Part shown: positions 1 through 64,000 of the stretch, piece after piece
How positions within the stretch are numbered: position 1 is the stretch's first letter
Layout of the letters: each line of letters starts with the position of its first letter
Virus record (IMG/VR): IMGVR_UViG_3300021963_000021
Coordinates: 299,944-363,943 of that record
Direction: 5' to 3' (one strand)
From: a virus
DNA: 64,000 bases
Translations under genes and position numbers: made by a program
The notes under the pieces: model-generated
What the model was told of the DNA's origin: nothing
Seen by the model: the letters and a program-made list of their open reading frames with translations, nothing else
The model's database searches: none

Positions 1-212
1 GCGTGTCCAACATCAGTTTCATCGCTCTCTCGAGCTACTGCCTTATCGTTGATTATTACAGTAGTCGATCCGTGTAGTATACAAGAACCAGAAGCTGTGA
101 TAGATCCAGCAGTGGCCACGTAAGCATCATTTATGATCACGTTATCAGAACCACTTAATATGGTAGCATCTGCTGAATCAAAATTAACACGAGCAATAGC
201 TTTATCAGTCAT
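1..212 (-). CDS. N-terminal part of PAAR-repeat-like protein (gene runs off window start)
   Basis: ATG at ~210-212 on minus strand. The frame is open to position 1: MTDKAIARVNFDSADATILSGSDNVIINDAYVATAGSITASGSCILHGSTTVIINDKAVARESD... Two repeats resemble PAAR motifs (xLxGSxxVxINxxxxAR) of phage baseplate spike-tip proteins. Confidence 0.35.
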   Translation of the reverse strand, partial: MTDKAIARVNFDSADATILSGSDNVIINDAYVATAGSITASGSCILHGSTTVIINDKAVARESDETDVGH

Positions 213-214
213 TA

Positions 215-871
215 TTAGCCACCAGTTTTTGCTTTAACTTCAGTTTCAGTCTTAAGAGCATTAGCATTTGATTTTTGGTTCGTTGTGTTAATGCCAATTG
301 CCTCTAATCCGCTTTCGAATTTCTTTTTAATCCAACCTGTTCCTGCTTTTAGTCCAGCTGTTACACCTGTGACATTACCAAGATAAGAAGCAGTACCTGC
401 TATAGCACTAGTCACTGCTCCACCTGCTGCCGCCGCTGCCGCCACATTAGTCGCACCGGTCACTGACTTATTAATCTGAGTTTGAAGATTAGGAGCTGGT
501 ACTGTAACTTCTGGCAAGTTATTTCTCTTAAGTGCTGCCTGTGTAGCAGCTTTGTCAAATTCGTCTTTGTCTATCTGTTGTGCTACTGCGATCTGCTGAG
601 TGGCTAACATCTGTGCTAGTATAGCATTTGTTATTTGAAGACTAGCATCCAAATCAGCTATAGCAGATTGAATAGAAGTTAGACTTTCGGTTCCGGTATT
701 TTGTTGGTTGTTTACACCAACTAATGCGGTTGCTATAGCATTTAACGATGCGGCTGTAGATCCAGGAATGCCTTTTCCTAACGCTCCCATTGACTCTCTA
801 ATTGCCAACGGAGCATCATCGGCAATTACAAAGGTACCTGGACCTCCTGTAAAATTTGCTGTAGTTGTCAT
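215..871 (-). CDS. hypothetical Ala/Thr/Gln-rich protein (likely virion-associated)
   Basis: ORF-track ORF of 218 aa in the late minus-strand block. Low-complexity A/T/Q-rich with no catalytic motif. Confidence 0.3.
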   Translation of the reverse strand: MTTTANFTGGPGTFVIADDAPLAIRESMGALGKGIPGSTAASLNAIATALVGVNNQQNTGTESLTSIQSAIADLDASLQITNAILAQMLATQQIAVAQQIDKDEFDKAATQAALKRNNLPEVTVPAPNLQTQINKSVTGATNVAAAAAAGGAVTSAIAGTASYLGNVTGVTAGLKAGTGWIKKKFESGLEAIGINTTNQKSNANALKTETEVKAKTGG

Positions 872-881
872 TTATGGTCTC

Positions 882-1178
882 CTATAGTGCCAACTTAATG
901 CCTGTAGTATTTTGTATGTACGCATCGGCAAATGATTTGTCTGTGGCTTCCATGATCACTAACACTGATCTTGATATCTTTACTGTCTTATCGGGATTAA
1001 CTGTGAAAAGGTAGGGCATCAATCCAGGACCCTGTTGGCCCATGGCCACTACCATTGGTTTGGACATCTTTATATGACAGTCTGCTGATTCGTCTTCCAA
1101 TTTACCAATAATTTCTTCACCTGAGGTCAATTTTATAGTAACGACTTCGCCTACTGCTACACCCTTATCAATTAACAT
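882..1178 (-). CDS. hypothetical protein (98 aa)
   Basis: ORF-track ORF ending in TAG. Tightly packed between the glutaredoxin gene and the 218-aa ORF. Confidence 0.3.
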   Translation of the reverse strand: MLIDKGVAVGEVVTIKLTSGEEIIGKLEDESADCHIKMSKPMVVAMGQQGPGLMPYLFTVNPDKTVKISRSVLVIMEATDKSFADAYIQNTTGIKLAL

Positions 1179-1179
1179 A

Positions 1180-1422
1180 TTATCCCTTTAATGTTTCAAA
1201 AAAATCTTCTGGTTTACCTGCTAAACCCTGATACCCGCCTGGTAGTAGTACACCGTCTTTGAAAACTTGCGGTACTGAACGCAGTCCTTGATCAACAAGG
1301 AATTCACGAGCATCGGGTTCGTCTTCGATATTTACTGTTTTAAATCCTACGCCCTTTGATTCTAGGAGAGCCTTAGCTCTATCGCAAAATGGGCAGTTAT
1401 TCTTTGAATAAATTGTAATCAT
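1180..1422 (-). CDS. glutaredoxin (NrdH/NrdC-like redoxin)
   Basis: 80 aa with CPFC active-site motif near the N-terminus (MITIYSKNNCPFCDRAK). Lies immediately downstream of nrdB, with the typical GG pair (LLPGGYQGL) towards the C-terminus. Confidence 0.75.
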   Translation of the reverse strand: MITIYSKNNCPFCDRAKALLESKGVGFKTVNIEDEPDAREFLVDQGLRSVPQVFKDGVLLPGGYQGLAGKPEDFFETLKG

Positions 1423-1431
1423 ATTTGTCTC

Positions 1432-2532
1432 TTATAATGCTGGTAATTCGTCATAGTCAATGGTATCGCTCATGACACCTATAACATAATTAGTCGACTC
1501 GTTCTCTTGGAGCGCAGTTTGTTTCTTATGGGTATCACTGTGTTTATTGAACCAAGGTATTGGTGTTGTTTTTGGAGCAGGCTGTTGATACTTGATGCCA
1601 ATATCTTTTAGGGCGGCCGCAGCAGTATAGTCTACGAAGTCTTTTAGAATGTTAGCATTAAGTCCAATAACAGGACCTTTCTTGAACAAGTAGTCTGCCC
1701 ATTCTTTTTCTTCACGGATAACATCTTCATAGAGAGCATAAACTTCAGCTTCACATTCTTCTTTGGCTTTGACAAATCTAGGATCTTCTTTGACTACCTG
1801 ATTGATCAAATAAGCAGTCCAACCTTTGTGTAGCAGTTCGTCTTGTAGGATCAAGCTGATGATGTTGCCATTACCAATAAAGATCTTGTTCTCTACCATT
1901 GCCAAACTTGTGGCAAACGACACCATAAAGCGGAACGCTTCTAGAGCATAGCTGGCATGTAGTGCTAGCCAAATTGCTTTGATGTGTGTTGCTTCATTGA
2001 TTTTTTCGCCTGTTTCTTTACGGCAGTTAATCAAATGTAAATCATCGTAATAACGGCCGACACTTGATGCCATGTCTACAATTTCTTTAGTGTCGTGGAT
2101 TGTGTTAAACACTTCCTTAGGCACGTTGTATATGTTACGGATGATATGGCTGTATGAACGACTGTGGATGTTAGTCTCAAAGAAACCCCAGTTATACATC
2201 AGTGCTTCTACTTCCGGTAAACTACATACAGGAGTAAACACCTGAGTTGGTCCACGACCCTGGATACTGTCCAAGGCTGTCTGTCTTAATAGGTTACTGG
2301 TAAAGATATGTTTAACAGCATCGCTAGAATCTTTAAAGTCGCTGGCATCTTTGGACAAACTGATCTCTTCAGGTACCCAAAAGAACCCACGTGCGGTTGT
2401 TTCAAAATTCTGTACCTTAGGATACTTGACTTCTTCAAATCGTTGAATAGTCACTGGACCCTCTGGATCCAAGAACATCTTACGACTTAGGTAGTCTGTT
2501 TTAGTGGTTAGATTGTATTGTGCTGTACTCAT
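1432..2532 (-). CDS. nrdB: ribonucleotide reductase class Ia small subunit
   Basis: 366 aa. Conserved R2 features: FFWVPEEISLSKD, iron-ligand E/H helices (..ALEAFRFMVSFA.., ..LQDELLHKGW..) and the C-terminal acidic tail. Confidence 0.9.
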   Translation of the reverse strand: MSTAQYNLTTKTDYLSRKMFLDPEGPVTIQRFEEVKYPKVQNFETTARGFFWVPEEISLSKDASDFKDSSDAVKHIFTSNLLRQTALDSIQGRGPTQVFTPVCSLPEVEALMYNWGFFETNIHSRSYSHIIRNIYNVPKEVFNTIHDTKEIVDMASSVGRYYDDLHLINCRKETGEKINEATHIKAIWLALHASYALEAFRFMVSFATSLAMVENKIFIGNGNIISLILQDELLHKGWTAYLINQVVKEDPRFVKAKEECEAEVYALYEDVIREEKEWADYLFKKGPVIGLNANILKDFVDYTAAAALKDIGIKYQQPAPKTTPIPWFNKHSDTHKKQTALQENESTNYVIGVMSDTIDYDELPAL

Positions 2533-2795
2533 TGTTTATCCTGTTTTGTTAATTCAGTAGTATTCCAAATATTTCTATTATGAACAACCTTGTCTTTTAG
2601 TATTCTTATAACTTTCTCTTTCTCAGTTTCGGTCCATATAAAATGTAAACTATTTAACGGCGGTCTACCTGTTGTTTCATCGTACAAAGACTTATGTTGG
2701 TAGTATGATTTTAACCACACCCATTGTCCACTAGTGACTTTGACAGGCTTCCATGCAAATAGTTTACTTTCCATAATTTCCAGAAGCCAGAACAA
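2529..2795 (-). CDS. hypothetical protein
   Basis: 88-aa ORF overlapping nrdB and aldolase-like ORF ends (operonic). Confidence 0.3.
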   Translation of the reverse strand: MFWLLEIMESKLFAWKPVKVTSGQWVWLKSYYQHKSLYDETTGRPPLNSLHFIWTETEKEKVIRILKDKVVHNRNIWNTTELTKQDKQ

Positions 2796-3426
2796 TCTTA
2801 CAAATGTGTTCTAATCTTTCAATATGTTCGTACGCTCGCCACGGAGTCGTATCGATAGCAACTACACCGTGTCCTTTAATGCCTACAATATCGTAGGCAA
2901 CATTACCGTCTCTATCTAGTTGAAGATTCGTGTGGCACTGATCCGCAAGCTCTTGACTAATAGGCGGAACATCTCCGACATTGGGTGCTACTCGAGTATA
3001 ACGGTTAAGCTCCGGAAAAGCATCACTGATAGTACTAAGGTCGATACCGGCATGCATAGCCGCAATACTGTAAGTAGGATGTACATGTACAACTACTCTT
3101 ACCTCGTCCTTATGCTGACCCATTTCTTTTTGTAGACCAAAATGTAATGGTATCTCTCCGCTAGGTACTAGATTTTTACTGATGTCAGTATAGGGTACAT
3201 CTTCCCAAGAGTAGTTGAATGCCGCTGTTCCATATCCACTATGGATGCTTCTGTGTATAGCTATCTTCTTAAATTGGTCAGGTTGTAGTGTTTGCTTACG
3301 CACACCGCTTGGAGTAATGTAGAAGTGATCACGATCATGATGACGGATGCTGACGTTGCCATCACGACTGGTAATCCAATTACGCTTATAAGCGTCTACC
3401 ATAATATCACATATCGTTTCTAACAT
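2764..3426 (-). CDS. class II aldolase/adducin-family protein (fuculose-phosphate aldolase / ribulose-5-P epimerase-like)
   Basis: 220 aa. Contains GNVSIR (substrate phosphate-binding motif) and VHVHPTYSIAAMHAG (metal-binding His pair), both typical of the class II aldolase/adducin fold. Confidence 0.55.
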   Translation of the reverse strand: MLETICDIMVDAYKRNWITSRDGNVSIRHHDRDHFYITPSGVRKQTLQPDQFKKIAIHRSIHSGYGTAAFNYSWEDVPYTDISKNLVPSGEIPLHFGLQKEMGQHKDEVRVVVHVHPTYSIAAMHAGIDLSTISDAFPELNRYTRVAPNVGDVPPISQELADQCHTNLQLDRDGNVAYDIVGIKGHGVVAIDTTPWRAYEHIERLEHICKIVLASGNYGK

Positions 3427-3958
3427 TTACATAATCCCAGTTTATTATTTTCCATTGATTTTCTAAATACTTTTTCTTGTCGTGTTGATAATCCAACGCC
3501 CAAGCATGTTCCCACCAATCAACTAATACTACTATATCTTTTTTTATTTCGTGATTCTTTATAGTTTTAATTTCGCCAGACTTAGAAAGATATACCCACC
3601 CACTACCTTGTATGCTCATGGCCACTTTGGTAAATTCTTCTTTAAACTTATCAAAGGATTTAAATTTTTCTTCAATAAGTTCTAGGGTCTTGCCGGATGG
3701 CTTATTGCTAGATTTTGGTGCTTGATATTGTTGGAACAGTATGTTATGTAAGAACACGCCAGCTTCATTGAAGTCAGGGTCACCTTCGCCTTTGTTGTAT
3801 CTGTCAGCATAGGTATGAGCTAGTTTACCATAGTGATAATCGATAGTATCCTCTGATATCGACGGATCTAGATCATCCTTGTCGTATGGCAATGCTTTGA
3901 TTTCTAATTTCTCAGCTTTGCCCTCTAACAGAAAATTTCGTATAAAGTTATAGGTCAT
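3407..3958 (-). CDS. Fe/Mn-family superoxide dismutase-like protein
   Basis: 183 aa. C-terminal DWWEHAWALDYQ matches the D-x-W-E-H-A-Y-Y metal-ligand signature. N-terminal LPYDKDDLDP..HYGKLAHTY matches the N-terminal helical His region. Shorter and more divergent than cellular SodA/B. Confidence 0.6.
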   Translation of the reverse strand: MTYNFIRNFLLEGKAEKLEIKALPYDKDDLDPSISEDTIDYHYGKLAHTYADRYNKGEGDPDFNEAGVFLHNILFQQYQAPKSSNKPSGKTLELIEEKFKSFDKFKEEFTKVAMSIQGSGWVYLSKSGEIKTIKNHEIKKDIVVLVDWWEHAWALDYQHDKKKYLENQWKIINWDYVNVRNDM

Positions 3959-6291
3959 AACTTACACGCCTCGCAATCATCTTCTAGTTCTTCGTTATGA
4001 TACCCGTTGACTTCTTTTTCTACATAAGCAGGTTCAGCATCCTGTGCCTTAGATCCATGCTTGTTGATCAAGCTGTAATAGAATGTCTTCAATCCCCACA
4101 TCTGTGCTTGCATTAAATTCTTAGCAATCAATGTGGTAGGAACTTTTCTGTCAGCGAACCAAGCAGGATTGTAGAATGTGTTTGTAGAAATACTTTGGTC
4201 AACATATGCTGCCAATACTGCGGCAGTTTTTAGATATCCAACGCAGTCTTTCTGTTCCCACATTAATTGATACTTGTTCTTTAACTTGTGATAGTCTGGT
4301 ACTACCTGTGTAAATGATCCTGCCTTTGATTCCTTAGTAGAAATCAAACTCATCGGAAGTTCAATACCATTGGTAGAATTAATAACCACACTACTGCTTT
4401 CCACAGGAGCAATAGCCATAAGTGTCGCATTTCTAACACCATACTGTTTCATGTCCTTTCTTAGAGGTTCCCAATCTAGTTCAGGTTTGAAGTTAGTAAG
4501 CTCATTAACGCCTTTGGCACGTAGTTCCCAAGGAAACTTGCCTTGACCGTATCGTGTCTTATCGCTGTCTTTACATGGGCCACGTTCTTTGGCCAATTCA
4601 ACTGTAGCTTCAGTGAGATAGAACGCTTGGTGTTCCATCCAAGATTTAACATCTTGTAGAGCATCCTTGTCACCGTAACGTAGTCCACGTTTGGCATGCC
4701 AGTAGGCTAAGTTTGTAACACCAATGCCCAGTGGTTGTATCTCATCGTTAGACAGTTTGCTCTGTATCGACAGGAAGTCTTGATAGTCTAGAATATTACA
4801 TAGACTACGCTGTAATATGCGACATGCTCTACGCATGTCTTCTGGGTTACGGAACGCACCCCAGTTAATGGATCCCAGTGTACATAACGCTATGCGCCCC
4901 TCCGCGTCGTCTAATCTCTTAAATGGACGGGTTGGTAATAAGATCTCACAGCACAAGTTACTTTGATAGATGGTATGATACTCAGGATCGAAAGGACCTT
5001 GATTCATGACATTATCAATAAACACCAAATAGATGCGACCTGTGTCTGTACGTTCCTTCAAGATGCCGCTTTTGAATACTTCTTCAGCTGACATTGTTTT
5101 CTTGCGTAGGTCTTTACGCTTTTCATACTCTGTGTATAGTTTTTCAAAACGTTCTGTATTTTGATAAAACGCTTCATATAGTTCTGGTACTTCGTTAGGG
5201 TCGAAGAATGTTATGTTTTCTTTATTCCTGAATCGTCTCCAGAAAAATGCTGACAAAACAACTCCGTAATCCATATGTCGTACCCGTGTTTCGTCTGTGC
5301 CTTGATTATTCTTAAGAACAATAAGATCATCAAACTGATAATGCCAAATGGGATAAAACACAGTAGCACTAGCATTACGGATTCCTCCCTGTGAGCACGA
5401 ACGCAGATCACCAAACCATTTTTTAAGGAACGGAATCATGCCAGTGTGCATAATTTCACCACCTCTGATGGGGCTACCCAATGGACGTAGTCTGCCAATC
5501 TCCAAACCAATGCCAGCACGTTTGCTGGCATACTTGGCCATCATTTCGCCACTAGCAAAAATGGAGTCAAGATCATCATCACTACGAATGAGTACACAGC
5601 TACTGAACTGCTTAGTGGGAGTCCCAAGGCCAGCAAGAACAGGAGTAGCGAGAGTAAATAGACCGTCTGAAGCCGCATTGTAGTATTCCTTGATAAATTT
5701 CATTCGAGCACTGTTAGGCTCTTCTTTGTGAAACACTGTAGCCGCAGCTACCATATAACGAACCTGTGGTGTTTCGTAAATTTCTTTAGTAGCACGATTG
5801 CGTACTAGATATTTTTCTATTAGTTGTTCAATGCTGGCATAACCGTACTGCTCATCTTTTTCGTGATCGAGCATGGCATCCATTTTATCCCAATCGTCTT
5901 CGCTGTACCAAACAAGAAGTTCAGGAGTATAAAGACCTACTTCAATATTCTTTTTAATGATGTCGTAGAGGCGCGGAGGGGTATAGGTTCCATATACATC
6001 TTTTCTCAGCATACTAAGACGTTGCTTACCTGCTACATATTGGTAATTGGTATGTCCTACACCCGGATTAGATTCTACATCAATTAGGTCTACTATGGCT
6101 CTTAATGTTAGAGAATCAATTGCTTGTGTTGTGATGCCATCATAAAAATGCGGACTTGCTTTGATTTCTATCATTGACTGACTGACGTCAGCTATACCTT
6201 TACATACTTTTGCTACCTGCGCTTGCCACTTTTCGATCATTAGTGGTTCTTTTGTTCCATCTCTTTTAATTACTGTGATAATGTCGTTCAT
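3955..6291 (-). CDS. nrdA: ribonucleotide reductase class Ia large subunit
   Basis: 778 aa. Catalytic NLCCEI motif (QSNLCCEILLP), ATP-cone-like N-terminus and C-terminal CxxC (CEACKL) redox pair. Confidence 0.9.
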   Translation of the reverse strand: MNDIITVIKRDGTKEPLMIEKWQAQVAKVCKGIADVSQSMIEIKASPHFYDGITTQAIDSLTLRAIVDLIDVESNPGVGHTNYQYVAGKQRLSMLRKDVYGTYTPPRLYDIIKKNIEVGLYTPELLVWYSEDDWDKMDAMLDHEKDEQYGYASIEQLIEKYLVRNRATKEIYETPQVRYMVAAATVFHKEEPNSARMKFIKEYYNAASDGLFTLATPVLAGLGTPTKQFSSCVLIRSDDDLDSIFASGEMMAKYASKRAGIGLEIGRLRPLGSPIRGGEIMHTGMIPFLKKWFGDLRSCSQGGIRNASATVFYPIWHYQFDDLIVLKNNQGTDETRVRHMDYGVVLSAFFWRRFRNKENITFFDPNEVPELYEAFYQNTERFEKLYTEYEKRKDLRKKTMSAEEVFKSGILKERTDTGRIYLVFIDNVMNQGPFDPEYHTIYQSNLCCEILLPTRPFKRLDDAEGRIALCTLGSINWGAFRNPEDMRRACRILQRSLCNILDYQDFLSIQSKLSNDEIQPLGIGVTNLAYWHAKRGLRYGDKDALQDVKSWMEHQAFYLTEATVELAKERGPCKDSDKTRYGQGKFPWELRAKGVNELTNFKPELDWEPLRKDMKQYGVRNATLMAIAPVESSSVVINSTNGIELPMSLISTKESKAGSFTQVVPDYHKLKNKYQLMWEQKDCVGYLKTAAVLAAYVDQSISTNTFYNPAWFADRKVPTTLIAKNLMQAQMWGLKTFYYSLINKHGSKAQDAEPAYVEKEVNGYHNEELEDDCEACKL

Positions 6292-6343
6292 TCTCGCCTC
6301 AATACGTACAAATTTTTTTATAGTGAGAGTATTTATGGTACTC

Positions 6344-6748
6344 TTAGATTGACCAAATCTTAATTGAATTAGACGGCAGTTTGTCTATAGTAGACACTTC
6401 TCTGTAATCTAAATTCAAGACCGCTTGGTTATCCACTACAAGATTATATCGCCTCTCGCTGGGCGACATAGACATATGTATCTCGTATTTGGACTCCTTA
6501 AAGCGACTAGTTAATTGTAAAGTGTAGCACATTCCTAATGCGATAGCAAGATCGCAAAAGCGGTTATCCATGATTAATCGCCATGGATCAGGCCAATCTT
6601 TAGGATTGTAAGGGTCTAGATATTTGCTAACAAATGGAGCCTGCGCCCAAAAGACTGCTACATCATTCAAAGGATCGGGAGAAGTTTCTAGAGTGTCTCT
6701 AAACTCTTTCCAGGCTTTTAGTTTTTCTGTATAATGGAGATCAAACAC
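6344..6748 (-). CDS. hypothetical protein
   Basis: 134-aa ORF between the depolymerase-like fibre gene and nrdA. No motif recognised. Confidence 0.3.
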   Translation of the reverse strand: MFDLHYTEKLKAWKEFRDTLETSPDPLNDVAVFWAQAPFVSKYLDPYNPKDWPDPWRLIMDNRFCDLAIALGMCYTLQLTSRFKESKYEIHMSMSPSERRYNLVVDNQAVLNLDYREVSTIDKLPSNSIKIWSI

Positions 6749-8333
6749 CGTAGTTAACGAAATAGGTTATCTTATGTGAGCCAGCTAACACAGGGTTTTT
6801 ATATTTTAGAATCATAGATTCAGAACCTGCGGTTGAGTCACTTCGGTCTACTAACGTTACTGAAAATTCCAATGCTTCAAAATCCGACGATGGTGCCACC
6901 GATGGTGGAAACGCAGCATCATCTTGTGAAACAGAGTAACTGTCGGTTAGTATAGGATCCATAAGATTATCACCTACCGTTATAGTCAGTGTGCCATATC
7001 TTGAATTACCTGTACTGAACGTCACAATATAATTTAGTATTGTCTTACGGTTCAGTGTGGAGAACATGGCTAGTGGAGTTGGGGTTATCTGTTGATACAG
7101 TGTCTGTGTGATTTCGTCATTGATATAGACATTGCCTGCGTTGAGTACTTCAGGATATGCTACTCGCTCATCGCCAATGATGACATCGGAGTAAGCATTT
7201 TGTTGTCTGTTAAATGAACAGTTTTCTACTATGTTGTTACCAGGTTGTTCAAATACCACAACACTCTGTTCTGGATTAGAAGCAAGGTTGGCGTTATTTC
7301 CGCAGTCAATGAACCTACTGGTTAAAATTTTAGTACCTGTGCCGTAGTCGGCGGTAAAAGCTCTGCCAGCTATTTCTTGGAATTCACAACCGTCAAATGT
7401 CCATTGGTTAACTTGATCAACTACACCGTTGATCTCAACGCCGCCAGTTAACACATGGAAGTGACAGGTATTGAAAGCTACTTTAGATTCATATGCGTCG
7501 ACTTGTGTAAAGTTAACTGCTCGATATGCTTTTTCAAAAGTACAGTTATCAAACTCTAAGTGATCAACTGTTGTGCCGATCTTTTCTGAATTCTCAAAAT
7601 ATACCAGTGCGTTTCCGCTGAGTGTTTGAGCTGCTGTGCCAAGGTTAGATATAGGGCCCTGGAAGGACACATATTCAAACTCACTGTTTTTGATACCAGA
7701 TAGATCTATATGACCTGTGGTAAATCTAAAACTTAAATTTCTAACTAGGATATTTGTCGGACGGTCAGAGCTTTCAAATGCTGCTTTCAGCGTACCGTCT
7801 GTGGATTGTAGTTCTACTGTTGAGCTGTTTACTAACAGTACAGATCCAAACTGTGATTCACCGTCTAGGATAGCGTATGATGGTATTCTTAGAGTTCCGG
7901 CGATTCTATAATGTCCAGTCGGTATGAACAACTGCTTGCGGAATTCTGTGCTGGTGTTTCTATATAACTGATCTAAGGCTGTTTGAAATGATTCAGTGTC
8001 GTCAGTGCTGCCGTCGCCTGTGGCGCCAAAATCTTTGACGTTAACACGATCGTCTAACTTTTGTTGTAGTGTTCTAAAAACAGAACCCGTGATGCTAGGC
8101 TCACTTCGACCCCAACGATAACTTTCGATAAGTTCTAGTAGGTTATCGTGTTCTGTTAGTACTTTGGTATTTCCAACATACGGAGACCCGTCTGCGACGG
8201 CTCCATTACCAATGTAAAGTTCTTGAGAATCTAAAGCCCAGGCAAGTTCGCCGCTGGATAGTTGCGGGATTCCTGATTCACCATTTTTTCGTCCTCTGCG
8301 GACTTGTATTTTCGATATCTGTACGACAGCCAT
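6741..8333 (-). CDS. tail fibre/tailspike protein with pectate-lyase-fold (depolymerase-like) domain
   Basis: 530 aa. N-terminus IQVRRGRKNGESGIPQLSSGELAWALDSQELYIGNG is the conserved phage tail-fibre N-terminal motif. VNVKDFGATGDGSTDDTESFQTAL is the pectate_lyase_3 / right-handed beta-helix signature. ATAAATACTCT late-box-like motif ~10 nt upstream. Confidence 0.55.
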   Translation of the reverse strand: MAVVQISKIQVRRGRKNGESGIPQLSSGELAWALDSQELYIGNGAVADGSPYVGNTKVLTEHDNLLELIESYRWGRSEPSITGSVFRTLQQKLDDRVNVKDFGATGDGSTDDTESFQTALDQLYRNTSTEFRKQLFIPTGHYRIAGTLRIPSYAILDGESQFGSVLLVNSSTVELQSTDGTLKAAFESSDRPTNILVRNLSFRFTTGHIDLSGIKNSEFEYVSFQGPISNLGTAAQTLSGNALVYFENSEKIGTTVDHLEFDNCTFEKAYRAVNFTQVDAYESKVAFNTCHFHVLTGGVEINGVVDQVNQWTFDGCEFQEIAGRAFTADYGTGTKILTSRFIDCGNNANLASNPEQSVVVFEQPGNNIVENCSFNRQQNAYSDVIIGDERVAYPEVLNAGNVYINDEITQTLYQQITPTPLAMFSTLNRKTILNYIVTFSTGNSRYGTLTITVGDNLMDPILTDSYSVSQDDAAFPPSVAPSSDFEALEFSVTLVDRSDSTAGSESMILKYKNPVLAGSHKITYFVNYGV

Positions 8334-8357
8334 AGATGTTTACCCTTGTTAGAGTAT

Positions 8358-9059
8358 TTATCTGGCAGCGTTATAGTATTCCTCTACCTTATTGAGCCAC
8401 AGATCTTGATATTTGTTAAAGTCCTGCGGCAGTAGATCAAATTGCTGATACTCAAAAGCACGACTACACATAAAAACGTGCCCTTCACGAATGTCAGTTC
8501 CGTAGACTTCATTATGTGCTAAGATATATGCTATAAGTTGTAATTTGTAATCTTCAACCCATTCTTCTTTTTTGGGTTTGTTAGTCTGCTTGTAGTCACA
8601 GACGCTGGGATTGTCTTTGTAGACAGCTACTAGATCAGTGGTTCCTGAATACAGACCTGGGAAGTAAAGACTCTGTTCCATGGCCCAAACTTCATTAACG
8701 TGTGCTAGGCCATTTTTAATAATCTCGTCTGCCATTTTGTTAGCCTGGACGTGAACAGGATTGTTGCCAGGCTGTCGCTGTATGCCTGCGATAAATCTTT
8801 CTAGATTGGCGTGCATAGCAGTTCCAACGCCCGCAGCCTCAGTGGTTATCTGTTGTGCTTTTTGTTCACCAATACGTTTCTTCCATTCGTTTAAATGTGT
8901 CATGTCCTTGGTTGCTGAAAGGATCGTTGTGACACTAGGAAGACTTTCTCCGTCCGGAGTAAGATATACACGTTTACGTGTTACAGGGTCATTGACCTGC
9001 TTACACTCTTTGTACTGTATTTTTTGGACGTACGGTGGTGGTTGGATTTCTATTAGCAT
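8358..9059 (-). CDS. PD-(D/E)xK nuclease (RecB/YqaJ-like exonuclease family)
   Basis: 233 aa. TDLVAV...CDYKQT...YKLQLIAYIL gives D...DYK...QxxxY, the RecB-family motif II/III plus the Q-h-x-x-Y motif. No Cas4-type Cys cluster. Confidence 0.4.
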   Translation of the reverse strand: MLIEIQPPPYVQKIQYKECKQVNDPVTRKRVYLTPDGESLPSVTTILSATKDMTHLNEWKKRIGEQKAQQITTEAAGVGTAMHANLERFIAGIQRQPGNNPVHVQANKMADEIIKNGLAHVNEVWAMEQSLYFPGLYSGTTDLVAVYKDNPSVCDYKQTNKPKKEEWVEDYKLQLIAYILAHNEVYGTDIREGHVFMCSRAFEYQQFDLLPQDFNKYQDLWLNKVEEYYNAAR

Positions 9060-9093
9060 ATTAGATACATTATAAATTAAAGTTATTAAGTTG

Positions 9094-9438
9094 TCAAGCA
9101 GTCATTTGCTTATAGGCATTTGCCGCAGCAGTCTGATTGACATTGTCTTTAGATTTATCTATATCTGAACCTGGCTCTTCTCGATCCCGGCTTGTACCAG
9201 GTACTTTGAGTTCTATGCCACGTGGAGTGAAATTTCTAACCATGTTTTGGATCATAGGTGAAGCATCATAAATGCCCTTGAAAGTTTCCTGATCCAATTT
9301 GATACCCTGGCGGGCTAACACTTGATTGAGGTATTCCCAATTGATGTTTGCTGGCTGTCCGCGACTACCTGATCGTCCTATAATATTCTTTAGGACAAGA
9401 GCGACCTGCGAACCATCATCGAATTCATATAATCTCAT
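9094..9438 (-). CDS. hypothetical protein
   Basis: 114-aa ORF in the late block. Confidence 0.3.
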   Translation of the reverse strand: MRLYEFDDGSQVALVLKNIIGRSGSRGQPANINWEYLNQVLARQGIKLDQETFKGIYDASPMIQNMVRNFTPRGIELKVPGTSRDREEPGSDIDKSKDNVNQTAAANAYKQMTA

Positions 9439-9917
9439 TTTAATCCAGCATTTTGTTTTAATCCTGCTAGGGCTTTTTCAAGTTCTGCTACTTGCCCTGC
9501 TAGATTACTTTGATAGTCTTGGTGTGCTTGTGCTACCTGTGCTACCTGTTGTACTGCCTGTTGATTTGGTTGTTGTGCCTGTGCTGTGCTACTGCCGCCT
9601 GTGCTACCACCACTGCTTGGTGATGTTAGTTTGTCTACGGCTTTGGTAGCCAGATTTGATACTACATCTTTGCCTATGTTTTTTGCTCCCTGTACTGCTG
9701 CCTGACCAACTGATCGAGCACCAGACGCTGCTGCGCGGCCAGCAGCAGAAGCTGCTGAACTCACACCTCTACCTACAGCAGATGCTGCAGTACCAAGGCC
9801 TCTAAGAGCAGTTCCACCTACTGCTACTGCGCCTCTACCGATAGCGCCGAGCACAGCTGGCAATATTTCATCTAACTTCTCTTGTTCCTTGTTAGAAACA
9901 ATTTCGTCTAATCTCAT
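9435..9917 (-). CDS. hypothetical Gly/Ala-rich protein
   Basis: 160 aa. GxAxxGxG-type low-complexity repeats followed by a coiled-coil C-terminus. May be a scaffold or internal virion protein. Confidence 0.3.
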   Translation of the reverse strand: MRLDEIVSNKEQEKLDEILPAVLGAIGRGAVAVGGTALRGLGTAASAVGRGVSSAASAAGRAAASGARSVGQAAVQGAKNIGKDVVSNLATKAVDKLTSPSSGGSTGGSSTAQAQQPNQQAVQQVAQVAQAHQDYQSNLAGQVAELEKALAGLKQNAGLK

Positions 9918-10744
9918 CCTGCTAATACTTTTAGTAAGTTGCCTGAACGATCAATGCTTTCTCTTTTTGCGCGGCCTGCTTCTTCTGGTCCGCCTGCTGC
10001 TGGTTCTGCTGCGGCAAATGCGTCTTCACCTTCGTCGCCCATAGCAGCATCTGGATTCATAGCATCTGGTTCTGCTGGAGCACCTAGATCATCTGGAGCA
10101 CCCATGTCAGCTGCTGGATCTGGTGTTTCTGCTCCAAGCATTTCTTCCGGCTGTTCTTCGCCAGTTAGACCACGCACACCAGATGATAGTGTTTCACGTG
10201 TTTGCTTGAGTGTTTCTAATGCTGCTTGAATAGCTGGAGCCACTGCGCTTAAGAATGCCTTAGCTTGTTGTTGTCCCATTTCGTCACGGATGGTATCACC
10301 TAGTTCTAATAGCTGATCATTTTCCATGCCGGCTAGTTCTTCAATCCAGCGACCTACTCTATCTACCATCGTTTTGGCAGTTACCACTGCGCTGGCTTTA
10401 TCAGTGGCGCTTTCTTGAACTCTAGTTGTCATATCTTCTTCCTTTGTTGTTTCGTCGGTTTCCTGGATTTCTTCGCCACCCACAATGTTCTCACCGCGCT
10501 CAGAAATCTCTGCGTTGATCGCATCTAGCATCCATTGTGCTTTAGTGTAAGCATCATTCTCTACAGTTTCGTTAAAGCTAGAACTTTGCTTGTACTGATG
10601 TACTTGTGTGCGAAGTCTGTTTCTAGCGTCTTGTAATTGCTCTAGAGTGTATGATTCTAAGTTGAGCTTCTGCCCAAACGTTTTTTCAATGGTTTCGTTG
10701 ATTTTGCGAGAATCAACTTTCTTAAAAATGTCTGTTGTTTTCAT
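9914..10744 (-). CDS. hypothetical acidic protein
   Basis: 276 aa, strongly acidic C-terminal half (PDAAMGDEGEDAF...). Overlaps neighbours by 4 nt. Confidence 0.3.
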   Translation of the reverse strand: MKTTDIFKKVDSRKINETIEKTFGQKLNLESYTLEQLQDARNRLRTQVHQYKQSSSFNETVENDAYTKAQWMLDAINAEISERGENIVGGEEIQETDETTKEEDMTTRVQESATDKASAVVTAKTMVDRVGRWIEELAGMENDQLLELGDTIRDEMGQQQAKAFLSAVAPAIQAALETLKQTRETLSSGVRGLTGEEQPEEMLGAETPDPAADMGAPDDLGAPAEPDAMNPDAAMGDEGEDAFAAAEPAAGGPEEAGRAKRESIDRSGNLLKVLAG

Positions 10745-10780
10745 GAGTCCTCATCCAGGAGTTATTGTTATATTTAGTAG

Positions 10781-11224
10781 TTATCTTGCCAAAAGCTCAG
10801 CCTGAGATTTCCAGTGGGCAGCAGTGTCTTTGGCATAGCACAGTCTAGCTAGATACAGATCGATGCGAAATTGATCTTGATCTACCCTAGCCTTATGATA
10901 CTTATCTTTGAATAATTGATAGTCATCAAGGGCTTGGCCAAATTTAGTATCTGCGTCTATTAGATTACGGATTTTTTCCTGATATTTCATAGGACTCAAT
11001 GCTATAAAGTTTGCTACTTTGATTGCTACTTTATTCAGAGAAATGTTTCTATAAAGTAATTCACCATTTTGGTATAGGTTTTTTATAGGACCTTGACTTT
11101 CGATCAAGACGCTGCCTACAAGGATACCTTGCTCTGTTTTTACAGGTACGAGGAATTCTTTTTTAGCTAGATCTTTGTGTACTTTGGAAATTACACGATC
11201 TAACTGTCTTTTAATTTCAGTCAT
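10781..11224 (-). CDS. hypothetical protein
   Basis: 147-aa ORF. Confidence 0.3.
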   Translation of the reverse strand: MTEIKRQLDRVISKVHKDLAKKEFLVPVKTEQGILVGSVLIESQGPIKNLYQNGELLYRNISLNKVAIKVANFIALSPMKYQEKIRNLIDADTKFGQALDDYQLFKDKYHKARVDQDQFRIDLYLARLCYAKDTAAHWKSQAELLAR

Positions 11225-11251
11225 AAAAAAAGGACCTATGGTCCTTTATTT
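11225..11251 (-). terminator. rho-independent terminator (minus strand)
   Basis: AAGGACC-ATA-GGTCCTT hairpin followed by a T-run on the minus strand, directly after the 11265..11600 ORF. Confidence 0.6.
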
Positions 11252-11264
11252 AAGTATGTATATT

Positions 11265-11600
11265 TTATAGACCAAAGAACTTGATAATCGTGTGTATGTT
11301 AAGCTGTCCTGTCATTCCTAGTCCTGCTAAAAATGCCATACCAATCATTCCATACATCATCATTTTGTCTTTGGATTTTTCTAATTCTTTGATTTTTCCA
11401 GCTAGCTCGTTGTGCTGGGCTGTGGATTCTACTCTCATATCACCGAGCGTCTTACTCAGTGTCTCGCCTGTGCGGTCCAAGCAGTCGTGCATCTCCTTCA
11501 CGTCTACTTTGATATCATCTAGTTTATTATCTAAATTAGCAACCTGTACTTCTACAACGCTAACTCGCTCTGCTACTGTAGGCATCTGGGCCATCTCCAA
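11265..11600 (-). CDS. hypothetical coiled-coil protein with C-terminal transmembrane helix
   Basis: 111 aa. Heptad-like N-terminus and hydrophobic C-terminus (MMMYGMIGMAFLAGLGMTG). Confidence 0.3.
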   Translation of the reverse strand: MEMAQMPTVAERVSVVEVQVANLDNKLDDIKVDVKEMHDCLDRTGETLSKTLGDMRVESTAQHNELAGKIKELEKSKDKMMMYGMIGMAFLAGLGMTGQLNIHTIIKFFGL

Positions 11601-11678
11601 TGTTATAAGTCAAGTGCTCGCTCCGAGCCATGTGCCTAATGTATGATTGAATGCCTAATAATGTTTGCCTATATGTTT

Positions 11679-11686
11679 TATTTATA
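11679..11686 (-). promoter_or_regulatory. T4-type late promoter box TATAAATA (minus strand)
   Basis: Plus strand reads tatttata, so the minus strand reads TATAAATA. Lies ~80 nt upstream of the 11600 start. Confidence 0.5.
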
Positions 11687-11689
11687 TCA

Positions 11690-12085
11690 CTAGTACAGTT
11701 TTTGGATTATGGTATTAAATTTGTCACCCTTGGTTTTGAATACAGGAACATCAAAATTGGTACTATTATTTAATCCATCTACTATTGGAACACCGTCTAG
11801 ATCGTCTAGTAATAGGCCAAAAGGCGATAGGTCGTTGGCATAAGATTCGGATCTTTCTACTTCAAACTCATAGGTCCAATACCTAGCTTTGCCTTTCCAC
11901 GGTTCGGGCAATCGTCCCTCGTCAGATATAGGATCTCGATCAGCTGCCACTATGCCACGTAGATTTATGGCCTGTAGTAGAGCGTTGAAGTTTGATTGTT
12001 GTGCGTGTTTAAGTTCACTAGGGTCACTCCTGTGCGGTCGTGTCCGTGTGATGTCTACTAGTGTTGTTATTCGGAACTTTTCCAT
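11690..12085 (-). CDS. hypothetical protein
   Basis: 131-aa ORF. Confidence 0.3.
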   Translation of the reverse strand: MEKFRITTLVDITRTRPHRSDPSELKHAQQSNFNALLQAINLRGIVAADRDPISDEGRLPEPWKGKARYWTYEFEVERSESYANDLSPFGLLLDDLDGVPIVDGLNNSTNFDVPVFKTKGDKFNTIIQKLY

Positions 12086-12108
12086 AATCTGCTGTTATTT
12101 AAGCAGAT

Positions 12109-12136
12109 AAAAAAAGGCCGGAATAAATCCGGCCCT
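12109..12136 (-). terminator. rho-independent terminator (minus strand)
   Basis: GGCCGGA-ATAAA-TCCGGCC hairpin followed by 7 T on the minus strand, after the 12159..12539 ORF. Confidence 0.6.
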
Positions 12137-12158
12137 TCCTTCCCATCCCTAGGAAATA

Positions 12159-12539
12159 TTAATAACCTGTGTTGAATGAAACTACTTCAGTGATTGTGTA
12201 GCCACTTGGTGCTGAACCTAGTGTACCAGTACCTTGTAGTGCTACATAGCAAGAAGCATCTGTAGAACCGTCCCAGCTGAAGCCGACAATAGTGAAAGCG
12301 TCTGGACCGTTTGTATCTGTACCGTTACCAGATCCACCTGCTGCTTCAAATGTCTTTAGAGCTGCTAGAAGTTGTGCTTCTGTTGCGTCGCCGGAATCTT
12401 TAACAAGAGTAGCGATGATTGTACGACCGCCAAGACCTTGTGTAAGACCGTTGTTTCTTAGGTTGCTATTGAATAGTGATTCGTAGTTAGCTGCTACGGT
12501 TGCTCCTGGTGAAGGAACGTTTGTATATGACCATGCCAT
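12159..12539 (-). CDS. hypothetical late protein (small, likely abundant virion protein)
   Basis: 126 aa. Exact TATAAATA late box ~45 nt upstream and an AAGGAG RBS. Confidence 0.35.
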   Translation of the reverse strand: MAWSYTNVPSPGATVAANYESLFNSNLRNNGLTQGLGGRTIIATLVKDSGDATEAQLLAALKTFEAAGGSGNGTDTNGPDAFTIVGFSWDGSTDASCYVALQGTGTLGSAPSGYTITEVVSFNTGY

Positions 12540-12585
12540 GATAAGTTCTCCTTAAGTTATAATCCCGCTCCGGGATTGGCATGTT

Positions 12586-12593
12586 TATTTATA
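12586..12593 (-). promoter_or_regulatory. T4-type late promoter box TATAAATA (minus strand)
   Basis: Plus strand reads tatttata. Followed by a 7-bp hairpin (aatcccg/cgggatt) in the leader and an AAGGAG RBS. Confidence 0.55.
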
Positions 12594-12632
12594 TGGTTTT
12601 TGGAAAATCAAGCGGAATGGGCTTAAAATCGC

Positions 12633-13751
12633 TCAATCTGTGCGGAAAGGTGTCCAGCGATCGCGTGGAACTAGTTTTACAGCATCTGCTGTTTTAATGT
12701 AGCCTTCACCGCCACGCTGTCCGTTTGTGTGTGCTACAACATCACCCTCTGATTGATCTAGTTCACGGATTACTTCGTTTTTAGCTTTCATAAGCTCACG
12801 AACCAGATATAGTAGGCTTTCTAATACATCACCCTGCTGACTGTTCAAATCAGCTACTTTCTTTTGTTTTGGAGCACTGACCTTGCTGGTAGATAACCAA
12901 GTAAAGAAATCTTTGCTGCTTAGACTATCTAAGGCTTTGGCTTTGCTGCGTTGATTTACATATGTATAGATTATGTTCTGTAGATCGCTTAGACCTGCCT
13001 GCGGTGTAAGGAATTGATCTATACGCTTAGAGTTTTTGTTTACTGCTGCTTCTATCTGTGCTAGATTATCAGCATTTACTTCTGGCTGATGTGTGACATA
13101 GTTTTGTCCAGTAACAAATACTGTGCCACTGTTAAACATTCCTGGATCTGTAACAGGCTCACCGGAGGTCAACGGGTCACCGAAGTTTTCTAATATAAAA
13201 TGAGCAGCCACAGCTACCTTGGCGTTAGACATCAGTTTACCTATGTCACTGCTAGGGTCAACGGTATAGGTAGTTTGATTGGGAGTAAACACCAATTTAC
13301 CGGCTTGCGGTTGTGCTGGTTTGCCAGGATGAAACAGTATGTCAGCATAGACATATCCACGGAAGTCCGCAGGGGTTGCTGCTTCAAACAAGGGCCATAG
13401 GCCTGCCATATCACTGGCAAATTTTTCTCGCCAGTCTTCACCCTTGCCGCGGCTTAGTATAAACTGTTTTAGTTCTTGCGGACTTGTGCTACGGCCTTCT
13501 TCTCTGCCCCAGTTGTTCTTACCAACTAAACGGAATTGTCCATCTGGCTCGCGTCCCCATAGCACTGTAGGAGCGCCGTCCCATTTTACTGAAATGTCCT
13601 TGGCATCTTGAGCTATGTTTTTTAAGATAGCAACAGCACGAGCACCACCGTTGGGCTCTGTGAACACAAGATCCTCTAGATGATTGAACTCACGTCCTAC
13701 TTTCTTAGGAGCAGGCGCTGCGGATTCTGTTAAAAATTCAAATGCTCTCAT
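12633..13751 (-). CDS. ATP-dependent nucleic-acid ligase-like protein (KxDG nucleotidyltransferase, possibly RNA ligase)
   Basis: 372 aa. Motif I-like ISVKWDGAP near the N-terminus and motif IV/V-like EGYIKTADAVKLV near the C-terminus. Size and late-region location recall T4 RNA ligase 1, but the family was not confirmed. Confidence 0.4.
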   Translation of the reverse strand: MRAFEFLTESAAPAPKKVGREFNHLEDLVFTEPNGGARAVAILKNIAQDAKDISVKWDGAPTVLWGREPDGQFRLVGKNNWGREEGRSTSPQELKQFILSRGKGEDWREKFASDMAGLWPLFEAATPADFRGYVYADILFHPGKPAQPQAGKLVFTPNQTTYTVDPSSDIGKLMSNAKVAVAAHFILENFGDPLTSGEPVTDPGMFNSGTVFVTGQNYVTHQPEVNADNLAQIEAAVNKNSKRIDQFLTPQAGLSDLQNIIYTYVNQRSKAKALDSLSSKDFFTWLSTSKVSAPKQKKVADLNSQQGDVLESLLYLVRELMKAKNEVIRELDQSEGDVVAHTNGQRGGEGYIKTADAVKLVPRDRWTPFRTD

Positions 13752-14533
13752 GATACTAGATTAATCAACTTTCTCATCCAACCTATACTACCAGTTTGAT
13801 AACTTTCAAAGGCTTCTTTTTGAGGCAATTCCATGCCCTGTTTACCTAGTGTTTCTCTAGCTGCTGATATTAGTTCTTCGTAGTTAGGTAATTTTTTAAT
13901 GTAGTTTAAAATACTTTCAACGGATGTTATATCTTTAGGTGTAGCTGTTTGACCAAGCAGATCTTTGGCCATCTTGTTAGGGTCTTTGGTAATTGTAGTG
14001 TCAGTTGCTGGATCTACAAGACCATTTTTGTAGCTGTATTTGAAGCCACGTGCTCTAGCTATACTGGCCAACAATATATGTCTATGTTCGCCTCGGTAGG
14101 GACTGTCTTCTAGCCCACCTCGAACACTGAACTGTTGCCACTGTGGATCCGGACTAAACATAAAATCTGTTTGTGCGTATCCATTAGAATCTTCACCGCG
14201 TATAGGAGTCATTAGGTGTACGCTGTCACCACTCATTTTTACTCTTGATTTATCAATGCCAGCTGACAGCAGAGCATTCATAAGAGTCTTTTTATCAATT
14301 TGTGTTTCATCTACGGACAAGTCTAGATCGCCACTGTCTGTTTTGCGTCCTGTAGTCCCTAGCCATTTAATAGGAACTCCTGCTTCATCTTTGTCAGTGG
14401 TAAAATCAAGACCTGTGAGTTTTTCAAGATAAGCGATAGTGGCTGGAATTTCATCACGCTTGATTCTGCGTGTTAAAGGCTGTTTGTCGGCACCTTTGAA
14501 TACATTGCCGCCTTCTAGTAACTTATTCTCCAT
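13748..14533 (-). CDS. Pol-beta-superfamily nucleotidyltransferase
   Basis: 261 aa. WLGTTGRKTDSGDLDLSVD matches the hG[GS]x9-13 DhD minimal NTase signature. Overlaps the ligase-like gene by 4 nt. Confidence 0.45.
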   Translation of the reverse strand: MENKLLEGGNVFKGADKQPLTRRIKRDEIPATIAYLEKLTGLDFTTDKDEAGVPIKWLGTTGRKTDSGDLDLSVDETQIDKKTLMNALLSAGIDKSRVKMSGDSVHLMTPIRGEDSNGYAQTDFMFSPDPQWQQFSVRGGLEDSPYRGEHRHILLASIARARGFKYSYKNGLVDPATDTTITKDPNKMAKDLLGQTATPKDITSVESILNYIKKLPNYEELISAARETLGKQGMELPQKEAFESYQTGSIGWMRKLINLVS

Positions 14534-14813
14534 CTTCTTGTGATTCCAATAATTTCTTGTTGGCCTTACGTGATTCTGCTACTTTGCGTATACCGCGAGT
14601 AAACTTCGCAGGATCTGAGCCTTTGATAGCATTTAGTAGCCTACGCATTAACTCGTCTGCTACTTCTGGCTCATAGTTCTTGTTTATAGACTCTATAAGG
14701 TTAATGGCAGAATTAATAATATTTGTGGCACGGCTTTCAATCAGAGCATCTGTGTTTCTAGTTGATGCTACTTGATTAAGCTCTTGTAATATCGATCTTG
14801 TTTTAACTTTCAT
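14523..14813 (-). CDS. hypothetical protein
   Basis: 96-aa ORF, first gene of the NTase-ligase trio. Confidence 0.3.
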   Translation of the reverse strand: MKVKTRSILQELNQVASTRNTDALIESRATNIINSAINLIESINKNYEPEVADELMRRLLNAIKGSDPAKFTRGIRKVAESRKANKKLLESQEDGE

Positions 14814-14895
14814 TTCAGCGTATCCTGATGTTATATTTACCCAAATTCTATTAAGCCAAATAGTTTCTTTTTTGTGCGGTGCGCAACGCTCTCAG

Positions 14896-14903
14896 TATAA
14901 ATA
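14896..14903 (+). promoter_or_regulatory. T4-type late promoter box TATAAATA(CTAAT) on plus strand
   Basis: cagTATAAATActaat matches the T4 late consensus TATAAATACTATT at 11/13. Drives the plus-strand small-ORF island at 14931..16023 inside the minus-strand late block. Confidence 0.5.
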
Positions 14904-14930
14904 CTAATACACAGAACAAGGACACACTTA

Positions 14931-15095
14931 GATGTTAACACAACTAAAGAAATTTATCAATAGCTGGTTTTCCCAGCGAAATTATAGCTCCGATATGGAA
15001 CGCTATATCGTATCAAAAAACCCACAAAACAACGCTCATGTAGAAGAATTAGAGCGAGAATTTAACCAAAGACTACTGGAAGGGAGATTCTTATG
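14931..15095 (+). CDS. hypothetical small protein (54 aa)
   Basis: ATG 27 nt after the late box (MLTQLKKFINSWFSQRNYSSDMERYIV...). Below the ORF-track cutoff. Confidence 0.3.
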
Positions 15096-15214
15096 AGATC
15101 CGTTTGGAACTATCTCATTGGCATGTCTGATAACCTCTACAGAGCACGATCAGCATCGATCGCAGCTAGAATGGGCAACTATCAGAAAGCTAAAGAAATA
15201 ATGATGAGCAAGTA

Positions 15215-15421
15215 ATGATCGAATTTAAAGAAATACCCTTTCATACGTGGGGGCCATGGCGTAATCAGTGGGGTTACATTACCACTGTGGCTCAGTTCGA
15301 TGAAGACGATATTATCTTAAAAAGCATTACACCCTACGACAGCAAGATCGTTCGCAGATTCACTGACTGGGAAGACTGCGAACGATTGATAGAATTAATA
15401 GAGCAGGATCGGAGATTTTAA
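15215..15421 (+). CDS. hypothetical protein
   Basis: 68-aa ORF in the plus-strand island. Confidence 0.3.
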   Translation: MIEFKEIPFHTWGPWRNQWGYITTVAQFDEDDIILKSITPYDSKIVRRFTDWEDCERLIELIEQDRRF

Positions 15422-15423
15422 CC

Positions 15424-15714
15424 ATGTTTAATCTTGCTTATTCGCCTACAGAGCTATATAATAATACATACACTAACACACAAGGAGAACTTATGTTTAC
15501 ACCGCATTTTTTCATCGACACCTTTCAGGGCACAAAGAAAATTGTCACTGATCAGATTTTCAAAGATCCTGCTCTAAACAAAGCAGCTCACGCATATATC
15601 GAAGCACAAACACAATTTGCCAAGATGGCCGTTAATAACACCATTGATATGGCTAAGTATTCAGTGGAAAGCATATCTAATGTATGGTTTCCTAAGAAGG
15701 AAGGTACCGCCTAA
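15424..15714 (+). CDS. hypothetical protein
   Basis: 96-aa ORF. Confidence 0.3.
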   Translation: MFNLAYSPTELYNNTYTNTQGELMFTPHFFIDTFQGTKKIVTDQIFKDPALNKAAHAYIEAQTQFAKMAVNNTIDMAKYSVESISNVWFPKKEGTA

Positions 15715-15750
15715 GGTACAAACAGACATACACACATAAAGGAGAATATT

Positions 15751-16023
15751 ATGTCATTCGAAACACCAAAAGTTCCAGAAGTAAAATTCAATAAAAATGG
15801 CTACGAAATTCGTACAGATATCCTACACTTGGCCAAGGATCTTGTTTCTCAAGATTTCCAAGTTAAGTTCCAAGGTTGGGAAATGACCGCTACTCGCGAT
15901 GAGAAGACCGGTCAAATCGTTAGCACCGTCGCTATGCCAGAATTTCCTGGACTCGATAAAGTATTAGAAACCGCCGAAAAGATGTACACATTTGTTAATC
16001 AAGGTGCTGGCGCGAAGAAATAA
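15751..16023 (+). CDS. hypothetical protein
   Basis: 90 aa with a good RBS (AAAGGAGAATATTATG). Confidence 0.4.
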   Translation: MSFETPKVPEVKFNKNGYEIRTDILHLAKDLVSQDFQVKFQGWEMTATRDEKTGQIVSTVAMPEFPGLDKVLETAEKMYTFVNQGAGAKK

Positions 16024-16064
16024 CTATTAGCCCGTAGGGCTTTATTATATTTTAGTAAGTAAAG

Positions 16065-16089
16065 AAAAGCACCCTTCGGGGTGCTTTTT
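16065..16089. terminator. bidirectional rho-independent terminator
   Basis: AAAAGCACCC-TTCG-GGGTGCTTTTT flanked by A-run and T-run, between convergent genes. A second weaker hairpin (agccc-gta-gggct) lies at 16030-16046. Confidence 0.65.
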
Positions 16090-16732
16090 ATTTGTCTAGA
16101 ATTTTTCTAACAGCCATTTGTCTACTGTCTGCTTTTACAAAAGATTTCAAATCCATCTTGGATGCTAGCCATGCTTTAATCATGCTGTATTCTAATATCA
16201 CATCTATGTTGTCTTTGTTTAACAGTGTCTTGTGTTCTTTGTCAAAGATCTTAGTGTCTATGCTGAGATTTTGAGCGTAACCTCCCCAATGAGGTTTCAG
16301 TCTTTCTAGATTGTCTTCAGTGATATATGATCTATCTACTACTAAAAATCTGTAATGTGTAATCTGTTGTGATTTCATTACCAATAGTCGATCTTTACCA
16401 GGATGTGCGTAGTAGTGGGTTTCGTTGTTTGGAATGGCTACAACAGGATCTCGCCAGCGTTGATTTTTATGCCAATATTGGTACAGTCTGATTATTTTTT
16501 CTAGTCTATAGAAAAAACGGAACTGCTGTTTGTTACGTCTGTTTAGAAAGTTTTCTTTTATGATATCACGGTGCTGATCAAAAGTATTAGCATCGTTGTG
16601 GCAGGTCCAATTGAAGATAACTGTGGCTAGGTCGGAGCCATAATCTTGTAGACAGTTATCATAGAAGTTAGATTCTATTAGAACATGAACCCAGCCCAGC
16701 GGCAGATTTTCATACCTAATATCATTAGGCAT
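16088..16732 (-). CDS. hypothetical protein
   Basis: 214-aa ORF. Confidence 0.3.
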   Translation of the reverse strand: MPNDIRYENLPLGWVHVLIESNFYDNCLQDYGSDLATVIFNWTCHNDANTFDQHRDIIKENFLNRRNKQQFRFFYRLEKIIRLYQYWHKNQRWRDPVVAIPNNETHYYAHPGKDRLLVMKSQQITHYRFLVVDRSYITEDNLERLKPHWGGYAQNLSIDTKIFDKEHKTLLNKDNIDVILEYSMIKAWLASKMDLKSFVKADSRQMAVRKILDK

Positions 16733-16735
16733 CTA

Positions 16736-17869
16736 TCAGTCTGCGGCTCTTTCTACTCGCAGATCCTCTGGGGTTATAGTTGGGTGTCGTTCTATGACTT
16801 TGCGAATAACATCTTCGGCACTATCGCCTTCTATGCTGATAGTTCTATTAGATGGAACGTGTGTCACGTTGAATGTGCCAGGTCCTTCTTCAGCTTCTGG
16901 TTCAGCTGCTTCTGGTTCTGAATTGTAAGACAACGGAAATTTGGATTTGAGTTCGTTGATTTCAGCATCAATGTCATAGCCTTTGCCGCGAGTGATTTCT
17001 TTGCTCAACTCAACGATTTCTCCAGACTTGGCTTTCATTGCTGCGCCAATCTTTTTCAATAGGCCGGGAAATAATTCAGCAAACTTTTGATCACCACGTG
17101 AGTAGCTGATAGATTGGTTACCGTTGTTCATTTGATTAGTAGGAGCATGTATCTGCCACTTACCGTTTACGTCATCTTGATTTTGTTTGTCAATAACACT
17201 GATGATAGGACCATCTGGGGCATAACGATTGAACCATTGCATGCCGCTACTGGAACCTGTACAGAAGCTGGCTTGGAAACCTTCTGAATTGTTAAATGTA
17301 TAACATGAACCGTAGTTGTAGGGAACTACTACTAGGAATTTTTCGTCGTCAATTAGAGTTGTTTCTTTCTTTTCACGCTTGTGTTTTTCAATAACTTCAG
17401 CGTCTTTGATTTTACGCAGCTCGTCTCGATACTCTCTAGTCTGTACAATGGCCTGAATCTGGCGTAGATTTTTATATCTATTAAAGTCTTGATGTGCGGG
17501 TTGAAGCTTGTTACGTATGCTTAGAGCCTTCCACGCACCTAGCGCATCTCCACCTTCTCCATTGATATCTTCGTAGTCTAAAACACCCTGTGTGTACAAA
17601 CGTGTTAGCCACTCATCGAATTTACCATCGGCAGAAATATCACCATAGTCTGTAGATCTCAATGATTGATCTAACAGTTTGCTCCAAAGAGCCATGACCT
17701 CTTCATCTGTTGGTTTAGTACCTAGTCTAGCAATTTCGTTCTTAGGAACAGTGGAATCGTGACGCATGGCAATGGCCACCAGTTTGATCGTTTTAGGATC
17801 TTTGATCTTAGCAGCCACATTAGCTTCTGAGATAACTTGTAATTCGTCGATAACGTCTAGTAGTTTCAT
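16736..17869 (-). CDS. hypothetical protein
   Basis: 377-aa ORF. Confidence 0.3.
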   Translation of the reverse strand: MKLLDVIDELQVISEANVAAKIKDPKTIKLVAIAMRHDSTVPKNEIARLGTKPTDEEVMALWSKLLDQSLRSTDYGDISADGKFDEWLTRLYTQGVLDYEDINGEGGDALGAWKALSIRNKLQPAHQDFNRYKNLRQIQAIVQTREYRDELRKIKDAEVIEKHKREKKETTLIDDEKFLVVVPYNYGSCYTFNNSEGFQASFCTGSSSGMQWFNRYAPDGPIISVIDKQNQDDVNGKWQIHAPTNQMNNGNQSISYSRGDQKFAELFPGLLKKIGAAMKAKSGEIVELSKEITRGKGYDIDAEINELKSKFPLSYNSEPEAAEPEAEEGPGTFNVTHVPSNRTISIEGDSAEDVIRKVIERHPTITPEDLRVERAAD

Positions 17870-18738
17870 CCTGATATCAATGTCCTTTTAAAGAATGCCA
17901 GTACAGTGCCTAGCTTTGATGTGTCGCCTTGGGCGATATCAGTTAATAGTAGTGTCATTCCTTCTGAACGTTCTGGGCTTTGTCGGCCATTATACGATCT
18001 TTGGAATGCTCCTGTTTGATCCGGATAGTAATGGCTAGCGGCCATCGCTACTGCTATCGATATTGCGTTTTCTAAATTGCTGCTAAGACTGCCAACGTCG
18101 CCGCCAGTTTCGATCACATCCATCATTTGTTGTAATTTTCTAACTTGATTTAATTTTTTTTCAGCTTTCTCGTAGGCATCGTTTTTGATCATATTAGTAA
18201 TCATGCCTTTGATATCTGCGATAGCTGCTTGAATGGCTTTGGCCCATAAAGGTTTAAATTTCATTAGCAGTTTGTCGTTAGACATAGACTTTTCAGCTGA
18301 TTTGTTAAGTTCAGCTCTGTCTTTTTGTTTTGTCCTAACAGCACCTGTTTCACGCCCAATATAGATGTGCGTGATCTTACCTATACTTCCTTTAAAGAAA
18401 TCTAATATATTGCCACCGCGATCGTTTCTAACAACCTGTGGATCGTCACCTGTGCTGGCCAGTGCTGTGTAACTGCCATTCTTCTGTTGTATAGCACCCG
18501 AGCCTTTTTGTCCTTTGACTAAGACCCAACCTCCACGACTCATGTCTTTCAACACACTCCAACTGATTTTTTCAGTTGGTTGATATTCTTGATTGTGTGA
18601 TAGGGCATATTCACTGTGAAGTTTTCTAATCACAGCGTCGCCACCTGGATACCCTTTGAACAGATCTATACTTGAGCTAGCTTCAAATACGATGCTTTCA
18701 CAAAGAGCAGCAAAATTTTTATAACCTTGTGTATTCAT
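17866..18738 (-). CDS. hypothetical protein
   Basis: 290-aa ORF. Confidence 0.3.
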   Translation of the reverse strand: MNTQGYKNFAALCESIVFEASSSIDLFKGYPGGDAVIRKLHSEYALSHNQEYQPTEKISWSVLKDMSRGGWVLVKGQKGSGAIQQKNGSYTALASTGDDPQVVRNDRGGNILDFFKGSIGKITHIYIGRETGAVRTKQKDRAELNKSAEKSMSNDKLLMKFKPLWAKAIQAAIADIKGMITNMIKNDAYEKAEKKLNQVRKLQQMMDVIETGGDVGSLSSNLENAISIAVAMAASHYYPDQTGAFQRSYNGRQSPERSEGMTLLLTDIAQGDTSKLGTVLAFFKRTLISG

Positions 18739-18749
18739 AGTAGTATTTA

Positions 18750-19730
18750 TTACCTTCCTAAACGAGGACGATCTTGAGCGATTTGTTGTTGGTTTCTTTG
18801 TTGTACGCTGTCTTGTTCTGGCCAGCTGTAAATGTAGTTGCCAAACTCATCACGCACTAACAACCAACGGATGCCGCCTGCGCTGTATTGCCTTATATCT
18901 GCTTGATAGCCCGGAATCGTTGTGTCAAAATCAATATTGCCGTCACCTAGATCATCGCCGTGATTGCGTACCCAGTTAGCCACTGCGTTTACTTCTTGTG
19001 TAGAGTTAGGCCCTTGTCCATTTAGATTACCAATCATCCAAATATCATTTGTTTCGGTGCGAGTAAAAGCACGGAATAAGTGTCTGCCTAGTGTACGGAT
19101 AGCACGATTCATATTCCCTGGCAAGTTTGCTACCTGATGGAAGTCGGGATTTTGTACACCAGCTCTGGTAAGATTAGCACCTGCTACTGCTGGTAGGTTT
19201 TCAGTGTCTACACGTACAGCAGGCACGTCTGCGTCTTCTGGTTCTGGGTATCCGGGATCATCTGGATCATTTTCTATGTCACGCATACGTCCTAGTAGAT
19301 CACGCATACGATCATTAGGGGCTATGTTGCCCGCAGCACGTTGAGTGTCACGCTGACTAGCACGTTGTTGTTGTGGAGCAGCTGGTTCTCCACGAGGTTC
19401 ATCTCTAGGTTCCGGTTCTGGAGTAGGTGCTGCTGGAAGATTAGCATCACTGGGTTGGCCAAAATAGTTGTCAAACGCTGACCAATCAGTTTTATCTTTA
19501 GTTTTGGTTTTCTTTTTATCTTCGTCTGCTTCGCGAACGTTTCGTGAACCAGTCTTGACGTCTTTGCCCTGCTCCTTGCGGAATTTGGCTACAAGACCGT
19601 TCTTACCATAATTGATCTCATAATCATCGTCACTGGGGTCCATGTTGGTCTTGACACCACTTGGACTTATATGTGTCTCTGTTTCTCTTAGATAATCTTT
19701 AAATGTTTTCATTCTGCGTTTTTCCCACAC
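18750..19730 (-). CDS. hypothetical protein
   Basis: 326 aa with a basic/Pro-rich middle segment. Confidence 0.3.
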   Translation of the reverse strand: MWEKRRMKTFKDYLRETETHISPSGVKTNMDPSDDDYEINYGKNGLVAKFRKEQGKDVKTGSRNVREADEDKKKTKTKDKTDWSAFDNYFGQPSDANLPAAPTPEPEPRDEPRGEPAAPQQQRASQRDTQRAAGNIAPNDRMRDLLGRMRDIENDPDDPGYPEPEDADVPAVRVDTENLPAVAGANLTRAGVQNPDFHQVANLPGNMNRAIRTLGRHLFRAFTRTETNDIWMIGNLNGQGPNSTQEVNAVANWVRNHGDDLGDGNIDFDTTIPGYQADIRQYSAGGIRWLLVRDEFGNYIYSWPEQDSVQQRNQQQIAQDRPRLGR

Positions 19731-20524
19731 TTGGCACGTTTAGCGTTAGTCAGTGCGCCAAAGTCCACGGGCCATTCCTGTCCTGGCTGTAATTCTTTTG
19801 CGTTAGCAGGAAACTTGTAGTATACTCCTGCCTGTTTCTGTATATCTGCGATAGGCATGCGGAACTTAGTTAGATCGTTGCCTAGGTTAACATATGGTTT
19901 GGTATGTGGAAACGCCCAACCTGCTACAGCACCTGTTTGTTGATCAATGACAATTTTATAGTAGCCATGTGGAACGATAACTCCGTTGCCGATTACACCA
20001 TCACCAGCTCCATACAATGCCCCCACGTAGATAGTAAACGGACGATTCTGCTGAACTACCCACCCACGTATCGAGGTTTCTAGTAGTTTCCATATGCCAC
20101 GATTTAATGACCCGTGTTGTGGGTACATATTTGTCATTAGGAAACTCTCATACTCCACAATCTGTGACCAACTTAGGTCACCATCGGGAGCGGCATGTCC
20201 TTTGTCGTAGCCTGTGCCTGCGTAGTCATTAGGAGTAGCACCTCCAGGAACTGACTGATCCGCAACGAATGCGTTCGTACGGGGAAAGCATCCTAAAGCA
20301 TTTTGTGGAAGTAATGTGTAAGCTACGTAAGCAGGAATCTTTACAGGAGCATCATATGCTACTAGATATGCTTCACGGCAAATTAAACCAGCCTGACGAG
20401 CAGTTTGAGCTAATCCGTATGGACTATGAACTTGGCAGGATTGTACTGGTAGTGGAGCCCGTTGTTCCCAAGCATAGACTTGCGTCGAACAGACTAGTGC
20501 CAATAATAGTAGCAGTTTTCTCAT
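19709..20524 (-). CDS. secreted DNA/RNA non-specific endonuclease (Serratia NucA-like family)
   Basis: 271 aa. N-terminal signal peptide MRKLLLLLALVCSTQVYAW. GYDKGHAAPDGD matches the DRGH catalytic motif of the Endonuclease_NS family. Confidence 0.6.
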   Translation of the reverse strand: MRKLLLLLALVCSTQVYAWEQRAPLPVQSCQVHSPYGLAQTARQAGLICREAYLVAYDAPVKIPAYVAYTLLPQNALGCFPRTNAFVADQSVPGGATPNDYAGTGYDKGHAAPDGDLSWSQIVEYESFLMTNMYPQHGSLNRGIWKLLETSIRGWVVQQNRPFTIYVGALYGAGDGVIGNGVIVPHGYYKIVIDQQTGAVAGWAFPHTKPYVNLGNDLTKFRMPIADIQKQAGVYYKFPANAKELQPGQEWPVDFGALTNAKRAKCGKNAE

Positions 20525-20555
20525 GTGAAAAGCCTTTGATATAATAATGTAATAT

Positions 20556-21179
20556 TTAGTTGGCTTTTTCTAAATGTTCTGCTTTATCCCATCCTAGTAT
20601 ATGCTTGGCTTTCCAGTGGTTTTGTTCAAATCCTTTAAGATCCTGCCAGCTATCTCTGCGATTCCATATATCTTTGGCCACAGTCAACCAATCAGTGTGA
20701 CGAACAATGTAGTCAAAATTTAGCATATAATTTTTAAAATACTCGTAGCTGCGACTGTCAAACTCTACGTGTATAACTTCGTAGACTGTGCCATCGCTGG
20801 CAATAGCATTTAGATCGAAATCAAATCCCCATTTGGTTTTTATGTCTAACAGCTGACGTGCTAGGGGATGTGTTTCTTGTAGATCAGTGAGCTGATCTCG
20901 GGCTTGTCCGCCGTATTCACAACGGCAAAGAAACATGCTGTGGTCTAAGAAAAGTCCTAGATCGTTGCGTTCTAATTCAAACCAGGGTTCTTGCCAACAG
21001 CAGTGATTTAGTATGGGATGATCAATAGGATGATTCATGGCAGCATAGTACTTGCGTTCTATACCGTTGAGTTCAAATCCGTCCTTGTCGAAGTATTTGA
21101 AATCAGCTGCGTCAATATCTGTGATCGCTTTAAAACATCGAGGGTCGGACATAAGTGTTACATTATGTCTGCGGAACAT
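20556..21179 (-). CDS. hypothetical protein
   Basis: 207-aa ORF. Confidence 0.3.
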   Translation of the reverse strand: MFRRHNVTLMSDPRCFKAITDIDAADFKYFDKDGFELNGIERKYYAAMNHPIDHPILNHCCWQEPWFELERNDLGLFLDHSMFLCRCEYGGQARDQLTDLQETHPLARQLLDIKTKWGFDFDLNAIASDGTVYEVIHVEFDSRSYEYFKNYMLNFDYIVRHTDWLTVAKDIWNRRDSWQDLKGFEQNHWKAKHILGWDKAEHLEKAN

Positions 21180-21348
21180 TAGCGGTATTTCTCTGCTTGT
21201 TCTCTACAATCAAAACACTGGCATTCTACGCAATCGCAGTCGTCTGTCATACAGCTATGCCCGCAGTGTTTGCCGCACCTACAGGTACAGCCTAGATTCT
21301 TATAAGGTTTATATGAATCGTTGTTATCATTCTGTTCTATCTTTGTCA
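21179..21348 (-). CDS. small cysteine-rich protein (~56 aa, 12 Cys)
   Basis: MTKIEQNDNNDSYKPYKNLGCTCRCGKHCGHSCMTDDCDCVECQCFDCREQAEKYR. Not in the ORF track (<60 aa). Its stop overlaps the downstream ATG (TAATG). Confidence 0.3.
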
Positions 21349-21749
21349 TCTATTGCTCCACCATGTACCCATGCTGTACAGCTACGTGTGCCAGCACATT
21401 TAAAATGTAAAAAATTACAGTATCCTAGATCTGATTTTTCAATAGTGGCCATAGCATCTACGTTTTTGTATTCGCCTTTGATACCTGCTTCGATACAGGC
21501 CCACATCTTGTCACTGACATCGAAAGCAGCGCAGTTGCTACACAGCATGGTCTTTGCTGTCTTTTCGTCTATCTTCCATTCTTTAGCGGCGTCTTTCCAA
21601 TAGCTGCCTGGCTCATCAGGATTGGCAGGTCCATAATGATATTCGTCTATAGCCTTTTGTCTATTCTTTAAGTTAACATCTATGTCGTGTGTGGCGATAG
21701 GACAGCCTTTGTTGGCTGCTTCTACTATGTTGATATACTTGCGATACAT
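21327..21749 (-). CDS. hypothetical Cys-containing protein
   Basis: 140-aa ORF. Confidence 0.3.
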   Translation of the reverse strand: MYRKYINIVEAANKGCPIATHDIDVNLKNRQKAIDEYHYGPANPDEPGSYWKDAAKEWKIDEKTAKTMLCSNCAAFDVSDKMWACIEAGIKGEYKNVDAMATIEKSDLGYCNFLHFKCAGTRSCTAWVHGGAIDDKDRTE

Positions 21750-23371
21750 TAATCCTCACTCCATGTCAACCCTGCGATACAAGGACTGATTGAGTTTGTG
21801 CTCTTTACAGCGATGCTCAACCAACTGCCGGGTGGTATAGTAATACGGTAAGCACTTAGATCAATGTTAATAGTTCCGTTGATACCACAGAAACCTGTGT
21901 AGATAGGTGTGTCTATAGAGTTGTTAAATGTACCCGTAACTGTGCTACGAATTTCATTACAGCGTGTGATGGCGTAGTACTCGTGCTGACCTGAAAAACT
22001 ACTAGGTTCAAAGTAAAGATACACTTCCACAGGGTCTGTGCTCTGTACTGATAAACTTAAACTTTTAACAATGGCTTCTTTGGCATTTAGAATATAGTTG
22101 CCGTTGTTAGCACCAGCATATCCGTTTGTGACCACAGAGTTTTTAATAGTCAACATATGATGTATGTTGTCTTTGTTCAAGCCTGTTTTGCTTGTTGAAT
22201 ATGAACGTGTAAGTTCGTTTAGGTGAATAGTACCTTCAACTGCGGCATAGATACTGGCACCATATACCGTTATATCTGTAGTGTTGGTTGTATTGACAGC
22301 ATTGTAGGTAATCTTAAAACTGGGATTGGCAGTATGCGGTGTTGTATGTTGATTTACATAGTGCTCGCGATGTACATAGACCAGTGTACCACTAGCTTGA
22401 TCTTCTATGGCAAAACTGACGACACCTGCTCCTAGCCAACGCATAGCAATCTGATAGACGTTTAGCTTGGTATGATCCAACAACATACCGCTAGGGTTAG
22501 CGTCAATTGTTCCACTACCATCTAGTTTATCTATGTTCCAATCTTCTTGATAGGTCCAGTTGTCTGTTTGTGCTACACCTGCCTGTACTACAGTAAATGT
22601 AGCAGTAGCATTGCCTGTGCTGGTAAAACTAAAAGTACCCGTCATTGGGCCTAATCTAGGTGCTAGCCATAACATAGCGCCGTCTGTTTGTTGTACTAAC
22701 CAACCACCATAGCCGCCCACACGATCCACAATGTCCGAGACTGTTTGTGCGGCTGTGCCTGCGGTCAGTGCTACTGTATAGGCAACACCGTTTAAGGTGA
22801 TAGTAGCAGTCTGTCCAGCGTTTGGTGCTGTTCCTATTACCAAGGTTAGGATAGTGGCCTTGCCACCTGATGAACGAACAATACCAAAGCGGTTGCCGTT
22901 CCAACCAAAGCCTACTTTGTTTTCTTGATTGGCCAATCCAGCAAACTGTGTACTACCTGCCACTCCTGTAGTAAAGCCTGCGGTCATACGACATACAATA
23001 CCTTGTCCTGGGCGATAACGAACGAAACGTTTACTACGCAGTAAACCATAGCCTCCTGCGTCAGTGCCGCTACGTACTCTAAACATACCGTCAACTGACC
23101 CAGCACTAGATCCTGTACCGTTAGTGTATGTTTGTATGACGTCTGATGTAGCACCATAGATACCGTCTAACTGTATAACTGCTGTGGGACTGATTGCCAG
23201 TGGTTCGCCAAATGCTGATACCTGCCCAGCAACACTTGGACCAGATAACTTAGCAGCCACACGTATCTGTGGTTTGCCTGCGAAATCATACTCCATAGCA
23301 TTGTGTAAATCAGCTAGGTTAGGTTCCCAGGGATGTTCGTAGTTAGTGCTGTTTGGTAATAAGATTGGCAT
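21749..23371 (-). CDS. hypothetical structural protein (possible fibre-associated/adhesin)
   Basis: 540 aa, beta-rich Thr/Gly/Ala-rich. Lies directly downstream of the tail-fibre gene. Confidence 0.35.
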   Translation of the reverse strand: MPILLPNSTNYEHPWEPNLADLHNAMEYDFAGKPQIRVAAKLSGPSVAGQVSAFGEPLAISPTAVIQLDGIYGATSDVIQTYTNGTGSSAGSVDGMFRVRSGTDAGGYGLLRSKRFVRYRPGQGIVCRMTAGFTTGVAGSTQFAGLANQENKVGFGWNGNRFGIVRSSGGKATILTLVIGTAPNAGQTATITLNGVAYTVALTAGTAAQTVSDIVDRVGGYGGWLVQQTDGAMLWLAPRLGPMTGTFSFTSTGNATATFTVVQAGVAQTDNWTYQEDWNIDKLDGSGTIDANPSGMLLDHTKLNVYQIAMRWLGAGVVSFAIEDQASGTLVYVHREHYVNQHTTPHTANPSFKITYNAVNTTNTTDITVYGASIYAAVEGTIHLNELTRSYSTSKTGLNKDNIHHMLTIKNSVVTNGYAGANNGNYILNAKEAIVKSLSLSVQSTDPVEVYLYFEPSSFSGQHEYYAITRCNEIRSTVTGTFNNSIDTPIYTGFCGINGTINIDLSAYRITIPPGSWLSIAVKSTNSISPCIAGLTWSED

Positions 23372-23374
23372 CTG

Positions 23375-23611
23375 TTACGCCCATGGTCGACCAACAAGTA
23401 GTCCACCAACGTTAGGATTGTCTACTACGTTGTTAGTGTCATTGTCACCTGTTTTGTAACGTGTTGGTAGCTGAGTAGCATCAGCAGATGTATCAGCATA
23501 ACGACCGGGCTCTACGACATTCTGTGCGGCCCTGTCATTGCCAGCTAAAGTCAGCTTGGCATCTTGTCTTTGTCTTTTGTAGGTTAGTGTTGAAATGCCG
23601 TTGTCTGCCAT
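23375..23611 (-). CDS. hypothetical protein
   Basis: 78-aa ORF. Confidence 0.3.
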   Translation of the reverse strand: MADNGISTLTYKRQRQDAKLTLAGNDRAAQNVVEPGRYADTSADATQLPTRYKTGDNDTNNVVDNPNVGGLLVGRPWA

Positions 23612-23614
23612 TTC

Positions 23615-23908
23615 TTACTCCTCTGGATATATCGGGAAGCTGTTTCCTCGCAGATCTCTAGGATGTTTTGGACCGTTAACTCCGCCGCCGGCGTCTGTGG
23701 TTACCGCATCAATTGGCAAGACTTTTGGATCAGGTGCTGTGGAATACGGTTTAGTAGACACTAGATCCACTATGTGTTTGAATCTGTTAACATCGCCGTC
23801 GGGCGCAGTTATAGTCACGTCTGCGTTGATACCTTTATCGGCAGGCTCGCTGGCTTCGATGCTGTCGATCAAGTCTAGTAGGTCACGTATTATTTCGGTT
23901 GCTCTCAT
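23615..23908 (-). CDS. hypothetical protein
   Basis: 97-aa ORF. Confidence 0.3.
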   Translation of the reverse strand: MRATEIIRDLLDLIDSIEASEPADKGINADVTITAPDGDVNRFKHIVDLVSTKPYSTAPDPKVLPIDAVTTDAGGGVNGPKHPRDLRGNSFPIYPEE

Positions 23909-23927
23909 AGTGATATTTACCGTTCAA

Positions 23928-26900
23928 TTAATCCCAAGCACCGCCACTTTGTTGCCAAGCACCGTCTGTAAAGATTATTGTACAGAACGCAAGGCTGTCA
24001 ACGAAACTTGCGTTGGCGCTGTTGAATATCCTAAATGGAAATAATAGCCCATCGGTTCCTGTATAACTGCCAATTCTAAAATTAGCCACACCAACAAACA
24101 CAGCATTGGGTGTTATTCCATTTTGCGGAACGAGATACATGATCTGTCCTTCAACGCCATCTGCTAGTGTATAATTACCATCTGTGAGTTTGTTGATAGA
24201 TTTAGTTAGATCTATGGCTGTGTATGCTTGTGTGACTGTAACTACACTGATGTTAGCATTATGAGATCCACTGCCGCCCATATCTGCTGAGTTCAATGTT
24301 CCAATGGTATCACCTACTACGCTGTTTCCGCTAGTACTGATTACTGTGTAAGCAGGCACACCTGATGTAACTATCACAGTAAACGACACTGGACCTAGAG
24401 TAAATGGACCATAGTTTCCATCTATCAGATCGGTCCAACCTCCAGAATCTTGTAATGTAGCGGCTGGTCCAGTATCGTTGCCTGTGCCAGTCTTAGATAC
24501 TGTGCTTTTGACTACAGCACCTGGTAATGTTGTAGTACCGCTTGGTTCAAAACTCCAAGTTTTGTTGTTGGCAACAATTTGAACTTGACCTGCTGAAATT
24601 GCTCCACCGCCAGAACGGATACGAACATCACCGCCAGTGTAGGCGCTACTATATCCGCCGTCAATATGTACGTGGCCGCCTTCGTTGTAACCATTACCGC
24701 CTGCGATGTTTACATAACCACCGTATCCTGATGATACTCCATCAGCATCGCCCGCATAGATCTTAATGTCTCCACCATTGCTATCAGCATCACCTGCCCA
24801 TAGATAAACATCACCACCTTCACCTGCGCCATTGCCGCGTTGTCCTTGGATGATTAAACGTTGTGCGTTTTGATCAGTACCAGGAGTTGGTCCAGTGATA
24901 ATTACTTGTTGACTTGCGTCACCGAACTGTAAGACTTGACCAGATTGACTGCCGCCATTGTGTAAGTTCACTGTCAGAGTTGGGAATGTTACAGAACCGT
25001 TTTGACCAAATACCCAATCATATGACGTAGTAGTATCAGAGTTGTATGTGCGTATTTTAATATACCCCTGATGATTGATATCTACAAATTGAGTATCATC
25101 ACCCAGGATCAAGTCGCCTGTGCTGTCAGTACCTTTACCTGCGGCAATGTGTATGTGCGGAGCATCCTGAGCCAGCGTTGGGTAAATGTCGATATACTGT
25201 CCGTAGTTTCTAAAACTTTGACTAATACTATTGGTATCAACGTGTGGTATTATGCTGATGCGACCATAGGAGAAGTTTTCTTCAGCGGCGCCGTTTCCTC
25301 TAATTTCGTTACCACTGAAACTGATAGTTCCAGTGGCCTCACCTGGTCTGTACAAGGTAGGTATTAGGAATTCAGAGTTGTCAACATCTGCGCCAAGAGC
25401 AGTGATACTAATAGCACCACTGATGTCACTGTCTGTTTTACCAGCATCATCTATAGTAAGATCGCTGGCTGAACTGTTTAACAGTCCTGAGAATGATGCT
25501 GGTGTATAGTCCCAGTCGCCTACAGTAAATGTAGTACCTTCGGTGTTAAACTGTGCTATCAAGGCATGTACCTGTTGTCCAGGATCACCAACTCCGCCGC
25601 CGATGGCCACGTAGCCATTCTTGACCGCGATGTTGCTGCCGCTGCCAGTGTTAGTATAGAAGCCACCGGCAAATGTCCAACTAGTAGTATTGTCTAATAG
25701 ACGTTGCCATGCTACCTGTCCATTTTCTAGATACTTGGCTACAACACAACTAAAGTCAGAGGTATCACCGTTGCCAGCGATGCCTGCTAGGTATAGATAA
25801 TCATCTGGTCCTATCGCTACACTGGTCGCCCAAGTATCACAGTTACCTACTACACGACGACTCCACTGTGCTGTACCCGAAGAATCAAACTTGACTAGAC
25901 TCATTGCGGTGTTAGTGCCGCCTTGACCGTTATCCTTTTGATATTGTCCAACTACATAGATATTACCTGCGCTGTCTATGTCAGCATCTGCTCCGTTACA
26001 GTTATATCCTGTGTCAAACAATACTGCCTTTTGCCAAGCGATAGCGCCGTTGGTGTCATACTTGACTACCAGCATACGGTCTTCTGTGTCACCAGATTCG
26101 CCTAGTTGATCCATGTAACCAATGACTACGACTTCACCGCTGGGTCCAACAGCCATACCATAGGCTTCTTCGTCGGACTGTCCATCTAAGACCCTAGCCC
26201 ATAGTATTGTTCCGTCTTCAAATAACAGTTTAATAACAGTTACTTGATCATCTGTGCCATTATAAGCATAACCAACTATAACCGCGTCTCCGTTACTGCT
26301 TATGTCAATGACACCGTTGGTGCTTGAGTATCCAAAGTCATAGACACTACTCCAATTGATAGTACCGTCAATCAGGCTTAATTGTGTTACGGTCGTTCTA
26401 TCATAGTCTCCTGATATCTTACCAGTGACATAGATCACACCGTTAGAAGAATCTACTGCTACACCCCAGCCATCTGTTGATCCAGCACCTTGATATCTGA
26501 CCTGCCATAACTTTGTGCCTGTGCTGGTAAACTTGGCCACAGAAGTATAGTTGTTGCCGCCCTGTGGATTGTAATGTACAAACAGGGCAATGATATTACC
26601 GTCACTGTCATATTCTATGCTGTTGGCGCTGCCTGGAACATCGTTATTTGTATCATTTGACTCAAATGTTGCTATCCAAACATTTTGATCTGAGGCAGTA
26701 CCGCCTGTTGGATCAGCGTAGGTCATTTCACCTGTTGTGGTATTGTAGTACACAGCCTTAGCGGTATTTTCTACGTCTTCACGAACTGGTTTAACAAACA
26801 AACCAGCACCAGTTGGATCTAAATTCTCACCTGTTGCGTTCAGTGTGATGCTGTTGTCTTCAGCAAAAGTGTATGCGGCTCTTGCGCCAATAGCGATAGC

Positions 26901-27686
26901 GTTCTCACCTTGAGGTGCTTCTGTTTCATTCCAACCTGCTTTAGCACCAATGTACACACCACCTGCTTTACTGTTGTAACCAACATCGTCGTTACCGATA
27001 GCAATAACACCCGCACGATGTGGGTCATGGATACCCTGTCCTAGACTAATGCCAGGCCCTAAATCTGTTGGACCAACATTAACACCTTGATATATTCTTA
27101 GCGTGATATCTTCATTGATGTTTAACTCATAGCGAGTGTCGCCTTCTGCTTCTGGGGTAAAATCAGTGTTGGCTTGTAATCCGTCAATACCATTAACTGA
27201 GAGTCCCACTAAGCCAGGTTCTATTTCTGTAACTGTACCGTTGATTAAAATTTCTGTGACATTTTCTACGCTAGGACCTTGACCGTTACCTACTGATATA
27301 GATCCGCCACCGATTTGACTAGTAGCATTTGAATCTTCTGGGTCTTCTGCTTCATTTTCTTCGCCTGGATTGATAACTTTGGTAGCAACAAACTTGCCGT
27401 TAACGTTGGTAAGTTTAATATTGTCAAGATAGATACTGCCGCCTGCGGTGTAAACGTGACGCCACTGTTTTGTTGGAGATCCTAAATCGTAAGTATTATC
27501 TGCGTCTGGAACAATGTTTGTCTTGGGATCGTAAATGCTGGGTAACAATGACCATATAGTTGAACCGTCACCAATTTTTAATATACCGTTAGTGGTATCG
27601 TAACCTGGTTCACCTTGCGCTAGTACTGGATCTTCTGACGCCCAGTTAGCTGCTGTGTCTCTTCTTAATTTAATCTGCGTTGCCAT
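23928..27686 (-). CDS. large tail fibre protein
   Basis: 1252 aa. N-terminus TQIKLRRDTAANWASEDPVLAQGEPGYDTTNGILKIGDG...YDLGSPTKQWRHVY is the phage tail-fibre N-terminal motif. The middle carries six or more repeats of ...DGTIxW..V.. type (beta-propeller-like). C-terminal Gly-rich repeats (GGDVYLWAGDADSNGGDIKIYAGDADG...). Confidence 0.7.
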   Translation of the reverse strand: MATQIKLRRDTAANWASEDPVLAQGEPGYDTTNGILKIGDGSTIWSLLPSIYDPKTNIVPDADNTYDLGSPTKQWRHVYTAGGSIYLDNIKLTNVNGKFVATKVINPGEENEAEDPEDSNATSQIGGGSISVGNGQGPSVENVTEILINGTVTEIEPGLVGLSVNGIDGLQANTDFTPEAEGDTRYELNINEDITLRIYQGVNVGPTDLGPGISLGQGIHDPHRAGVIAIGNDDVGYNSKAGGVYIGAKAGWNETEAPQGENAIAIGARAAYTFAEDNSITLNATGENLDPTGAGLFVKPVREDVENTAKAVYYNTTTGEMTYADPTGGTASDQNVWIATFESNDTNNDVPGSANSIEYDSDGNIIALFVHYNPQGGNNYTSVAKFTSTGTKLWQVRYQGAGSTDGWGVAVDSSNGVIYVTGKISGDYDRTTVTQLSLIDGTINWSSVYDFGYSSTNGVIDISSNGDAVIVGYAYNGTDDQVTVIKLLFEDGTILWARVLDGQSDEEAYGMAVGPSGEVVVIGYMDQLGESGDTEDRMLVVKYDTNGAIAWQKAVLFDTGYNCNGADADIDSAGNIYVVGQYQKDNGQGGTNTAMSLVKFDSSGTAQWSRRVVGNCDTWATSVAIGPDDYLYLAGIAGNGDTSDFSCVVAKYLENGQVAWQRLLDNTTSWTFAGGFYTNTGSGSNIAVKNGYVAIGGGVGDPGQQVHALIAQFNTEGTTFTVGDWDYTPASFSGLLNSSASDLTIDDAGKTDSDISGAISITALGADVDNSEFLIPTLYRPGEATGTISFSGNEIRGNGAAEENFSYGRISIIPHVDTNSISQSFRNYGQYIDIYPTLAQDAPHIHIAAGKGTDSTGDLILGDDTQFVDINHQGYIKIRTYNSDTTTSYDWVFGQNGSVTFPTLTVNLHNGGSQSGQVLQFGDASQQVIITGPTPGTDQNAQRLIIQGQRGNGAGEGGDVYLWAGDADSNGGDIKIYAGDADGVSSGYGGYVNIAGGNGYNEGGHVHIDGGYSSAYTGGDVRIRSGGGAISAGQVQIVANNKTWSFEPSGTTTLPGAVVKSTVSKTGTGNDTGPAATLQDSGGWTDLIDGNYGPFTLGPVSFTVIVTSGVPAYTVISTSGNSVVGDTIGTLNSADMGGSGSHNANISVVTVTQAYTAIDLTKSINKLTDGNYTLADGVEGQIMYLVPQNGITPNAVFVGVANFRIGSYTGTDGLLFPFRIFNSANASFVDSLAFCTIIFTDGAWQQSGGAWD

Positions 27687-27697
27687 TTTTATATTCC

Positions 27698-27988
27698 TTA
27701 ATATACCGTTGCTGCGTTACCGCCGTCGATAATTGCCATTAACTCGCCATCAACTACAAGGTTTGATTTAAGTCTTATTGATTGTTCTACAATAATTGAA
27801 CTGCTGTCAGTGGTGCTAATAGTACTGCCATTAAATTCAAATGCTCCTAGATTCAAGGCAGTGCCGTCATTAATTCCTAAAGCTACGTACAGTTCGGTAA
27901 AATTGTCATTGATCTTACTAAACGCTAGGCGTAAAGGATCACCTTTACCGCTGTTTGGTGTCGATACATTTATTATTTGTTTTGCCAT
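27698..27988 (-). CDS. hypothetical virion protein
   Basis: 96 aa. The N-terminus (IINVSTPNSGKGDPLRLAFSKINDNFTELY) resembles the fibre/baseplate N-terminal motif. Confidence 0.3.
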   Translation of the reverse strand: MAKQIINVSTPNSGKGDPLRLAFSKINDNFTELYVALGINDGTALNLGAFEFNGSTISTTDSSSIIVEQSIRLKSNLVVDGELMAIIDGGNAATVY

Positions 27989-28212
27989 TATATTCCACCT
28001 AACCTTCTAATTGTGTCAAGCTCGTCCTCTTGCCCCTGTCGTTTCATAAACTCTACGATCGTATCGTAGTCTTTCATTGTGGCCACTCGATTTTGGCTTA
28101 ATTTTGTAACGATTTCTGTGACGTCATGTAGATCCATGTCGTTCTTAATGTCCTCTCTGGCCAATTCCATCAAACGCAGGAATAGGGGAACATCAACTTT
28201 GATTATATCCAT
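27988..28212 (-). CDS. hypothetical protein
   Basis: 74-aa acidic ORF. Confidence 0.3.
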   Translation of the reverse strand: MDIIKVDVPLFLRLMELAREDIKNDMDLHDVTEIVTKLSQNRVATMKDYDTIVEFMKRQGQEDELDTIRRLGGI

Positions 28213-28257
28213 AGCGGCAGCACCTTAAATAGCTTATTAGATATTTATCGGACAAAC

Positions 28258-29436
28258 ATGATTAACAAAGAACCATTTCAGAGACTGATTGATCGGCTAA
28301 AAGCTGAAGGAAAATATAGGGTTTTTAACGACATCCTGCGAGAAGCCGGAGACTATCCTTACGCTATTTGGTACGGTCCCTACAACATTAAAAAGATCGT
28401 AAATTGGTGTAGCAACGACTATCTAGGCATGGGACAGCACAAAGTTGTTCTAGATGCCATGCACACTGCGTTAGATCAAACAGGAGCAGGATCGGGCGGC
28501 ACACGCAATATCGCAGGCACTAGCCACTATCACGTTGCTCTAGAGCACGAGCTTGCTACTTTACATAAAAAGAGCGGAGCACTGTTGTTCAGTTCTGCCT
28601 ACGTTGCCAACGAGTGGACATTGATCGCCTTGGCTAAAATCATTCCCGACATAGAGTTTGTTTCAGATTCTAAGAATCATGCTAGCCTCATAGAGGGTAT
28701 GCGCCATAGCCGGGCGCCTAAACACATCTTCCGACACAATGATCTAGCAGATCTCAAAGAGAAACTAGAAACCGTCAAGGGCAAGGCCTGTGTCGTACTA
28801 GAATCTGTTTACTCTATGGACGGGGATATATCTAAACTACCAGAGATCATCAAGCTGTGTAGATTATATGCCGCTATTATCTACGTAGATGAAGTACACG
28901 CTGTAGGACTCTACGGAGAGCAAGGAGGCGGCATCATAGAAAAGCTAGAACTTGAGAACGATGTCGACATCATCAACGGCACATTGGGCAAGGCCTACGG
29001 AGTACAGGGTGGCTACATCGCTGCTGACAAATTGATCATCGATGCTGTGCGCAGTATCGCCAGCGGATTTATCTTTACAACTTCTATGAGCCCGGTGACC
29101 TGTGCGGGTGCGCTGGCTGCTGTGAAATATCTAAAACAACACGAAGAACTGCGTGTCAAGCATCAAGAGCGAGCAGCTAAATTAAAGCAGTTATTCAAAG
29201 ACAATGGCATTCCTGTTATGGATTCTGAAACGCATATCGTGCCAGTTATGGTAGGCGATGCTTTCAAATGTAAGAAGATATCAGACGAGCTGTTGAACGA
29301 GCATAACATTTATGTACAGCCTATCAACTATCCCACAGTACCAGTGGGCACTGAACGATTAAGGTTCGCTCCTACACCTTATCACACAGATGCTATGATG
29401 GAAGATCTTGTAGCTAAACTAAAGACTCTGTTATAA
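28258..29436 (+). CDS. hemA: 5-aminolevulinate synthase (ALAS, alpha-oxoamine synthase family)
   Basis: 392 aa. YRVFNDILREAGDYP...VNWCSNDYLGMGQH are hallmark ALAS N-terminal motifs. GAGSGGTRNIAGT is present. The PLP-lysine motif is GTLGKAYGVQGGYIA. Confidence 0.8.
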   Translation: MINKEPFQRLIDRLKAEGKYRVFNDILREAGDYPYAIWYGPYNIKKIVNWCSNDYLGMGQHKVVLDAMHTALDQTGAGSGGTRNIAGTSHYHVALEHELATLHKKSGALLFSSAYVANEWTLIALAKIIPDIEFVSDSKNHASLIEGMRHSRAPKHIFRHNDLADLKEKLETVKGKACVVLESVYSMDGDISKLPEIIKLCRLYAAIIYVDEVHAVGLYGEQGGGIIEKLELENDVDIINGTLGKAYGVQGGYIAADKLIIDAVRSIASGFIFTTSMSPVTCAGALAAVKYLKQHEELRVKHQERAAKLKQLFKDNGIPVMDSETHIVPVMVGDAFKCKKISDELLNEHNIYVQPINYPTVPVGTERLRFAPTPYHTDAMMEDLVAKLKTLL

Positions 29437-30234
29437 TCCTGGAGCTCTGCTGTAGCAGATAGGATACCAAGACATGCGTTCTTGGAATATTTCTGCCGAG
29501 TCTATCAGTTCAAGGTCTTTAAAAACTTCTATAGATTTCTCGCAGAATTCTTCATCTAGGCTCACAGAAAGATTAGGTAACAGATGTGTCTTTAACCAAA
29601 GGTAGTGCTGCTCAGGACCTGGATGGTGATCCCAGATAGTCTTGCTTTGATCTCTGAGAATGCCTATCATTCCTAGCATAGGATTCAGTTGATATATCTT
29701 TAACTGTTTGCCTTTGTATCCTAGATCATCTGTAAACTTCTGTATAGGATACAGCCAGTCTTGAGTTATGCTGTCGTAGAATCGTAGGTCATCGAAGTGT
29801 TTGTATTCGTCTTTGATATCATAGTGACTGGTAACTATGAGCTTACAGCCTGTGTTCTTTAGCAGAGCCATAGCCATATTGATAAAGTTTAGGCTGTGTA
29901 AGCAATAGCTCTTTTCACGCCAACTTTCTGTTACAAACTTACTTTCCCAAGGATTGGTATGTATGTTGCCTGAACAACGCCAGCGTGTGTTAGGCATGAT
30001 ATCTTCTGCGTGTTGATCGTATCTGTGAAAGTTAGTCCACTGGACAATAACTGTGTCTGTTGAACTAATTTGCTTTGACAGCACACATTCTGAAATACGT
30101 TCAGCTATGGCTCGATTACCTGTGCCTCGTATAGCCCAATTTTCAAATTCGTTGTAGCTACGACCTATCATGTCAGCCCAAGTGGGCCAATTCCAATCAG
30201 TGTAGCTACAACCAAATGTAAAAAGTCTACTCAT
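29431..30234 (-). CDS. hypothetical protein, possible SGNH/GDSL-like hydrolase
   Basis: 267 aa. N-terminal [10 protein letters not shown] resembles GDS(L) block I with Cys in place of Asp. Weak assignment. Confidence 0.3.
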
Positions 30235-30878
30235 GGACGTTTGTCAATGACTTGATCTACTAGACCGTAATCTAATGCTTCCTGAGCACTCATGAAATAG
30301 TCACGTTCCATGTCTGCGGCAAACTGATCATAGGTCTTGCCCTTGCTGTTATGTTTGACATAGATGTTGGTAAGGTTCTCTTTCATCTTCTGAATCTCAC
30401 GAGCTTGAATCTGGATGTCAGTGGCCTGTCCACGAGCGCCGCCACTGGGCTGATGAATCATATGTCGAGCATTGGGCAGCATAAAACGTTTGCCTGCTGC
30501 CCCTGCCTGTGCTAGCAGACTGCCCATACTACAGGCCTGGCCCATTACAAACGTAGCCACGTCACATTTGATAAACTGCATTGTATCATAGATGCTCATG
30601 CCTGCGGTAACTACACCGCCCGGACTGTTGATAAACAGTGAAATATCTTTGTCTGGGTTTTCACTTTCAAGGAACAGTAGTTGTGCCACAACCAAATTGG
30701 CCATGTGGTCTTCAACTTCTCCGTTGAGCATAACGATTCTCTCTTTGAGCAAACGGCTATAGATATCATAAGCACGTTCGCCACGTGAGCTGGACTCAAC
30801 TACCATTGGTACTAACATTGTTTTATTCTCCTTGGATGATTTAACATTTATAATAGCAGACTTGTCTTTGTAGGTCAA
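30231..30878 (-). CDS. clpP: ATP-dependent Clp protease proteolytic subunit
   Basis: 215 aa. [10 protein letters not shown] (catalytic Ser), MIHQPSGG (His) and the typical ClpP core. TTG start per ORF track. TATAAAT-like box in the upstream divergent region. Confidence 0.85.
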
Positions 30879-30969
30879 GTGTTATTATCTATGTCAAAAA
30901 CACTTGCTCGAAGGTTAAAATGACTGTACACTTGTTTAGTTAAATACTCGTATTAAGAACGGTAAAATC

Positions 30970-31485
30970 ATGTCAGATACACTATTACTAAACGCAGACG
31001 CTCAACCAGTGAGCCTATTGCCATTGAGCACAATCAATTGGCAGGATGCCATACGTTATCTCGTTCTAGACAAGGCACGAGTATTAGAGTGGCACGAAGA
31101 TTGGGTCGTTAGATCTGCTCGCTGGGAAACTCGTGTGCCTGCTGTTCTGATGTTAAAAGAATACTACAAAAAGAAAGGCGTTAGCCGTTTGAGCAAACGC
31201 AATGTATTCTTGCGAGACAACTACAAATGCCAGTACTGCGGCACAGATGTCAACGAGGATTCAGCTACACTAGATCATGTGCTGCCAATTTCTCTTGGCG
31301 GTAAAAGCACATGGCTGAACTTGTCTACAGCCTGTAAACCCTGTAACTATCGCAAGGCCAATCATACCAAAATGAAACCTGTGCGTTTGCCTTACAAGCC
31401 AGATTATTTTGAATTGGCTGAAAAACGCAGATCTCGCGGGTTCCATATCGGGCATCCAAGCTGGAAAGATTATCTAGGTAGTTAA
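30970..31485 (+). CDS. HNH endonuclease
   Basis: 171 aa. CQYCG...DHVLPISLGGKSTWLNLSTACKPCNYRK is the HNH zinc-finger nuclease motif. Confidence 0.8.
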   Translation: MSDTLLLNADAQPVSLLPLSTINWQDAIRYLVLDKARVLEWHEDWVVRSARWETRVPAVLMLKEYYKKKGVSRLSKRNVFLRDNYKCQYCGTDVNEDSATLDHVLPISLGGKSTWLNLSTACKPCNYRKANHTKMKPVRLPYKPDYFELAEKRRSRGFHIGHPSWKDYLGS

Positions 31486-31494
31486 TCAAATCTC

Positions 31495-31523
31495 TTGACA
31501 TTAAATCTACTCATGCGTATAAT
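31495..31523 (+). promoter_or_regulatory. sigma70-consensus promoter (TTGACA-17-TATAAT)
   Basis: TTGACAttaaatctactcatgcgTATAAT. The ORF-track start at 31495 includes this promoter. The true ATG is at ~31531. Confidence 0.7.
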
Positions 31524-31530
31524 TAAACGC

Positions 31531-32214
31531 ATGAGTACACAATTCCATTCTGCTTTACAGAGCATACTTGCGATGCCCTATTTTAAAAATGAACACGCCC
31601 GTTCTGGCGGAGCGGTGTTTGGTCACGAAGAAGCTGTGGCTGAAAAGATCAAGGCCGCAGGCTTTACAGAAGTAGATAAGAAACAATATCCTAAACTCAC
31701 AAAAGGTCTTCTTAAAAAATGGGCCAACAGCGGAAATGATGTTGATCTTAGGAAAGCCACAGAGGGATTGCCCGAAGGAACTTATATCTTACAGCCAGCT
31801 GGCACACAGGGATTTCCAGATGTGCTGGTCAAAGATTGGGGAGATCGTTTTGTCTCAGTAGAATGTAAGAGCGGCATGAATGGGTTATGCCCTATGTGGA
31901 ACGATAATATTCCTAAACCTAATTCCGTATATGTATTGAGTTCTGGCATACGTAATGAAACAACAGTGTTTATGGGCAAGGATGTTATTAGTCCAGAAGA
32001 ACAACAGCTAATGGACGAACAAGAAGCCGCTATCGCTAAATTGGTAAAAGAATACAACGATAAATTAAAGGCCATAGACAAGTTTAATCGTGGATGGATA
32101 CAGAAGAGTCGTAAGCAACATTTTCAAGGTGGCGGCAATCTAAAGACTAATTACTTTACTCACAGTTCTAGAACAGAATGTGAAAAGAATGCGTTAGAAT
32201 TTGCCCAGCAATGA
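31531..32214 (+). CDS. PD-(D/E)xK nuclease, candidate restriction endonuclease
   Basis: ~228 aa. GFPDVLVKDWGDRFVSVECKSG gives the PD...(E)xK catalytic core. Stop overlaps the MTase ATG (ATGA), the classic R-M gene pairing. Confidence 0.4.
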   Translation: MSTQFHSALQSILAMPYFKNEHARSGGAVFGHEEAVAEKIKAAGFTEVDKKQYPKLTKGLLKKWANSGNDVDLRKATEGLPEGTYILQPAGTQGFPDVLVKDWGDRFVSVECKSGMNGLCPMWNDNIPKPNSVYVLSSGIRNETTVFMGKDVISPEEQQLMDEQEAAIAKLVKEYNDKLKAIDKFNRGWIQKSRKQHFQGGGNLKTNYFTHSSRTECEKNALEFAQQ

Positions 32215-33170
32215 CCAAACCCTTAAAGCCAGTTAACCTACATCTCAGCTCTGTGACTATCACAGATGTAGAGAATCACAAGAACGTCACAACCAAAGAG
32301 CTACAGCGAGACCTCAAGAACCTAAACAAGTTTGATGCTCTCAGCAATGCCAACAACTTTGCTGGCAATCCATTCTTGTATCATTTCCAATTTAAAAATC
32401 TGTTGAAGTGTCGCAGGCAAGATGGCAAAACTATCTACGACATCTATAATGATTCCGCAGAGTGGGACAAGCTGATAGAGCAGACAAAGCTGCGTAATAG
32501 AGGCGGACGAACTGCTGCTGGCAATGTCTTTGAGTGCTTTCGTATCAACCTAGGCTCTGTTGTGATGTTCAAAGCAACCACAGCCAAATACCTATACAAA
32601 AAGTATAAGGCCAAAGCTGTGTTAGATCCCACAGCAGGGTGGGGTGGTCGTATGCTAGGTGCTTGGTCGTTGGGCATAGATTACACAGGCATTGATACTA
32701 ACGTTGAAATGATTCCTGCCTATGATGCTATGATGGCATTCTTAGATGCTGAACTAGAATCAGTCAATGGCATAGACAGCAATCTGTTTAGAATGGACAG
32801 AGACTTTGATCTAAAGATGATTTGGCAAAGTTGCTTAGATGTAGACTTTAGCCAAATCAACTATGACTTTGTATTAACTAGCCCTCCTTACATCAACTTA
32901 GAACTCTACGAACACATGGAGCCTTGGGAAACGGACAAGGCATTCTACGAACTGTTCTTCATTCCGCTTTGGCAAAAGTGCGTAGACAACATCCAAAAAG
33001 GTGGGCATGTAGCATTTAACATCTCGCCCAAAATGTATGCGGACGCACTCAAATACGGACTCACACCCTGCGACGAAGAAGAAGACCTATTACAACAAAT
33101 GGGTCAAAAAGTAGATGCTCTTAAAAAGGGCAAAAAGAAACAGGATAAGATCTACGTTTGGCATTGTTGA
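32211..33170 (+). CDS. DNA methyltransferase (N6-adenine/N4-cytosine, gamma-class order)
   Basis: 319 aa. Motif I-like DPTAGWGGRMLGA precedes motif IV TSPPY (DPPY-type). Confidence 0.75.
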   Translation: MTKPLKPVNLHLSSVTITDVENHKNVTTKELQRDLKNLNKFDALSNANNFAGNPFLYHFQFKNLLKCRRQDGKTIYDIYNDSAEWDKLIEQTKLRNRGGRTAAGNVFECFRINLGSVVMFKATTAKYLYKKYKAKAVLDPTAGWGGRMLGAWSLGIDYTGIDTNVEMIPAYDAMMAFLDAELESVNGIDSNLFRMDRDFDLKMIWQSCLDVDFSQINYDFVLTSPPYINLELYEHMEPWETDKAFYELFFIPLWQKCVDNIQKGGHVAFNISPKMYADALKYGLTPCDEEEDLLQQMGQKVDALKKGKKKQDKIYVWHC

Positions 33171-33172
33171 TC

Positions 33173-33201
33173 TTGACTTATAACTAAACCTTTAGTAAAC
33201 T
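33173..33201 (+). promoter_or_regulatory. weak sigma70-like promoter (TTGACT-17-TAAACT)
   Basis: Same variant pair as the promoter at 53559. Confidence 0.3.
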
Positions 33202-33269
33202 GTAGTTACTTGTTAATCAAGTAATCACAGTCGTTTGTTAATCAAACGCATTAACTATAGGAAATTGTT

Positions 33270-34469
33270 ATGTATCATAAAAAGATAACCGATAAGTTCA
33301 GTACGGACTTGTTTGATGTTTTGGGTCCAAAAGAAAATCGTGTTCCTTGGAACTCACTTAGTCTCACAGAGCAAACAGCTCGAATCAATAGAATCCCCGA
33401 ATATGTTAATACTCGTTCGTTAGGTTCGCATCCAACGTTTGTAGACATGCTGATTTTCTGTTTTCAGAAATTAGTTAACATGGGAGATGAAAACCCGTTA
33501 AGGGGTATTGACCTACCTGAGTTTAGTTCACTCGGTGAAGCGGCAGAACAAATGAAAATGCCCGCTATGAACTACGATCCTACAAACTTACACGACATTG
33601 TAATTTTAGTTAAGAACGCTGCCAAGCAACGAGATATTTTCCTGCGTCACATCTTTGCTGATATTGTTTTCCGTTTCAATCCAGGACTTGTATTTCCAGG
33701 TATTGGCCGTATGAATTCAAAAGGTCAGTTATTTGTAAACGATGCTCAACATCGAACACTGGCATGTATGATTCTTGGCATTGAACAAGTGCCATTGAGC
33801 TTTATTCGTTCCGACGACGAGTATTGGGATGTTGCTCAATACGCTGCTATTAATATTCACAGTCTAAGTGCTAGCCCATTTGATCATTATCGTATTCGTG
33901 TACAACGAGCAAATGCCAGCGAAGAAGCAAATATGCCTGTAGAGAAAGAAGATATTATCTGTAGAGAAATGGATACACTGTTCAACGAACTTGAAGTTGT
34001 TGTAGTTGAAAAGAAAGACACAGTGGGCTCTAATTCTAAAGTGCTTACAGGCATTGGTAACATGGTCAAGTATCGTAAAGACTATTCTAAAGATGCCTTT
34101 GAGCGAGCAGTTACAATCAATGCTATTCTGTTTCCAACTTGTGTGTTTCAAACTGCTAATAGTTGGGGACTCATGGAGTTCTTAGAACATCAAGATAAGA
34201 AAGTAGACAAGAAAGAGTTTGATTACAAACTTCGTAATGCTTTACGCAAGGCTTGGCAAAAACCAAACCAAGGCAATCGTTTACACAAAGATATCAAAGA
34301 CTGTTACAAAGATCAAACAGACTCCGAAGCAAACAATAGTCGTGTCCCAGAGCCTGTGATCATCGCACACGGTATTTGGCAAGTGTGTAAAAAGTACGAG
34401 CCAGAAGGCAATTGGATTGAACCCCCGTGGCCTGCTAAAATGCAAAAGTTTACTATGGACTTGGTATGA
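33270..34469 (+). CDS. DGQHR/ParB-Srx-fold domain protein (DndB-like)
   Basis: 399 aa. LFVNDAQHRTLA resembles the DGQHR motif of DndB/DpdB-like ParB-fold proteins. Adjacent to the MTase. Confidence 0.4.
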   Translation: MYHKKITDKFSTDLFDVLGPKENRVPWNSLSLTEQTARINRIPEYVNTRSLGSHPTFVDMLIFCFQKLVNMGDENPLRGIDLPEFSSLGEAAEQMKMPAMNYDPTNLHDIVILVKNAAKQRDIFLRHIFADIVFRFNPGLVFPGIGRMNSKGQLFVNDAQHRTLACMILGIEQVPLSFIRSDDEYWDVAQYAAINIHSLSASPFDHYRIRVQRANASEEANMPVEKEDIICREMDTLFNELEVVVVEKKDTVGSNSKVLTGIGNMVKYRKDYSKDAFERAVTINAILFPTCVFQTANSWGLMEFLEHQDKKVDKKEFDYKLRNALRKAWQKPNQGNRLHKDIKDCYKDQTDSEANNSRVPEPVIIAHGIWQVCKKYEPEGNWIEPPWPAKMQKFTMDLV

Positions 34470-34942
34470 AGAACTGGACTATTGTAAACGAGTCTATCAA
34501 CGCTCGTGAACCATACACTAGTCCAGACGAGGGCACATACTATAATAGAGAACTGTTTAAACATTTTTGTAGGAACAGAGACTATAAGTATGTGGCTATA
34601 TTTGGTTACTATAAAATCAAATACAATTGGTCTGAAGAACAAGCTCAAAGCATGTATGACAAAAGTCCGGACGGATGGACGGATGGACTAGGTGTATATC
34701 GATTGTTTGACTGGGGCAAAGGCGAAAACAAACTTAAAATTGGTGATGATTGGGAATGGCACGAACCTCAGTTGGATCATATTATTCCTAGATCAAAAGG
34801 CGGGCAAGACACTCCTGAAAACTTTCAAGTGTTGCCTGCGATCATCAATAGGATTTTGAGTAACCTTACAGACGAGTCAGCACCCGCAGTGTTGCCTATT
34901 GTTTTAGCACAATTTTCAGCGGTTGACAATCTAGTAAAGTGA
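34466..34942 (+). CDS. HNH endonuclease
   Basis: 158 aa. EWHEPQLDHIIPRSKGGQDTPENFQVL is the HNH core. Confidence 0.7.
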   Translation: MKNWTIVNESINAREPYTSPDEGTYYNRELFKHFCRNRDYKYVAIFGYYKIKYNWSEEQAQSMYDKSPDGWTDGLGVYRLFDWGKGENKLKIGDDWEWHEPQLDHIIPRSKGGQDTPENFQVLPAIINRILSNLTDESAPAVLPIVLAQFSAVDNLVK

Positions 34943-34951
34943 GCATATAAT
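34923..34951 (+). promoter_or_regulatory. sigma70-consensus promoter inside the 3' end of the HNH gene
   Basis: TTGACAatctagtaaagtgagcaTATAAT. Shares the GAGCATATAAT extended -10 with other promoters in the window. Confidence 0.6.
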
Positions 34952-34982
34952 ATACAAATAATAATAACAACAGGAGAAGTAA

Positions 34983-35156
34983 ATGGATACTATTTTGGTG
35001 CTATGGGCGTTAGCTTGGGGCAACAATGCCTACAACGAACTAACACAACCTCCTCCTGTTGTTAAAGTTGAAAAGCTAGAAGTGGATCCAAAATTGTATT
35101 ATCCAGATCTAGCAGAAGACATGTGGGACCCAAATTGGATTAATAAGAAAGGTTAA
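34983..35156 (+). CDS. hypothetical small protein (57 aa)
   Basis: RBS AGGAGAAGTAAATG. MDTILVLWALAWGNNAYNELTQPPP... Confidence 0.35.
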   Translation: MDTILVLWALAWGNNAYNELTQPPPVVKVEKLEVDPKLYYPDLAEDMWDPNWINKKG

Positions 35157-35157
35157 G

Positions 35158-36474
35158 ATGCGTACACAGCCCGAAAAGATCATACAGCAACTAGAAGCAG
35201 ACAACAGCCGTTTGGCCAAGGAAGCTATTTTAGAACAGGCAATGACCGAAGGGTTAGACGAGTTCTTTGAAGGGCTTCGAATGTGCTACGACACACTCTA
35301 TACCTTTGGAGTCAAGCAGGTTCCTATCAGCAAAGCCGACGGCCAAGGTCTGCCTTGGGATGCTTTCAAACAACTAGCAGAAGCATTGTATAAAAGAGAC
35401 CTCACAGGTCACGATGCTCGTGATGCTATTCAGTTAGCTATGGATGTTGCTACCAAAGAGCAATGGAACGATTTCTATCGACGCATCCTTATCAAAGACA
35501 TGCGAGCAGGCTTTAGCGAAAAAACAATTAACACCGTAGTTAAGAAAACAGGCAAAACTCAATACAAGGTTCCAGTGTTTGAGTGTATGCTCGCACACGA
35601 CGGAGCCAATCATGAAAAGAAAATTACGGGTGTTAAACTGCTCGAACCAAAGTTGGACGGAGTACGTTGTATCACAGTCGTCGATTACGAAAATAGAACA
35701 GTCGTTCAATACACACGCAATGGCAAAGTATTGGAGAACTTCGGTCACATTACTAGTGGCCTTCTTGAGCATATTGATGCTCTTGGTAGATCTTATGTAT
35801 TGGATGGTGAAGTAGTTTCTAACAGCTTCCAAGATCTAATGAAGCAGGTACATCGTAAGAGTGATGTACAGGCACAAGACGCACGACTGATGCTGTTTGA
35901 TATCATTCCATTAGTAGAGTTCAAACAGGGTGTCAGTGTCATGGGCCAACGTCGTCGTAGCAACTTCCTTAGGACATTTAAGGCTGTGTTTGACGAGATT
36001 GGTTCTATCGATATCATTCCGCAGAAAGAAGTCAATCTAGACGAATTTGTGGGAGATCTCGAATACAAAGAATACAACAAAGAAATGGTTAACGCAGGCT
36101 TCGAAGGGATCATGATCAAAGATCCTGAAGCCAAGTACGTGGCCAAAAGAGATACTGCTTGGCTGAAGCAGAAACCATTTATTGAAGTCAGCCTTACTGT
36201 TAAAGACATCGAAGAAGGCACAGGTCGTAACGAAGGACGCCTTGGTGCTTTAATATGCGAAGGAGAAGACGATGGAAAGTTTATTATGGTTAATGTTGGT
36301 AGTGGCTTCAGTGATGCCGATCGTGATTCTTTATATTCTAGCAAGGATCTCGTACTAGGACAGGTAGTAGAAGTACGTGCTGATGCTATCACACAGAATC
36401 AAGACGGTACCTACAGCCTGCGTTTTCCGAGATTCTTGAAGTTCCGTGGATTTACCAAAGGAGAAAAGATTTGA
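35158..36474 (+). CDS. ATP-dependent DNA ligase
   Basis: 438 aa. Motif I KLDGVRCI, motif III/IV and OB-fold region (EGIMIKDP motif IV, motif V WLKQK). Confidence 0.85.
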   Translation: MRTQPEKIIQQLEADNSRLAKEAILEQAMTEGLDEFFEGLRMCYDTLYTFGVKQVPISKADGQGLPWDAFKQLAEALYKRDLTGHDARDAIQLAMDVATKEQWNDFYRRILIKDMRAGFSEKTINTVVKKTGKTQYKVPVFECMLAHDGANHEKKITGVKLLEPKLDGVRCITVVDYENRTVVQYTRNGKVLENFGHITSGLLEHIDALGRSYVLDGEVVSNSFQDLMKQVHRKSDVQAQDARLMLFDIIPLVEFKQGVSVMGQRRRSNFLRTFKAVFDEIGSIDIIPQKEVNLDEFVGDLEYKEYNKEMVNAGFEGIMIKDPEAKYVAKRDTAWLKQKPFIEVSLTVKDIEEGTGRNEGRLGALICEGEDDGKFIMVNVGSGFSDADRDSLYSSKDLVLGQVVEVRADAITQNQDGTYSLRFPRFLKFRGFTKGEKI

Positions 36475-36938
36475 AAGCACAGACACCTGCTGAAGGCATC
36501 CTAATACATAAAGATTATGGAGATGCCAAACAATACATTATCACGTGTGAATGTTGTGACGAAGGTCACAGCCATCATATTTGGGTAGAAGCCGAAGACG
36601 TTGGAGTTACTGTAACTACCTATGTAGATGTAAAGACCGACTATTGGTCAGAAAAAGTAGAACAGAGATATGATATCGACAATGAAATCTATCAGAACAT
36701 CCACTGGTATTTTGTTGGACTGTTTAATGATTGGCATCGTCGTTTTAAATTGATATGGCAGATACTGACTAAAGGTTATATCCAATATCAAGCTTCACTG
36801 ATCATGAGCCAACAGCAGGCTCTTAACTACGCCGAAACTCTTAAGAAAGCTGTAACTGATGTAGAAAAGTTTCGTGCCAGCAAAGATCCTAAAAACAAAG
36901 AAGCAGTCAAGGCCGCTCAGGAAGGAGATTGCGTATGA
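36471..36938 (+). CDS. hypothetical protein
   Basis: 155-aa ORF. CECCDEGHSHH near the N-terminus. Confidence 0.3.
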   Translation: MKAQTPAEGILIHKDYGDAKQYIITCECCDEGHSHHIWVEAEDVGVTVTTYVDVKTDYWSEKVEQRYDIDNEIYQNIHWYFVGLFNDWHRRFKLIWQILTKGYIQYQASLIMSQQQALNYAETLKKAVTDVEKFRASKDPKNKEAVKAAQEGDCV

Positions 36939-37153
36939 ATTCTGTAGAGATGGCAAACGATTTAATCAATCGTGCTAAAAATCTTAAATTGTTTGAAGTG
37001 GAACGAGACATCAGCGATAGTAGTATTTTGTTTGATGGCCCGGTTCCGTTTGATCTACGTGCTAATCAAACAACTGCTTGGTTCAAAGTCTATGCTGTTA
37101 CTTTGGAAGAAGCAGAAGCACAAGTCGATAACTGGTTAAGCTGGAGGATATGA
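36929..37153 (+). CDS. hypothetical protein
   Basis: 74-aa ORF. Confidence 0.3.
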   Translation: MRMNSVEMANDLINRAKNLKLFEVERDISDSSILFDGPVPFDLRANQTTAWFKVYAVTLEEAEAQVDNWLSWRI

Positions 37154-37674
37154 TGTCTAGAGTATATAGGATCAAACCTTTACACAAGAAGAGTATCTGT
37201 TGGCACATAGAACTGTTCCGCGAAAACTCAGATGGATCTATCAGTTGGGTCAATATTGATGACCACTATCGTTGGGGGCAGGGCTTTGTCGAAGAAGACA
37301 TGTCCTGTAATCTGCCCTACGAAGGAGACACACAGGCAACTGCTCGTACAGATGTAGGTTGGGGAGCAGAACTAGATGACCAACACGCCTGCTGGTTTGA
37401 ATACAGCGAAGACTTTACTGACGAACAAAAAGAAGAGTTTGAATCATCCTATCACGATGGTAGTGCGGCATGGGTGTTCGACGGAGAACATGATTGGCAA
37501 ATTGAAGATGATTATCTAATCATTGATAGTCCTTTCCAGATAGATCTCTGCGATGAAGATGGCACAGTCATTGAAGAAAACGTAAAACTACGGACTCGTC
37601 CTGAACCTAGAACTAGCTGGCCGTTTAGCCCAGAAAATCCTGGTCCTGACAGCGAAGGTGGGGAGACAGACTAA
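37150..37674 (+). CDS. hypothetical acidic protein
   Basis: 174-aa ORF. Confidence 0.3.
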   Translation: MMSRVYRIKPLHKKSICWHIELFRENSDGSISWVNIDDHYRWGQGFVEEDMSCNLPYEGDTQATARTDVGWGAELDDQHACWFEYSEDFTDEQKEEFESSYHDGSAAWVFDGEHDWQIEDDYLIIDSPFQIDLCDEDGTVIEENVKLRTRPEPRTSWPFSPENPGPDSEGGETD

Positions 37675-37862
37675 TGAGTGGACGAGGAATCATCTCACAA
37701 GAAGCAGAACAAGTCTGCGAACTCTGTGGCAAGATCGATGAGTGTAGACCTTACGGTGCTAATGATGAACAAATCTGTTTTGACTGTGCTACATCTACAC
37801 CAGAAGCAACTGCTATATCAGAAAAGAAAATGGCTGCTTATATCTTTGGAGAAACAGAATGA
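37674..37862 (+). CDS. small Cys4 zinc-ribbon protein
   Basis: 62 aa. CELCGKIDEC...CFDCAT. Confidence 0.35.
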   Translation: MSGRGIISQEAEQVCELCGKIDECRPYGANDEQICFDCATSTPEATAISEKKMAAYIFGETE

Positions 37863-38035
37863 TAAGACTTTGGTTGGTATTTGCTATCCTTGCTGTTCTT
37901 ATTCACTTTGGCATTTCAACGTGGAGAAAGATGGAAGGCAAAGAGCGTCTGTCATTGACAAAATCCATTGCCTATAGTATAATTGTTTCATTGCTAGCGT
38001 TGCTGGTAATGACCACCCTTGTTATTTTATTTTAA
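37859..38035 (+). CDS. hypothetical small membrane protein (58 aa)
   Basis: MIRLWLVFAILAVLIHFGISTW... with two predicted TM segments. ATGA overlap with the upstream ORF. Not in the ORF track. Confidence 0.3.
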   Translation: MIRLWLVFAILAVLIHFGISTWRKMEGKERLSLTKSIAYSIIVSLLALLVMTTLVILF

Positions 38036-38044
38036 GGAAACATA

Positions 38045-38854
38045 ATGAAGCGTATTTTCACCCTTTCTATTCTCGCCGCCGCTGTTTTGGCAACGGGTTG
38101 TACTCGTATCGAAACTGGTGAAGTTGGCCTCCGTGTTGGTTTTGACAAGCAGGTTAAGAACGAGGAATTGCTGCCTGGTTCGTTTAATCAAACAATCATC
38201 GGTGATGTTCTTACATTCCCTGTGAAAGAAGTTGCTGTCAAAGTCGATGACATTACTCCACAAGCCAGCGACAACTCGACAATGAAAGACTTTGATTTGA
38301 CTGTTATCTATAACATCAATCCAAGTCAAATCGCTGAGATTTATAATACAAAGAATAAGAGTTTCCACGCTAATCACAATGGTGACACTTATTTGATGTA
38401 CAACTACATTTTCAATGCCGCACGTAACGCAACCTATAAAGCTGCTCGTAAGTACGAAGCGTTGAATATGGGTGATAACCGTGCTACCATGGAAGCTGAT
38501 ATCAAAGATGGCGTTACCAAAACGCTAGCCGATGAAAAGCTAGACGGTACTATCACTGTTACGCAAGTATTAATTCGTAGCATTATTCCAGCAGACAGTG
38601 TTGTTGCCAGTGCTAACGAGTTAGTTCGTGCTAAGAACGAAACCAAGCAGAAAGAAGCAGAAGTTCGTACTGCTCAACTTGAAGCACAGCGTATCCAAGC
38701 ATTGGCACAAAACGCTGGTGCTATCCAATACATGGACGCACAGGCTCGCATGAAGCAGGCAGATGCTGCTCTTAAGGTTGCCGAAGCTATCGCTAATTTC
38801 AAAGGTCAAACTTTGGTAATCGGTGCTGGTGCTAACGTAAACGTTGGCAAGTAA
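38045..38854 (+). CDS. SPFH/band-7 (prohibitin/stomatin-like) domain lipoprotein
   Basis: 269 aa. Lipobox LATGC. ETGEVGLRVGFDKQ...LPGSFNQTIIGDVLTFPVKEVAVKVDDITPQASDNSTMKDFDLTVIYNINPSQIAEIY follows the SPFH N-terminal pattern. Coiled-coil C-terminus. Confidence 0.5.
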   Translation: MKRIFTLSILAAAVLATGCTRIETGEVGLRVGFDKQVKNEELLPGSFNQTIIGDVLTFPVKEVAVKVDDITPQASDNSTMKDFDLTVIYNINPSQIAEIYNTKNKSFHANHNGDTYLMYNYIFNAARNATYKAARKYEALNMGDNRATMEADIKDGVTKTLADEKLDGTITVTQVLIRSIIPADSVVASANELVRAKNETKQKEAEVRTAQLEAQRIQALAQNAGAIQYMDAQARMKQADAALKVAEAIANFKGQTLVIGAGANVNVGK

Positions 38855-38855
38855 T

Positions 38856-39305
38856 ATGAAGCTGTTCGGACGTAGTAGTGGATACTACCTATTCTGGACA
38901 GGCTTTGTATATTTCTGGGTGGGCATGTATCTTGCGTTCACGCAGGCTGCTCGCCCAGAAATTGCCACACTAGGATTTATACTGGCTCTTAGTGTACCGC
39001 TTTGGTGTCCGCCAGTTGCTCGTCATTTCAATATGGAGCCTTTGATGTTTGATTTTTTTAAGAAAAGAGATTATTCTAACGTAGTCAAGTTTCCAGAAGC
39101 TAAAGAAGTTCCCTACGTCGAACCTCCTAAGGAAAAAGAAAAACCTACCCATACGTACTATCGGTTAGGACTTACTGACAATAACCGTGTTAGCTTTACG
39201 ATGGGCTATAGTGAAATTACTATGAATGCCGCAGGTATTGACAGTATGATTAAACTGCTAGAAACCTATCGAGATATGTTAAACGAAGAGCATGATGGTG
39301 AGTAA
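38856..39305 (+). CDS. membrane protein (possible NfeD-like partner of SPFH protein)
   Basis: ~150 aa with two TM helices at the N-terminus. Start chosen at the ATG (MKLFGRSS...). Translationally coupled to the SPFH gene. Confidence 0.35.
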   Translation: MKLFGRSSGYYLFWTGFVYFWVGMYLAFTQAARPEIATLGFILALSVPLWCPPVARHFNMEPLMFDFFKKRDYSNVVKFPEAKEVPYVEPPKEKEKPTHTYYRLGLTDNNRVSFTMGYSEITMNAAGIDSMIKLLETYRDMLNEEHDGE

Positions 39306-39592
39306 TGCTACAACTAAGATTTGAACTAAAGAATCCTTGGTCTAAAGATCGTTTTAAGAATCTAGGCTGTGTCAGCGGACGCATTTCCAAGAATAAAGCG
39401 TGGGAATTAGAACACACATTCTATGATGGTCTCATAGCAGACTGTGAGTTTAAGTTCACGACCAAAGAAGATCATGCTGGTCTAAACATTATGATAGGTG
39501 TTCTAGGCTACGCTGTTCATTTCAGCATCTACGATACTAGACACTGGGACTACGAAAACAACTGTTGGCAAGTTTATGAAGATTTGCGCTAG
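39305..39592 (+). CDS. hypothetical protein
   Basis: 95 aa. Its TAG stop lies within the first 7 nt of the downstream tRNA. Confidence 0.3.
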   Translation: MLQLRFELKNPWSKDRFKNLGCVSGRISKNKAWELEHTFYDGLIADCEFKFTTKEDHAGLNIMIGVLGYAVHFSIYDTRHWDYENNCWQVYEDLR

Positions 39593-39660
39593 AAGCCTAA
39601 TGGTCAGGCACGGGTCTCTAAAGCCCAGGATAGCAGGTTCGATTCCTGTCTAGCGCACCA
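39586..39660 (+). tRNA. tRNA with anticodon CUA (amber-suppressor-like, class I, amino-acid identity unknown)
   Basis: 75 nt: GCGCTAG-AA-GCCT-AATGGTC-AGGC-A-CGGGT-CTCTAAA-GCCCA-GGATA-GCAGG-TTCGATT-CCTGT-CTAGCGC-A-CCA. Perfect 7-bp acceptor stem, 4-bp D stem, T-loop TTCGATT and encoded CCA. The anticodon stem has 3 G-C pairs, a U-G wobble and one C-A mismatch. The loop is C-U-CUA-A-A (U33, A37). Confidence 0.6.
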
Positions 39661-39666
39661 CAAATT

Positions 39667-39876
39667 ATGGAAGTGACACGCATATATGACGGAGCAGATT
39701 GTTACCCCTGGCGAGAAGTTCGTGCTTGGTGGCCAGTTAAAACAATCGGTGGCCGATACATTTGGGGCAGCAAAGTCTACAAGCGTAGATTCTGGGCAGT
39801 ATGGGGTACAGGGTTCCATATGGAGCCAGAAGTTGAGTACGCAGAACTATTTGAGATATTAAAATATGAAGATTGA
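39667..39876 (+). CDS. hypothetical protein
   Basis: 69-aa Trp-rich ORF. Confidence 0.3.
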   Translation: MEVTRIYDGADCYPWREVRAWWPVKTIGGRYIWGSKVYKRRFWAVWGTGFHMEPEVEYAELFEILKYED

Positions 39877-40324
39877 AACAGCCGAAATAACTCACATCTT
39901 TCCTACAGAAGTTTGGTTTGAAAAAGACTTCATGGGAACTGTTCATATTAAGATACAACACATGGCTCCTGGTACTGAGCCATTTACCTTTGTCACTATC
40001 AACTATGACTATGCCTATACCAGCAATAGTCACCAACGAGACTTTGCTAAAAAGATTGGCGAACTACTAGGACAGCCAGATATACAAGAGCGACCCTGGG
40101 TCATGCCCGATAGCTGGAAACAGGACCTGGAAGACCTACAGGATGTTGAATGCCATTGTTATAACTGTAACAAAGATGTAAAAACTAAATCTGGGTGGCC
40201 TTTGGTTATGACGCAGATGATCGTTTGTCCCGAGTGCGGCAATAAACGTTGTCCACACGCAACCGATCACAGTCTAGAATGTAGTAAATCAAACGATCCA
40301 GGACAGCCCGGAAGTAGATACTAA
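39866..40324 (+). CDS. hypothetical zinc-finger protein
   Basis: 152 aa. C-terminal CHCYNCN...CPECGNKRCPH. Confidence 0.3.
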   Translation: MKIETAEITHIFPTEVWFEKDFMGTVHIKIQHMAPGTEPFTFVTINYDYAYTSNSHQRDFAKKIGELLGQPDIQERPWVMPDSWKQDLEDLQDVECHCYNCNKDVKTKSGWPLVMTQMIVCPECGNKRCPHATDHSLECSKSNDPGQPGSRY

Positions 40325-40572
40325 TGAATGTTCTAAAGATGACTCCCGAAGAAGCACAAGCCTTTATTAGAAGAATAATGGGTCCACCTAAGCGTAGACT
40401 CGAAGGCTCAGAACATGACAAGGTATGGCTGCTGTTACAAATGACAGAACCTGTGCGTGAAACCAACAATCAACACAGCTGGTGTGCTGAATATAACATT
40501 GGAGGAATAATGTATGATGTACATTATTTCCCAAACCAAGATCCGTTCATTGAGGTGTATCTAAATGATTGA
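40324..40572 (+). CDS. hypothetical protein
   Basis: 82-aa ORF. Confidence 0.3.
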   Translation: MNVLKMTPEEAQAFIRRIMGPPKRRLEGSEHDKVWLLLQMTEPVRETNNQHSWCAEYNIGGIMYDVHYFPNQDPFIEVYLND

Positions 40573-40876
40573 TTATTTCGAAGCACTGAAAGAAATGCAT
40601 CAAGGCAAGGTTGTCAAATATGTTGGCACTGTAAATGGCAATGTGATGAGCGACCGTGGTGCCAGTTTCTGTATGTGCCGTGGTTGTATCTTTTTATTCG
40701 ACAACGGTGTAATCAAATGGAACAAGTTGGGATACATGGTTTACGATCCAGATTACAGATATGAACTAACCGGCGAAACTGTAGATCCAAGAGCGTGGAA
40801 ACCAGAAAAGAAAACGGACCGTAAAGAGATTAAATCAAAGTTAGGCTACAGTCGTATAGGAAGGAACAATGTATGA
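40565..40876 (+). CDS. hypothetical protein
   Basis: 103-aa ORF. Confidence 0.3.
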   Translation: MIDYFEALKEMHQGKVVKYVGTVNGNVMSDRGASFCMCRGCIFLFDNGVIKWNKLGYMVYDPDYRYELTGETVDPRAWKPEKKTDRKEIKSKLGYSRIGRNNV

Positions 40877-41172
40877 ACGAACGAATCAAAGAACTCTGGG
40901 TCAAGGCTGCTGACTCTACAGCCGCTTTTCCTAGTGGACAAAATAATTCTTGGGAAACTCAGGTAAATTTTATGGAAAAGTTCGCCGAGTTGATTGTTCA
41001 GGAATGTGTTTCTATTGTAGATGATGCCGAACGAGGCGGTAGCAATGAAATCTGGGACAATGCGGTGAAGTTTATTAAACGAGATTTACAAGAACATTTC
41101 GGACTTGGATTGGCAACTGAAGATAAAAAGACCCTAATCAAAGAATTACTAGGAGTGAAAAATGTTCAATGA
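40873..41172 (+). CDS. hypothetical protein
   Basis: 99-aa ORF. Confidence 0.3.
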   Translation: MNERIKELWVKAADSTAAFPSGQNNSWETQVNFMEKFAELIVQECVSIVDDAERGGSNEIWDNAVKFIKRDLQEHFGLGLATEDKKTLIKELLGVKNVQ

Positions 41173-41347
41173 ACACTTTAAAAATCAAATAGAGCAAGGT
41201 GCTAAAGAGATGTTTTTCTATGCACTTGAAAATGCAGATCAAACTCGAGTAGAAATCAAAAGCCATAAAGGCACTATTGATACGTTTCCCGATCTAGAAT
41301 ATATTCGCCATTTAAGTGATGGCGTGCCGTTATTCAAGAATAAATAA
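41162..41347 (+). CDS. hypothetical protein
   Basis: 61-aa ORF. Confidence 0.3.
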   Translation: MFNEHFKNQIEQGAKEMFFYALENADQTRVEIKSHKGTIDTFPDLEYIRHLSDGVPLFKNK

Positions 41348-41423
41348 ATTTGTAGCGGGTGCTACAAACCAACACTCTTTAAACACTAGGTACTTAGAGT
41401 GTGTACCGTAACAAGGAGAAAAC

Positions 41424-42146
41424 ATGATGTATGAATCAAAGCTCGCCGCGGCTATCAAAGTAAACGGCAAAGTCCTCCGTGAATTCAAGGACACAGTCTA
41501 TATTCCATTTGCCAGTGAATATAGCATTCTACTAAAAAATCTCAATACAACTAGAGCAGTGGTCAATGTGTTCATTGATGGCGAAGATATGGTGCCTGGT
41601 GGTATCGTTCTTAACGCTGGACAGGAAGTTGATCTAGAACGTTCTGTAAAAAACGGCAATCTCAACGAAGGCAACAAGTTTAAGTTCATCGAGCGTACAG
41701 GTGCTGTAGAACAGCATCGCGGAGTTAAACTAGAAGACGGTCTTGTTCGTGTAGAGTTCCAGTTTGAACAGCCGTATCGCCCAATCTGGAATACTTCTAA
41801 TATCTCAGGAGGTATCTATCCACAGGGCAGCATCTTAAGAAGCAGCGATGTTTCTTACAGCACCAACGCTTCACTGAACTCTGTGACGGCTTCTGCTACA
41901 TCTGCTACCTTCGATGCTGGCATCACTGTGCCAGGCTCAAAGAGCGAACAGAAGTTTTCTACTACCTATGTAGGCACATTAGAAAGTGTTAAACATAGCA
42001 TAGTATTCCGTCTACTAGGCGGAGAAGCTGTTAAAGAAGCTGTGACTGTTAAGCATAAACCAAAATGTGTTACCTGCGGCAAACAGAACAAAGCCACTGC
42101 CAAGTTCTGTACCGAATGTGGCACTGCTTTGGAAATATTCGCTTAA
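41424..42146 (+). CDS. hypothetical protein with C-terminal zinc ribbon
   Basis: 240 aa. C-terminal CVTCGKQNKATAKFCTECGTAL. Confidence 0.35.
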   Translation: MMYESKLAAAIKVNGKVLREFKDTVYIPFASEYSILLKNLNTTRAVVNVFIDGEDMVPGGIVLNAGQEVDLERSVKNGNLNEGNKFKFIERTGAVEQHRGVKLEDGLVRVEFQFEQPYRPIWNTSNISGGIYPQGSILRSSDVSYSTNASLNSVTASATSATFDAGITVPGSKSEQKFSTTYVGTLESVKHSIVFRLLGGEAVKEAVTVKHKPKCVTCGKQNKATAKFCTECGTALEIFA

Positions 42147-42164
42147 AAATCACGCAGCGGGTCT

Positions 42165-42193
42165 TGACAGGTCCGCTGCTTTCACTTATACTG
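42165..42193 (+). promoter_or_regulatory. sigma70-like promoter (TTGACA-17-TATACT) overlapping a hairpin
   Basis: cagcgg-gtcTTGACAggt-ccgctg forms an inverted repeat that probably acts as a terminator for the upstream gene. The -10 is TATACT. Confidence 0.5.
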
Positions 42194-42226
42194 TATAGAC
42201 ATAAACAACTTCATAGAAAGACACAC

Positions 42227-43294
42227 ATGACTTACTTTCTTAAAATGGGCACCACTTTCCGTGTCAGCACCAAAGAAGCTCTTGACCTACATGAGCAACT
42301 GCCTGCTGGCAACTACGTGGTTAAGAAAGACGAAATGACTGGACAACTGTTCTTGGAACAGATTGACAAGTTCGAGTTCAAAGGCAAGATCTACGGCGAT
42401 GCTAATCGTCGTGCTGAACGTATCCTTAACACATTTATGGATCGAGATAACAGCACTGGCGTTATGCTCAACGGTGAGAAAGGTTCAGGCAAGACTCTGT
42501 TGGCTAAGACGCTGAGTATCAAAGGCTACGACATGGGCATTCCTACTATTGTTATCAATGCTCCTTGGTGTGGTGACAAGTTCAATGCGTTCATTCAAAT
42601 GATTGAACAGCCTGTGATTATCATCTTTGACGAGTTTGAAAAGGTCTACGATGAGCAGGAACAGGAACAGATGCTGACATTGTTGGATGGTGTTTACCCT
42701 TCAAAGAAAATGTTTGTATTAACCTGTAACGACAAATGGCGTGTAAACAGCCATATGCGTAATCGTCCTGGTCGTATCTTTTACTCACTGGAGTACAAGG
42801 GTCTTGAAGAAGACTTTATTCGTGAGTACTGCGAAGACAATCTCAATGCTAAAGAGCACATCGAAAAGATCGTGGGCATCGCTGGCACGTTTGATCAGTT
42901 CAACTTCGACATGCTGAAAGCCATGGTCGAAGAAATGAATCGATACAACGAGACTCCGCAAGAAGTCATGATCATGATCAATGCTCGTCCTGAGTACAGC
43001 AACACCAGCCGTTACGCTGTCAAGTTGGTGCGCAATGGTGAAGAGCAGGACATCGAGTTCCGCGAGTGGGAAGGCAATCCTTTGACCAAACACATTTCTA
43101 TCGACTACAAGGTCGTGGAAAACAAAGGTACAGAGGAAGAAGAATGGGACTGGAACAATGTTCGATTCACTCCTGCGGATCTCAAGAAGATCGACGATGC
43201 TGGACAGAAGTTTGTGTTTGCCAACGCAGATGGGTCACAACTGGTGCTTCAGAAAGCCAAAGAGAAAGAATACCGTTACTGGGACGCTTTCTAA
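42227..43294 (+). CDS. AAA+ ATPase
   Basis: ~355 aa from the ATG at 42227; the ORF-track extension to 42065 covers the promoter. Walker A GEKGSGKT, Walker B IIIFDEFEK, sensor-1 VLTCN. Confidence 0.6.
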   Translation: MTYFLKMGTTFRVSTKEALDLHEQLPAGNYVVKKDEMTGQLFLEQIDKFEFKGKIYGDANRRAERILNTFMDRDNSTGVMLNGEKGSGKTLLAKTLSIKGYDMGIPTIVINAPWCGDKFNAFIQMIEQPVIIIFDEFEKVYDEQEQEQMLTLLDGVYPSKKMFVLTCNDKWRVNSHMRNRPGRIFYSLEYKGLEEDFIREYCEDNLNAKEHIEKIVGIAGTFDQFNFDMLKAMVEEMNRYNETPQEVMIMINARPEYSNTSRYAVKLVRNGEEQDIEFREWEGNPLTKHISIDYKVVENKGTEEEEWDWNNVRFTPADLKKIDDAGQKFVFANADGSQLVLQKAKEKEYRYWDAF

Positions 43295-43296
43295 TA

Positions 43297-43321
43297 AAAG
43301 CCCCGCAAGGGGCTTTTTTAT
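43297..43321 (+). terminator. rho-independent terminator
   Basis: AAAAGCCCC-GCAA-GGGGCTTTTTTA directly after the AAA+ gene stop. Confidence 0.7.
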
Positions 43322-43504
43322 TCTCTACCCCAATTGATGTTTAACCATGCTCTTTCGTGTATGTAATGTAATACAGTCAATACAATGTTGGCCATGATTG
43401 CTCCGCTCCATCCTGCCCATATCGCAGTAATCAGTGTTGCTATGATTCTCCAGCATATTGCTCTTGCTATAGTCCGTTTGTGTGTTTCCATTTATACTCC
43501 AATA

Positions 43505-43527
43505 AAAAAGCCCCTTCCGGGGCTTTG
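43505..43527 (-). terminator. rho-independent terminator (minus strand)
   Basis: AGCCCC-TTCC-GGGGCT flanked by A/T runs, directly after the TerC-family gene stop. Confidence 0.6.
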
Positions 43528-43528
43528 A

Positions 43529-44203
43529 TTAATTTTTCTTTCTTATCTCTGTTCGGTAATACTGTTTAGCAGTAAGAATAACAGCACCAACAAATGGTAA
43601 TATCTTTTCTACAAAATCATGTAGTGGGTCATTCCATTTGTCAATAAAAGGTTCGTGTACTATCATATTGCCTGCCACATAGTATAAAACAAAAGCACCA
43701 ATGTAAATTGTGCTAGGATATTTATCAAGTATGTTAGCGACTAACGTGCTACCAAACAAGATGATAGGTACACTAATTAGTAGTCCAGCGATGATTAAAA
43801 TCCAATTACCACTTGCGGCACCTGCGATTGCTAGTGCGTTATCTAAGCCCATGACAGCATCTGCCATTACGATTGTGCCCATTGCTCCCCAGAATGTTGT
43901 AGCAGCTCTGACATTACTATGATCGTTGTTGTTAGAAGTTAACTTCCAAGCGATGTAGATCAACGCAAGTCCGCCGACTAGTCTTAGCCCAGGAATCATT
44001 AGCAAATATGTAAGAGCCGCAACACAGGCAAAGCGAACACCTACAGCACCAAAGGTACCCCAAAGCATAGCTCGTTTACGTAGGGGTTCTGGTAGTTGTT
44101 TAGACGCCATTGCTATAACCAGTGCGTTTTCGCCTCCTAGTACAACGTCTATTAAGATGATGGCTATTAAAGCCCATAAGAATTGAAGTGAGAGAATTTC
44201 CAT
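43529..44203 (-). CDS. TerC-family integral membrane protein (YjbE/YkoY/Alx-like)
   Basis: 224 aa with ~7 TM helices. Duplicated motif GGENALVIA...(M)GLDNALAIAGA is characteristic of the TerC family. Confidence 0.7.
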   Translation of the reverse strand: MEILSLQFLWALIAIILIDVVLGGENALVIAMASKQLPEPLRKRAMLWGTFGAVGVRFACVAALTYLLMIPGLRLVGGLALIYIAWKLTSNNNDHSNVRAATTFWGAMGTIVMADAVMGLDNALAIAGAASGNWILIIAGLLISVPIILFGSTLVANILDKYPSTIYIGAFVLYYVAGNMIVHEPFIDKWNDPLHDFVEKILPFVGAVILTAKQYYRTEIRKKN

Positions 44204-44306
44204 AAGTTTCCTTTAAATTTATGGTCTCGTCTCTTTGTCTACACACCGGGCTTGCGCCGTGATGACGATGTATAAAACCTTTTCAGGTTGACTACTCCCC
44301 AGGAAA
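44204..44306 (-). promoter_or_regulatory. structured 5' leader of TerC-family gene; candidate yybP-ykoY (Mn2+) riboswitch-like element
   Basis: Minus-strand RNA: UUUCCU-GGGGAGUAG-UCAACCUGAAAAGGUU...CACGGCGCAAGCCCGGUG...GACAAAGAGACGAGACCAUAAAUUUAAAGGAAACUU-AUG. It has the GGGGAGUAG and GAGAC/ACCAUA blocks, a closing helix UUUCCU/AGGAAA, and GAAA- and GCAA-capped hairpins. Confidence 0.4.
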
Positions 44307-44316
44307 TATTTATAAT
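44288..44316 (+). promoter_or_regulatory. sigma70-like promoter (TTGACT-17-TATAAT)
   Basis: TTGACTactccccaggaaatattTATAAT. Divergent from the TerC late box. Confidence 0.55.
44307..44314 (-). promoter_or_regulatory. T4-type late promoter box TATAAATA (minus strand) upstream of TerC leader
   Basis: Plus strand reads tatttata. Overlaps the divergent plus-strand -10. Confidence 0.45.
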
Positions 44317-44385
44317 AAGTAACATAGACATTAACAAAAGGAGATTAACATGTCAAAATAGATTGAATATGCTTGTAAGGACATA

Positions 44386-44928
44386 GTGTTTCACTTTAAC
44401 AAGAAGCACTTAGAAGATCAGACCATTCCCATGTGGGTCTTAAAATTCCATGGCGAAACCCTGTATGTAAATCACGTTGATTGTACTGTTGCTTGGTCAA
44501 CAAAAGAAACGCCTGATAACACACATACCAAAGGCAGCATCAAAGTCAAAGACGTACTGCTACGTATCAATGATGCCAACGAAGCCCAAATATCTCAATT
44601 AACACTGGTAGACAAGTTTAGGTTACGAAACCAAAAGCTGGGTATCACACGAGTGATGTTTAGCCCTAATGTCGCATTCCATAAAGCTCTACAGAACAAC
44701 GAGTTCAAGCATGGTCCGTTGAAACACATCCGTGGTGCTTGTGCCAGTTCGTTCGTGATCACTGATCTCACTGTGAAATCAGAAGTCACTATGGCCCTGT
44801 TAAAGTACAGCAACCAATTTAGGATTGTACAGCCCAACGAAACTTATTATCAGCAGTATGACAATGTCAAGGGCGAGAACCTACATGTGGATTATGGACA
44901 TCCTAGCACACCTTTTGAGTACAGTTAA
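44386..44928 (+). CDS. hypothetical protein
   Basis: 180 aa from a GTG start. An upstream in-frame ATG at 44350, with a strong AAGGAG RBS, is separated from this ORF by a single TAG codon (M-S-K-TAG-I-E-Y...). Confidence 0.35.
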   Translation: MFHFNKKHLEDQTIPMWVLKFHGETLYVNHVDCTVAWSTKETPDNTHTKGSIKVKDVLLRINDANEAQISQLTLVDKFRLRNQKLGITRVMFSPNVAFHKALQNNEFKHGPLKHIRGACASSFVITDLTVKSEVTMALLKYSNQFRIVQPNETYYQQYDNVKGENLHVDYGHPSTPFEYS

Positions 44929-44957
44929 CTTGACAGTTTGATAATATGAGCATATAA
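44929..44957 (+). promoter_or_regulatory. sigma70-consensus promoter
   Basis: TTGACAgtttgataatatgagcaTATAAT. Confidence 0.65.
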
Positions 44958-44991
44958 TTAAACATCGTAACAAATCTTTGAAAGGTACATC

Positions 44992-45441
44992 ATGGCCAGA
45001 GGTCGAGCACAACTTCCTGAAAAGCTAGAACGCATTATGGTACAGGCCACTCTCACAGGCTTGACCACTGCTGACATGATCAAGATCGCTAATCGTATGC
45101 GAGCCCTAGACGAAGAACGTCGTCAACGTGCTGACATCGATGAAACTATTGCGGGCTACACCTGGACAGCGATCAAAAGTGGTTGGCGAATTGTTGGCAC
45201 TGAAGGCCATGTGTTCGACTGTATCCGTAGTGTCAAGCGTCGACGTGAGCAATGGCGTGGACTAGAAACAGTTTGGACTATCACTGTGACTAAACCAGGA
45301 ACTCGATACAAGACCCGCGAGATCAAGGATAGATCACTGCGCATTGGCCACGACTGGAAGAAGCATATGATGCCCGAAACCAGCAAAGATCTCTATGCGT
45401 TGATCAGATTCATCGGCGGCACTAACTGGAGTCAAGAATGA
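44992..45441 (+). CDS. hypothetical protein
   Basis: 149-aa ORF. Confidence 0.3.
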   Translation: MARGRAQLPEKLERIMVQATLTGLTTADMIKIANRMRALDEERRQRADIDETIAGYTWTAIKSGWRIVGTEGHVFDCIRSVKRRREQWRGLETVWTITVTKPGTRYKTREIKDRSLRIGHDWKKHMMPETSKDLYALIRFIGGTNWSQE

Positions 45442-45541
45442 ACGGCGATGGAGCATTTTTTGGCACAATCTTAGCTATGATGGCTCTGCTGTTTGGGCAC
45501 CCTGTTGCTGCGGTGTTTATTTTTCTAATCGGAGTGCTGGT

Positions 45542-45772
45542 ATGAACATCAAGATCGAAGGACTGACTAAAAAGCAGAAGGCTATCATGGAGATCCTTTG
45601 GAACTGTAACAGCATGGACCAAGCACAGTTGTTCATACGCAGTATGCCCACACATCGTGATCGCTGTGACGCACAGAGCCTTATGATGCTGGCTCTTTGG
45701 GAAACACTGGAGTCCAAAGGCGGCCTAGATGAGTGGGCTGAGTTTGCCAACGAATGGATAGCCACACTATGA
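45542..45772 (+). CDS. hypothetical protein
   Basis: 76-aa ORF. Confidence 0.3.
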   Translation: MNIKIEGLTKKQKAIMEILWNCNSMDQAQLFIRSMPTHRDRCDAQSLMMLALWETLESKGGLDEWAEFANEWIATL

Positions 45773-46116
45773 TCAATTGGGCACAGGGTGTGGAAGATCT
45801 CAAATATGTGGGAATGGTTATTCCGCCAGAATGCCAGCAGAGTCTAGAAAGCTATCTAGTACGAGGATGGGCACCTGGGGGTTTCTTGACCAGTTGCCTA
45901 GCTGGAGATATGTTTCGTGCTGTGCGTGTAGCAGACACAGGCAATCGTCGTATGCTGTGGGCTATCGTTACTTGGATCATGGACAATGCGCCTGAGCATA
46001 GTTGGGGAAGTTATGAACTTGTGGAAGATTGGCAGAACGATAAAGATGGCCGTCGTTCGAATTATGCCTTGGCCTGTGAAAAAACTCGTGTATGGGAGAT
46101 TCTTAAAGATGGATAA
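45754..46116 (+). CDS. hypothetical protein
   Basis: 120-aa ORF. Confidence 0.3.
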   Translation: MDSHTMINWAQGVEDLKYVGMVIPPECQQSLESYLVRGWAPGGFLTSCLAGDMFRAVRVADTGNRRMLWAIVTWIMDNAPEHSWGSYELVEDWQNDKDGRRSNYALACEKTRVWEILKDG

Positions 46117-46348
46117 AGCATTCTGTAAAGACCTATTGTATGCGGGCATAACTGAGCTGATGGAAAACCGCAGATACTACTATACCAGCACTGTGGGTGT
46201 CAACTACAGCCATTGGACCGAAGAAGGCAAACAAGCAGTCAATGAATTGTTGGAGTTGATGACGCCTAAGATACAACAAGCACAGCACAACGAACTAGAT
46301 CGTCGTGCCAAAGATATGGTTATGAAAGAACTTAAGAAATCCAGTTAG
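46109..46348 (+). CDS. hypothetical protein
   Basis: ~79 aa from the ATG (MDKAFCKDLL...). The ORF-track N-terminal extension overlaps the previous gene. Confidence 0.3.
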   Translation: MDKAFCKDLLYAGITELMENRRYYYTSTVGVNYSHWTEEGKQAVNELLELMTPKIQQAQHNELDRRAKDMVMKELKKSS

Positions 46349-46917
46349 AACCAGTTTGTCACAGCCTGTTTGGCTGATTCCTGTACAGCCCAATCCCACA
46401 TGTTTTCAGGGTCTGTTTCGTAGACAAAGTCTATGCTGGGCTGTGACAGTGTCAGCCAACTGTGACTGGGCTTCCAAGGACCTTCCCCTGATAGCTCGCC
46501 TGTGAGCTGCCCTGGTGCCCATCCAGCATGTCCAAAGTAGGCCTGCCAGTATTCGGGCTGTTCACCAGTCATCATGTATTCAAACATCTTGACATCTGAA
46601 GTCAAACCCAAACGTCCGTCAATGACCTGTGTTTTGTTGGTCTGCCAGTCTAGACTGTGTAGTAGGAACACCACGTGAGGCTGTACAGGTCCACCCCAAT
46701 AGAGCTGATGCTCTGCGATGTTGTCAGTCATGCCATCTACTAGACTGCCCACACAGTGTTCTGAGGGTCTGTTTAGCACTATGCCCATGCTGCCCTGATT
46801 GTCACTGTGATCTGTGAGCATGACCACAGTCTTGTGAAATCTAGTGTCTTTGTTAGTTGGGGGTGCGATCAAACAATCGCCAGGTTTGAGTTGTTGTGTT
46901 TTAATCATTAAGACCAA
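46345..46917 (-). CDS. YqgE/AlgH-family (UPF0301) protein
   Basis: 190 aa. DCLIAPPTNKDTRFHKTVVMLTDHSDNQGSMGIVLNRP matches the AlgH/YqgE N-terminal signature (..GAMGxIxNRP). Confidence 0.55.
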   Translation of the reverse strand: MVLMIKTQQLKPGDCLIAPPTNKDTRFHKTVVMLTDHSDNQGSMGIVLNRPSEHCVGSLVDGMTDNIAEHQLYWGGPVQPHVVFLLHSLDWQTNKTQVIDGRLGLTSDVKMFEYMMTGEQPEYWQAYFGHAGWAPGQLTGELSGEGPWKPSHSWLTLSQPSIDFVYETDPENMWDWAVQESAKQAVTNWF

Positions 46918-47150
46918 TCTGGTAGGGGACCACCATACTTTTTGCCCTTGATTCGCTTGCCGCGAACCTTGATGCGATCACTGCCGATCTTGTGACTCTT
47001 GCCACCCTCACGACTGCGATAGCCCTGACTCTTACAGCTAGCTAGGTTACTGGCACCCAGAGCTGAGTCAGGCTTGCCCGAAGTGCACAGAGCACGACTG
47101 GCCTTTTCTTCATCTACTGTGAGATCTTGTATGACTTCTGATATACGCAT
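46908..47150 (-). CDS. hypothetical basic protein
   Basis: 80 aa, Lys/Arg/Gly-rich. Confidence 0.3.
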   Translation of the reverse strand: MRISEVIQDLTVDEEKASRALCTSGKPDSALGASNLASCKSQGYRSREGGKSHKIGSDRIKVRGKRIKGKKYGGPLPDWS

Positions 47151-47161
47151 ACAGTTATTTA

Positions 47162-47386
47162 TTAGCCCACAGCAGTTGCGGCCACACTGACCGCAGCCAC
47201 GACCAATCGCATGGCTGTTTCGTTGCCAGCCAGTCGTTCAGCAGCCACAACATCACGCAGTTCTGTGAGTAGATATTCATACTCTGATCTGCTGATCTCT
47301 TTGGCTAGAAAAGTCTGTGTTATCTGATCTAACTGCTCAGCTATGTGTGCGTCAGCTTCTCTTAGTTCTTGGAATACATCTGTCAT
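47162..47386 (-). CDS. hypothetical protein
   Basis: 74-aa ORF. Confidence 0.3.
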   Translation of the reverse strand: MTDVFQELREADAHIAEQLDQITQTFLAKEISRSEYEYLLTELRDVVAAERLAGNETAMRLVVAAVSVAATAVG

Positions 47387-47387
47387 G

Positions 47388-47759
47388 TTATCGCCCCTCC
47401 CAGGCTGATCTAGCAGCAGCTAGTCTTGCTTCTGCGGTTTTTATGCCCAGCTTACAGAACGCTGGTTTAGTAGCAGGTTCACTCATCTTTTGCGCATGTT
47501 CGTAGAGGCCCCGCATGTTCTTGCTCTGTGGATCTCTACGGAACTCTGTGTAGTCAGCCAATCGTTGACTGTGATCAGCTACCCTGGCCCAGCCTGTGTC
47601 TTTACCGTCACAGTTGACACGACCCAGGGCTATGCGGGTGTCAACCCACAGTTCAACCATCACAGGGTCATGTGCTCGGGGCCATACTTCACGTACACGA
47701 TCTATGACAGCACAGCCCGAGACAGTGGCTGCTAACAACACTAGAGCTATGATTCTCAC
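47388..47759 (-). CDS. lipoprotein, candidate o-spanin
   Basis: 123 aa. Lipobox LLAATVSGC. Overlaps the upstream signal-anchored ORF by 4 nt. Confidence 0.35.
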   Translation of the reverse strand: MRIIALVLLAATVSGCAVIDRVREVWPRAHDPVMVELWVDTRIALGRVNCDGKDTGWARVADHSQRLADYTEFRRDPQSKNMRGLYEHAQKMSEPATKPAFCKLGIKTAEARLAAARSAWEGR

Positions 47760-48004
47760 TTCTTAGCTGCCTTGTCTGCAGGTTTCTTACATTTGGCTAG
47801 CGTGGGATCTGCTCGACACTCTGCTTGCCGTTTACTGAGACTGTTGTTTTTCCATTTAGGATCGTTCTTGGGTTTAGCAGCAGCTTTCTTGTTATCGTCG
47901 GCTTTCTTAGCAGCTTCTTTCTTTTGCTGAGGTGCTTTATCTAATGCGAAACTTGGTGTAACTACCGCAACTGCGACGAGGGCAGCTAGTATATATTTGA
48001 TCAT
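47756..48004 (-). CDS. signal-anchored Lys/Ala-rich periplasmic protein, candidate i-spanin
   Basis: 82 aa. N-terminal hydrophobic segment MIKYILAALVAVAVVTPSFAL followed by a charged AAKK-rich region. Confidence 0.3.
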   Translation of the reverse strand: MIKYILAALVAVAVVTPSFALDKAPQQKKEAAKKADDNKKAAAKPKNDPKWKNNSLSKRQAECRADPTLAKCKKPADKAAKK

Positions 48005-48043
48005 TGGTATATCTCCATAAACAGCAACAGTGCTGTTGAGTAT

Positions 48044-48394
48044 TTAACCTGATCCTGCCCACTTAAGGAGAAATAGGCATTGATCCTGATCCCAACGAAA
48101 AGCCACAGCCATTTCCCAACTAGCATTAGCATTAGCCCATGCCCAACGTGTCCAATGATCGCCTATATTACTATTAAGCCACGACTCCATATGACTAACA
48201 CTGCTGACCCAATCCAATTGATCCTGACCTAGATTGGGCCAAGGTAAACGTGCTATGTGTGCGAAGTCGTGCCATTCCGGCAGGTAGAATGATCTCATGA
48301 TAATATTTACTGTTTGGACGAGGATCAAGAGTCCATGGCTGCTCGAAGAGCAGCGCGAAGCGCAATTTTTAGCAAAAATTCTCAGCTTGACCAA
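48044..48394 (-). CDS. hypothetical Trp-rich protein
   Basis: 116-aa ORF. Confidence 0.3.
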   Translation of the reverse strand: MVKLRIFAKNCASRCSSSSHGLLILVQTVNIIMRSFYLPEWHDFAHIARLPWPNLGQDQLDWVSSVSHMESWLNSNIGDHWTRWAWANANASWEMAVAFRWDQDQCLFLLKWAGSG

Positions 48395-48416
48395 TACTGT
48401 ATTTCCAGTGTATAAT
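48387..48416 (+). promoter_or_regulatory. sigma70-like promoter (TTGACC-18-TATAAT), ATG 6 nt downstream
   Basis: TTGACCaatactgtatttccagtgTATAATaagctaATG. Suggests a leaderless transcript. Confidence 0.45.
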
Positions 48417-48422
48417 AAGCTA

Positions 48423-48743
48423 ATGAAAAGACCTCGCAGATGGCTGGAAGCACGTCAAACACTCACAGGTAAAACACACTGGCATTTGACTGATCACGCA
48501 CATAAGATGTTGACCTACTGGTGTTTGGGTTTAGCTGCTGTGTTCTTTACCATAAGTGTCACATGGGCTGTGGTCAGCTGTGCAGTATTCAAAGACTGCG
48601 GAGTGGGTCAAAGACAACCCGTTAAACCTGCTGCTGACACAGATCCTCACATTCGACAATGGCAGCGTCAGCAACAGCAGATCGAACAGTTCCGTGAGCA
48701 ACTGCGTAAGCAACAACAGCAACAACAACAAGAAAAGCAGTAA
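48423..48743 (+). CDS. hypothetical protein with Gln-rich C-terminus
   Basis: ~106 aa from the ATG (MKRPRRWLEARQ...). Ends QQQQQQQEKQ, encoded by a CAA/CAG repeat. Confidence 0.35.
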   Translation: MKRPRRWLEARQTLTGKTHWHLTDHAHKMLTYWCLGLAAVFFTISVTWAVVSCAVFKDCGVGQRQPVKPAADTDPHIRQWQRQQQQIEQFREQLRKQQQQQQQEKQ

Positions 48744-48788
48744 ATATCACAGACACTGGGAACAAGATCTCCGAGTGGGGAGCGAACA

Positions 48789-48989
48789 ATGACCTATAGA
48801 GATTACATACGCACAGAGCTGTTAGAACGAGCAGCTAAAAGATACCCTAATAACACACGACTACAGATGCTGTATCAAATTGGATTCTTACAAGCACAGC
48901 TGGCTGAGGCAATTAGAGCTGACAACTATAATTACTATAGATTTAAACAAGCATTGGCTCGATCTGAACACTGGGAGCGGGAACTATGA
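48789..48989 (+). CDS. hypothetical protein
   Basis: 66-aa ORF. Confidence 0.3.
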   Translation: MTYRDYIRTELLERAAKRYPNNTRLQMLYQIGFLQAQLAEAIRADNYNYYRFKQALARSEHWEREL

Positions 48990-49053
48990 ACACGTTATTA
49001 GCTATAGTGGAAGATGACTTATACTACGTGATACTGCTATTAACAGTCTCCGT

Positions 49054-49260
49054 GTGGAGTTTCTTCGCGGGCATGTCGTTAGGCTGGCTTTGGTGTATAT
49101 TACTATGACAGTGCTATGGCTATTAGTGGTATACACACTACAGGGTGAACCTAGAGTACTGGCAGCTTATACAGATCGCAGCTACTGCGAATCGCAGGCA
49201 CAACAATGGATTGATCAGGGCAGTCACGCAGAATGCCGCAGTAAACTCACTCAGAGCTAA
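49054..49260 (+). CDS. hypothetical membrane protein
   Basis: 68-aa ORF with one hydrophobic helix. An alternative 40-aa frame starts at 48978, so the call is uncertain. Confidence 0.25.
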   Translation: MEFLRGHVVRLALVYITMTVLWLLVVYTLQGEPRVLAAYTDRSYCESQAQQWIDQGSHAECRSKLTQS

Positions 49261-49261
49261 A

Positions 49262-49272
49262 GGCCCCGCTGC
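49262..49272 (+). repeat. GGCCCCGCTGC 11-mer copy 1
   Basis: Exact 11-mer immediately after the TAA stop of the previous gene. Confidence 0.6.
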
Positions 49273-49470
49273 AGCATATAGCCGGGGAGTCTAGGGTGGG
49301 AGATCATTTTGGACTGTTGAGAGAGTATTTTTACTAAGCCTCACATACCACACTCTTTTGAATCGTTTTACCACAGTGATCACTGCCCCGACCACAGTCT
49401 TTTGAACCATAAACCACCATTTACCACCGTAGGCCAGTAAATCTGATCCTTAAAACGGTTCTCTCACAGT

Positions 49471-49481
49471 GGCCCCGCTGC
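49471..49481 (+). repeat. GGCCCCGCTGC 11-mer copy 2
   Basis: Exact copy 8 nt upstream of the -35 at 49489. Confidence 0.6.
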
Positions 49482-49488
49482 GACTGAA

Positions 49489-49517
49489 TTGACATTTGTC
49501 TAGAATGATCGTATAAT
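49489..49517 (+). promoter_or_regulatory. sigma70-consensus promoter
   Basis: TTGACAtttgtctagaatgatcgTATAAT. Confidence 0.65.
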
Positions 49518-49548
49518 ATATGTACATTAACACTCAGTGAGACACACG

Positions 49549-49710
49549 ATGACGAGACTTATACTACTAGCACTCTTAGCTACACAGCTGGCAGCATGTA
49601 TGACACCTTTGACTGTGGCAAAGCAGCATCGTGCGCCATGGGACCCGGATCCCAGCGAAGGTGGTTCACTGTTGAATCAGCGTAGACCTACCTGTAACGG
49701 TCACTGCTGA
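49549..49710 (+). CDS. hypothetical small lipoprotein-like protein (53 aa)
   Basis: MTRLILLALLATQLAACMTPL... Not in the ORF track. Confidence 0.3.
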   Translation: MTRLILLALLATQLAACMTPLTVAKQHRAPWDPDPSEGGSLLNQRRPTCNGHC

Positions 49711-49729
49711 TCTCTGCATGCAGTAGAAA

Positions 49730-49740
49730 GGCCCCGCTGC
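49730..49740 (+). repeat. GGCCCCGCTGC 11-mer copy 3
   Basis: Exact copy 14 nt upstream of the 49754 ATG. Confidence 0.6.
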
Positions 49741-49753
49741 TAGGACGTAGACT

Positions 49754-50014
49754 ATGACATTACCCGACGAAAGATATCGTGCTGTATCGCAGACTCGCAG
49801 GTTTCTTCTGGATCTCTGTAACCCTGAACACACGCCCAGAGTGCCTAGGCTGGTAAGGGAAACTGCTCGCAGCATGTTGAGACACTATCCCTCTGACTGG
49901 GAACTAGATCAGCTAGCTGCTGCTGCGCCTGAGCTTTTACAGCAGCGTATGGAACCTTTGTATAGGATGATCAAGCAATATGAACTGGACTCTGACCACA
50001 CAGATCCCACATAA
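49754..50014 (+). CDS. hypothetical protein
   Basis: 86-aa ORF overlapping the TilS-like start. Confidence 0.3.
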   Translation: MTLPDERYRAVSQTRRFLLDLCNPEHTPRVPRLVRETARSMLRHYPSDWELDQLAAAAPELLQQRMEPLYRMIKQYELDSDHTDPT

Positions 50015-50612
50015 GTGCGTCGTAGCTGTGTCGGGCGGTGCGGACAGCATGGCTCTGTTACACTTTGCTGCGCAGGACTCACGTAGGGAAGTCACTGCTG
50101 CTGTATACGATCACGGCACGGGTGCTCACACTAGTGCGTTTCCACTAGTAGAGGCCCTGTGTGATCGACTAGGGATTGATGTTGTAACTGCCCGGCTAGC
50201 AGCTGAGAGATCACGTGGGCAATCTAGGGAAGATCACTGGCGCCAGCAACGTTACAGATGGTTGCGCACATTGGGTCAGCCGGTGTTAACTGCTCACAAT
50301 CTAGATGATGTCGCTGAGACCTGGCTGTGGAGCACGTTACATGGTCAGCCCACATTAATGCCAGCAGAGAACCAGGCGGTGCTGCGTCCACTGTTGGCGG
50401 TCCGGCATGCGGAGCTGGCTAAGTACTGTGAGCAGCATTCAATTGACTACTGGCTGGACCCTGCGAACACAGATCACGATCAGTTCGCGAGACCCCGTGT
50501 ACGATATGTGCTCAAGCCCGCAGCAGAGTACGTCCACCCAGGATTTTTCACTGTCTTGCGCAAAAAACTGTTGACACGTCGGCAGTTAGATCATATACTA
50601 GAACACTGTTAA
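49980..50612 (+). CDS. tilS: tRNA(Ile)-lysidine synthetase-like PP-loop ATPase (catalytic domain only)
   Basis: 210 aa. PP-loop VAVSGGADSMALLH, LTAHNLDDVAETWLW (TilS HhLDDqaET motif) and YWLDPANTDHDQFARPRVR (TilS DPSN..F.RNR motif). Lacks the long C-terminal domain of E. coli TilS. Confidence 0.65.
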   Translation: MNWTLTTQIPHKCVVAVSGGADSMALLHFAAQDSRREVTAAVYDHGTGAHTSAFPLVEALCDRLGIDVVTARLAAERSRGQSREDHWRQQRYRWLRTLGQPVLTAHNLDDVAETWLWSTLHGQPTLMPAENQAVLRPLLAVRHAELAKYCEQHSIDYWLDPANTDHDQFARPRVRYVLKPAAEYVHPGFFTVLRKKLLTRRQLDHILEHC

Positions 50613-50620
50613 GAGATAAC

Positions 50621-50697
50621 GCCCCTATAGCTCAATAGGTAAGAGCACCCGACTCATAATCGGTAGGTTCCTGGTTCAAATCCAGGTGGGGGCACCA
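50621..50697 (+). tRNA. tRNA-Ile2-like (anticodon CAU, lysidine-type)
   Basis: 77 nt with encoded CCA. The anticodon arm CCCGA-CUCAUAA-UCGGU and the overall sequence closely resemble E. coli ileX tRNA-Ile(LAU); they are unlike initiator or elongator Met tRNAs. Lies immediately downstream of the TilS-like gene. Confidence 0.7.
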
Positions 50698-50700
50698 AAT

Positions 50701-50784
50701 GCCCGCGTGGTGGAAGTGGTAGACACAAGAGACTTAAAATCTCTCGCTTATGGCGTGCCGGTTCGAGTCCGGCCGCGGGCACCA
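50701..50784 (+). tRNA. tRNA-Leu (anticodon UAA)
   Basis: 84 nt with long variable arm, anticodon loop CUUAAAA and encoded CCA. Near-identical architecture to bacterial tRNA-Leu(UAA). Confidence 0.85.
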
Positions 50785-50873
50785 TTGACGAGTTGGAGTG
50801 CCTAGGCATTGACCCTGGAGCCGTTAGGGTCTTTGTTTCTGTGCTATAATACGTTTTTTAACTAGGAGCGAGT

Positions 50874-51056
50874 ATGAAGATGGTTTTTGTAGTACAAGCA
50901 CAGGGATTCGGAGACGACGAAGCTGCCTTTGAGAACATTGCTGCTTTCACTCGTAGACCACTGGCCCAGCAGTATGTTGCTGATCTCCAGGAGCAGGATC
51001 TAGTGGACGACATGGAGCATGTGTACAGAGTAGAAGAAATAACCCTACAGGCCTAA
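50874..51056 (+). CDS. hypothetical early protein
   Basis: 60 aa, RBS AGGAGCGAGTATG. Confidence 0.35.
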   Translation: MKMVFVVQAQGFGDDEAAFENIAAFTRRPLAQQYVADLQEQDLVDDMEHVYRVEEITLQA

Positions 51057-51075
51057 GGGCTTGCGAAAATAGGGG

Positions 51076-51103
51076 TTGACAAACTCTACAGACGTGCTAT
51101 AAT
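51076..51103 (+). promoter_or_regulatory. sigma70-consensus early promoter
   Basis: TTGACAaactctacagacgtgcTATAAT, followed by a CA-rich leader and RBS AGGAGCGCACTATG. Confidence 0.7.
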
Positions 51104-51134
51104 ACACACTCAACAACACACACAGGAGCGCACT

Positions 51135-51488
51135 ATGCAAGAAGATCAGAAGCAGTATTTTGTCCGTCGTCTCAACGAGATCGCACGTGAAAAGATCAAC
51201 GCTAAGGCTGTAGCATTGTTTGGACCCGCAGGACGTCCAGAGCAACCCACTTGGGGCCAGGTCTTTGCTGCGATCAAAGCAGGCGAGATCACCCTGCGCG
51301 AAGACAAGGTGGACTACACCGGCGCTTACCTTAACCCCTCTGATGTCGTGTGGCCTGCTATGGAAGCAAAGAAAGCAGAGCTCGCAGACTATCGCAAGAC
51401 CGTAGAAGCAGAACGTCAGCGTGCAGAAGATTCTGTGATGTTGGACGCAGACGCACAACAAGCCCTGACTGCTTTCCAGGGTATTTAA
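51135..51488 (+). CDS. hypothetical early protein
   Basis: 117-aa ORF. Confidence 0.4.
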   Translation: MQEDQKQYFVRRLNEIAREKINAKAVALFGPAGRPEQPTWGQVFAAIKAGEITLREDKVDYTGAYLNPSDVVWPAMEAKKAELADYRKTVEAERQRAEDSVMLDADAQQALTAFQGI

Positions 51489-51495
51489 CGAGTGG

Positions 51496-51524
51496 TTGAC
51501 AGGGCCTTCGGGCCCTGTTATAAT
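51496..51524 (+). promoter_or_regulatory. sigma70-consensus early promoter
   Basis: TTGACAgggccttcgggccctgtTATAAT with a hairpin in the spacer. Confidence 0.7.
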
Positions 51525-51553
51525 ATGGCTATATTAACACTAAGGAGCGAGCT

Positions 51554-51985
51554 ATGGGTACACGTTGTTTGACTTTTGTCTACGAGGGCGCGACGCCTGT
51601 GGTCAATCTCTATCGTCAGTACGATGGTTACCCTGAGGGTCACGGTCGCGAGCTGGCTCTGCTGCTGACCCGCGGTGAATTGATCAATGGGCTCACAGGT
51701 GAAGATCGCCCCGCATTCAACGGCATGGGCTGCTTGGCTGCGCAGGTCGTAGCACACTTCAAACAGAGTGTGGGTGGCTTCTATATCTACTCTGTAGAGC
51801 AGACTGACTGCGGTCAGGACTACGAGTATCACGTCTATGAGCAGGAGCAGCAGCTGATGGTCCGTGTGGTGAACCGTGGCTGCAACATGTTTGGGCTCAC
51901 TATGAGCGATACCAACACGGTGATCTTTGAGGGCACAGCACAAGAGTTCTATAGTTACTGTGAACCCAAAAAACAATCTGCATAG
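51554..51985 (+). CDS. hypothetical early protein
   Basis: 143 aa, RBS TAAGGAGCGAGCTATG. Confidence 0.4.
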   Translation: MGTRCLTFVYEGATPVVNLYRQYDGYPEGHGRELALLLTRGELINGLTGEDRPAFNGMGCLAAQVVAHFKQSVGGFYIYSVEQTDCGQDYEYHVYEQEQQLMVRVVNRGCNMFGLTMSDTNTVIFEGTAQEFYSYCEPKKQSA

Positions 51986-51988
51986 GGG

Positions 51989-52017
51989 TTGACAAACGGT
52001 CAGCGACGTGCTATAAT
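51989..52017 (+). promoter_or_regulatory. sigma70-consensus early promoter
   Basis: TTGACAaacggtcagcgacgtgcTATAAT. Confidence 0.7.
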
Positions 52018-52047
52018 ACATTTTTTAACACACATAGGAGCGAACTT

Positions 52048-53118
52048 ATGCCAGCAATCATCGAACTTCGTAGCGGTACGTACCGTATCCGTGGGCAGGA
52101 AACGTCCATGGCGGGCTTCCGTTTCGAGCTCGTAGAAGGTTTCAAAGAGGGTGCCCAAGGGGGCTTTGTTACTGTTAACGGTGGTTCAGTACAGCCCGCA
52201 AACGCAGGTATCCCAGATCGAAGCATCCGTATCCGTTGCGCATCAGCTCAGGACTATGTTGTGGTCACGGGTACTGCTCCAGCAACTCCAGCAGGCGATA
52301 AGAGCCTAGAGCAGATCAAAGTCTCGGACGCTGTGGTAGCACATGAGACTGACGAAGAGATCATCGAACGACTGCGTGGCCGTTTCGAAGTACTCAAGGA
52401 CATGACCAAAGCTGTGAAAGAGGGTACAGTACGTGCCATGATCGTCACAGGCCCTCCAGGTGTGGGCAAATCCTTTGGCGTAGAAGAAGTACTCAGCAAG
52501 GATGATCTGTTCGATACCCTGGGCCAGCGCAAGCCCAAATACGAGATCGTCAAGGGCGCAATGTCAGCCGTGGGTTTGTACAGCAAGCTCTATCACTACA
52601 GCGAGAAAGGCAATGTTATCGTGTTCGATGACTGCGACTCTGTGCTGTTAGACGATCTGTCGCTGAACATCCTTAAGGCTGCTTTGGATAGCTCTAAGAA
52701 GCGTACCATCTCGTGGAACACGGACTCACGTGTACTGCGTTCAGAGGGTGTGCCGGACAAGTTCGAGTTCAAGGCGGGTGCCATCTTTATCACCAACATC
52801 AAGTTCGAGAATGTACGCTCTAAGAAGCTACAGGATCACTTGGCTGCTTTGGAATCACGTTGCCACTACATCGACCTCCAGATGGACACAGACCGTGAAA
52901 AGGTACTGCGCATCAAGCAGATCACCACAGACGGCATGTTGGACAGCTACGAGTTCGAAGACTGCGTCAAGGACGAGATCACAGACTACATCGTCGAGAA
53001 TCGTGCTAAGATGCGTGAGCTGAGCCTGCGTACTGTACTGAAAGTCGCTGACCTGCGCAAGAGCTTTCCTACAACTTGGAAGAGCATGGCTGAAGTAACT
53101 GTCATGAAGCGAGGTTAA
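52048..53118 (+). CDS. P-loop AAA-type ATPase
   Basis: 356 aa. Walker A GPPGVGKS, Walker B VIVFDDCDS, sensor-like IFITN. N-terminal ~110-aa domain unassigned. Confidence 0.5.
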   Translation: MPAIIELRSGTYRIRGQETSMAGFRFELVEGFKEGAQGGFVTVNGGSVQPANAGIPDRSIRIRCASAQDYVVVTGTAPATPAGDKSLEQIKVSDAVVAHETDEEIIERLRGRFEVLKDMTKAVKEGTVRAMIVTGPPGVGKSFGVEEVLSKDDLFDTLGQRKPKYEIVKGAMSAVGLYSKLYHYSEKGNVIVFDDCDSVLLDDLSLNILKAALDSSKKRTISWNTDSRVLRSEGVPDKFEFKAGAIFITNIKFENVRSKKLQDHLAALESRCHYIDLQMDTDREKVLRIKQITTDGMLDSYEFEDCVKDEITDYIVENRAKMRELSLRTVLKVADLRKSFPTTWKSMAEVTVMKRG

Positions 53119-53119
53119 T

Positions 53120-53362
53120 ATGATAGACGGACCCAGCAGGACATGTACGTGGATTGGGCCCGATCAGGACCCACTGATCCATCACCCGATCCACTACTGT
53201 GGGGCGCCCAGCGTCCAGGGCAAGAGCTACTGCCATGAGCACTACCAGCGAGTCTACATTGGCGGCACAGCTCTAACAGGCAAGAAGAAGCTGAAGAATC
53301 TTCTTAAAGAAATCGACAGGGCTCACGATCGTGACCCTGAACTGGAGATGGTAAATGAATAA
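53120..53362 (+). CDS. hypothetical Cys/His-rich protein
   Basis: 80 aa. C..W....HYCG...SYCHEHY looks like a metal-binding cluster. Confidence 0.3.
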   Translation: MIDGPSRTCTWIGPDQDPLIHHPIHYCGAPSVQGKSYCHEHYQRVYIGGTALTGKKKLKNLLKEIDRAHDRDPELEMVNE

Positions 53363-53552
53363 AGGTTTGGTTGCGTTGTTCTTGATCATAGCCCTGGTTG
53401 TGGCCGTGATCGTGGGTCCGATCTTAACGATTTGGGCATTGAACCAGCTGTTCCCTGTGTTGGCTATTCCCTACACGGTTTGGAACTGGTTGGCTGTTGT
53501 GATCATCGGTGCGTTCATCCGCGCTAAGGTCAGCATCAGCAAAAATGGTTAA
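53355..53552 (+). CDS. hypothetical small membrane protein
   Basis: 65 aa with two TM helices. Confidence 0.35.
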   Translation: MNKGLVALFLIIALVVAVIVGPILTIWALNQLFPVLAIPYTVWNWLAVVIIGAFIRAKVSISKNG

Positions 53553-53558
53553 CCTCAG

Positions 53559-53587
53559 GGTTGACTTTGTGATAGTAAGGTAGTAAA
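53559..53587 (+). promoter_or_regulatory. weaker sigma70-like promoter (TTGACT-17-TAAACT)
   Basis: Upstream of the 53643 ORF. Confidence 0.4.
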
Positions 53588-53642
53588 CTGTATAAACGCT
53601 GAAGACATTCAGCCATTTAACTTAAATGAAAGGTACACACAC

Positions 53643-53918
53643 ATGAAGTATTTGTTCTCGAAGGACTCTAAGACGTTCAAGATCCAGTCAGCTCTTAAGG
53701 CTGGTGAAACTCTAACCCAAGCACAGGCTACTAAGCGTTTCGGCGTTAAGAACCTGTCAGCAGAAGTAAGCCGCATTCGTCAGAACGGCTATGCTGTCTA
53801 CAGCAACACTCGTGTCGCTGGCAATGGTGTTAAGGTTACTGAGTACGCTATCGGTACACCGTCACGTGAAATCGTTGCTCTTGGCTATGCAGCTAAGGCA
53901 ATGGGCATGACTGTTTAA
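53643..53918 (+). CDS. small DNA-binding-like protein (possible HTH)
   Basis: 91 aa. LTQAQATKRFGVKNLSAEVSRIRQNGYAV resembles a helix-turn-helix. Followed by CGCTCCCGG and a terminator. Confidence 0.3.
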   Translation: MKYLFSKDSKTFKIQSALKAGETLTQAQATKRFGVKNLSAEVSRIRQNGYAVYSNTRVAGNGVKVTEYAIGTPSREIVALGYAAKAMGMTV

Positions 53919-53980
53919 TCACAGTCTGTACTAGTTCAAACAACTGATCCGATTCGCTCCCGGGGATGCTGTTTGGGGAA

Positions 53981-54005
53981 GGGCCTTTAGGGCCCTTTCT
54001 TTTTG
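53981..54005 (+). terminator. rho-independent terminator
   Basis: GGGCC-TTTA-GGGCCC followed by TTTCTTTTT. Confidence 0.55.
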
Positions 54006-54058
54006 GCCCTGGTGGCACTCCGCTCAGTCACTGTGGCAAAAATACAACAGATATTTTG

Positions 54059-54087
54059 GTTGACAGCCCTGAGTAAATACCGTATAA
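54059..54087 (+). promoter_or_regulatory. sigma70-consensus early promoter
   Basis: TTGACAgccctgagtaaataccgTATAAT. Confidence 0.7.
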
Positions 54088-54117
54088 TAGAGGCATAGTT
54101 AAACAAAGGAGCGAACT

Positions 54118-54750
54118 ATGTTTACAGCTGATCAAGTTTGGGGTCTTGCCATAGCAGCAGATCGTATCAATGGGGGATACCTCAAAGAGCCCGTCTATGA
54201 CTTTGAAGTGGATCAGCGTAATCCTGTCAAAGAAGCCAACAAGGCCATCGTCAAGCGTTGGCTGCGTGAACAGGACTTCTCAGCAGCAACAGCTGAAGAT
54301 ATCGACCGTGGCCGTGTAGTTCGACACTACTTCAACGGCTTCCTACTCAAAGAACTCTCTGGAAAGATCAACGACTTCGAGCGCCAGGCTTTGAAGATCG
54401 CACAGAAGGACGAGTTCACGGGCCGCGATATGCTGGACTTCTCCATCGTCAGCTGCTTGCCCTCAGTGATGCTGCGTGATCAGGCTCGCAACGAGATCGC
54501 ACGTGAGATCCGCGTCAGTGAACAGCTGGCCGCCAAGGAAGGGGACGCTGTAGTCATGGACATCGAAGTGATCAGCAGCCGCTTCAACCCTGAGTATAAC
54601 AAGCATCGAGTCACTGCTCGCGCAGGGGAAAGCTTCGTGGACTTCTGGATCGGCACAGAGCTCAAGGGCACACACCGCATCAAGGCCAAGGTCAAACGGC
54701 ACCGTGGCGATAATACAACACAGCTTAACTATGTGAAAATCATCGGTTGA
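54118..54750 (+). CDS. hypothetical early protein
   Basis: 210 aa, RBS AAAGGAGCGAACTATG. Confidence 0.4.
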   Translation: MFTADQVWGLAIAADRINGGYLKEPVYDFEVDQRNPVKEANKAIVKRWLREQDFSAATAEDIDRGRVVRHYFNGFLLKELSGKINDFERQALKIAQKDEFTGRDMLDFSIVSCLPSVMLRDQARNEIAREIRVSEQLAAKEGDAVVMDIEVISSRFNPEYNKHRVTARAGESFVDFWIGTELKGTHRIKAKVKRHRGDNTTQLNYVKIIG

Positions 54751-54775
54751 CAGACCGATTAACTGAGCATATAAT
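54747..54775 (+). promoter_or_regulatory. sigma70-consensus early promoter
   Basis: TTGACAgaccgattaactgagcaTATAAT. Confidence 0.7.
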
Positions 54776-54824
54776 AGAAGCATAGTTAGAAACAACTGGG
54801 CACAAATTTTACTAGGAGGTCTCA

Positions 54825-55913
54825 ATGGCAAAAAGCACAGAAGCAAGCAACATCCGCACCGTAGGTCCTAAGGGTGCTATCAAGGCAATTAGCAAGGCTA
54901 TTGCCAAGCGTCGTCCACTCTTCCTCTGGGGTCCCCCCGGCATTGGTAAGAGTGATATCGTCAAGCAGATTGGCGATACAGCAGGCCGCGAAGTCATTGA
55001 CATTCGCTTGCCACTTTGGGAGCCCACTGACATCAAGGGTATCCCTTATTACAACTCAGACAGCAAGAGCATGGTGTGGGCACCTCCTAGTGAATTGCCT
55101 ATGGACCCAGATAGCAACGCTATCATCTTCTTGGACGAGCTTAACTCTGCTCCTCCGGCTGTCCAGGCTGCGGCCTATCAGTTAGTTCTGAATCGCCGTG
55201 TTGGCACCTATGTGCTTCCCAAGGGTGTAGATATTGTAGCGGCAGGTAACCGTGACGGTGACCGTGGTGTTACCTATCGTATGCCTAAGCCACTGGCTAA
55301 CCGCTTCCTACACTTGGAAATGAAACCTGACTTCGATGACTTCCAAGAGTGGGCTGTTATGAACAAAGTCCACGCAGAGGTTGTGGGTTACCTGGGCTTT
55401 GCCAAGCAGGACTTGTTCGACTTCGATCCTAAGTCTAGCTCACACGCATTCGCAACTCCTCGCTCTTGGAGTTTCGTTAGCGATCTGTTGGCAGACGACG
55501 ATGTCGACACTGACACGCTGACTAACTTGGTCGCAGGTGCTGTAGGTGACGGCCTCGCACACAAGTTCATGGCTCACCGTAAGGTTGCGGGCAAGATGCC
55601 TAAGGCCGCAGACATTGTCGACGGCAAAGAGAAAGAGCTTAAGATCAAGGAAGTGTCTGCGATGTATTCCTTGACCGTTAGCCTGTGCTATGAGCTCAAG
55701 GATCGTGCGGACAAGAAGGTCAAGGGTTGGGACTCTATGGCAGACAACTTCTTCCGCTACATGATGGATAACTTCCCAACAGAGTTGGTAGTGATGGGTG
55801 CCAAGGTTGCCCTTACCAACTACAACTTGCCCTTGGACGCTTCGAAGATGAAAAACTTCGACGAGTTCCATCAGCGTTTTGGCAAGTATGTTTTGAAAGC
55901 CATGGAGAACTGA
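54825..55913 (+). CDS. MoxR-family AAA+ ATPase (CobS-like)
   Basis: 362 aa. Walker A LWGPPGIGKS, Walker B IIFLDELN, with the AAA_5 / MoxR-type arrangement. Phage homologues are often annotated cobS. Confidence 0.65.
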   Translation: MAKSTEASNIRTVGPKGAIKAISKAIAKRRPLFLWGPPGIGKSDIVKQIGDTAGREVIDIRLPLWEPTDIKGIPYYNSDSKSMVWAPPSELPMDPDSNAIIFLDELNSAPPAVQAAAYQLVLNRRVGTYVLPKGVDIVAAGNRDGDRGVTYRMPKPLANRFLHLEMKPDFDDFQEWAVMNKVHAEVVGYLGFAKQDLFDFDPKSSSHAFATPRSWSFVSDLLADDDVDTDTLTNLVAGAVGDGLAHKFMAHRKVAGKMPKAADIVDGKEKELKIKEVSAMYSLTVSLCYELKDRADKKVKGWDSMADNFFRYMMDNFPTELVVMGAKVALTNYNLPLDASKMKNFDEFHQRFGKYVLKAMEN

Positions 55914-55972
55914 GACCTCGCTATGGCGTTCAGGGTGGAGTGCCAGCCCAGGTGCTCCGCCCACCTATTCGG

Positions 55973-56001
55973 TTGACAAGCAGGGCAGATGATAGTATAA
56001 T
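55973..56001 (+). promoter_or_regulatory. sigma70-consensus early promoter
   Basis: TTGACAagcagggcagatgatagTATAAT. Confidence 0.7.
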
Positions 56002-56026
56002 ATATACATACTAAGGAGAGCGAACA

Positions 56027-57232
56027 ATGGATCCAATCGTAGAGAAACTAACAACTGCCCGTATCGGCCTTCTTCTCAAGCACCCTTTCTTTGGCAACAT
56101 GGCTACTCGTATGCGTCTTATCGACGCCAGCGACTGGTGCCCTACAGCGGCAACTAACGGCCGTGACTTTATGTATAACAAGGACTTCGTTACCAAGCTC
56201 AGCGAAAAGAAGCTGGAGTTCCTGTTCGCACATGAGATCTGCCATGGTATCTTTGATCACTTTGGTCGTGTTGGTAGCCGCGATCGGCAACTGTCTAACA
56301 TCGCACAAGACTACGCTGTGAACCAGATCCTTGTGGACGAGCGTATCGGCGACAAGATCACTGAAGTTAAGATCTGCTATGATCCAAAGTATCGTGGCAT
56401 GGCTTGGGAAGAGATCTACGATATCCTTTGGGAGAAGGCAGAGAAGATTCCTATGGATCAGCTCTTGGCTCAGTTGGGTGACCTGCTTGACGAGCATATC
56501 AAAGAGCAAGAGGGTGCGGGTGCCGGCGATGACAAGACCAAAGACGGCAAAGACAAGCCTACTATGAGCAAAGAAGAAGCTCAGAAGATCCGTGATGAGC
56601 TCAAAGAAGCCATGATCCAATCCGCACAGGCCGCAGGTGCTGGTAAGGTGCCCGCAGGTATCCAGCGTATGATCAAGGACTTGACTGAGCCTAAGATGAA
56701 CTGGCGTGAAGTGCTACAGATGAATATCCAAAGCATTATCCGCAACGACTACTCCTTCCAACGCCCTAACCGCAAGAGCCAGCACAGTGGTGCTATTCTT
56801 CCAGGTATGAAGAACGATCAGACTGTGGATGTGGCTATTGGCATTGATATGTCAGGCAGTATCGGGCAAGAGGATGCTACCGTCTTCTTGAGTGAGGTCA
56901 AGGGCATCATGGAGCAATACGAAGACTATGCTATCGATATCTGGTGCTTTGACACAGAGATCTACAACCACAAGCGTTTCACACACGACGACGGTGACGC
57001 TCTGTTGAGCTATGAGCCTCAGGGTGGTGGTGGCACAGACTTCGAAGTCAATTGGGAGTTCATGAAGGACATTGACTTGGTACCTAAGAAGTTCATTATG
57101 TTTACTGACGGTTACCCATGCGGTGGCTGGGGTGACGAGGACTACTGCGATACCCTGTTCATTGTCAAAGGCTCTAACAACGAAGCACCGTTTGGACAGA
57201 CTGTGATCTATGATGAAAAGGTTACTGCGTAA
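56027..57232 (+). CDS. VWA-domain protein with N-terminal HExxH metallopeptidase-like motif (CobT/DUF2201-like partner of MoxR ATPase)
   Basis: 401 aa. FAHEICHGIFDH contains HExxH. The C-terminal half has the MIDAS motif DMSGSIG of a von Willebrand A domain. Confidence 0.6.
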   Translation: MDPIVEKLTTARIGLLLKHPFFGNMATRMRLIDASDWCPTAATNGRDFMYNKDFVTKLSEKKLEFLFAHEICHGIFDHFGRVGSRDRQLSNIAQDYAVNQILVDERIGDKITEVKICYDPKYRGMAWEEIYDILWEKAEKIPMDQLLAQLGDLLDEHIKEQEGAGAGDDKTKDGKDKPTMSKEEAQKIRDELKEAMIQSAQAAGAGKVPAGIQRMIKDLTEPKMNWREVLQMNIQSIIRNDYSFQRPNRKSQHSGAILPGMKNDQTVDVAIGIDMSGSIGQEDATVFLSEVKGIMEQYEDYAIDIWCFDTEIYNHKRFTHDDGDALLSYEPQGGGGTDFEVNWEFMKDIDLVPKKFIMFTDGYPCGGWGDEDYCDTLFIVKGSNNEAPFGQTVIYDEKVTA

Positions 57233-57824
57233 GTTCTGGGGGCGGAGTGCCCCTAAGGTAGACCTAGACGCTTTCAGCTCGAGTCAAGTAGGCAGCAAAC
57301 TATGGCTGACCGAACGGCTCGAGTCTGTGCTTGCGGATCAGGTACAGGCTCCCGTGGCTGGCTACAAGATCTGGATCTACGGTGGTTGGTACGGCATCAC
57401 TAATCTGATCATGCGGGTACGCGGAGTTATCCCGGTCGAGTATGTGCGCTGCATTGACCGGGATCCCGCATGTGAACCTATCGCTGATAAGATCAACAAG
57501 TTCTGGGAATGGCAGGACTGGCAGTTCAAGAGCATAACAGGTGACGTCAACGAAGTCAACTACAGCCAAGACAACCCCCATATCGTAATCAACAGCAGCG
57601 TAGAACATATGGGGCCAGGGAAGTGGTTTGATATGATTCCAAAGGGAACTATCGTGGTCTTACAGGGCAGCGATTTACCCCACCCTGATCACGTGCGACG
57701 CATACATAGCGTCGATGAATTACGGAGTGCCTGCCCGATGTCCAGCGAGTTCTACTCTGGATCAATGACCTTTAACTACCCTGGGCTAGAGCTAAAAAGG
57801 TTCATGATCATAGGGATCAAGTAA
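57210..57824 (+). CDS. hypothetical protein
   Basis: 204 aa, overlapping the VWA gene end. Confidence 0.3.
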   Translation: MMKRLLRKFWGRSAPKVDLDAFSSSQVGSKLWLTERLESVLADQVQAPVAGYKIWIYGGWYGITNLIMRVRGVIPVEYVRCIDRDPACEPIADKINKFWEWQDWQFKSITGDVNEVNYSQDNPHIVINSSVEHMGPGKWFDMIPKGTIVVLQGSDLPHPDHVRRIHSVDELRSACPMSSEFYSGSMTFNYPGLELKRFMIIGIK

Positions 57825-57826
57825 AC

Positions 57827-57837
57827 GGCCCCGCTGC
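57827..57837 (+). repeat. GGCCCCGCTGC 11-mer copy 4
   Basis: Exact copy directly after the TAA stop, 22 nt upstream of the -35. Confidence 0.6.
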
Positions 57838-57858
57838 ATATGTGTGCGTACAACCCGG

Positions 57859-57887
57859 TTGACAACAACATAAACTGAGCATATAAT
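57859..57887 (+). promoter_or_regulatory. sigma70-consensus early promoter
   Basis: TTGACAacaacataaactgagcaTATAAT. The 15-mer AACTGAGCATATAAT is shared with the promoter at 54747. Confidence 0.7.
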
Positions 57888-57917
57888 ACATACATCATAA
57901 CAGCATAGGAGCGACAC

Positions 57918-58286
57918 ATGCGATACTACGATACACTGCTTGAGACCAAGCGCGGGCCCTACACTGTGATCGTGGACAAGACCTGGGAAGATCTACACCC
58001 TAGGGACTGCTTCGATGACACTGTCACAGACATCAACGAGATCTGTAAAGACATCGATCGTGGTCATCTTGAATGGTTTATGCTGCGCACTCGAGTGTTC
58101 TACGAAGGGGTAGAACTCAGCTGTGAATACCTCGGCGGCATGCTCTACGAAGATCCTTCGGAGTGCCTCACAGACGGATCAGCAGAAGATCAGATCTGGA
58201 TGGCCCTGGATTCAGCTAAGAAAACTGCGCTAGAATACAAACAAAAGTTCGCGGACCTTGATGTAAATATTGAGGAGACCGCATAA
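57918..58286 (+). CDS. hypothetical early protein
   Basis: 122-aa ORF. Confidence 0.4.
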   Translation: MRYYDTLLETKRGPYTVIVDKTWEDLHPRDCFDDTVTDINEICKDIDRGHLEWFMLRTRVFYEGVELSCEYLGGMLYEDPSECLTDGSAEDQIWMALDSAKKTALEYKQKFADLDVNIEETA

Positions 58287-58660
58287 TGGAAACACTAACA
58301 ATCATGGCCCTAGTGGCTATAGCATTCTATCTAGGCTGGAGAGCCAATGAATTCATGACTAAGATCATGATTAGATCTTTGATGGACGACATGGGCATCA
58401 CTCCAGATCAACGGCAGCAACTGATCGAACGCTGCGCTGAAGAGATCAAAGAGATGAACAGCGAGGAAGACGATCTAGCAGAGATCAGCATCAAACTCGA
58501 GCAGCATCAGGGCGTGATCTTCGCCTACAGCGAGGATGACGGCATGTTCATGGGTCAAGGCAAGGACCGCGAAGAACTGTTCAAGAATCTAGGAGATCGC
58601 TTCAAGAATCTACGCTGCGTGGTCAAGGCCGAGAATGGGGCGGAGCTAATCCGTGGTTGA
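58286..58660 (+). CDS. hypothetical early protein
   Basis: 124 aa with an N-terminal TM helix. Confidence 0.35.
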   Translation: METLTIMALVAIAFYLGWRANEFMTKIMIRSLMDDMGITPDQRQQLIERCAEEIKEMNSEEDDLAEISIKLEQHQGVIFAYSEDDGMFMGQGKDREELFKNLGDRFKNLRCVVKAENGAELIRG

Positions 58661-58685
58661 CAGATTGGAAAAATGGTTGTACAAT
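58657..58685 (+). promoter_or_regulatory. sigma70-like promoter (TTGACA-17-TACAAT), ATG 6 nt downstream
   Basis: Suggests a leaderless transcript for the 58692 ORF. Confidence 0.55.
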
Positions 58686-58691
58686 ACGATC

Positions 58692-58907
58692 ATGAATACA
58701 GACTTTTACCTAAAATGGACAGCTTGCGCAGCTACACTCGTAGGGGCGTTGTTTACTTCGCTGCGATGGGATCCGTTCAACATTTGGTTCCTCAACGTGG
58801 GTGCGCTGCTGTACTTGATCTGGTCGCTGAGGATCCGCGAATGGAATCTCGTGGCTATCAACGGAGGACTGTTAACCATATACTTCGTAGGGTTATTCCT
58901 TCGATAG
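58692..58907 (+). CDS. hypothetical small membrane protein, candidate leaderless
   Basis: ~71 aa (MNTDFYLKWTACAATLVGALF...) with two TM helices. Confidence 0.35.
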   Translation: MNTDFYLKWTACAATLVGALFTSLRWDPFNIWFLNVGALLYLIWSLRIREWNLVAINGGLLTIYFVGLFLR

Positions 58908-58908
58908 G

Positions 58909-58937
58909 TTGACAGATTGAGCAACTGGACGTATACT
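58909..58937 (+). promoter_or_regulatory. sigma70-like promoter (TTGACA-17-TATACT)
   Basis: Followed by a CA-rich leader and RBS AAGGAGAGCGCAATG. Confidence 0.6.
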
Positions 58938-58968
58938 ACACACACTAAACACACAGAAGGAGAGCGCA

Positions 58969-59094
58969 ATGGGTTATGTAATCGCATTTGTTTTCGGTAT
59001 CATCGTGGCAACTGTGGGATTCACAGGCATCGCTAAGATCGGCGATCAGGCCGTGGACAAAGTTCAAACCATCACCAAGGAAGCCGCAAAATGA
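58969..59094 (+). CDS. hypothetical small membrane protein (41 aa)
   Basis: MGYVIAFVFGIIVATVGFTGIAK... Not in the ORF track. Confidence 0.35.
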   Translation: MGYVIAFVFGIIVATVGFTGIAKIGDQAVDKVQTITKEAAK

Positions 59095-59243
59095 GCTATC
59101 CTGGTCAACTCTTCGAAGATCCCTTCTACGATGATGATGGTGTTCTCGTTGACGAGGACGCTGAGTTATCGCCCGAGGAACAGCTGGCCATCATTGAAGA
59201 TGTGCTTGCGGACTTTGATCCTTTCAGCACAGTCAACTCATGA
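59091..59243 (+). CDS. hypothetical small acidic protein (50 aa)
   Basis: MSYPGQLFEDPFYDDDGVLVDEDAEL... ATGA overlap with the upstream ORF. Confidence 0.3.
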   Translation: MSYPGQLFEDPFYDDDGVLVDEDAELSPEEQLAIIEDVLADFDPFSTVNS

Positions 59244-59473
59244 TCGCAGAGTGGGTCTTGATCCTAGAACTCATGAGTCCCGGTGGGGATTTCATGGGCA
59301 AGATCGCACTGCCCTTCCACGATCAGAAGTCATGTAAGTTCGTACTAGATCAGGTTAAAAAACCTGTGGATACAGAGTATCCATTAGCGCCAAAAGCACG
59401 TGGAATCGTCTGCGTAACTAGGGATCATTGGACGGGCAAGAAGCTGATGCCCGGAGTTCCCTTAGACTACTAA
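59240..59473 (+). CDS. hypothetical protein
   Basis: 77-aa ORF. Confidence 0.3.
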   Translation: MIAEWVLILELMSPGGDFMGKIALPFHDQKSCKFVLDQVKKPVDTEYPLAPKARGIVCVTRDHWTGKKLMPGVPLDY

Positions 59474-59503
59474 GTCACTGAATTCATTGACGAATCTTTC
59501 CGG

Positions 59504-59532
59504 TTGACAGGGTGGGCAACTGCTGCTATTAT
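59504..59532 (+). promoter_or_regulatory. sigma70-like promoter (TTGACA-16/17-TATTAT)
   Basis: Upstream of the 59561 ATG. Confidence 0.5.
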
Positions 59533-59560
59533 AGGCACAGTTAGCAAGAGGAGCACAGCA

Positions 59561-59698
59561 ATGCGCAAGTTCAAGTTCATTATGGATAACCAGGAAGTCT
59601 TCCACGTGGTCGCTCGTGACTTCCGGGCTGCATGCCTAGCTTGGGAACAGTTCGGCAAAGACCCTAGAGACATCTGGGCTATTGAACAAACTGGTTGA
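59561..59698 (+). CDS. hypothetical small protein (45 aa)
   Basis: MRKFKFIMDNQEVFHVVARDF... The ORF-track extension to 59504 overlaps the promoter. Confidence 0.3.
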   Translation: MRKFKFIMDNQEVFHVVARDFRAACLAWEQFGKDPRDIWAIEQTG

Positions 59699-59723
59699 CA
59701 GTTTGGCTAACTGGTGCTATAAT
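59695..59723 (+). promoter_or_regulatory. sigma70-consensus early promoter
   Basis: TTGACAgtttggctaactggtgcTATAAT. Confidence 0.7.
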
Positions 59724-59746
59724 ATACACATACTAAGGAGAGCGAC

Positions 59747-59965
59747 ATGGGTTATTTTAAAGATCTAGAAATCGAAGTAATGACCATGGCCCACGAGATG
59801 GGTGATGACTTTGGCGATGACGCTATGACTGTGATCACCATCGCTAGAATCCTTGAAATGTCACCAACGGATGTCCAGGATATCCTCGCCGCAGACTTCG
59901 ATGAAGATCCACGTGAGTTTGCCGAGAGAGCCGCAGACTTGGACGCGGAGTATTACGGTGCCTAA
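59747..59965 (+). CDS. hypothetical acidic protein
   Basis: 72 aa, RBS TAAGGAGAGCGACATG. Confidence 0.4.
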   Translation: MGYFKDLEIEVMTMAHEMGDDFGDDAMTVITIARILEMSPTDVQDILAADFDEDPREFAERAADLDAEYYGA

Positions 59966-60168
59966 GTTCAAATACATCCTAGTCAGGGCCGCTGTGATCG
60001 ACGAATACTACGAGGTCGAAGCGGATTCCGAAGAAGAAGCCCTGAGCATGGCCTACGATGGCAACTTGGGAGATCCTGTAAAGACCGAATTCATCGATTG
60101 GCGTGATGATGAGTATCAGATCGCTGACACAGAGGAGATCGAGCCCTTGTATCAAATGGTTAAAGACT

Positions 60169-60357
60169 ATGACACCACAAGAACTTGAATACATCCGTAA
60201 GGCCAACTTGGTCCTAGCTGACCCCGAGACTACACCCATGGCTGCTGCCAAGATCTGTAGAGTGATCAGTCAGATCTACAAGAAGCAGGCAGAGAACCTG
60301 GAGTTTGCTTTGGTTGACAAGGTGGAGAATCGGTTGTATAATACGATTACTGATTAA
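60169..60357 (+). CDS. hypothetical small protein
   Basis: ~62 aa from the ATG (MTPQELEYIRK...). Confidence 0.3.
   Translation: MTPQELEYIRKANLVLADPETTPMAAAKICRVISQIYKKQAENLEFALVDKVENRLYNTITD
60313..60341 (+). promoter_or_regulatory. sigma70-consensus early promoter
   Basis: TTGACAaggtggagaatcggttgTATAAT. Confidence 0.7.
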
Positions 60358-60372
60358 CAAAAGGAGCGACTT

Positions 60373-60993
60373 ATGCCAAATTGGTGCAACAACAACTTGA
60401 CCCTACATCACGAAGATCCAGCAATGATCCAGCGAGCCTATGATGCTCTGGAACGCGGAGAGTTCTTACAGGAATTCATTCCAGTGCCAGAATCACTCAA
60501 GATCGTCGCGGGGTCCGTTGGTGATCCTGATGAACAACGCAAGTTAGAGGAAGCAACTGCTCGCAATGTAGAAGTCTACGGTTATGGCAACTGGTATGAC
60601 TACTGCGTGGGCGAATGGGGCACCAAGTGGGATGTAGGCGAGCAGGGTGCCAGCGATATCCATCCAGATGGCCGGCTCTTACACACCTCGTTCGACTCAG
60701 CATGGTCGCCACCGATCGAAGCCTATGTGAAGTTGAAAGAGATGGGCTTTACCGTGGGTGCGTTCTACTACGAACCCGGCATGTGCTACGCAGGCCACTG
60801 GGACGATGGCGATGATTGCTACTTCGATCTCTCTGAGATGAAGAGCCATGAGGTAGCACAGACATTGCCCAGTGATCTAGATGAGGCTTTTGCCATCTCA
60901 GAATCTATGGCTGAGTATGAGGCTGAGAACGAAGAAGAGCTCACACAGTGGATCCGTGAGGGAGTGGAGGCCAAGAATGGCACGGACTCTTAA
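60373..60993 (+). CDS. hypothetical early protein
   Basis: 206 aa, RBS AAAGGAGCGACTTATG. Confidence 0.4.
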   Translation: MPNWCNNNLTLHHEDPAMIQRAYDALERGEFLQEFIPVPESLKIVAGSVGDPDEQRKLEEATARNVEVYGYGNWYDYCVGEWGTKWDVGEQGASDIHPDGRLLHTSFDSAWSPPIEAYVKLKEMGFTVGAFYYEPGMCYAGHWDDGDDCYFDLSEMKSHEVAQTLPSDLDEAFAISESMAEYEAENEEELTQWIREGVEAKNGTDS

Positions 60994-61180
60994 GTATCTA
61001 CTGACCATAAAGACTGGAACAGACGGCCCGGGTGATCTCGCCCAGGTCGAGAACTTGATAGCCTTGGCTTTCAAGGATCTGCTCTACGATGACGAATTCG
61101 TGGAAGCTCTTGGGGAGACCCAGAGCATCTCGAGTCAGGTAACACCCATTTTGGACAATCAACCGCCACAAAGTGGTTGA
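60977..61180 (+). CDS. hypothetical small protein
   Basis: ~67 aa (MARTLKYLLTIK...). Confidence 0.3.
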   Translation: MARTLKYLLTIKTGTDGPGDLAQVENLIALAFKDLLYDDEFVEALGETQSISSQVTPILDNQPPQSG

Positions 61181-61205
61181 CAATTGGCTAGGATGATGTT
61201 ATAGT
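61177..61205 (+). promoter_or_regulatory. sigma70-like promoter (TTGACA-17-TATAGT)
   Basis: Upstream of the 61266 ORF. Confidence 0.55.
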
Positions 61206-61265
61206 TAATATACTACCAATAGTGGTAGATGTACACAACACACACACTTTGAAAGGCAACTTAAA

Positions 61266-61568
61266 ATGGCAACTGAAAAAATGTTCTCCGTCGCTGGTGT
61301 TTCCACCCAAGCTGGGAAGACCAAGATCCGTTTCGCAAACGACACCATGCGCATCAAGATCCTGGCCAAGAATGGCCACACTGACATCGACCTCGTGGAG
61401 CTGCCCACAGCTATGACCAAGGGTGAGATCGCAGAGCATCTTAAGACCGTCGAATTCGGCAAGGGCAATCCAGCTGTAGAAGCTGCCATCGCTTACATTG
61501 CCAAGAAGAATCCCGTGGCAGTAGCCACGGTGAAGGCCACTGCTAAGACAGCGGCCGTTGCTGCCTAA
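61266..61568 (+). CDS. hypothetical small basic protein (possibly abundant early protein)
   Basis: 100 aa. Followed by the CGCTCCCGG motif and a strong terminator. Confidence 0.4.
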   Translation: MATEKMFSVAGVSTQAGKTKIRFANDTMRIKILAKNGHTDIDLVELPTAMTKGEIAEHLKTVEFGKGNPAVEAAIAYIAKKNPVAVATVKATAKTAAVAA

Positions 61569-61603
61569 ATATCCGACTCGCTCCCGGATAGCAGCAATCC
61601 TTT

Positions 61604-61637
61604 GCCCTGTTGTGTAAAAGCAACAGGGCTTTTTTTT
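61604..61637 (+). terminator. rho-independent terminator
   Basis: GCCCTGTTG-TGTAAAAG-CAACAGGGC followed by 9 T. Abuts the next -35. Confidence 0.7.
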
Positions 61638-61638
61638 G

Positions 61639-61667
61639 GTTGACAACTGACTGTTTTGGCCGTACAA
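61639..61667 (+). promoter_or_regulatory. sigma70-like promoter (TTGACA-17-TACAAT)
   Basis: Upstream of the 61696 ORF. Confidence 0.6.
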
Positions 61668-61695
61668 TAGAGTCATAGTTAGATAAGGAGCGAAA

Positions 61696-61956
61696 ATGAT
61701 CATAGAACAAACAGAACAACAGCGTGTAGTCCAAGCCCTCAAGGGATGGCAATTTGTCAGAGGTACACACGGCTGCTTGTATGATCGTGGTTCAGCAGAC
61801 AGCTACTACGGCCGACCACGTAATCCGCACTATGGCGGTGTGGGTGGTGACAGTGGTCCGCGTGTTGACCAAGGCTTGAGCATAGACGAAATTAAAGAAT
61901 ACTACGCCGGCTATGAATACAACGAACGCTTCGGTGACAAGAAGGACTATCGGTAA
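61696..61956 (+). CDS. hypothetical protein
   Basis: 86 aa, RBS TAAGGAGCGAAAATG. Confidence 0.4.
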   Translation: MIIEQTEQQRVVQALKGWQFVRGTHGCLYDRGSADSYYGRPRNPHYGGVGGDSGPRVDQGLSIDEIKEYYAGYEYNERFGDKKDYR

Positions 61957-62183
61957 TGGGCTGGGTAGTCTACGATGATCAGTACCGCTTGGTCAAGTAC
62001 CACAAACGGGCTTCCACGGCCCGGGCTGCTGTGACTCGATACCGGAACGAACTGGAGAAAGGATATCGAAGCTATCCTAGGATCCTGGGCTGCTGCTCAT
62101 ATCAAGACTTCGAAGGGATCCTGATGGGCTTACGCGGTGATCAGTTCAAGATGTGGCAGTTTTGTAACAGTCAAATTGGTTGA
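61956..62183 (+). CDS. hypothetical protein
   Basis: 75-aa ORF. Confidence 0.3.
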   Translation: MGWVVYDDQYRLVKYHKRASTARAAVTRYRNELEKGYRSYPRILGCCSYQDFEGILMGLRGDQFKMWQFCNSQIG

Positions 62184-62207
62184 CATTTTGGACAAAGCAC
62201 AGTATAA
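62179..62207 (+). promoter_or_regulatory. sigma70-consensus promoter, ATG 7 nt downstream
   Basis: TTGACAttttggacaaagcacagTATAATacacacATG. Confidence 0.65.
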
Positions 62208-62214
62208 TACACAC

Positions 62215-62292
62215 ATGAACAAAGCAAAACTTTACCTACTACTGGCCCTGATCTGCACACTACAAGTCCTGGCCATCTTCACACTAACCTAA
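62215..62292 (+). CDS. candidate leaderless mini-ORF (25 aa hydrophobic peptide)
   Basis: MNKAKLYLLLALICTLQVLAIFTLT. Speculative. Confidence 0.2.
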   Translation: MNKAKLYLLLALICTLQVLAIFTLT

Positions 62293-62302
62293 GGAGCTGA
62301 CA

Positions 62303-62476
62303 ATGACACTAGCAGAAGCCTGCGAAATCATCCGAATCAAAGCCTATGGCGCTGATCAACCCTTCCTGGAGCAGCTGATGGCCATCAAGGCCCGTCCAGA
62401 GGAATACAATCTTGAAACTCTCAAAGCCTACTACGTGGTCATGGATGCTGGCCAGAAGATGTTTGCGCCGGCATGA
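62303..62476 (+). CDS. hypothetical small protein (57 aa)
   Basis: RBS TAAGGAGCTGACAATG. Confidence 0.35.
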   Translation: MTLAEACEIIRIKAYGADQPFLEQLMAIKARPEEYNLETLKAYYVVMDAGQKMFAPA

Positions 62477-62616
62477 TGCCCTACACTGTTGTTTACCCAA
62501 ATGGCCGTCAACAGCAGTTCTACATCAGATCAGTGGCTGACATGTACGCAGCAGTCAATGGGGGACGTGTTGTAGGGCCGCCACAGTTGAAATTGGTTGA
62601 CAAACGGGCTGCTTGA
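62473..62616 (+). CDS. hypothetical small protein (47 aa)
   Basis: ATGA overlap with the upstream ORF (MMPYTVVYPNGRQQQFY...). Confidence 0.3.
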   Translation: MMPYTVVYPNGRQQQFYIRSVADMYAAVNGGRVVGPPQLKLVDKRAA

Positions 62617-62625
62617 TCATATAAT
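62597..62625 (+). promoter_or_regulatory. sigma70-consensus early promoter
   Basis: TTGACAaacgggctgcttgatcaTATAAT. Confidence 0.7.
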
Positions 62626-62652
62626 ACACACACTGAAACAAAGGAGCGAACC

Positions 62653-62862
62653 ATGAAGAACCCAATACAGAAAAACGGCTTTTTTGCCACTCCAGACTCA
62701 ATGCAGGCCCTGGAAGATCAGATCATGGCATTCACTGGTCAGGAACGTATGGTAGCAATGACCGCAGCACTGATGGCTCTGAATCTAGCCAGCAAAATGG
62801 TTGACGAAGCTATCCAAAACCAGTATAATACAAACACTGAAACACGCACACAAGGAGCCTAA
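62653..62862 (+). CDS. hypothetical protein
   Basis: 69 aa, RBS AAAGGAGCGAACCATG. Contains the next promoter in its 3' end. Confidence 0.4.
   Translation: MKNPIQKNGFFATPDSMQALEDQIMAFTGQERMVAMTAALMALNLASKMVDEAIQNQYNTNTETRTQGA
62801..62829 (+). promoter_or_regulatory. sigma70-like promoter (TTGACG-17-TATAAT) inside coding sequence
   Basis: Drives the 62864 ORF. Confidence 0.5.
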
Positions 62863-62863
62863 C

Positions 62864-63049
62864 ATGTCAGAACGTTCAGCAATGTTTCTCTTGGTCACGG
62901 GCATACTGGTAACAGCATTCGGCGTAGGCGGCATTGAGTCTAGCTTGGATGATCAAGGACTGTTAGCTGGGGTAGCTGTCAGTGCCGTGGGCCTATTGAT
63001 CATGTGGTCGGGCACACTGGGTCTGCGCAACGCAGATCTTTATCGTTAA
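62864..63049 (+). CDS. hypothetical small membrane protein
   Basis: 61 aa with two TM helices (MSERSAMFLLVTGILVTAFGVGG...). Confidence 0.35.
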   Translation: MSERSAMFLLVTGILVTAFGVGGIESSLDDQGLLAGVAVSAVGLLIMWSGTLGLRNADLYR

Positions 63050-63058
63050 GGAGCTGCT

Positions 63059-63346
63059 ATGAGACAACTGATCACAGCGATCATCCTCGCAACAGTAGCG
63101 GTAACAGCACAGGCGGCAGAACTTACCCCTACTCAGCAGCGTTGGTTGTATGTATATAACGAACAGATAGCCAAAGTTAAGTTTGCTATTCAAGTACAGA
63201 ACAATGATGCGATCTGTATGGGGATGAATGTAGCTAAAGAGGCGGCGCTGAACATAGGAGATAAATCCTTCTATGAGAGTCACATTAAGCTAATGAAGAA
63301 TCTACGTGATCGCGGGGCCCTATGCTACGGGTGGAGTTCGTTGTAA
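63059..63346 (+). CDS. hypothetical secreted protein
   Basis: 95 aa with a signal-peptide-like N-terminus (MRQLITAIILATVAVTAQA). Confidence 0.35.
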   Translation: MRQLITAIILATVAVTAQAAELTPTQQRWLYVYNEQIAKVKFAIQVQNNDAICMGMNVAKEAALNIGDKSFYESHIKLMKNLRDRGALCYGWSSL

Positions 63347-63364
63347 AAATACAACAACAAATTG

Positions 63365-63393
63365 GTTGACAGGGTGCCTGTTTGAGCTTATAA
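63365..63393 (+). promoter_or_regulatory. sigma70-consensus early promoter
   Basis: TTGACAgggtgcctgtttgagctTATAAT. Confidence 0.7.
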
Positions 63394-63424
63394 TATACGC
63401 ATACTAAGAAATTAGGAGCGAACT

Positions 63425-63739
63425 ATGAAGCTGGAGAACCGCAGGCACATCGTGTATGCTATCAACATAGCAGGTGCTCAGTACATAGGCTGTACCAATG
63501 TAGAGCCCCGTCTGGGAGTAGCTGGTAGCCTAGCACGACGCATAGCCAAGCACTGGTATAGACTCAAGGATGAGCGCAGAAGCAAGTGGGCACTGTATCA
63601 GGCATTGGCCACACTGCCCTGTAAGGAAGCAGTACCAGCAGAAGTCATAGTGGTAGCCGCTAGCAAAGCAGAGGGCCATGCTGAAGAGCAAAGGCTAATT
63701 AAGTTATTGGATCCCAAATTGAATTCAGACAAGGACTGA
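63425..63739 (+). CDS. GIY-YIG domain protein
   Basis: 104 aa. HIVYAINIAGAQYIGCT matches the GIY-x(8-11)-YIG motif. Confidence 0.45.
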   Translation: MKLENRRHIVYAINIAGAQYIGCTNVEPRLGVAGSLARRIAKHWYRLKDERRSKWALYQALATLPCKEAVPAEVIVVAASKAEGHAEEQRLIKLLDPKLNSDKD

Positions 63740-63741
63740 TA

Positions 63742-64000
63742 TGAATGACAAAGACTACACCGAGTACGACAATCAAGAAGAAGCAGAGATAGCACAGATA
63801 GCTAACTTGAATGCCAACACTGCTGCTATCAACGCAGCACGTAGACAGCTAGCCAAGCAGGCCGAGCAGCCCAGCGCAGAAGAGTGCGAGGACTGCGGCG
63901 AGGACATCCCCAAGGCACGTCGAGAGATGATCTTAGGCGTACAACGCTGCGTCTCATGCCAGGACATATGGGAACGACGCCGAAGGATGTACGGCACTGG
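63742..64000 (+). CDS. DksA/TraR-family C4 zinc-finger protein (partial, runs off window end)
   Basis: MNDKDYTEYD...CEDCGEDIPKARREMILGVQRCVSCQ matches the DksA/TraR CxxC-x17-CxxC finger. Confidence 0.5.

What the first reader, a model, noticed from the sequence alone, without database searches (positions are those of the whole stretch)
43529..44316. Candidate Mn2+ (yybP-ykoY-type) riboswitch in the leader of a late-promoter-driven, phage-encoded TerC-family gene
The minus-strand leader of the TerC/YkoY-like membrane protein gene (43529..44203) carries GGGGAGUAG and GAGAC...ACCAUA blocks. I recognise these as the most conserved loop sequences of the yybP-ykoY manganese riboswitch. A closing helix UUUCCU/AGGAAA brackets them, and GAAA- and GCAA-capped hairpins lie between. 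TerC/YkoY/Alx/MntP genes are the canonical targets of that riboswitch. A T4-type TATAAATA box sits just upstream, and the gene is insulated by terminators on both sides. The same genome window also carries an Fe/Mn superoxide dismutase, which suggests a phage-borne metal-homeostasis module. Riboswitches are very rarely reported in virulent phage genomes.
Basis: partly seen in the sequence, partly recalled or inferred. Interest (0 to 1): 0.8.

Follow-up and report, generated by a model that had tools for sequence, protein, structure and literature searches.

The report
Compact phage manganese riboswitch controlling TerC
The leader of this phage's TerC membrane-protein gene is a stripped-down relative of the bacterial manganese-sensing riboswitch; the standard RNA database model misses it, yet it is conserved in dozens of uncultured large phages, which suggests these viruses tune a metal-handling gene to the manganese level of the infected cell.

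Summary
Several structural details do not, and its proposed refutation test cannot discriminate. Rfam RF00080 gives no hit on the leader even at E<=10, but it also misses the validated E. coli alx Mn2+ aptamer, while finding mntP at 41.6 bits. Comparative evidence decides the case. I analysed 39 distinct homologous leaders from viral and metagenome contigs, and 30 further loci were detected by a model built here. All lie upstream of TerC genes of the R_switched_YjbE or R_switched_Alx subfamilies. The helices P1.2, P2, P3.1 and P3.2 covary strongly: 97.5% of cells are paired and 19 of 27 pairs change on both sides. L1 (GGGGAGUA/RAGACC) and an alx-type L3 (UCAnnAC) stay fixed. A model built only from phage aptamers finds the E. 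coli mntP, E. coli alx and a Paenibacillus aptamer at their correct positions. The window's version (44222-44300, minus strand) lacks P4 and is a three-way junction. A TATAAATA box sits 6 nt upstream, so the transcript probably begins at the aptamer. The CC of P1.1 can instead pair with the start codon (CCAUAA/UUAUGG), and this alternative pairing covaries in relatives. That suggests a Mn2+-ON translational switch. Ligand response is untested.

The parts
44307..44314 (-). TATAAATA box, a T4-late-type promoter-like element, 6 nt upstream of the first G of the aptamer
   Evidence: Exact match. All 4 TATAAATA and 18 of 31 TAAATA boxes in the window are intergenic. A TAAATA box ends 4-8 nt upstream of the first G in 38 of 39 homologous elements, against a background probability of 0.0023.
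44222..44300 (-). Mn2+-riboswitch-type aptamer (yybP-ykoY family), P4-less three-way-junction form, 79 nt
   Evidence: R1 scores 92 bits, E 7.5e-23, and it is the only hit in the window. Structure supported by covariation.
44293..44300 (-). P1.1 5' strand (GG) plus L1 5' strand (GGAGUA); invariant
   Evidence: Columns 1-8 are invariant in both alignments, including the set collected by protein similarity alone. Same block as in E. coli mntP and alx.
44290..44292 (-). P1.2 5' strand (GUC), pairs with 44229-44231
   Evidence: All three pairs covary: GC/AU, UA/CG, CG/UA/UG.
44277..44288 (-). P2 hairpin ACCU-GAAA-AGGU
   Evidence: All four pairs covary in the unbiased set.
44266..44276 (-). P3.1 5' strand (UUUAUACAUCG), pairs with 44238-44248
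   Evidence: 8 of 11 pairs show changes on both sides. The inner U.G, C-G and G-C pairs are invariant.
44259..44265 (-). L3 loop UCAUCAC (alx-type, U first; the A at position 3 is invariant)
   Evidence: The alx-like consensus UCAUUAC and the Mn-coordinating conserved A are described in PMC12153347.
44249..44258 (-). P3.2 hairpin GGC-GCAA-GCC
   Evidence: All 3 pairs covary in the 26-sequence set and 2 of 3 in the protein-collected set.
44238..44248 (-). P3.1 3' strand (CGGUGUGUAGA)
44232..44237 (-). Single-stranded linker CAAAGA in place of P4. With the preceding base it matches the conserved ACNAAG of P4-less forms.
   Evidence: Alignment A3. Relatives with P4 carry a 4-bp covarying helix here.
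44229..44231 (-). P1.2 3' strand (GAC)
44223..44228 (-). L1 3' strand (GAGA) plus P1.1 3' strand (CC)
   Evidence: RAGACC is invariant. Same block as in mntP and alx.
44200..44224 (-). Alternative hairpin CCAUAA-[13-nt loop holding the SD]-UUAUGG. It sequesters the start codon and uses the CC of P1.1.
   Evidence: Contiguous stem 5.73 bp against 4.42 bp cross-paired, 0 of 20000 permutations. In the unbiased set 6.21 against 4.98 bp, 5 of 20000. Energetics.
44209..44213 (-). Shine-Dalgarno-like AAGGA, in the loop of the alternative hairpin
   Evidence: Read from the sequence.
43529..44203 (-). TerC-family gene, YjbE subfamily, 224 aa
   Evidence: Pfam PF03741 E 3.8e-43. TIGR03717 R_switched_YjbE 203 bits against a cutoff of 134.8.
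43507..43526 (-). Intrinsic-terminator-like hairpin followed by a T run, directly after the TerC stop codon

Best explanation
The 79-nt leader at 44222-44300 (minus strand) is a genuine but divergent member of the yybP-ykoY Mn2+ riboswitch family, carried by an uncultured large myovirus. I put the identity at about 0.85 and the specific switching mechanism at about 0.55.

ARCHITECTURE. It keeps the family's metal-binding core. That core is L1 (GGGGAGUA on the 5' side, GAGACC on the 3' side) facing an alx-type L3 (UCAUCAC), held by P1.2/P2 on one leg and P3.1/P3.2 on the other. It has lost P4, so it forms a three-way junction. Sister phages keep a 4-bp mini-P4 and form four-way junctions.

PROMOTER (inferred). 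A T4-late-type TATAAATA box lies 6 nt upstream. The transcript therefore starts at or next to the first G, and P1.1 is reduced to GG/CC plus at most one or two pairs.

SWITCH (inferred). The 3' strand of P1.1 is the switch strand, as in the bacterial family. Without Mn2+, CCAUAA pairs with UUAUGG and buries the TerC start codon, with the SD in the loop. With Mn2+, L1-L3 docking holds CC against the 5'-terminal GG, the A/U-rich remainder of the hairpin falls apart, and TerC is translated. This makes it an ON switch, as in bacteria.

SHOWN: the structure by covariation, homology to validated aptamers, exclusive linkage to TerC, the promoter-box geometry, and the covarying alternative hairpin. 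INFERRED: the transcription start, Mn2+ binding, and the direction and size of the regulatory effect.
For: STRUCTURE. RNAalifold on a MAFFT alignment of 26 distinct leaders, given no prior structure, recovers P1.1, P1.2, P2, P3.1 and P3.2, and 15 of 24 pairs are compensatory. My explicit model gives 98.4% of cells paired, against 82.4% for shuffles and 23-45% for slid controls. 17 of 27 pairs change on both sides, and the covariation score is 0.484 against 0.186 (0 of 500 shuffles). On 19 leaders collected only by TerC protein similarity, the figures are 97.5% against 79.4%, 19 of 27 pairs, and 0.539 against 0.211 (0 of 500).

HOMOLOGY. Model R1, built from 16 P4-less phage aptamers, finds E. 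coli mntP (23.3 bits, E 1e-4), a Paenibacillus aptamer (16.3 bits, E 0.011) and E. coli alx (14.7 bits, E 0.03), each at the correct position. P4-bearing phage aptamers that were not used in the model score 41-47 bits. Block order and sequence match mntP and alx. The L3 matches the alx-like consensus UCAUUAC given in PMC12153347. Some relatives carry the alx configuration GGGGAGUAA with a compensating ACU/AGU change in P1.2.

CONTEXT. All analysed leaders and all further R1-positive loci with readable downstream sequence precede TerC genes, of subfamilies TIGR03717 R_switched_YjbE or TIGR03718 R_switched_Alx.

PROMOTER. A TAAATA box ends 4-8 nt upstream of the first G in 38 of 39 elements, against a background of 0.0023, and the boxes are concentrated in intergenic DNA.

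SWITCH. The CCAU.../...AUGG stem covaries. The sequestered state is favoured by 1.6 kcal/mol in the window and by a mean of 2.8 kcal/mol across 21 leaders. In the unconstrained ensemble the AUG has P(unpaired) near 0. Variants with a longer leader carry a duplicated CCAU..AUGG module that could relay the same logic. That the P1.1 3' half is the family's switch strand is stated in PMC12153347.
Against: RF00080 does not match at E<=10. This is weakened by the same failure on the validated alx aptamer.

If the start-site inference is right, P1.1 is only 2-3 bp, far shorter than in studied aptamers. Whether docking can then compete with a 6-9 bp hairpin is unknown.

The start-codon hairpin is weak (-3.4 kcal/mol on its own) and leaves the SD in its loop, so repression could be modest.

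Some members have only 3 bp of that hairpin and need a different platform: L055, L059, L063, L065 and L069 and L113 and L120.

Most of the first 26 leaders were collected with a DNA pattern that forced the three blocks to be invariant. The unbiased set is smaller.

The E-values of R1 are rough because calibration was shortened. No late sigma factor was found in the 20 window ORFs scanned against PHROGs. There are no transcript data and no ligand data.
Confidence: 0.65

Rival explanations
1. The aptamer is a real Mn2+ sensor, but the output is not start-codon sequestration. The folded and unfolded leaders might differ in mRNA stability, in Rho or RNase access, or in SD accessibility through another pairing. 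One candidate is the pyrimidine-rich P4/P1.2 3' strand UCCUUGG pairing with UUAAGGA in the subgroup that lacks the hairpin.
For: Members with only 3 bp of the CCAU/AUGG stem still keep the aptamer. The hairpin alone is weak. The MFE fold of the window transcript also pairs the L1 strands with codons 3-7. E. coli mntP is additionally subject to Rho-dependent control (PMC11647493 abstract).
Against: The CCAU/AUGG stem covaries beyond permuted controls in both sets. There is no room for a terminator in the 13-24 nt between the aptamer and the AUG. The relay variants duplicate exactly this module.
Confidence: 0.15
2. The aptamer's response is tuned differently from canonical Mn2+ sensing. It could be coupled to alkaline pH, as in E. 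coli alx whose U-first L3 it shares, or it could have shifted metal selectivity.
For: The L3 is of the alx type (UCAnnAC) rather than the family consensus ACAUACU. PMC12153347 proposes that the U at the first L3 position may contribute to pH dependence.
Against: PMC13594968 attributes the pH effect in alx to the L2 capping loop that replaces P2, whereas the phage aptamers keep a normal, covarying P2. L1 and the Mn-coordinating A of L3 are intact.
Confidence: 0.1
3. The leader is a relic riboswitch that came in with a bacterial TerC gene. It now serves only as a constitutive structured 5' end (for example for mRNA stability) and no longer senses a ligand.
For: P4 is lost and P1.1 is minimal. 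Many phage TerC genes do without any such leader.
Against: A relic would not keep L1 and the L3 core invariant while every helix accumulates compensatory changes across dozens of diverged phages and two TerC subfamilies. Nor would it keep a covarying alternative pairing with the start codon.
Confidence: 0.07
4. The resemblance to the Mn2+ riboswitch is a chance match of short motifs, as the lack of an RF00080 hit would suggest.
For: No RF00080 match at E<=10. Fold z-score of the window leader alone is only -1.14.
Against: Covariation, reciprocal detection of three bona fide aptamers, exclusive linkage to TerC, and failure of the same Rfam search on validated alx.
Confidence: 0.01

Closest known systems
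E. coli alx Mn2+ (and pH) riboswitch, the alx-like subgroup of yybP-ykoY
   Same: L1 block GGGGAGUA(A/G)...GAGACC. U-first L3 of the UCAUUAC type. A near-identical inner core AUCGUCAUnACG...CCGGU. A three-way junction. A TerC-family target gene. Translational control in which the P1.1 3' strand re-pairs with the expression platform (PMC12153347). Both are invisible to RF00080 in this tool.
   Different: alx lacks P2 (an L2 capping loop takes its place) and has a long P4 containing an intrinsic termination site, a P1.1 of about 6 bp, and a multi-helix platform (P5/P6) over about 100 nt. The window's RNA keeps a covarying P2, lacks P4, has a 2-3 bp P1.1 that probably starts at the transcript's 5' end, and has a single 25-nt platform hairpin. 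The alx-like type was reported as exclusive to Enterobacteriales. These elements are in uncultured phages whose nearest cultured relatives infect Synechococcus.
Canonical four-way-junction yybP-ykoY aptamers (E. coli mntP, L. lactis, X. oryzae; Rfam RF00080)
   Same: Same order of elements P1.1-L1-P1.2-P2-P3.1-L3-P3.2-(P4). Same L1. A conserved A in L3. ON-switch logic upstream of Mn-homeostasis genes. R1 aligns full-length to mntP at 23.3 bits. Phage relatives with a mini-P4 are four-way junctions.
   Different: The L3 is UCAnnAC rather than ACAUACU. P4 is absent in the window or only 4 bp in relatives. P1.1 is minimal. There is no RF00080 score. The whole riboswitch including the platform is about 100 nt.
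Phage-borne riboswitches reported so far (glutamine riboswitches in Melnitz-like and pelagimyophages, and a cyanophage psbA-associated element)
   Same: A ligand-sensing RNA carried by large T4-like or other marine and freshwater myoviruses. PMC9004378 describes riboswitches as 'a rare feature in phages'.
   Different: A different riboswitch class, ligand and target gene. I found no report of a phage Mn2+ riboswitch in the held literature, and six deposited TerC-carrying phages lack it.
T4-type late promoters (TATAAATA) and T4 mRNAs whose start regions are masked by hairpins (from my own knowledge, not tested here)
   Same: The same 8-mer box, in the right position to start transcription about 6 nt downstream, and a start-codon-masking hairpin as the translational control element.
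   Different: Here the hairpin is set against a ligand-binding aptamer rather than against a choice of promoter. The late transcription machinery was not identified in the window.

Membership tests
yybP-ykoY Mn2+ riboswitch (Rfam RF00080) | Score at or above the curated gathering threshold (45 bits) of the RF00080 covariance model | tested here: not met
   No hit at gathering or at E<=10 on 251 bases. Relatives are also missed. Controls: E. coli mntP 41.6 bits, validated E. coli alx no hit at E<=10, Paenibacillus 15.4 bits. The criterion therefore excludes accepted members too.
yybP-ykoY Mn2+ riboswitch (Rfam RF00080) | Conserved L1: GGGGAGUAG on the 5' side and RAGACC on the 3' side, flanked by P1.1 and P1.2 | tested here: met
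   Present in the window. Invariant in the protein-collected set, apart from a G9-to-A change that is compensated in P1.2. Identical blocks in mntP and alx.
yybP-ykoY Mn2+ riboswitch (Rfam RF00080) | L3: a 7-nt asymmetric loop between P3.1 and P3.2 carrying the absolutely conserved, Mn-coordinating adenosine | tested here: met
   UCAUCAC in the window. The A at position 3 is kept in all 39 leaders, including off-pattern variants such as ACAGCAC and UCAACCC. The feature is defined in PMC12153347.
yybP-ykoY Mn2+ riboswitch (Rfam RF00080) | Two helical legs (P1.1-L1-P1.2-P2 and P3.2-L3-P3.1-P4) joined at a four-way junction | tested here: inconclusive
   P1.2, P2, P3.1 and P3.2 are supported by covariation. 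P4 is absent in the window (linker CAAAGA) and in 15 further leaders of the first set, giving a three-way junction. Ten of those 26 leaders have a 4-bp covarying P4. The validated alx is also a three-way junction, but lacks P2 rather than P4.
yybP-ykoY Mn2+ riboswitch (Rfam RF00080) | Located upstream of Mn-homeostasis genes (TerC/Alx/YkoY/YjbE, MntP, etc.) | tested here: met
   TIGR03717 R_switched_YjbE in the window; TIGR03718 R_switched_Alx in other phages. All analysed leaders and all further R1-positive loci with readable downstream sequence precede TerC.
yybP-ykoY Mn2+ riboswitch (Rfam RF00080) | The P1.1 3' half pairs alternatively with the expression platform (switch helix) | tested here: inconclusive
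   CCAU.../...AUGG complementarity covaries and is energetically near-balanced with the closed aptamer. This is computational only.
yybP-ykoY Mn2+ riboswitch (Rfam RF00080) | Detectable homology to accepted members | tested here: met
   The phage-only model R1 finds mntP, a Paenibacillus aptamer and alx at their true positions with E values from 1e-4 to 0.03 in a 20.6-kb search. E-values are rough.
yybP-ykoY Mn2+ riboswitch (Rfam RF00080) | Binds Mn2+ and activates expression in response | not testable with these tools
   Requires probing, binding or reporter experiments.
alx-like subgroup of yybP-ykoY | L3 consensus UCAUUAC (U first) | tested here: met
   UCAUCAC in the window. Exact UCAUUAC in L049, L066, L067, L072, L073 and L092.
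alx-like subgroup of yybP-ykoY | P2 replaced by an L2 capping loop (three-way junction lacking P2) | tested here: not met
   P2 is present and all four of its pairs covary. The feature is defined in PMC12153347 and PMC13594968.
alx-like subgroup of yybP-ykoY | Long P4 with an internal intrinsic termination site; confined to Enterobacteriales | tested here: not met
   P4 is absent or only 4 bp. The carriers are uncultured phages nearest to Synechococcus myoviruses. The host itself was not determined.
T4-type late promoter | TATAAATA box positioned about 6 nt upstream of the transcription start, used with a phage late sigma factor (gp55-type) | tested here: inconclusive
   The box is present, its position is conserved and it is enriched upstream of genes. 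No gp55-like protein was found in the 20 window ORFs scanned against PHROGs. The start site has not been mapped.

The most novel reading that the evidence does not exclude
A lineage of uncultured large myoviruses carries what may be the smallest natural Mn2+ riboswitch: about 100 nt from transcript start to start codon. Three features set it apart. The RNA begins at L1 itself. P4 is dispensable, mirroring the loss of P2 in alx, so either leg's cap can be lost. And the two C's of P1.1 toggle between the 5'-terminal GG and the GG of AUGG. Through it the phage would read the Mn2+ status (possibly also the pH) of the infected cell and set the level of a TerC metal transporter or metalation factor late in infection. 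It would be the first metal-sensing riboswitch known to be used by a virus, and it would extend the 'alx-type' L3 beyond Enterobacteriales.
Probability: 0.5. Interest if true: 0.78.

Novelty: new variant of a known kind. Interest (0 to 1): 0.66.

Why it matters
(1) Riboswitches are rarely reported in phages. I found no report of a metal-sensing one, and the cultured TerC-carrying phages I checked lack it.

(2) The curated Rfam model misses this whole group and also the validated alx aptamer. Surveys based on RF00080 therefore undercount Mn2+ riboswitches, above all in viral data. The alignments built here could seed a better model.

(3) The architecture tests ideas about the fold. It shows a natural aptamer without P4, complementing alx without P2. 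It also shows a P1.1 reduced to about two pairs, in a system small enough for direct biophysics.

(4) Biologically, it implies that these phages need TerC activity (Mn2+ export or metalation) in proportion to intracellular Mn2+. That fits with the phage's own Fe/Mn SOD and RNR, and with the AhpC-TerC linkage seen in sister phages. It points to management of metal and oxidative stress during infection.

Tried and rejected
1. RF00080 as the arbiter: no hit in the window. I rejected it as decisive after the controls (mntP 41.6 bits; alx no hit).
2. Single-sequence folding: z = -1.14, uninformative.
3. Nucleotide search of deposited phages with 1.3 kb around the locus: no match.
5. Raw enrichment of TATAAATA: not significant. 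I replaced it with a positional analysis.
6. Fe/Mn SOD by a strict signature regex: missed it. Found by tblastn and confirmed with Pfam.
7. A covariance model from all 26 aptamers: MAFFT shifted P2 in four rows (A2), so I used the 16 P4-less sequences instead (A3).
8. The relaxed DNA pattern: about half its matches were chance, and 37 of the 67 new loci were not confirmed by R1 or, where checked, by Rfam.
9. A search for late-transcription factors in 20 window ORFs with PHROGs: none found.
10. Deposited TerC-carrying phages (Pseudomonas, Bacillus, Rhizobium, Acinetobacter, Pectobacterium): no aptamer, and intergenic gaps too short.
11. A preprint that mentions manganese riboswitch, bacteriophage and TerC together could not be opened.
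12. An off-by-one error in my first stem count was corrected.
Full report
OBSERVATION. On the minus strand, the leader of ORF 43529-44203 reads TATAAATA-uuuccu-GGGGAGUAGUCAACCUGAAAAGGUUUUAUACAUCGUCAUCACGGCGCAAGCCCGGUGUGUAGACAAAGAGACGAGACCAuaaauuuaaaggaaacuuAUGG. The ORF is a TerC-family protein (Pfam PF03741, E 3.8e-43). More precisely it belongs to NCBIfam TIGR03717 'R_switched_YjbE' (203 bits against a cutoff of 134.8). A terminator-like hairpin follows the stop codon at 43526-43507. No terminator lies upstream. Instead there is a divergent ORF, and a sigma70-like + strand promoter overlaps 44288-44316. The window is phage DNA: RNR large subunit, DNA ligase, tail-fibre and virion proteins, head protease. 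The nearest cultured relatives are Synechococcus myoviruses S-B05, S-B43 and S-T4, at only about 39% identity in a virion protein.

THE PROPOSED TEST AND WHY IT DOES NOT DECIDE. Rfam RF00080 gives no hit at the gathering score on the whole window, and none at E<=10 on 251 bases around the leader. Folding the single sequence is unremarkable (z = -1.14). The controls show otherwise. The same tool finds the E. coli mntP aptamer at 41.6 bits, which is below the gathering score of 45. It scores a Paenibacillus aptamer at only 15.4 bits. It fails completely, at E<=10 on 311 bases, on the E. coli alx aptamer. That aptamer is an experimentally characterised Mn2+ riboswitch in front of a TerC-family gene (PMC12153347). 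The curated model is therefore blind to this subtype.

COMPARATIVE EVIDENCE FOR THE APTAMER. Loci encoding TerC relatives were collected from viral contigs by protein similarity. The seven closest, five of them distinct, carry the same leader. A DNA pattern scan then gave 26 distinct leaders, counting the window. A protein-only scan of metagenomes added 13 more distinct leaders. On a structure-blind MAFFT alignment of the 26, RNAalifold predicts P1.1, P1.2, P2, P3.1 and P3.2 de novo, with 15 of 24 pairs compensatory.

My explicit model, including a 4-bp P4 found in ten of the 26 sequences, gives the following:
- 98.4% of cells paired, against 82.4% for shuffles and 23-45% for slid controls.
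- 17 of 27 pairs with changes on both sides.
- A covariation score of 0.484 against 0.186, reached by 0 of 500 shuffles.

The pattern scan forced three blocks to be invariant, so I repeated the test on the 19 leaders collected purely through the protein. The result was stronger:
- 97.5% of cells paired, against 79.4% for shuffles.
- 19 of 27 pairs with changes on both sides.
- A covariation score of 0.539 against 0.211, reached by 0 of 500 shuffles.
- Every pair of P1.2 and P2 covaries.

In this unbiased set the L1 blocks stay invariant, except for GGGGAGUAG changing to GGGGAGUAA with a compensating ACU/AGU change in P1.2. That is the exact configuration of E. coli alx. L3 varies only at positions 1 and 4-6, and always keeps the A at position 3.

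HOMOLOGY TO KNOWN Mn2+ APTAMERS. E. coli mntP reads GGGGAGUAGCC-P2-...GUGUCAACAUACU-P3.2(GCAA)-...-P4-GGCGAGACCAUAUG. E. coli alx reads AAAGGGGAGUAAC...GAUCGUCAUUACGAU...CCGGUC...GUGAGACCUUGC. The phage consensus is GGGGAGUAGCC-P2-...AUCGUCAAUACGG-P3.2-CCCGGU...GGCAAGACCAU. A covariance model (R1) built only from 16 P4-less phage aptamers gives these results:
- E. coli mntP: full-length match at 23.3 bits (E 1e-4), with P4 treated as an insertion.
- The Paenibacillus aptamer: 16.3 bits, E 0.011.
- The 5' two-thirds of E. coli alx: 14.7 bits, E 0.03.
- Each of these three is at its true position. The E-values are rough.
- P4-bearing phage aptamers that were held out of the model: 41-47 bits.
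- In the 64-kb window: exactly one element, at 44222-44300(-), 92 bits.

PLACEMENT WITHIN THE FAMILY. According to PMC12153347 and PMC13594968, the family has two helical legs: P1.1-L1-P1.2-P2 and P3.2-L3-P3.1-P4. A conserved L1 and a variable L3 form the metal site, and an absolutely conserved A in L3 coordinates Mn2+. The 3' half of P1.1 acts as the switch strand. All crystallised aptamers are four-way junctions. alx is a three-way junction that lacks P2. The alx-like L3 is UCAUUAC, against the family consensus ACAUACU. The window's L3, UCAUCAC, is of the alx type, and six relatives have exactly UCAUUAC. But the window keeps P2 and lacks P4; a conserved single-stranded ACNAAG linker takes P4's place. 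It is therefore neither a canonical four-way junction nor an alx-like member in the defined sense. It is a new structural variant in which the cap of the other leg has been lost. PMC12153347 states that alx-like riboswitches are exclusive to Enterobacteriales, and nothing links these phages to enterobacteria. The host was not determined.

GENETIC CONTEXT AND SPREAD. In every one of the 39 analysed leaders a TerC-type reading frame starts 13-24 nt after the aptamer, or follows a short extra module. The genes are either YjbE-type or Alx-type (TIGR03718 R_switched_Alx, 389 bits). A relaxed pattern scan brought in 67 new loci. R1 confirmed exactly the 30 that have both the promoter box and, where the contig allows, a TerC gene. 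It confirmed none of the other 37. Rfam found nothing in 11 of these loci, including three of the confirmed ones. Carrier contigs reach 343 kb. Many other phage TerC genes lack the RNA. So do six deposited TerC-carrying phages from five host genera, whose upstream gaps are only 3-78 nt. I found no published report of a phage Mn2+ riboswitch in the held library. PMC9004378 calls riboswitches 'a rare feature in phages' and lists glutamine-type cases.

PROMOTER. Four TATAAATA boxes in 64 kb is not more than chance. Their placement is not random, however. All four, and 18 of 31 TAAATA boxes, fall in the 7.5% of the window that is intergenic, and 17 of those 18 lie within 150 nt upstream of a same-strand gene. 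Across the family, a TAAATA box ends 4-8 nt (mostly 5-6) before the first G in 38 of 39 elements, against a background of 0.0023. The one exception is a locus truncated 6 nt upstream. In T4 the late box occupies -13 to -6; this is from my own knowledge and was not tested here. By that analogy the transcript would begin at or next to the first G of GGGGAGUAG. That leaves a P1.1 of GG/CC plus at most one or two pairs. That helix is not conserved in any case (3.92 against 3.80 +/- 0.10 bp; 663 of 5000 permutations). No late sigma factor was found in the 20 window ORFs scanned against PHROGs, so 'late' remains an inference.

EXPRESSION PLATFORM (INFERRED). The CC of P1.1 and the bases after it are complementary to the start codon region. 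Examples are CCAUAA/UUAUGG in the window, CCAUUUUA/UAAAAUGG, CCAUAAUA/UAUUAUGG and CCAUUUUAA/UUAAAAUGG in relatives. The SD lies in the loop. Three lines of evidence support this pairing:
- Native pairs form longer stems than cross-paired ones: 5.73 against 4.42 bp (0 of 20000 permutations), and 6.21 against 4.98 bp in the unbiased set (5 of 20000).
- Column-wise counts agree: 77% of cells paired, against 70% for shuffles and 29-44% for slid controls.
- Nearest-neighbour energies put 'P1.1 open plus AUG hairpin' 1.6 kcal/mol below 'aptamer closed' in the window, and 2.8 kcal/mol below on average in 21 leaders. In the free ensemble the AUG is essentially always paired.

This is the family's own logic, with the P1.1 3' strand as the switch, and it predicts a Mn2+-ON translational switch. 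Variants with 78-107 nt before TerC carry a second CCAU...AUGG module. Its 5' arm is complementary to the first AUGG segment, so it could relay the same decision. Their short ORFs are not conserved.

There are weak points. Seven leaders have only 3 bp of this stem: L055, L059, L063, L065 and L069 and L113 and L120. These must use another pairing; UCCUUGG with UUAAGGA is a candidate in some of them. The hairpin is weak on its own (-3.4 kcal/mol). Whether a 2-bp P1.1 can win the competition is unknown.

VERDICT. The leader is a divergent member of the Mn2+ riboswitch family in a phage, upstream of a TerC gene and behind a T4-late-type box. It differs from every described form in combining an alx-type L3, a retained P2, a lost or minimal P4, a minimal P1.1 at the probable 5' end of the transcript, and a one-hairpin start-codon platform. 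I rate it a new variant of a known kind. My confidence is about 0.85 that it is a true family member, and about 0.55 that it works as the ON switch described. Mn2+ binding and regulation remain to be shown experimentally.

Noticed in passing
window 39586-39660 (+): A tRNA with anticodon CUA, the amber-suppressor type (ARAGORN labels it tRNA-Pyl; Rfam tRNA 57 bits). This could indicate amber read-through or stop-codon reassignment in this phage or its host.
   Followed up: no
window 50621-50784 (+), and window-wide composition: tRNA-Met(CAU) and tRNA-Leu(UAA) sit in tandem. G+C rises from about 0.42 to about 0.50 beyond roughly 46 kb, which suggests two compositional domains in the phage genome.
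   Followed up: no
L043 6563-6672 (-): The 3' part of a betaproteobacterial-type tmRNA (52.7 bits, cut off by the locus end). It lies on the 134.8-kb IMG/VR contig whose TerC is the closest relative found (94% identity). It may be a host clue.
   Followed up: no
window 2764-6291 (-): An Fe/Mn superoxide dismutase (3407-3958) overlaps the end of the RNR large subunit (3955-6291) and is followed by a class II aldolase-like gene (2764-3426). Together they look like a redox/metal-enzyme cluster.
   Followed up: partly
L017, L027, L034, L036, L040, L042, L047, L048 (just upstream of position 3001); L072 12468-13333: In many other viral contigs the YjbE-type TerC has no riboswitch and sits directly after an AhpC-type peroxiredoxin gene. 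L072 has AhpC and an AhpD-like gene next to a riboswitched TerC. This links phage TerC to peroxide stress genes.
   Followed up: partly
L072 11628-11740; L164 6691-6770; also L181, L200, L217, L227, L229: Longer leaders carry a duplicated CCAU...AUGG module. The first AUGG segment can pair either with the aptamer's CCAU strand or with a second CCAU strand that otherwise masks the TerC start. This looks like a relay platform. The associated 17-42-codon ORFs are not conserved.
   Followed up: partly
L057 4278-4406 (-): A 42-codon ORF starts at the riboswitch-controlled AUGG and overlaps the start of an Alx-type TerC gene. This may be translational coupling, or an assembly or frameshift artefact.
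   Followed up: no
window 44185-44298 (-): In the MFE fold of the window transcript, both L1 strands (GGAGU and GAGACGAGA) pair with codons 3-7 of TerC (AAAUUCUCUCACUUC). That would be an additional OFF-state pairing. The CUCUC stretch encodes a conserved Leu-Ser, so RNA and coding constraints cannot be separated.
   Followed up: no
window 44288-44316 (+): A near-consensus sigma70-type promoter (TTGACT-17-TATAAT, 11 of 12 matches) on the opposite strand overlaps the TATAAATA box and the aptamer's 5' end. It points toward the divergent ORF 44386-44928, so there may be an early/late divergent promoter pair.
   Followed up: no
Rfam RF00080 as used: The Rfam 15 RF00080 model has 177 positions, and its consensus leaves the GGGGAGUAG block unpaired and ends after P4. 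It scores E. coli mntP below its own gathering threshold and misses E. coli alx entirely, so RF00080-based surveys will undercount this family.
   Followed up: partly

Follow-up and report, generated by a model that had tools for sequence, protein, structure and literature searches.

Consensus promoter-like cassettes in a putative early region of an uncultured giant phage, and a ribosome-binding-site tag complementary to a conserved hairpin loop

The 64,000-nt stretch of DNA analysed here (the window) raised the question of what a recurrent TTGACA-N17-TATAAT motif does in front of a series of mostly small genes at 49489-63394. The window contained 26 matches to the motif at ≤1 mismatch, whereas 100 dinucleotide shuffles averaged 0.60 matches and never exceeded 3; 25 of the 26 matches were on the + strand. 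A total of 20 promoter-like sites were located at 49489-63394, all on the + strand, 19 with an N17 spacer and one (51076) with exact hexamers and N16, which bore out the recurrent consensus promoters reported for this interval in the preliminary description. All 12 hexamer positions were matched at 13 of the 20 sites. The sequence read GGTTGACA at 18 sites, with GG directly 5′ of the -35 in 18 of 20, and TATAATA, with an A directly 3′ of the -10, at 19 sites. Spacer sequences varied from site to site, which indicated that the sites are not sequence duplications. Sparser copies of the motif were found at 31495-48387 and the array reached the edge of the window. The features of the region are as follows (matched hexamer positions are given out of 12).

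49489..49517, +, promoter-like site: 12/12, N17; before lipoprotein-like ORF 49549-49710; without GG and without GAGCG RBS
50571..50599, +, promoter-like site: 11/12; within 3′ end of TilS-like ORF; before tRNA(CAU) 50621-50697 and tRNA-Leu(UAA) 50701-50784
50842..50850, +, extended -10 TGcTATAAT, read from the sequence: just 3′ of tRNA terminator 50811-50831; followed by AGGAGCGA and ATG 50874
51076..51103, +, promoter-like site: 12/12, N16, with TG; RBS GGAGCGC; start 51135
51496..51524, +, promoter-like site: 12/12; GGGCC-TTCG-GGCCC stem-loop in spacer; RBS GGAGCGA; start 51554
51989..52017, +, promoter-like site: 12/12; RBS GGAGCGA; before AAA ATPase (NrdC.10-like) 52048-53118
53561..53589, +, weaker promoter-like site: TTGACT-N17-TAAACT, 9/12; 5′ leader hairpin; untagged GAAAGG RBS; wHTH gene 53643-53918 downstream
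53937..53975, +, conserved 3′UTR hairpin: outer stem CAAACA/UGUUUG, inner stem CCG/CGG; invariant 9-nt loop AUUCGCUCC; 15-mer 53949-53963
53976..54006, +, intrinsic terminator hairpin and T-tract: 3′ of wHTH gene
54060..54088, +, promoter-like site: 12/12; RBS GGAGCGA; start 54118
54747..54775, +, promoter-like site: 12/12; upstream TGA stop within TTGACA; RBS AGGAGGT; before MoxR ATPase 54825-55913
55973..56001, +, promoter-like site: 12/12; RBS GGAGAGCGA; before DUF2201 metallopeptidase/VWA gene 56027-57232
57859..57887, +, promoter-like site: 12/12; RBS GGAGCGA; start 57918
58657..58685, +, promoter-like site: 11/12; upstream stop within -35; ATG 58692; candidate leaderless, 71-aa membrane protein
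58909..58937, +, promoter-like site: 11/12; RBS GGAGAGCGC; before 41-aa membrane peptide, start 58969
59504..59532, +, promoter-like site: 11/12; RBS GAGGAGCA; start 59561
59695..59723, +, promoter-like site: 12/12; upstream stop within -35; RBS GGAGAGCGA; start 59747
60314..60342, +, promoter-like site: 12/12; entirely within upstream ORF; RBS GGAGCGA; start 60373
61177..61205, +, promoter-like site: 11/12; upstream stop within -35; 60-nt leader with hairpin; untagged GAAAGG RBS; before 100-aa gene 61266-61568
61553..61600, +, conserved hairpin, copy 2: 15-mer CCGACTCGCTCCCGG 61573-61587; 5′ arm takes in stop codon of 100-aa gene; z = -4.2
61604..61637, +, intrinsic terminator: 10-bp stem and T8; T-tract merges into next GGTTGACA
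61640..61668, +, promoter-like site: 11/12; RBS GGAGCGA; start 61696
62180..62208, +, promoter-like site: 12/12; upstream stop within -35; ATG 62215; candidate leaderless, 25-aa membrane peptide
62597..62625, +, promoter-like site: 12/12; RBS GGAGCGA; start 62653
62801..62829, +, promoter-like site: 11/12 (TTGACG); within upstream ORF; RBS GGAGCC; start 62864
63366..63394, +, promoter-like site: 12/12; RBS GGAGCGA; start 63425
63741 to window end, DksA/TraR zinc finger ORF: next ORF after the one with start 63425

The 20 sites look like sigma70-type promoters. The earlier observation that promoters lie within the 3′ ends of upstream ORFs applied to 9 of the 20 sites, and at five of these (54750, 58660, 59698, 61180 and 62183) the upstream stop was the TGA within TTGACA. 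The longer identity described previously, AACTGAGCATATAAT, was also recovered at ~54761 and ~57873, one base from the positions first given. In 15 cassettes the start codon lay 23-34 nt 3′ of the -10. The claim that each copy is followed by a AGGAGCGA RBS held only in part; 12 of the 20 cassettes had a GAGCG-type RBS (9 GGAGCG and 3 GGAGAGCG) while 5 had another RBS, one (50571) preceded two tRNAs, and two (58657 and 62180) had an ATG 6 nt 3′ of the -10, which suggested candidate leaderless mRNAs. Most products were small, as described before; 28 of 36 were ≤125 aa, 7 had a TM-like segment, 13 had a pI below 5 and family matches were scarce. The designation of a host-takeover module is an inference, and the region also encodes a conserved core (AAA, MoxR, DUF2201/VWA and wHTH), tRNAs and a TilS-like enzyme.

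At least 26 related contigs from metagenomes also had dense co-oriented arrays. In L001-L026 the gene strand bore 7-23 sites per contig and the opposite strand 0-1, while contigs of a distant clade had 0-4 sites each. The consensus of the lineage extended beyond the hexamers (TGGTTGACA..TGGTGnTATAATA.ACACATA, 333 unique sites). For genes g09, g13, g14 and g15, orthologous upstream promoters kept the hexamers and varied in the spacer. Core genes retained their own promoters across relatives, while the order of the flanking small genes was permuted.

Overall, with a probability of about 0.78, 49489-63394 is read from its sequence as the region of early genes in an uncultured giant phage, built of standard promoter-leader-RBS cassettes for the host housekeeping sigma factor. 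Such a standard expression cassette recurs roughly every 700 bp and consists of a T-rich/TGG stretch, TTGACA, a 17-bp spacer (often with TGn), TATAAT-A, a conserved CAT where transcription is predicted to begin, ~20 nt of CA-rich leader, an RBS and ATG. Straight after infection, and without a phage factor, host RNA polymerase carrying the housekeeping sigma factor would fire these promoters, and transcription would be largely additive since only three strong terminators occur in the 14 kb. Recombination between cassettes would replace or move gene modules, as PeSLs do in T4-like phages, and pairing of a conserved hairpin loop with tagged RBSs, in cis or trans, might shut off or insulate early translation.

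Comparison of L005 and L006, one independent pair of close relatives with 6 junctions, showed that blocks of 95-97% identity stopped or restarted at cassettes. Among 24 breakpoint coordinates, 14 were ≤10 nt from a promoter core, which 0 of 10,000 random sets reached. At several junctions identity ended 0-7 nt from the point where the -35 begins or the -10 stops, and at one it ended directly 3′ of the ATG; the same cassette-bounded module occupied different loci in the two genomes. Module replacement in this pair fits homologous recombination between cassettes and, together with the permuted small genes, supported the previously suggested gene-shuffling cassette. T4-like phages have the same breakpoint pattern at their PeSL cassettes; the promoter-cassette concept is already known and matches these PeSLs (PMC2839356, PMC4122927). 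The 51496 cassette with its spacer stem-loop resembles a PeSL-like subclass (PMC2839356); however, PeSLs are defined by a stem-loop and most cassettes in the window were without one.

That the motif is not a promoter, and marks replication, packaging or partition sites (iterons) or is an artefact of assembly or of repeats, has a negligible probability and is already contradicted. Repetition itself would be explained and nothing more, whereas both hexamers and their spacing are the sigma70 consensus, spacers differ between sites, and the sites share the orientation of the genes, lie 23-34 nt 5′ of start codons and are conserved 5′ of orthologous genes across independent metagenome assemblies. 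The earlier view that this is not a CRISPR array was supported. It is improbable, with a greater share of the probability, that these are real early promoters that have no role in recombination and resemble each other through selection for promoter strength only, with breakpoints at promoters because viable replacements must fall between genes. One of the 6 junctions, an ATGA gene overlap without promoter, was away from any cassette, and in a cruder adjacency test on 45 gene orders, promoters were not enriched at the junctions that had been rearranged (22/49, 45%, vs 84/197, 43%); both results, and the single close pair examined, favour promoters without such a role. However, identity in L005 and L006 ended at or near hexamer edges at several junctions, and right after the ATG at one, and not elsewhere in intergenic space; none of the random placements reached 14 of 24, one module was found at two loci, and PeSL recombination was demonstrated experimentally in RB49/phi1 (PMC2839356).

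Phages are known to turn on and rearrange early genes by means of such promoters before small genes; more unusual is the extra tag on most RBSs, which exactly complements the loop of a conserved RNA hairpin nearby. Across 221 unique RBSs, GGAG was followed by C in 79% and then G in 81%, and the tag G-GAGCG-A was present on about 65-80% of promoter-proximal RBSs of the lineage. The tag was missing from all 39 other genes checked in the window; it was present in 66/68 AAA orthologues and in 0/51 wHTH orthologues and 0/30 members of the 100-aa gene family. The CGA 3′ of GGAG adds no pairing with the canonical 16S tail, so the tag is not simply a stronger RBS; the conserved CGA is a tag specific to this gene class.

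As reported before, CGCTCCCGG occurred exactly twice (53955 and 61579), each copy directly 5′ of a hairpin and T-tract. It is part of the invariant loop AUUCGCUCC, the exact complement of the tag GGAGCGAA; the complementarity of CGCTCCCGG to the RBS motif had been missed in the preliminary description. The loop contains a UUCG, which fits a YUNR U-turn pattern, followed by CGCUCC. It was unchanged in ~95-139 unique instances, with promoters always in the same orientation, while the closing stem varied (CUG/CAG, UCG/CGA and GUG/CAC) and the flanks were complementary instance by instance (-13.0 kcal/mol vs -7.4 kcal/mol for swapped flanks). RNAalifold on 30 orthologous 3′UTRs recovered only the invariant 3-bp stem. 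A few genes, either untagged or belonging to the core, had the loop in their 3′UTRs or terminators. Predicted loop-RBS duplexes had energies of -12 to -14 kcal/mol vs -6.5 to -8.5 kcal/mol for the canonical anti-SD, values that ignore steric cost, pairing of 6-8 nt inside a 9-nt loop being sterically demanding. The tag and its complementary loop may represent an undescribed translational switch, and it is plausible, if tentative, that the loop is an anti-RBS regulatory RNA acting on tagged RBSs.

It is rather doubtful that the GGAGCG(A) tag is instead read by a protein, either a RegB-like endoribonuclease for which an extended GGAG is the cleavage site in early mRNAs, or a translational repressor like RegA, with the hairpin unrelated and its complementarity coincidental; the hairpin would then be a terminator-tied protein-binding element, for instance a stabiliser or an antitermination site of the nut/boxB type. 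T4 RegB inactivates early mRNAs at GGAG, and the wHTH-hairpin-terminator order resembles the lambda cro-nutR-tR1 layout. In addition to these precedents, a protein reader would suit the hairpin position, always immediately 5′ of or within an intrinsic terminator, the invariant loop on variable stems, which is typical of protein operators, and the lack of tag-loop covariation, since no lineage with a differing tag and loop was found. However, a perfect 7-8-nt complement of the top RBS 7-mer in a 9-nt loop has an estimated chance of ~1e-4 to 1e-3, and both 7-mers head their composition classes, TCGCTCC ranking 1st and GGAGCGA 2nd of 105 same-composition 7-mers. Some relatives also had extra unstructured (G/U)UCGCUCC copies just 3′ of a stop codon, which points to sequence rather than hairpin shape as the functional unit. 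Lambda boxA has only CGCTC in common with the loop motif, which counts against a nut-like site, and the window showed no homologue of RegB, RegA or N. Binding of GGAGCGAA and its reverse complement as double-stranded DNA by one phage regulator, e.g. the wHTH protein (53643-53918), just 3′ of early promoters and at few other places, with repression of early transcription, is very unlikely. Orientation-blind binding would account for the motif in both orientations, and one reverse copy adjoined the wHTH gene in 50/51 orthologues; yet the forward copies were fixed relative to the ATG (the SD position) and variable relative to the -10 (GGAG starting 13-25 nt 3′ of it), and the reverse copies were always on the sense strand, in hairpins with instance-specific complementary flanks beside T-tracts, which is an RNA signature.

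In a sister group, the AAA mRNA bears a tagged RBS plus two loops, which refuted the simple model that the regulator mRNA is untagged. A 364-kb contig encodes an identical protein, and the closest cultured relatives showed only 39-52% identity, in single proteins. Finally, the best short BLAST matches to one cassette were in intergenic regions of RB49/JSE-type phages.

The interval 49489-63394 is best explained as a real and conserved array of early promoters, predicted to be read with the host sigma factor and carried in recombination-prone cassettes. Hexamers were scored against the sigma70 consensus (-35 TTGACA, -10 TATAAT, 17 ± 1 bp). A total of 26 TTGACA-N17-TATAAT matches with at most one mismatch were found in the 64-kb window, 25 of them on the + strand; 100 dinucleotide-preserving shuffles averaged 0.60 matches and never exceeded 3. 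The interval held 19 N17 sites and one exact N16 site at 51076; 13 sites matched 12/12 hexamer positions and seven had one mismatch, which bears out the roughly 20 near-consensus promoters in 14 kb of the preliminary description. All array sites were on the + strand, 19 of them 6-60 nt before an ORF start and one before two tRNAs, and in the per-site table the start codon was 23-34 nt from the -10 in 15 cassettes (promoter, CA-rich leader, RBS and ATG). GG preceded the -35 in 18 of the 20 sites, A followed the -10 in 19 and a TG extended -10 was present in six. Nine promoters overlapped the preceding ORF, as described earlier for its 3' end, and in five (54750, 58660, 59698, 61180 and 62183) the TGA inside TTGACA is the upstream stop codon. 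The longer identity reported between two copies was also recovered as the string AACTGAGCATATAAT at about 54761 and 57873. The RBS that had been assigned to every copy was present as GGAGCG in nine cassettes and as GGAGAGCG in three; that part of the claim stands, and it does not extend to five cassettes with another RBS, the tRNA promoter and two promoters of candidate leaderless type. A CRISPR array, already dismissed on first reading, was rejected since the intersite spacing is irregular (approximately 0.2-2 kb), ORFs lie within the units, and the units have no more in common than the 12 hexamer positions plus a few flanking bases. The array extends to the end of the window. G+C content climbs from 40-43% (1-46000) to about 50% where the promoter-dense region begins (48000-64000), and the early regions of relatives have 44-53% GC. 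The promoter features are as follows.

49489-63394, + strand: promoter array
31495, 34923, 37955, 42164, 44288, 44930 and 48387: sparser promoter copies upstream of the array
50571, + strand: promoter driving tRNA(CAU) and tRNA-Leu(UAA)
58657 and 62180, + strand: promoters with an ATG 6 nt past the -10
54106-54116, + strand: example of the RBS tag

When IMG/VR was scanned with the VWA protein encoded in the array (56027-57232), 80 loci were obtained. The 26 closest loci (75-80% amino-acid identity) each had 7-23 sites in gene orientation and 0-1 in the opposite one, and the next clade (53-58% identity, about 36% GC) had 0-4 sites per locus; neither the cassettes nor any dominant regulatory 7-mer was found in this distant clade (L027-L080). 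The lineage consensus from 333 unique sites was atAtTGGTTGACA..TTGG..aAtTGGTG.TATAATA.AcACATA, with A.A.ACAT conserved past the -10 and its CAT at offsets 5-7. For the predicted transcription start about 7 nt past the -10, this CAT is the one piece of indirect support. Promoters before the orthologues of AAA, g13, MoxR and VWA (ORFs g09, g13, g14 and g15) were kept in most relatives, and their hexamers were conserved while the spacers varied, which argues for function. Promoter activity of the sites is predicted from sequence.

Gene shuffling, which the preliminary description had raised, was followed by mapping 38 proteins, 36 from the interval and two from ORFs just upstream, onto the relatives. 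AAA, g10, g11, the winged-helix (wHTH) gene, g13, MoxR and VWA formed a conserved core across the relatives. The order of the small genes flanking the core varied from contig to contig, and ORFs g38, g17, g07, g30 and g35 were on opposite sides of it depending on the genome. A coarse synteny test showed no enrichment of promoters at rearranged adjacent gene pairs (45% vs 43%). Among close relatives, L005 and L006 were the sole independent pair of contigs and had seven shared blocks with 93-97% identity, and 14 of 24 breakpoint coordinates were at most 10 nt from a promoter core, a number reached in 0 of 10,000 random sets. Several blocks stopped exactly at the final -10 base, similarity restarting shortly (a few bases) ahead of the following -35; one block stopped right after an RBS and ATG, one module occupied different places in the two contigs, and one junction was away from any cassette. 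The shuffling idea thus gained support from one pair of contigs, the coarse adjacency test being negative. Only the nucleotide-level comparison of a close pair was informative, and it was decisive for L005 and L006. Breakpoints at cassettes are the signature reported for PeSLs (promoter-early stem-loops) in RB49/phi1.

PeSLs were described in the T4-like phages RB49/phi1, PST and nt-1 (Arbiol et al. 2010, PMC2839356; Comeau et al. 2014, PMC4122927) as sigma70-consensus promoters spanning the upstream stop, SD and start codon (PMC2839356), clustered before ORFans in hyperplastic regions and mediating modular exchange (PMC2839356; PMC4122927). Likewise, dozens of sigma70-consensus promoters here are in hyperplastic regions directly before small ORFans, the motif covers the upstream stop codon, -35, -10, SD and start codon, and the motifs bound indels or replacements between close relatives, here from one pair. 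A G/C stem-loop in the spacer (51496) and a terminator fused to the -35 (61604-61640) are shared with PeSLs in a few copies. Unlike in PeSLs, the stem-loop is missing from most window cassettes and clear only at 51496 and 61640; a promoter-associated stem-loop was commoner in the relatives than in the window. In addition, the phage is not T4-like as PeSL carriers are, its best protein matches being with PA5oct-type jumbo phages and the cyanophages S-B05/S-T4 at 39-52% identity, the upstream flank is TGG compared to a long AT-rich tract in PeSLs, and here the leader and RBS, too, have a standardised and tagged form. Encapsidated mini-circles produced by recombination between nearby cassettes are a further PeSL trait. 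The best short BLAST matches of one cassette (-10, leader and SD) were intergenic regions of RB49/JSE-type phages, which fits the likeness to PeSLs.

The early promoters of T4 and T5 are strong host-sigma70 promoters driving immediate-early genes. The array resembles them in its near-consensus hexamers, 17-bp spacing and extra conserved flanking positions, in the many small non-essential early genes and in the predicted expression via unmodified host polymerase, but differs in its high promoter density (1 per 0.7 kb) and uniform leader and RBS. Overall, the array belongs to a known kind (PeSL, T4/T5 early promoters), seen here in a lineage that is new, abundant and outside T4. If it alone holds, this reading provides a very clean metagenome-wide case, outside the T4 superfamily, of cassettes that express and reshuffle early accessory genes, and suggests that large lytic phages in general rely on modular exchange of the PeSL type. 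The hundreds of near-consensus promoter/leader/RBS units, graded in strength of match, would also serve as a natural library.

The RBS of the array genes is tagged, not just strong. Anchored on GGAG, 221 unique promoter-proximal RBSs showed the pattern A(90%)-GGAG-C(79%)-G(81%)-A-A, and the variant GGAGAGCG retains GAGCG. The canonical 16S tail pairs with AAGGAG and not with the CGA after it. GGAGCGA had 10 + strand occurrences in the window, all at or beyond 48.7 kb, and was unused by the 39 other window genes (26 on the minus strand and 13 plus-strand genes of 28-47 kb). GGAGCG was present in 66 of 68 AAA orthologues, in 0 of 51 wHTH orthologues and in 0 of 30 members of the family of a 100-aa gene (61266-61568). 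In 765 kb of unique sense strand, GGAGCGA ranked second in its 7-mer composition class behind the overlapping AGGAGCG.

The reverse complement of GGAGCGA, TCGCTCC, topped 105 same-composition 7-mers in the same 765 kb with 107 occurrences compared to a mean of 18. The string CGCTCCCGG, noticed earlier ahead of two terminators, has exactly two occurrences, at 53955 and 61579, and belongs to a conserved hairpin that complements the tag. The hairpins and the genes before them are as follows.

53643-53918, + strand: wHTH gene
53937-53975, + strand: first hairpin copy
61266-61568, + strand: gene of the 100-aa protein
61553-61600, + strand: second hairpin copy

In relatives, the 15-mer CCGATTCGCTCCCGG was kept after the orthologues of both genes, and its flanks differed by copy yet were complementary (CAAAGAC/GTCTTTG, CAAACA/TGTTTG, CAAATCC/GGATTTG and others), with a terminator next. 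The fold showed a 3-bp stem with the 9-nt loop AUUCGCUCC atop a longer stem, and the second copy had z = -4.2. The loop was unpaired in 98 of 139 MFE folds, and the closing stem had a few compensatory variants (CUG/CAG, UCG/CGA and GUG/CAC). RNAalifold with 30 orthologous 3'UTRs produced the invariant 3-bp stem only, because the outer stems shift register, so that formal covariation was weak. A partner-swap energy test was used in its place; the mean energy was -13.0 kcal/mol with each copy's own flanks and rose to -7.4 kcal/mol (sd of mean 0.27) once the 3' flanks were swapped among 95 instances. Rfam over 47000-64000 with E up to 1 gave two tRNAs only and no family for the hairpin. An exact-match scan of IMG/VR for the hairpin sequence found at least 120 stretches. 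Among the matches listed, about 20 look like chance, being in unrelated high-GC coding DNA, and the remaining ones shared their contigs, and always the strand, with the promoter array and the tag. The loop starts with UUCG, then CGCUCC. A YUNR U-turn is the pattern of antisense recognition loops, and the UUCG fits it.

Several further arrangements of the hairpin were observed. In a sister group (L099:1388-1500, L101:3199-3310, L109, L106, L084, L111 and others), two tandem AUUCGCUCC hairpins were in the AAA 3'UTR, and the second copy was the tip of the terminator hairpin itself. Downstream of these hairpins, repeated GGGGTCGGGG-like strings and TATAAAAT-like motifs were present, which may be a different promoter class. 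Unstructured (G/U)UCGCUCC extras were found upstream of the hairpin, right after the stop of wHTH orthologues (L008:7855, L081 and L157), and such 3'UTRs had up to three anti-tag motifs each. The 5' ends of both hairpin-ending window genes were alike, with a leader of about 55-60 nt (53590-53642 and 61206-61265) that contained a small post-promoter hairpin (gctgaa..ttcagc; ctacca..tggtag) and then an ACACAC...GAAAGG RBS. Such long hairpin-bearing leaders would suit very stable, highly expressed mRNAs.

The loop UUCGCUCC is complementary to the tag GGAGCGAA; for an altered tag, GGAGGCA, the complementary counterpart is UUGCCUCC in place of UUCGCUCC. Predicted loop-TIR duplexes had -12 to -14 kcal/mol for the tagged genes compared to -6.5 to -8.5 kcal/mol for a canonical anti-SD, and none of the other 39 genes reached -12 kcal/mol. 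Tag and loop were both invariant in every lineage found, with neither in the distant clade, and the AAA operon transcript had a tagged 5' RBS and a 3' hairpin in both lineages. The most specific explanation would be RNA-RNA pairing of the loop with the tagged RBSs, in trans or in cis, that masks translation of the early class. Most immediate-early mRNAs would bear the SD extension GGAGCG(A), which does not pair with 16S and perfectly matches the loop AUUCGCUCC, and a few abundant early transcripts would present the loop on hairpins at their 3' ends or terminators. Accumulating 3' ends, or read-through transcripts in cis, would then mask the tagged RBSs, and the masking would switch off or insulate the entire early class. 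We regard this pairing as tentative, somewhat short of an even chance, because no lineage with a different pair, as covariation would require, was found, because the idea that the regulator mRNAs are themselves untagged fails in the sister group, and because protein-based readings are possible. A form of that idea, "self-immunity", in which loop-bearing mRNAs avoid the tag, fits the wHTH and 100-aa genes and was refuted by the sister-group AAA mRNA, which has both. The lineage may use a sequence-addressed translational regulon with no protein repressor, a reading likewise less probable than not. In Firmicutes, Actinobacteria and Cyanobacteria, 16S rRNA also contains the segment GGAGCGAA(C), directly before the 785 primer site, where E. 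coli has GGAGCAAAC; the hairpin loop would therefore complement rRNA too if the host belonged to those groups.

Among the rival readings, it is possible that a RegB/RegA-like protein reads the tag or that the hairpin has a nut-like or stabilising role. The T4 endoribonuclease RegB acts on GGAG-containing early Shine-Dalgarno sites, so that in both cases a feature of the SD region marks early mRNAs for post-transcriptional shut-off, which is here proposed. However, the tag (GGAGCG) is longer than the RegB site and a complementary RNA, unneeded by RegB, is present; no RegB homologue was seen in the window. A lambda-type nut with boxA, a boxB hairpin and an N-like protein was tried, the boxA consensus being CGCTCTTTA, and was rejected since CGCTC alone is shared with it and no N-like protein was found in the window. 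A double-stranded DNA operator, for which the motif would serve in both orientations, is unlikely because the forward copies follow the ATG and not the promoter, and the reverse copies are in strand-specific hairpins.

Pairing of the loop with the tag has parallels among anti-SD regulatory RNAs, which include the C-rich loops of RNAIII and the c4 antisense RNA of phages P1/P7; in S. aureus, the UCCCC motif of the icaR 3'UTR pairs with its own SD. As in these systems, a C-rich stretch in a hairpin loop or 3'UTR complements a ribosome-binding region, and, as in icaR, a 5'-3' interaction within one mRNA would be possible for the AAA operon. Unlike in them, the complement reaches past the SD into a phage-specific tag of more than 10 window genes and a whole temporal class, and the loop is in or beside the terminators of several genes; here the pairing is predicted. 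A literature search with the motif strings matched primer sequences only, and a term search on anti-SD, phage and hairpin found no report. Judged by Rfam and the literature searches, the combination of a class-specific SD tag and a conserved hairpin loop that complements it perfectly is new. If the pairing is true, it would be a phage RNA mechanism that addresses a whole temporal class via a private SD extension, a new route for the early-to-middle switch and a ready orthogonal part for translational control, and the tag-loop pair merits experiment.

An ATG beginning 7 nt past the -10, at the predicted start, was found for about 15% of 599 lineage promoters. The CAT was followed by G, which places ATG at the predicted start, in 87 of 314 cases; these ORFs had a median of 106 codons and 85% were at least 20 aa, compared to a median of 9 codons and 32% for ATH controls. 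Part of the ATG enrichment at +7 follows from the conserved CAT motif at the start site, and the leaderless subclass was retained only because the ATG ORFs were far longer than the controls. No SD-like motif was present in the next 40 nt for 40 of the ATG-at-start promoters. The g38 family was leadered and tagged in the window and of leaderless type in several relatives. Lambda cI from PRM is a leaderless phage mRNA with its start codon likewise at the transcription start, predicted here; unlike it, these candidates are a recurrent subclass in which one gene family alternates between both forms. The candidate leaderless mRNAs, with ATG 6 nt past the -10, are as follows.

58657-58907, + strand: window
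62180-62292, + strand: window
L003:14090 and L006:4410: relatives

A total of 36 ORFs were called between 49.5 and 63.7 kb, of which 28 were at most 125 aa, seven had a TM-like segment and 13 had a pI <5. Few had family matches (TilS-like PP-loop ATPase, AAA ATPase, MoxR, DUF2201 metallopeptidase/VWA, winged-helix HTH_39 and DksA/TraR zinc finger), in agreement with the first account of the driven products as mostly small and unannotated. Homologues of the 100-aa protein formed 936 clusters (90% identity) in metagenomes, and 30 sampled ones had 42 invariant residues; judged from these clusters, the protein is abundant and so is the lineage in environmental metagenomes. Sequence searches of this protein in Pfam, PHROG and PDB gave no match. 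Its confident AF2 model (pLDDT 80) had a beta-beta-alpha-beta-alpha-alpha arrangement, and Foldseek against PDB gave nothing with E below 0.9.

The source is an uncultured giant phage. With 49000-64000 as query, megablast in a set of 50,697 phage records matched the tRNAs only, with no near DNA match. An identical DUF2201/VWA protein was found on ENA metagenome contigs and an identical 100-aa protein on a 363,943-bp contig. The MoxR and AAA (NrdC.10-like) proteins showed 48-52% identity to Pseudomonas jumbo phage PA5oct, and one virion protein 39% identity to Synechococcus phages S-B05 and S-T4. Elsewhere in the window lie genes for ribonucleotide reductase, DNA ligase, a clamp-loader-like ATPase and tail proteins. 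PA5oct was rejected as a cultured model; the 40-kb region at its MoxR/AAA homologues had no dense array, GGAGCGA or TCGCTCC.

Other genes were also observed. Between the structural and early regions, 28258-47000 had host-like auxiliary genes, including a class I/II aminotransferase, SPFH/Band 7, a TerC membrane protein, an AlgH-like protein and two HNH endonucleases, and a few promoters of the same consensus, all without the RBS tag. A tRNA with anticodon CUA (39586-39660; ARAGORN label Pyl) is an amber suppressor, and TAG was a rare stop, in 3 of 64 called genes. TAG recoding was examined because of this tRNA; ORFs lengthened alike with TAG or TGA read-through, and therefore no evidence of recoding was obtained. 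At 49980-50784, tRNA CAU and tRNA-Leu(UAA) come directly after the gene of a TilS-like PP-loop ATPase, which has 210 aa and just the N-terminal domain, and the promoter for both tRNAs sits in the 3' end of the TilS-like gene. The pairing of the TilS-like gene with tRNA(CAU) suggests that the phage supplies a tRNA-Ile2 precursor plus its lysidine synthetase. Finally, the ORF directly after g38 (63741-64000) encoded a DksA/TraR C4 zinc finger (PF01258, E = 6e-8) that may bind the secondary channel of host RNA polymerase, and in a relative (L008:2556) this ORF begins 7 nt past a -10.
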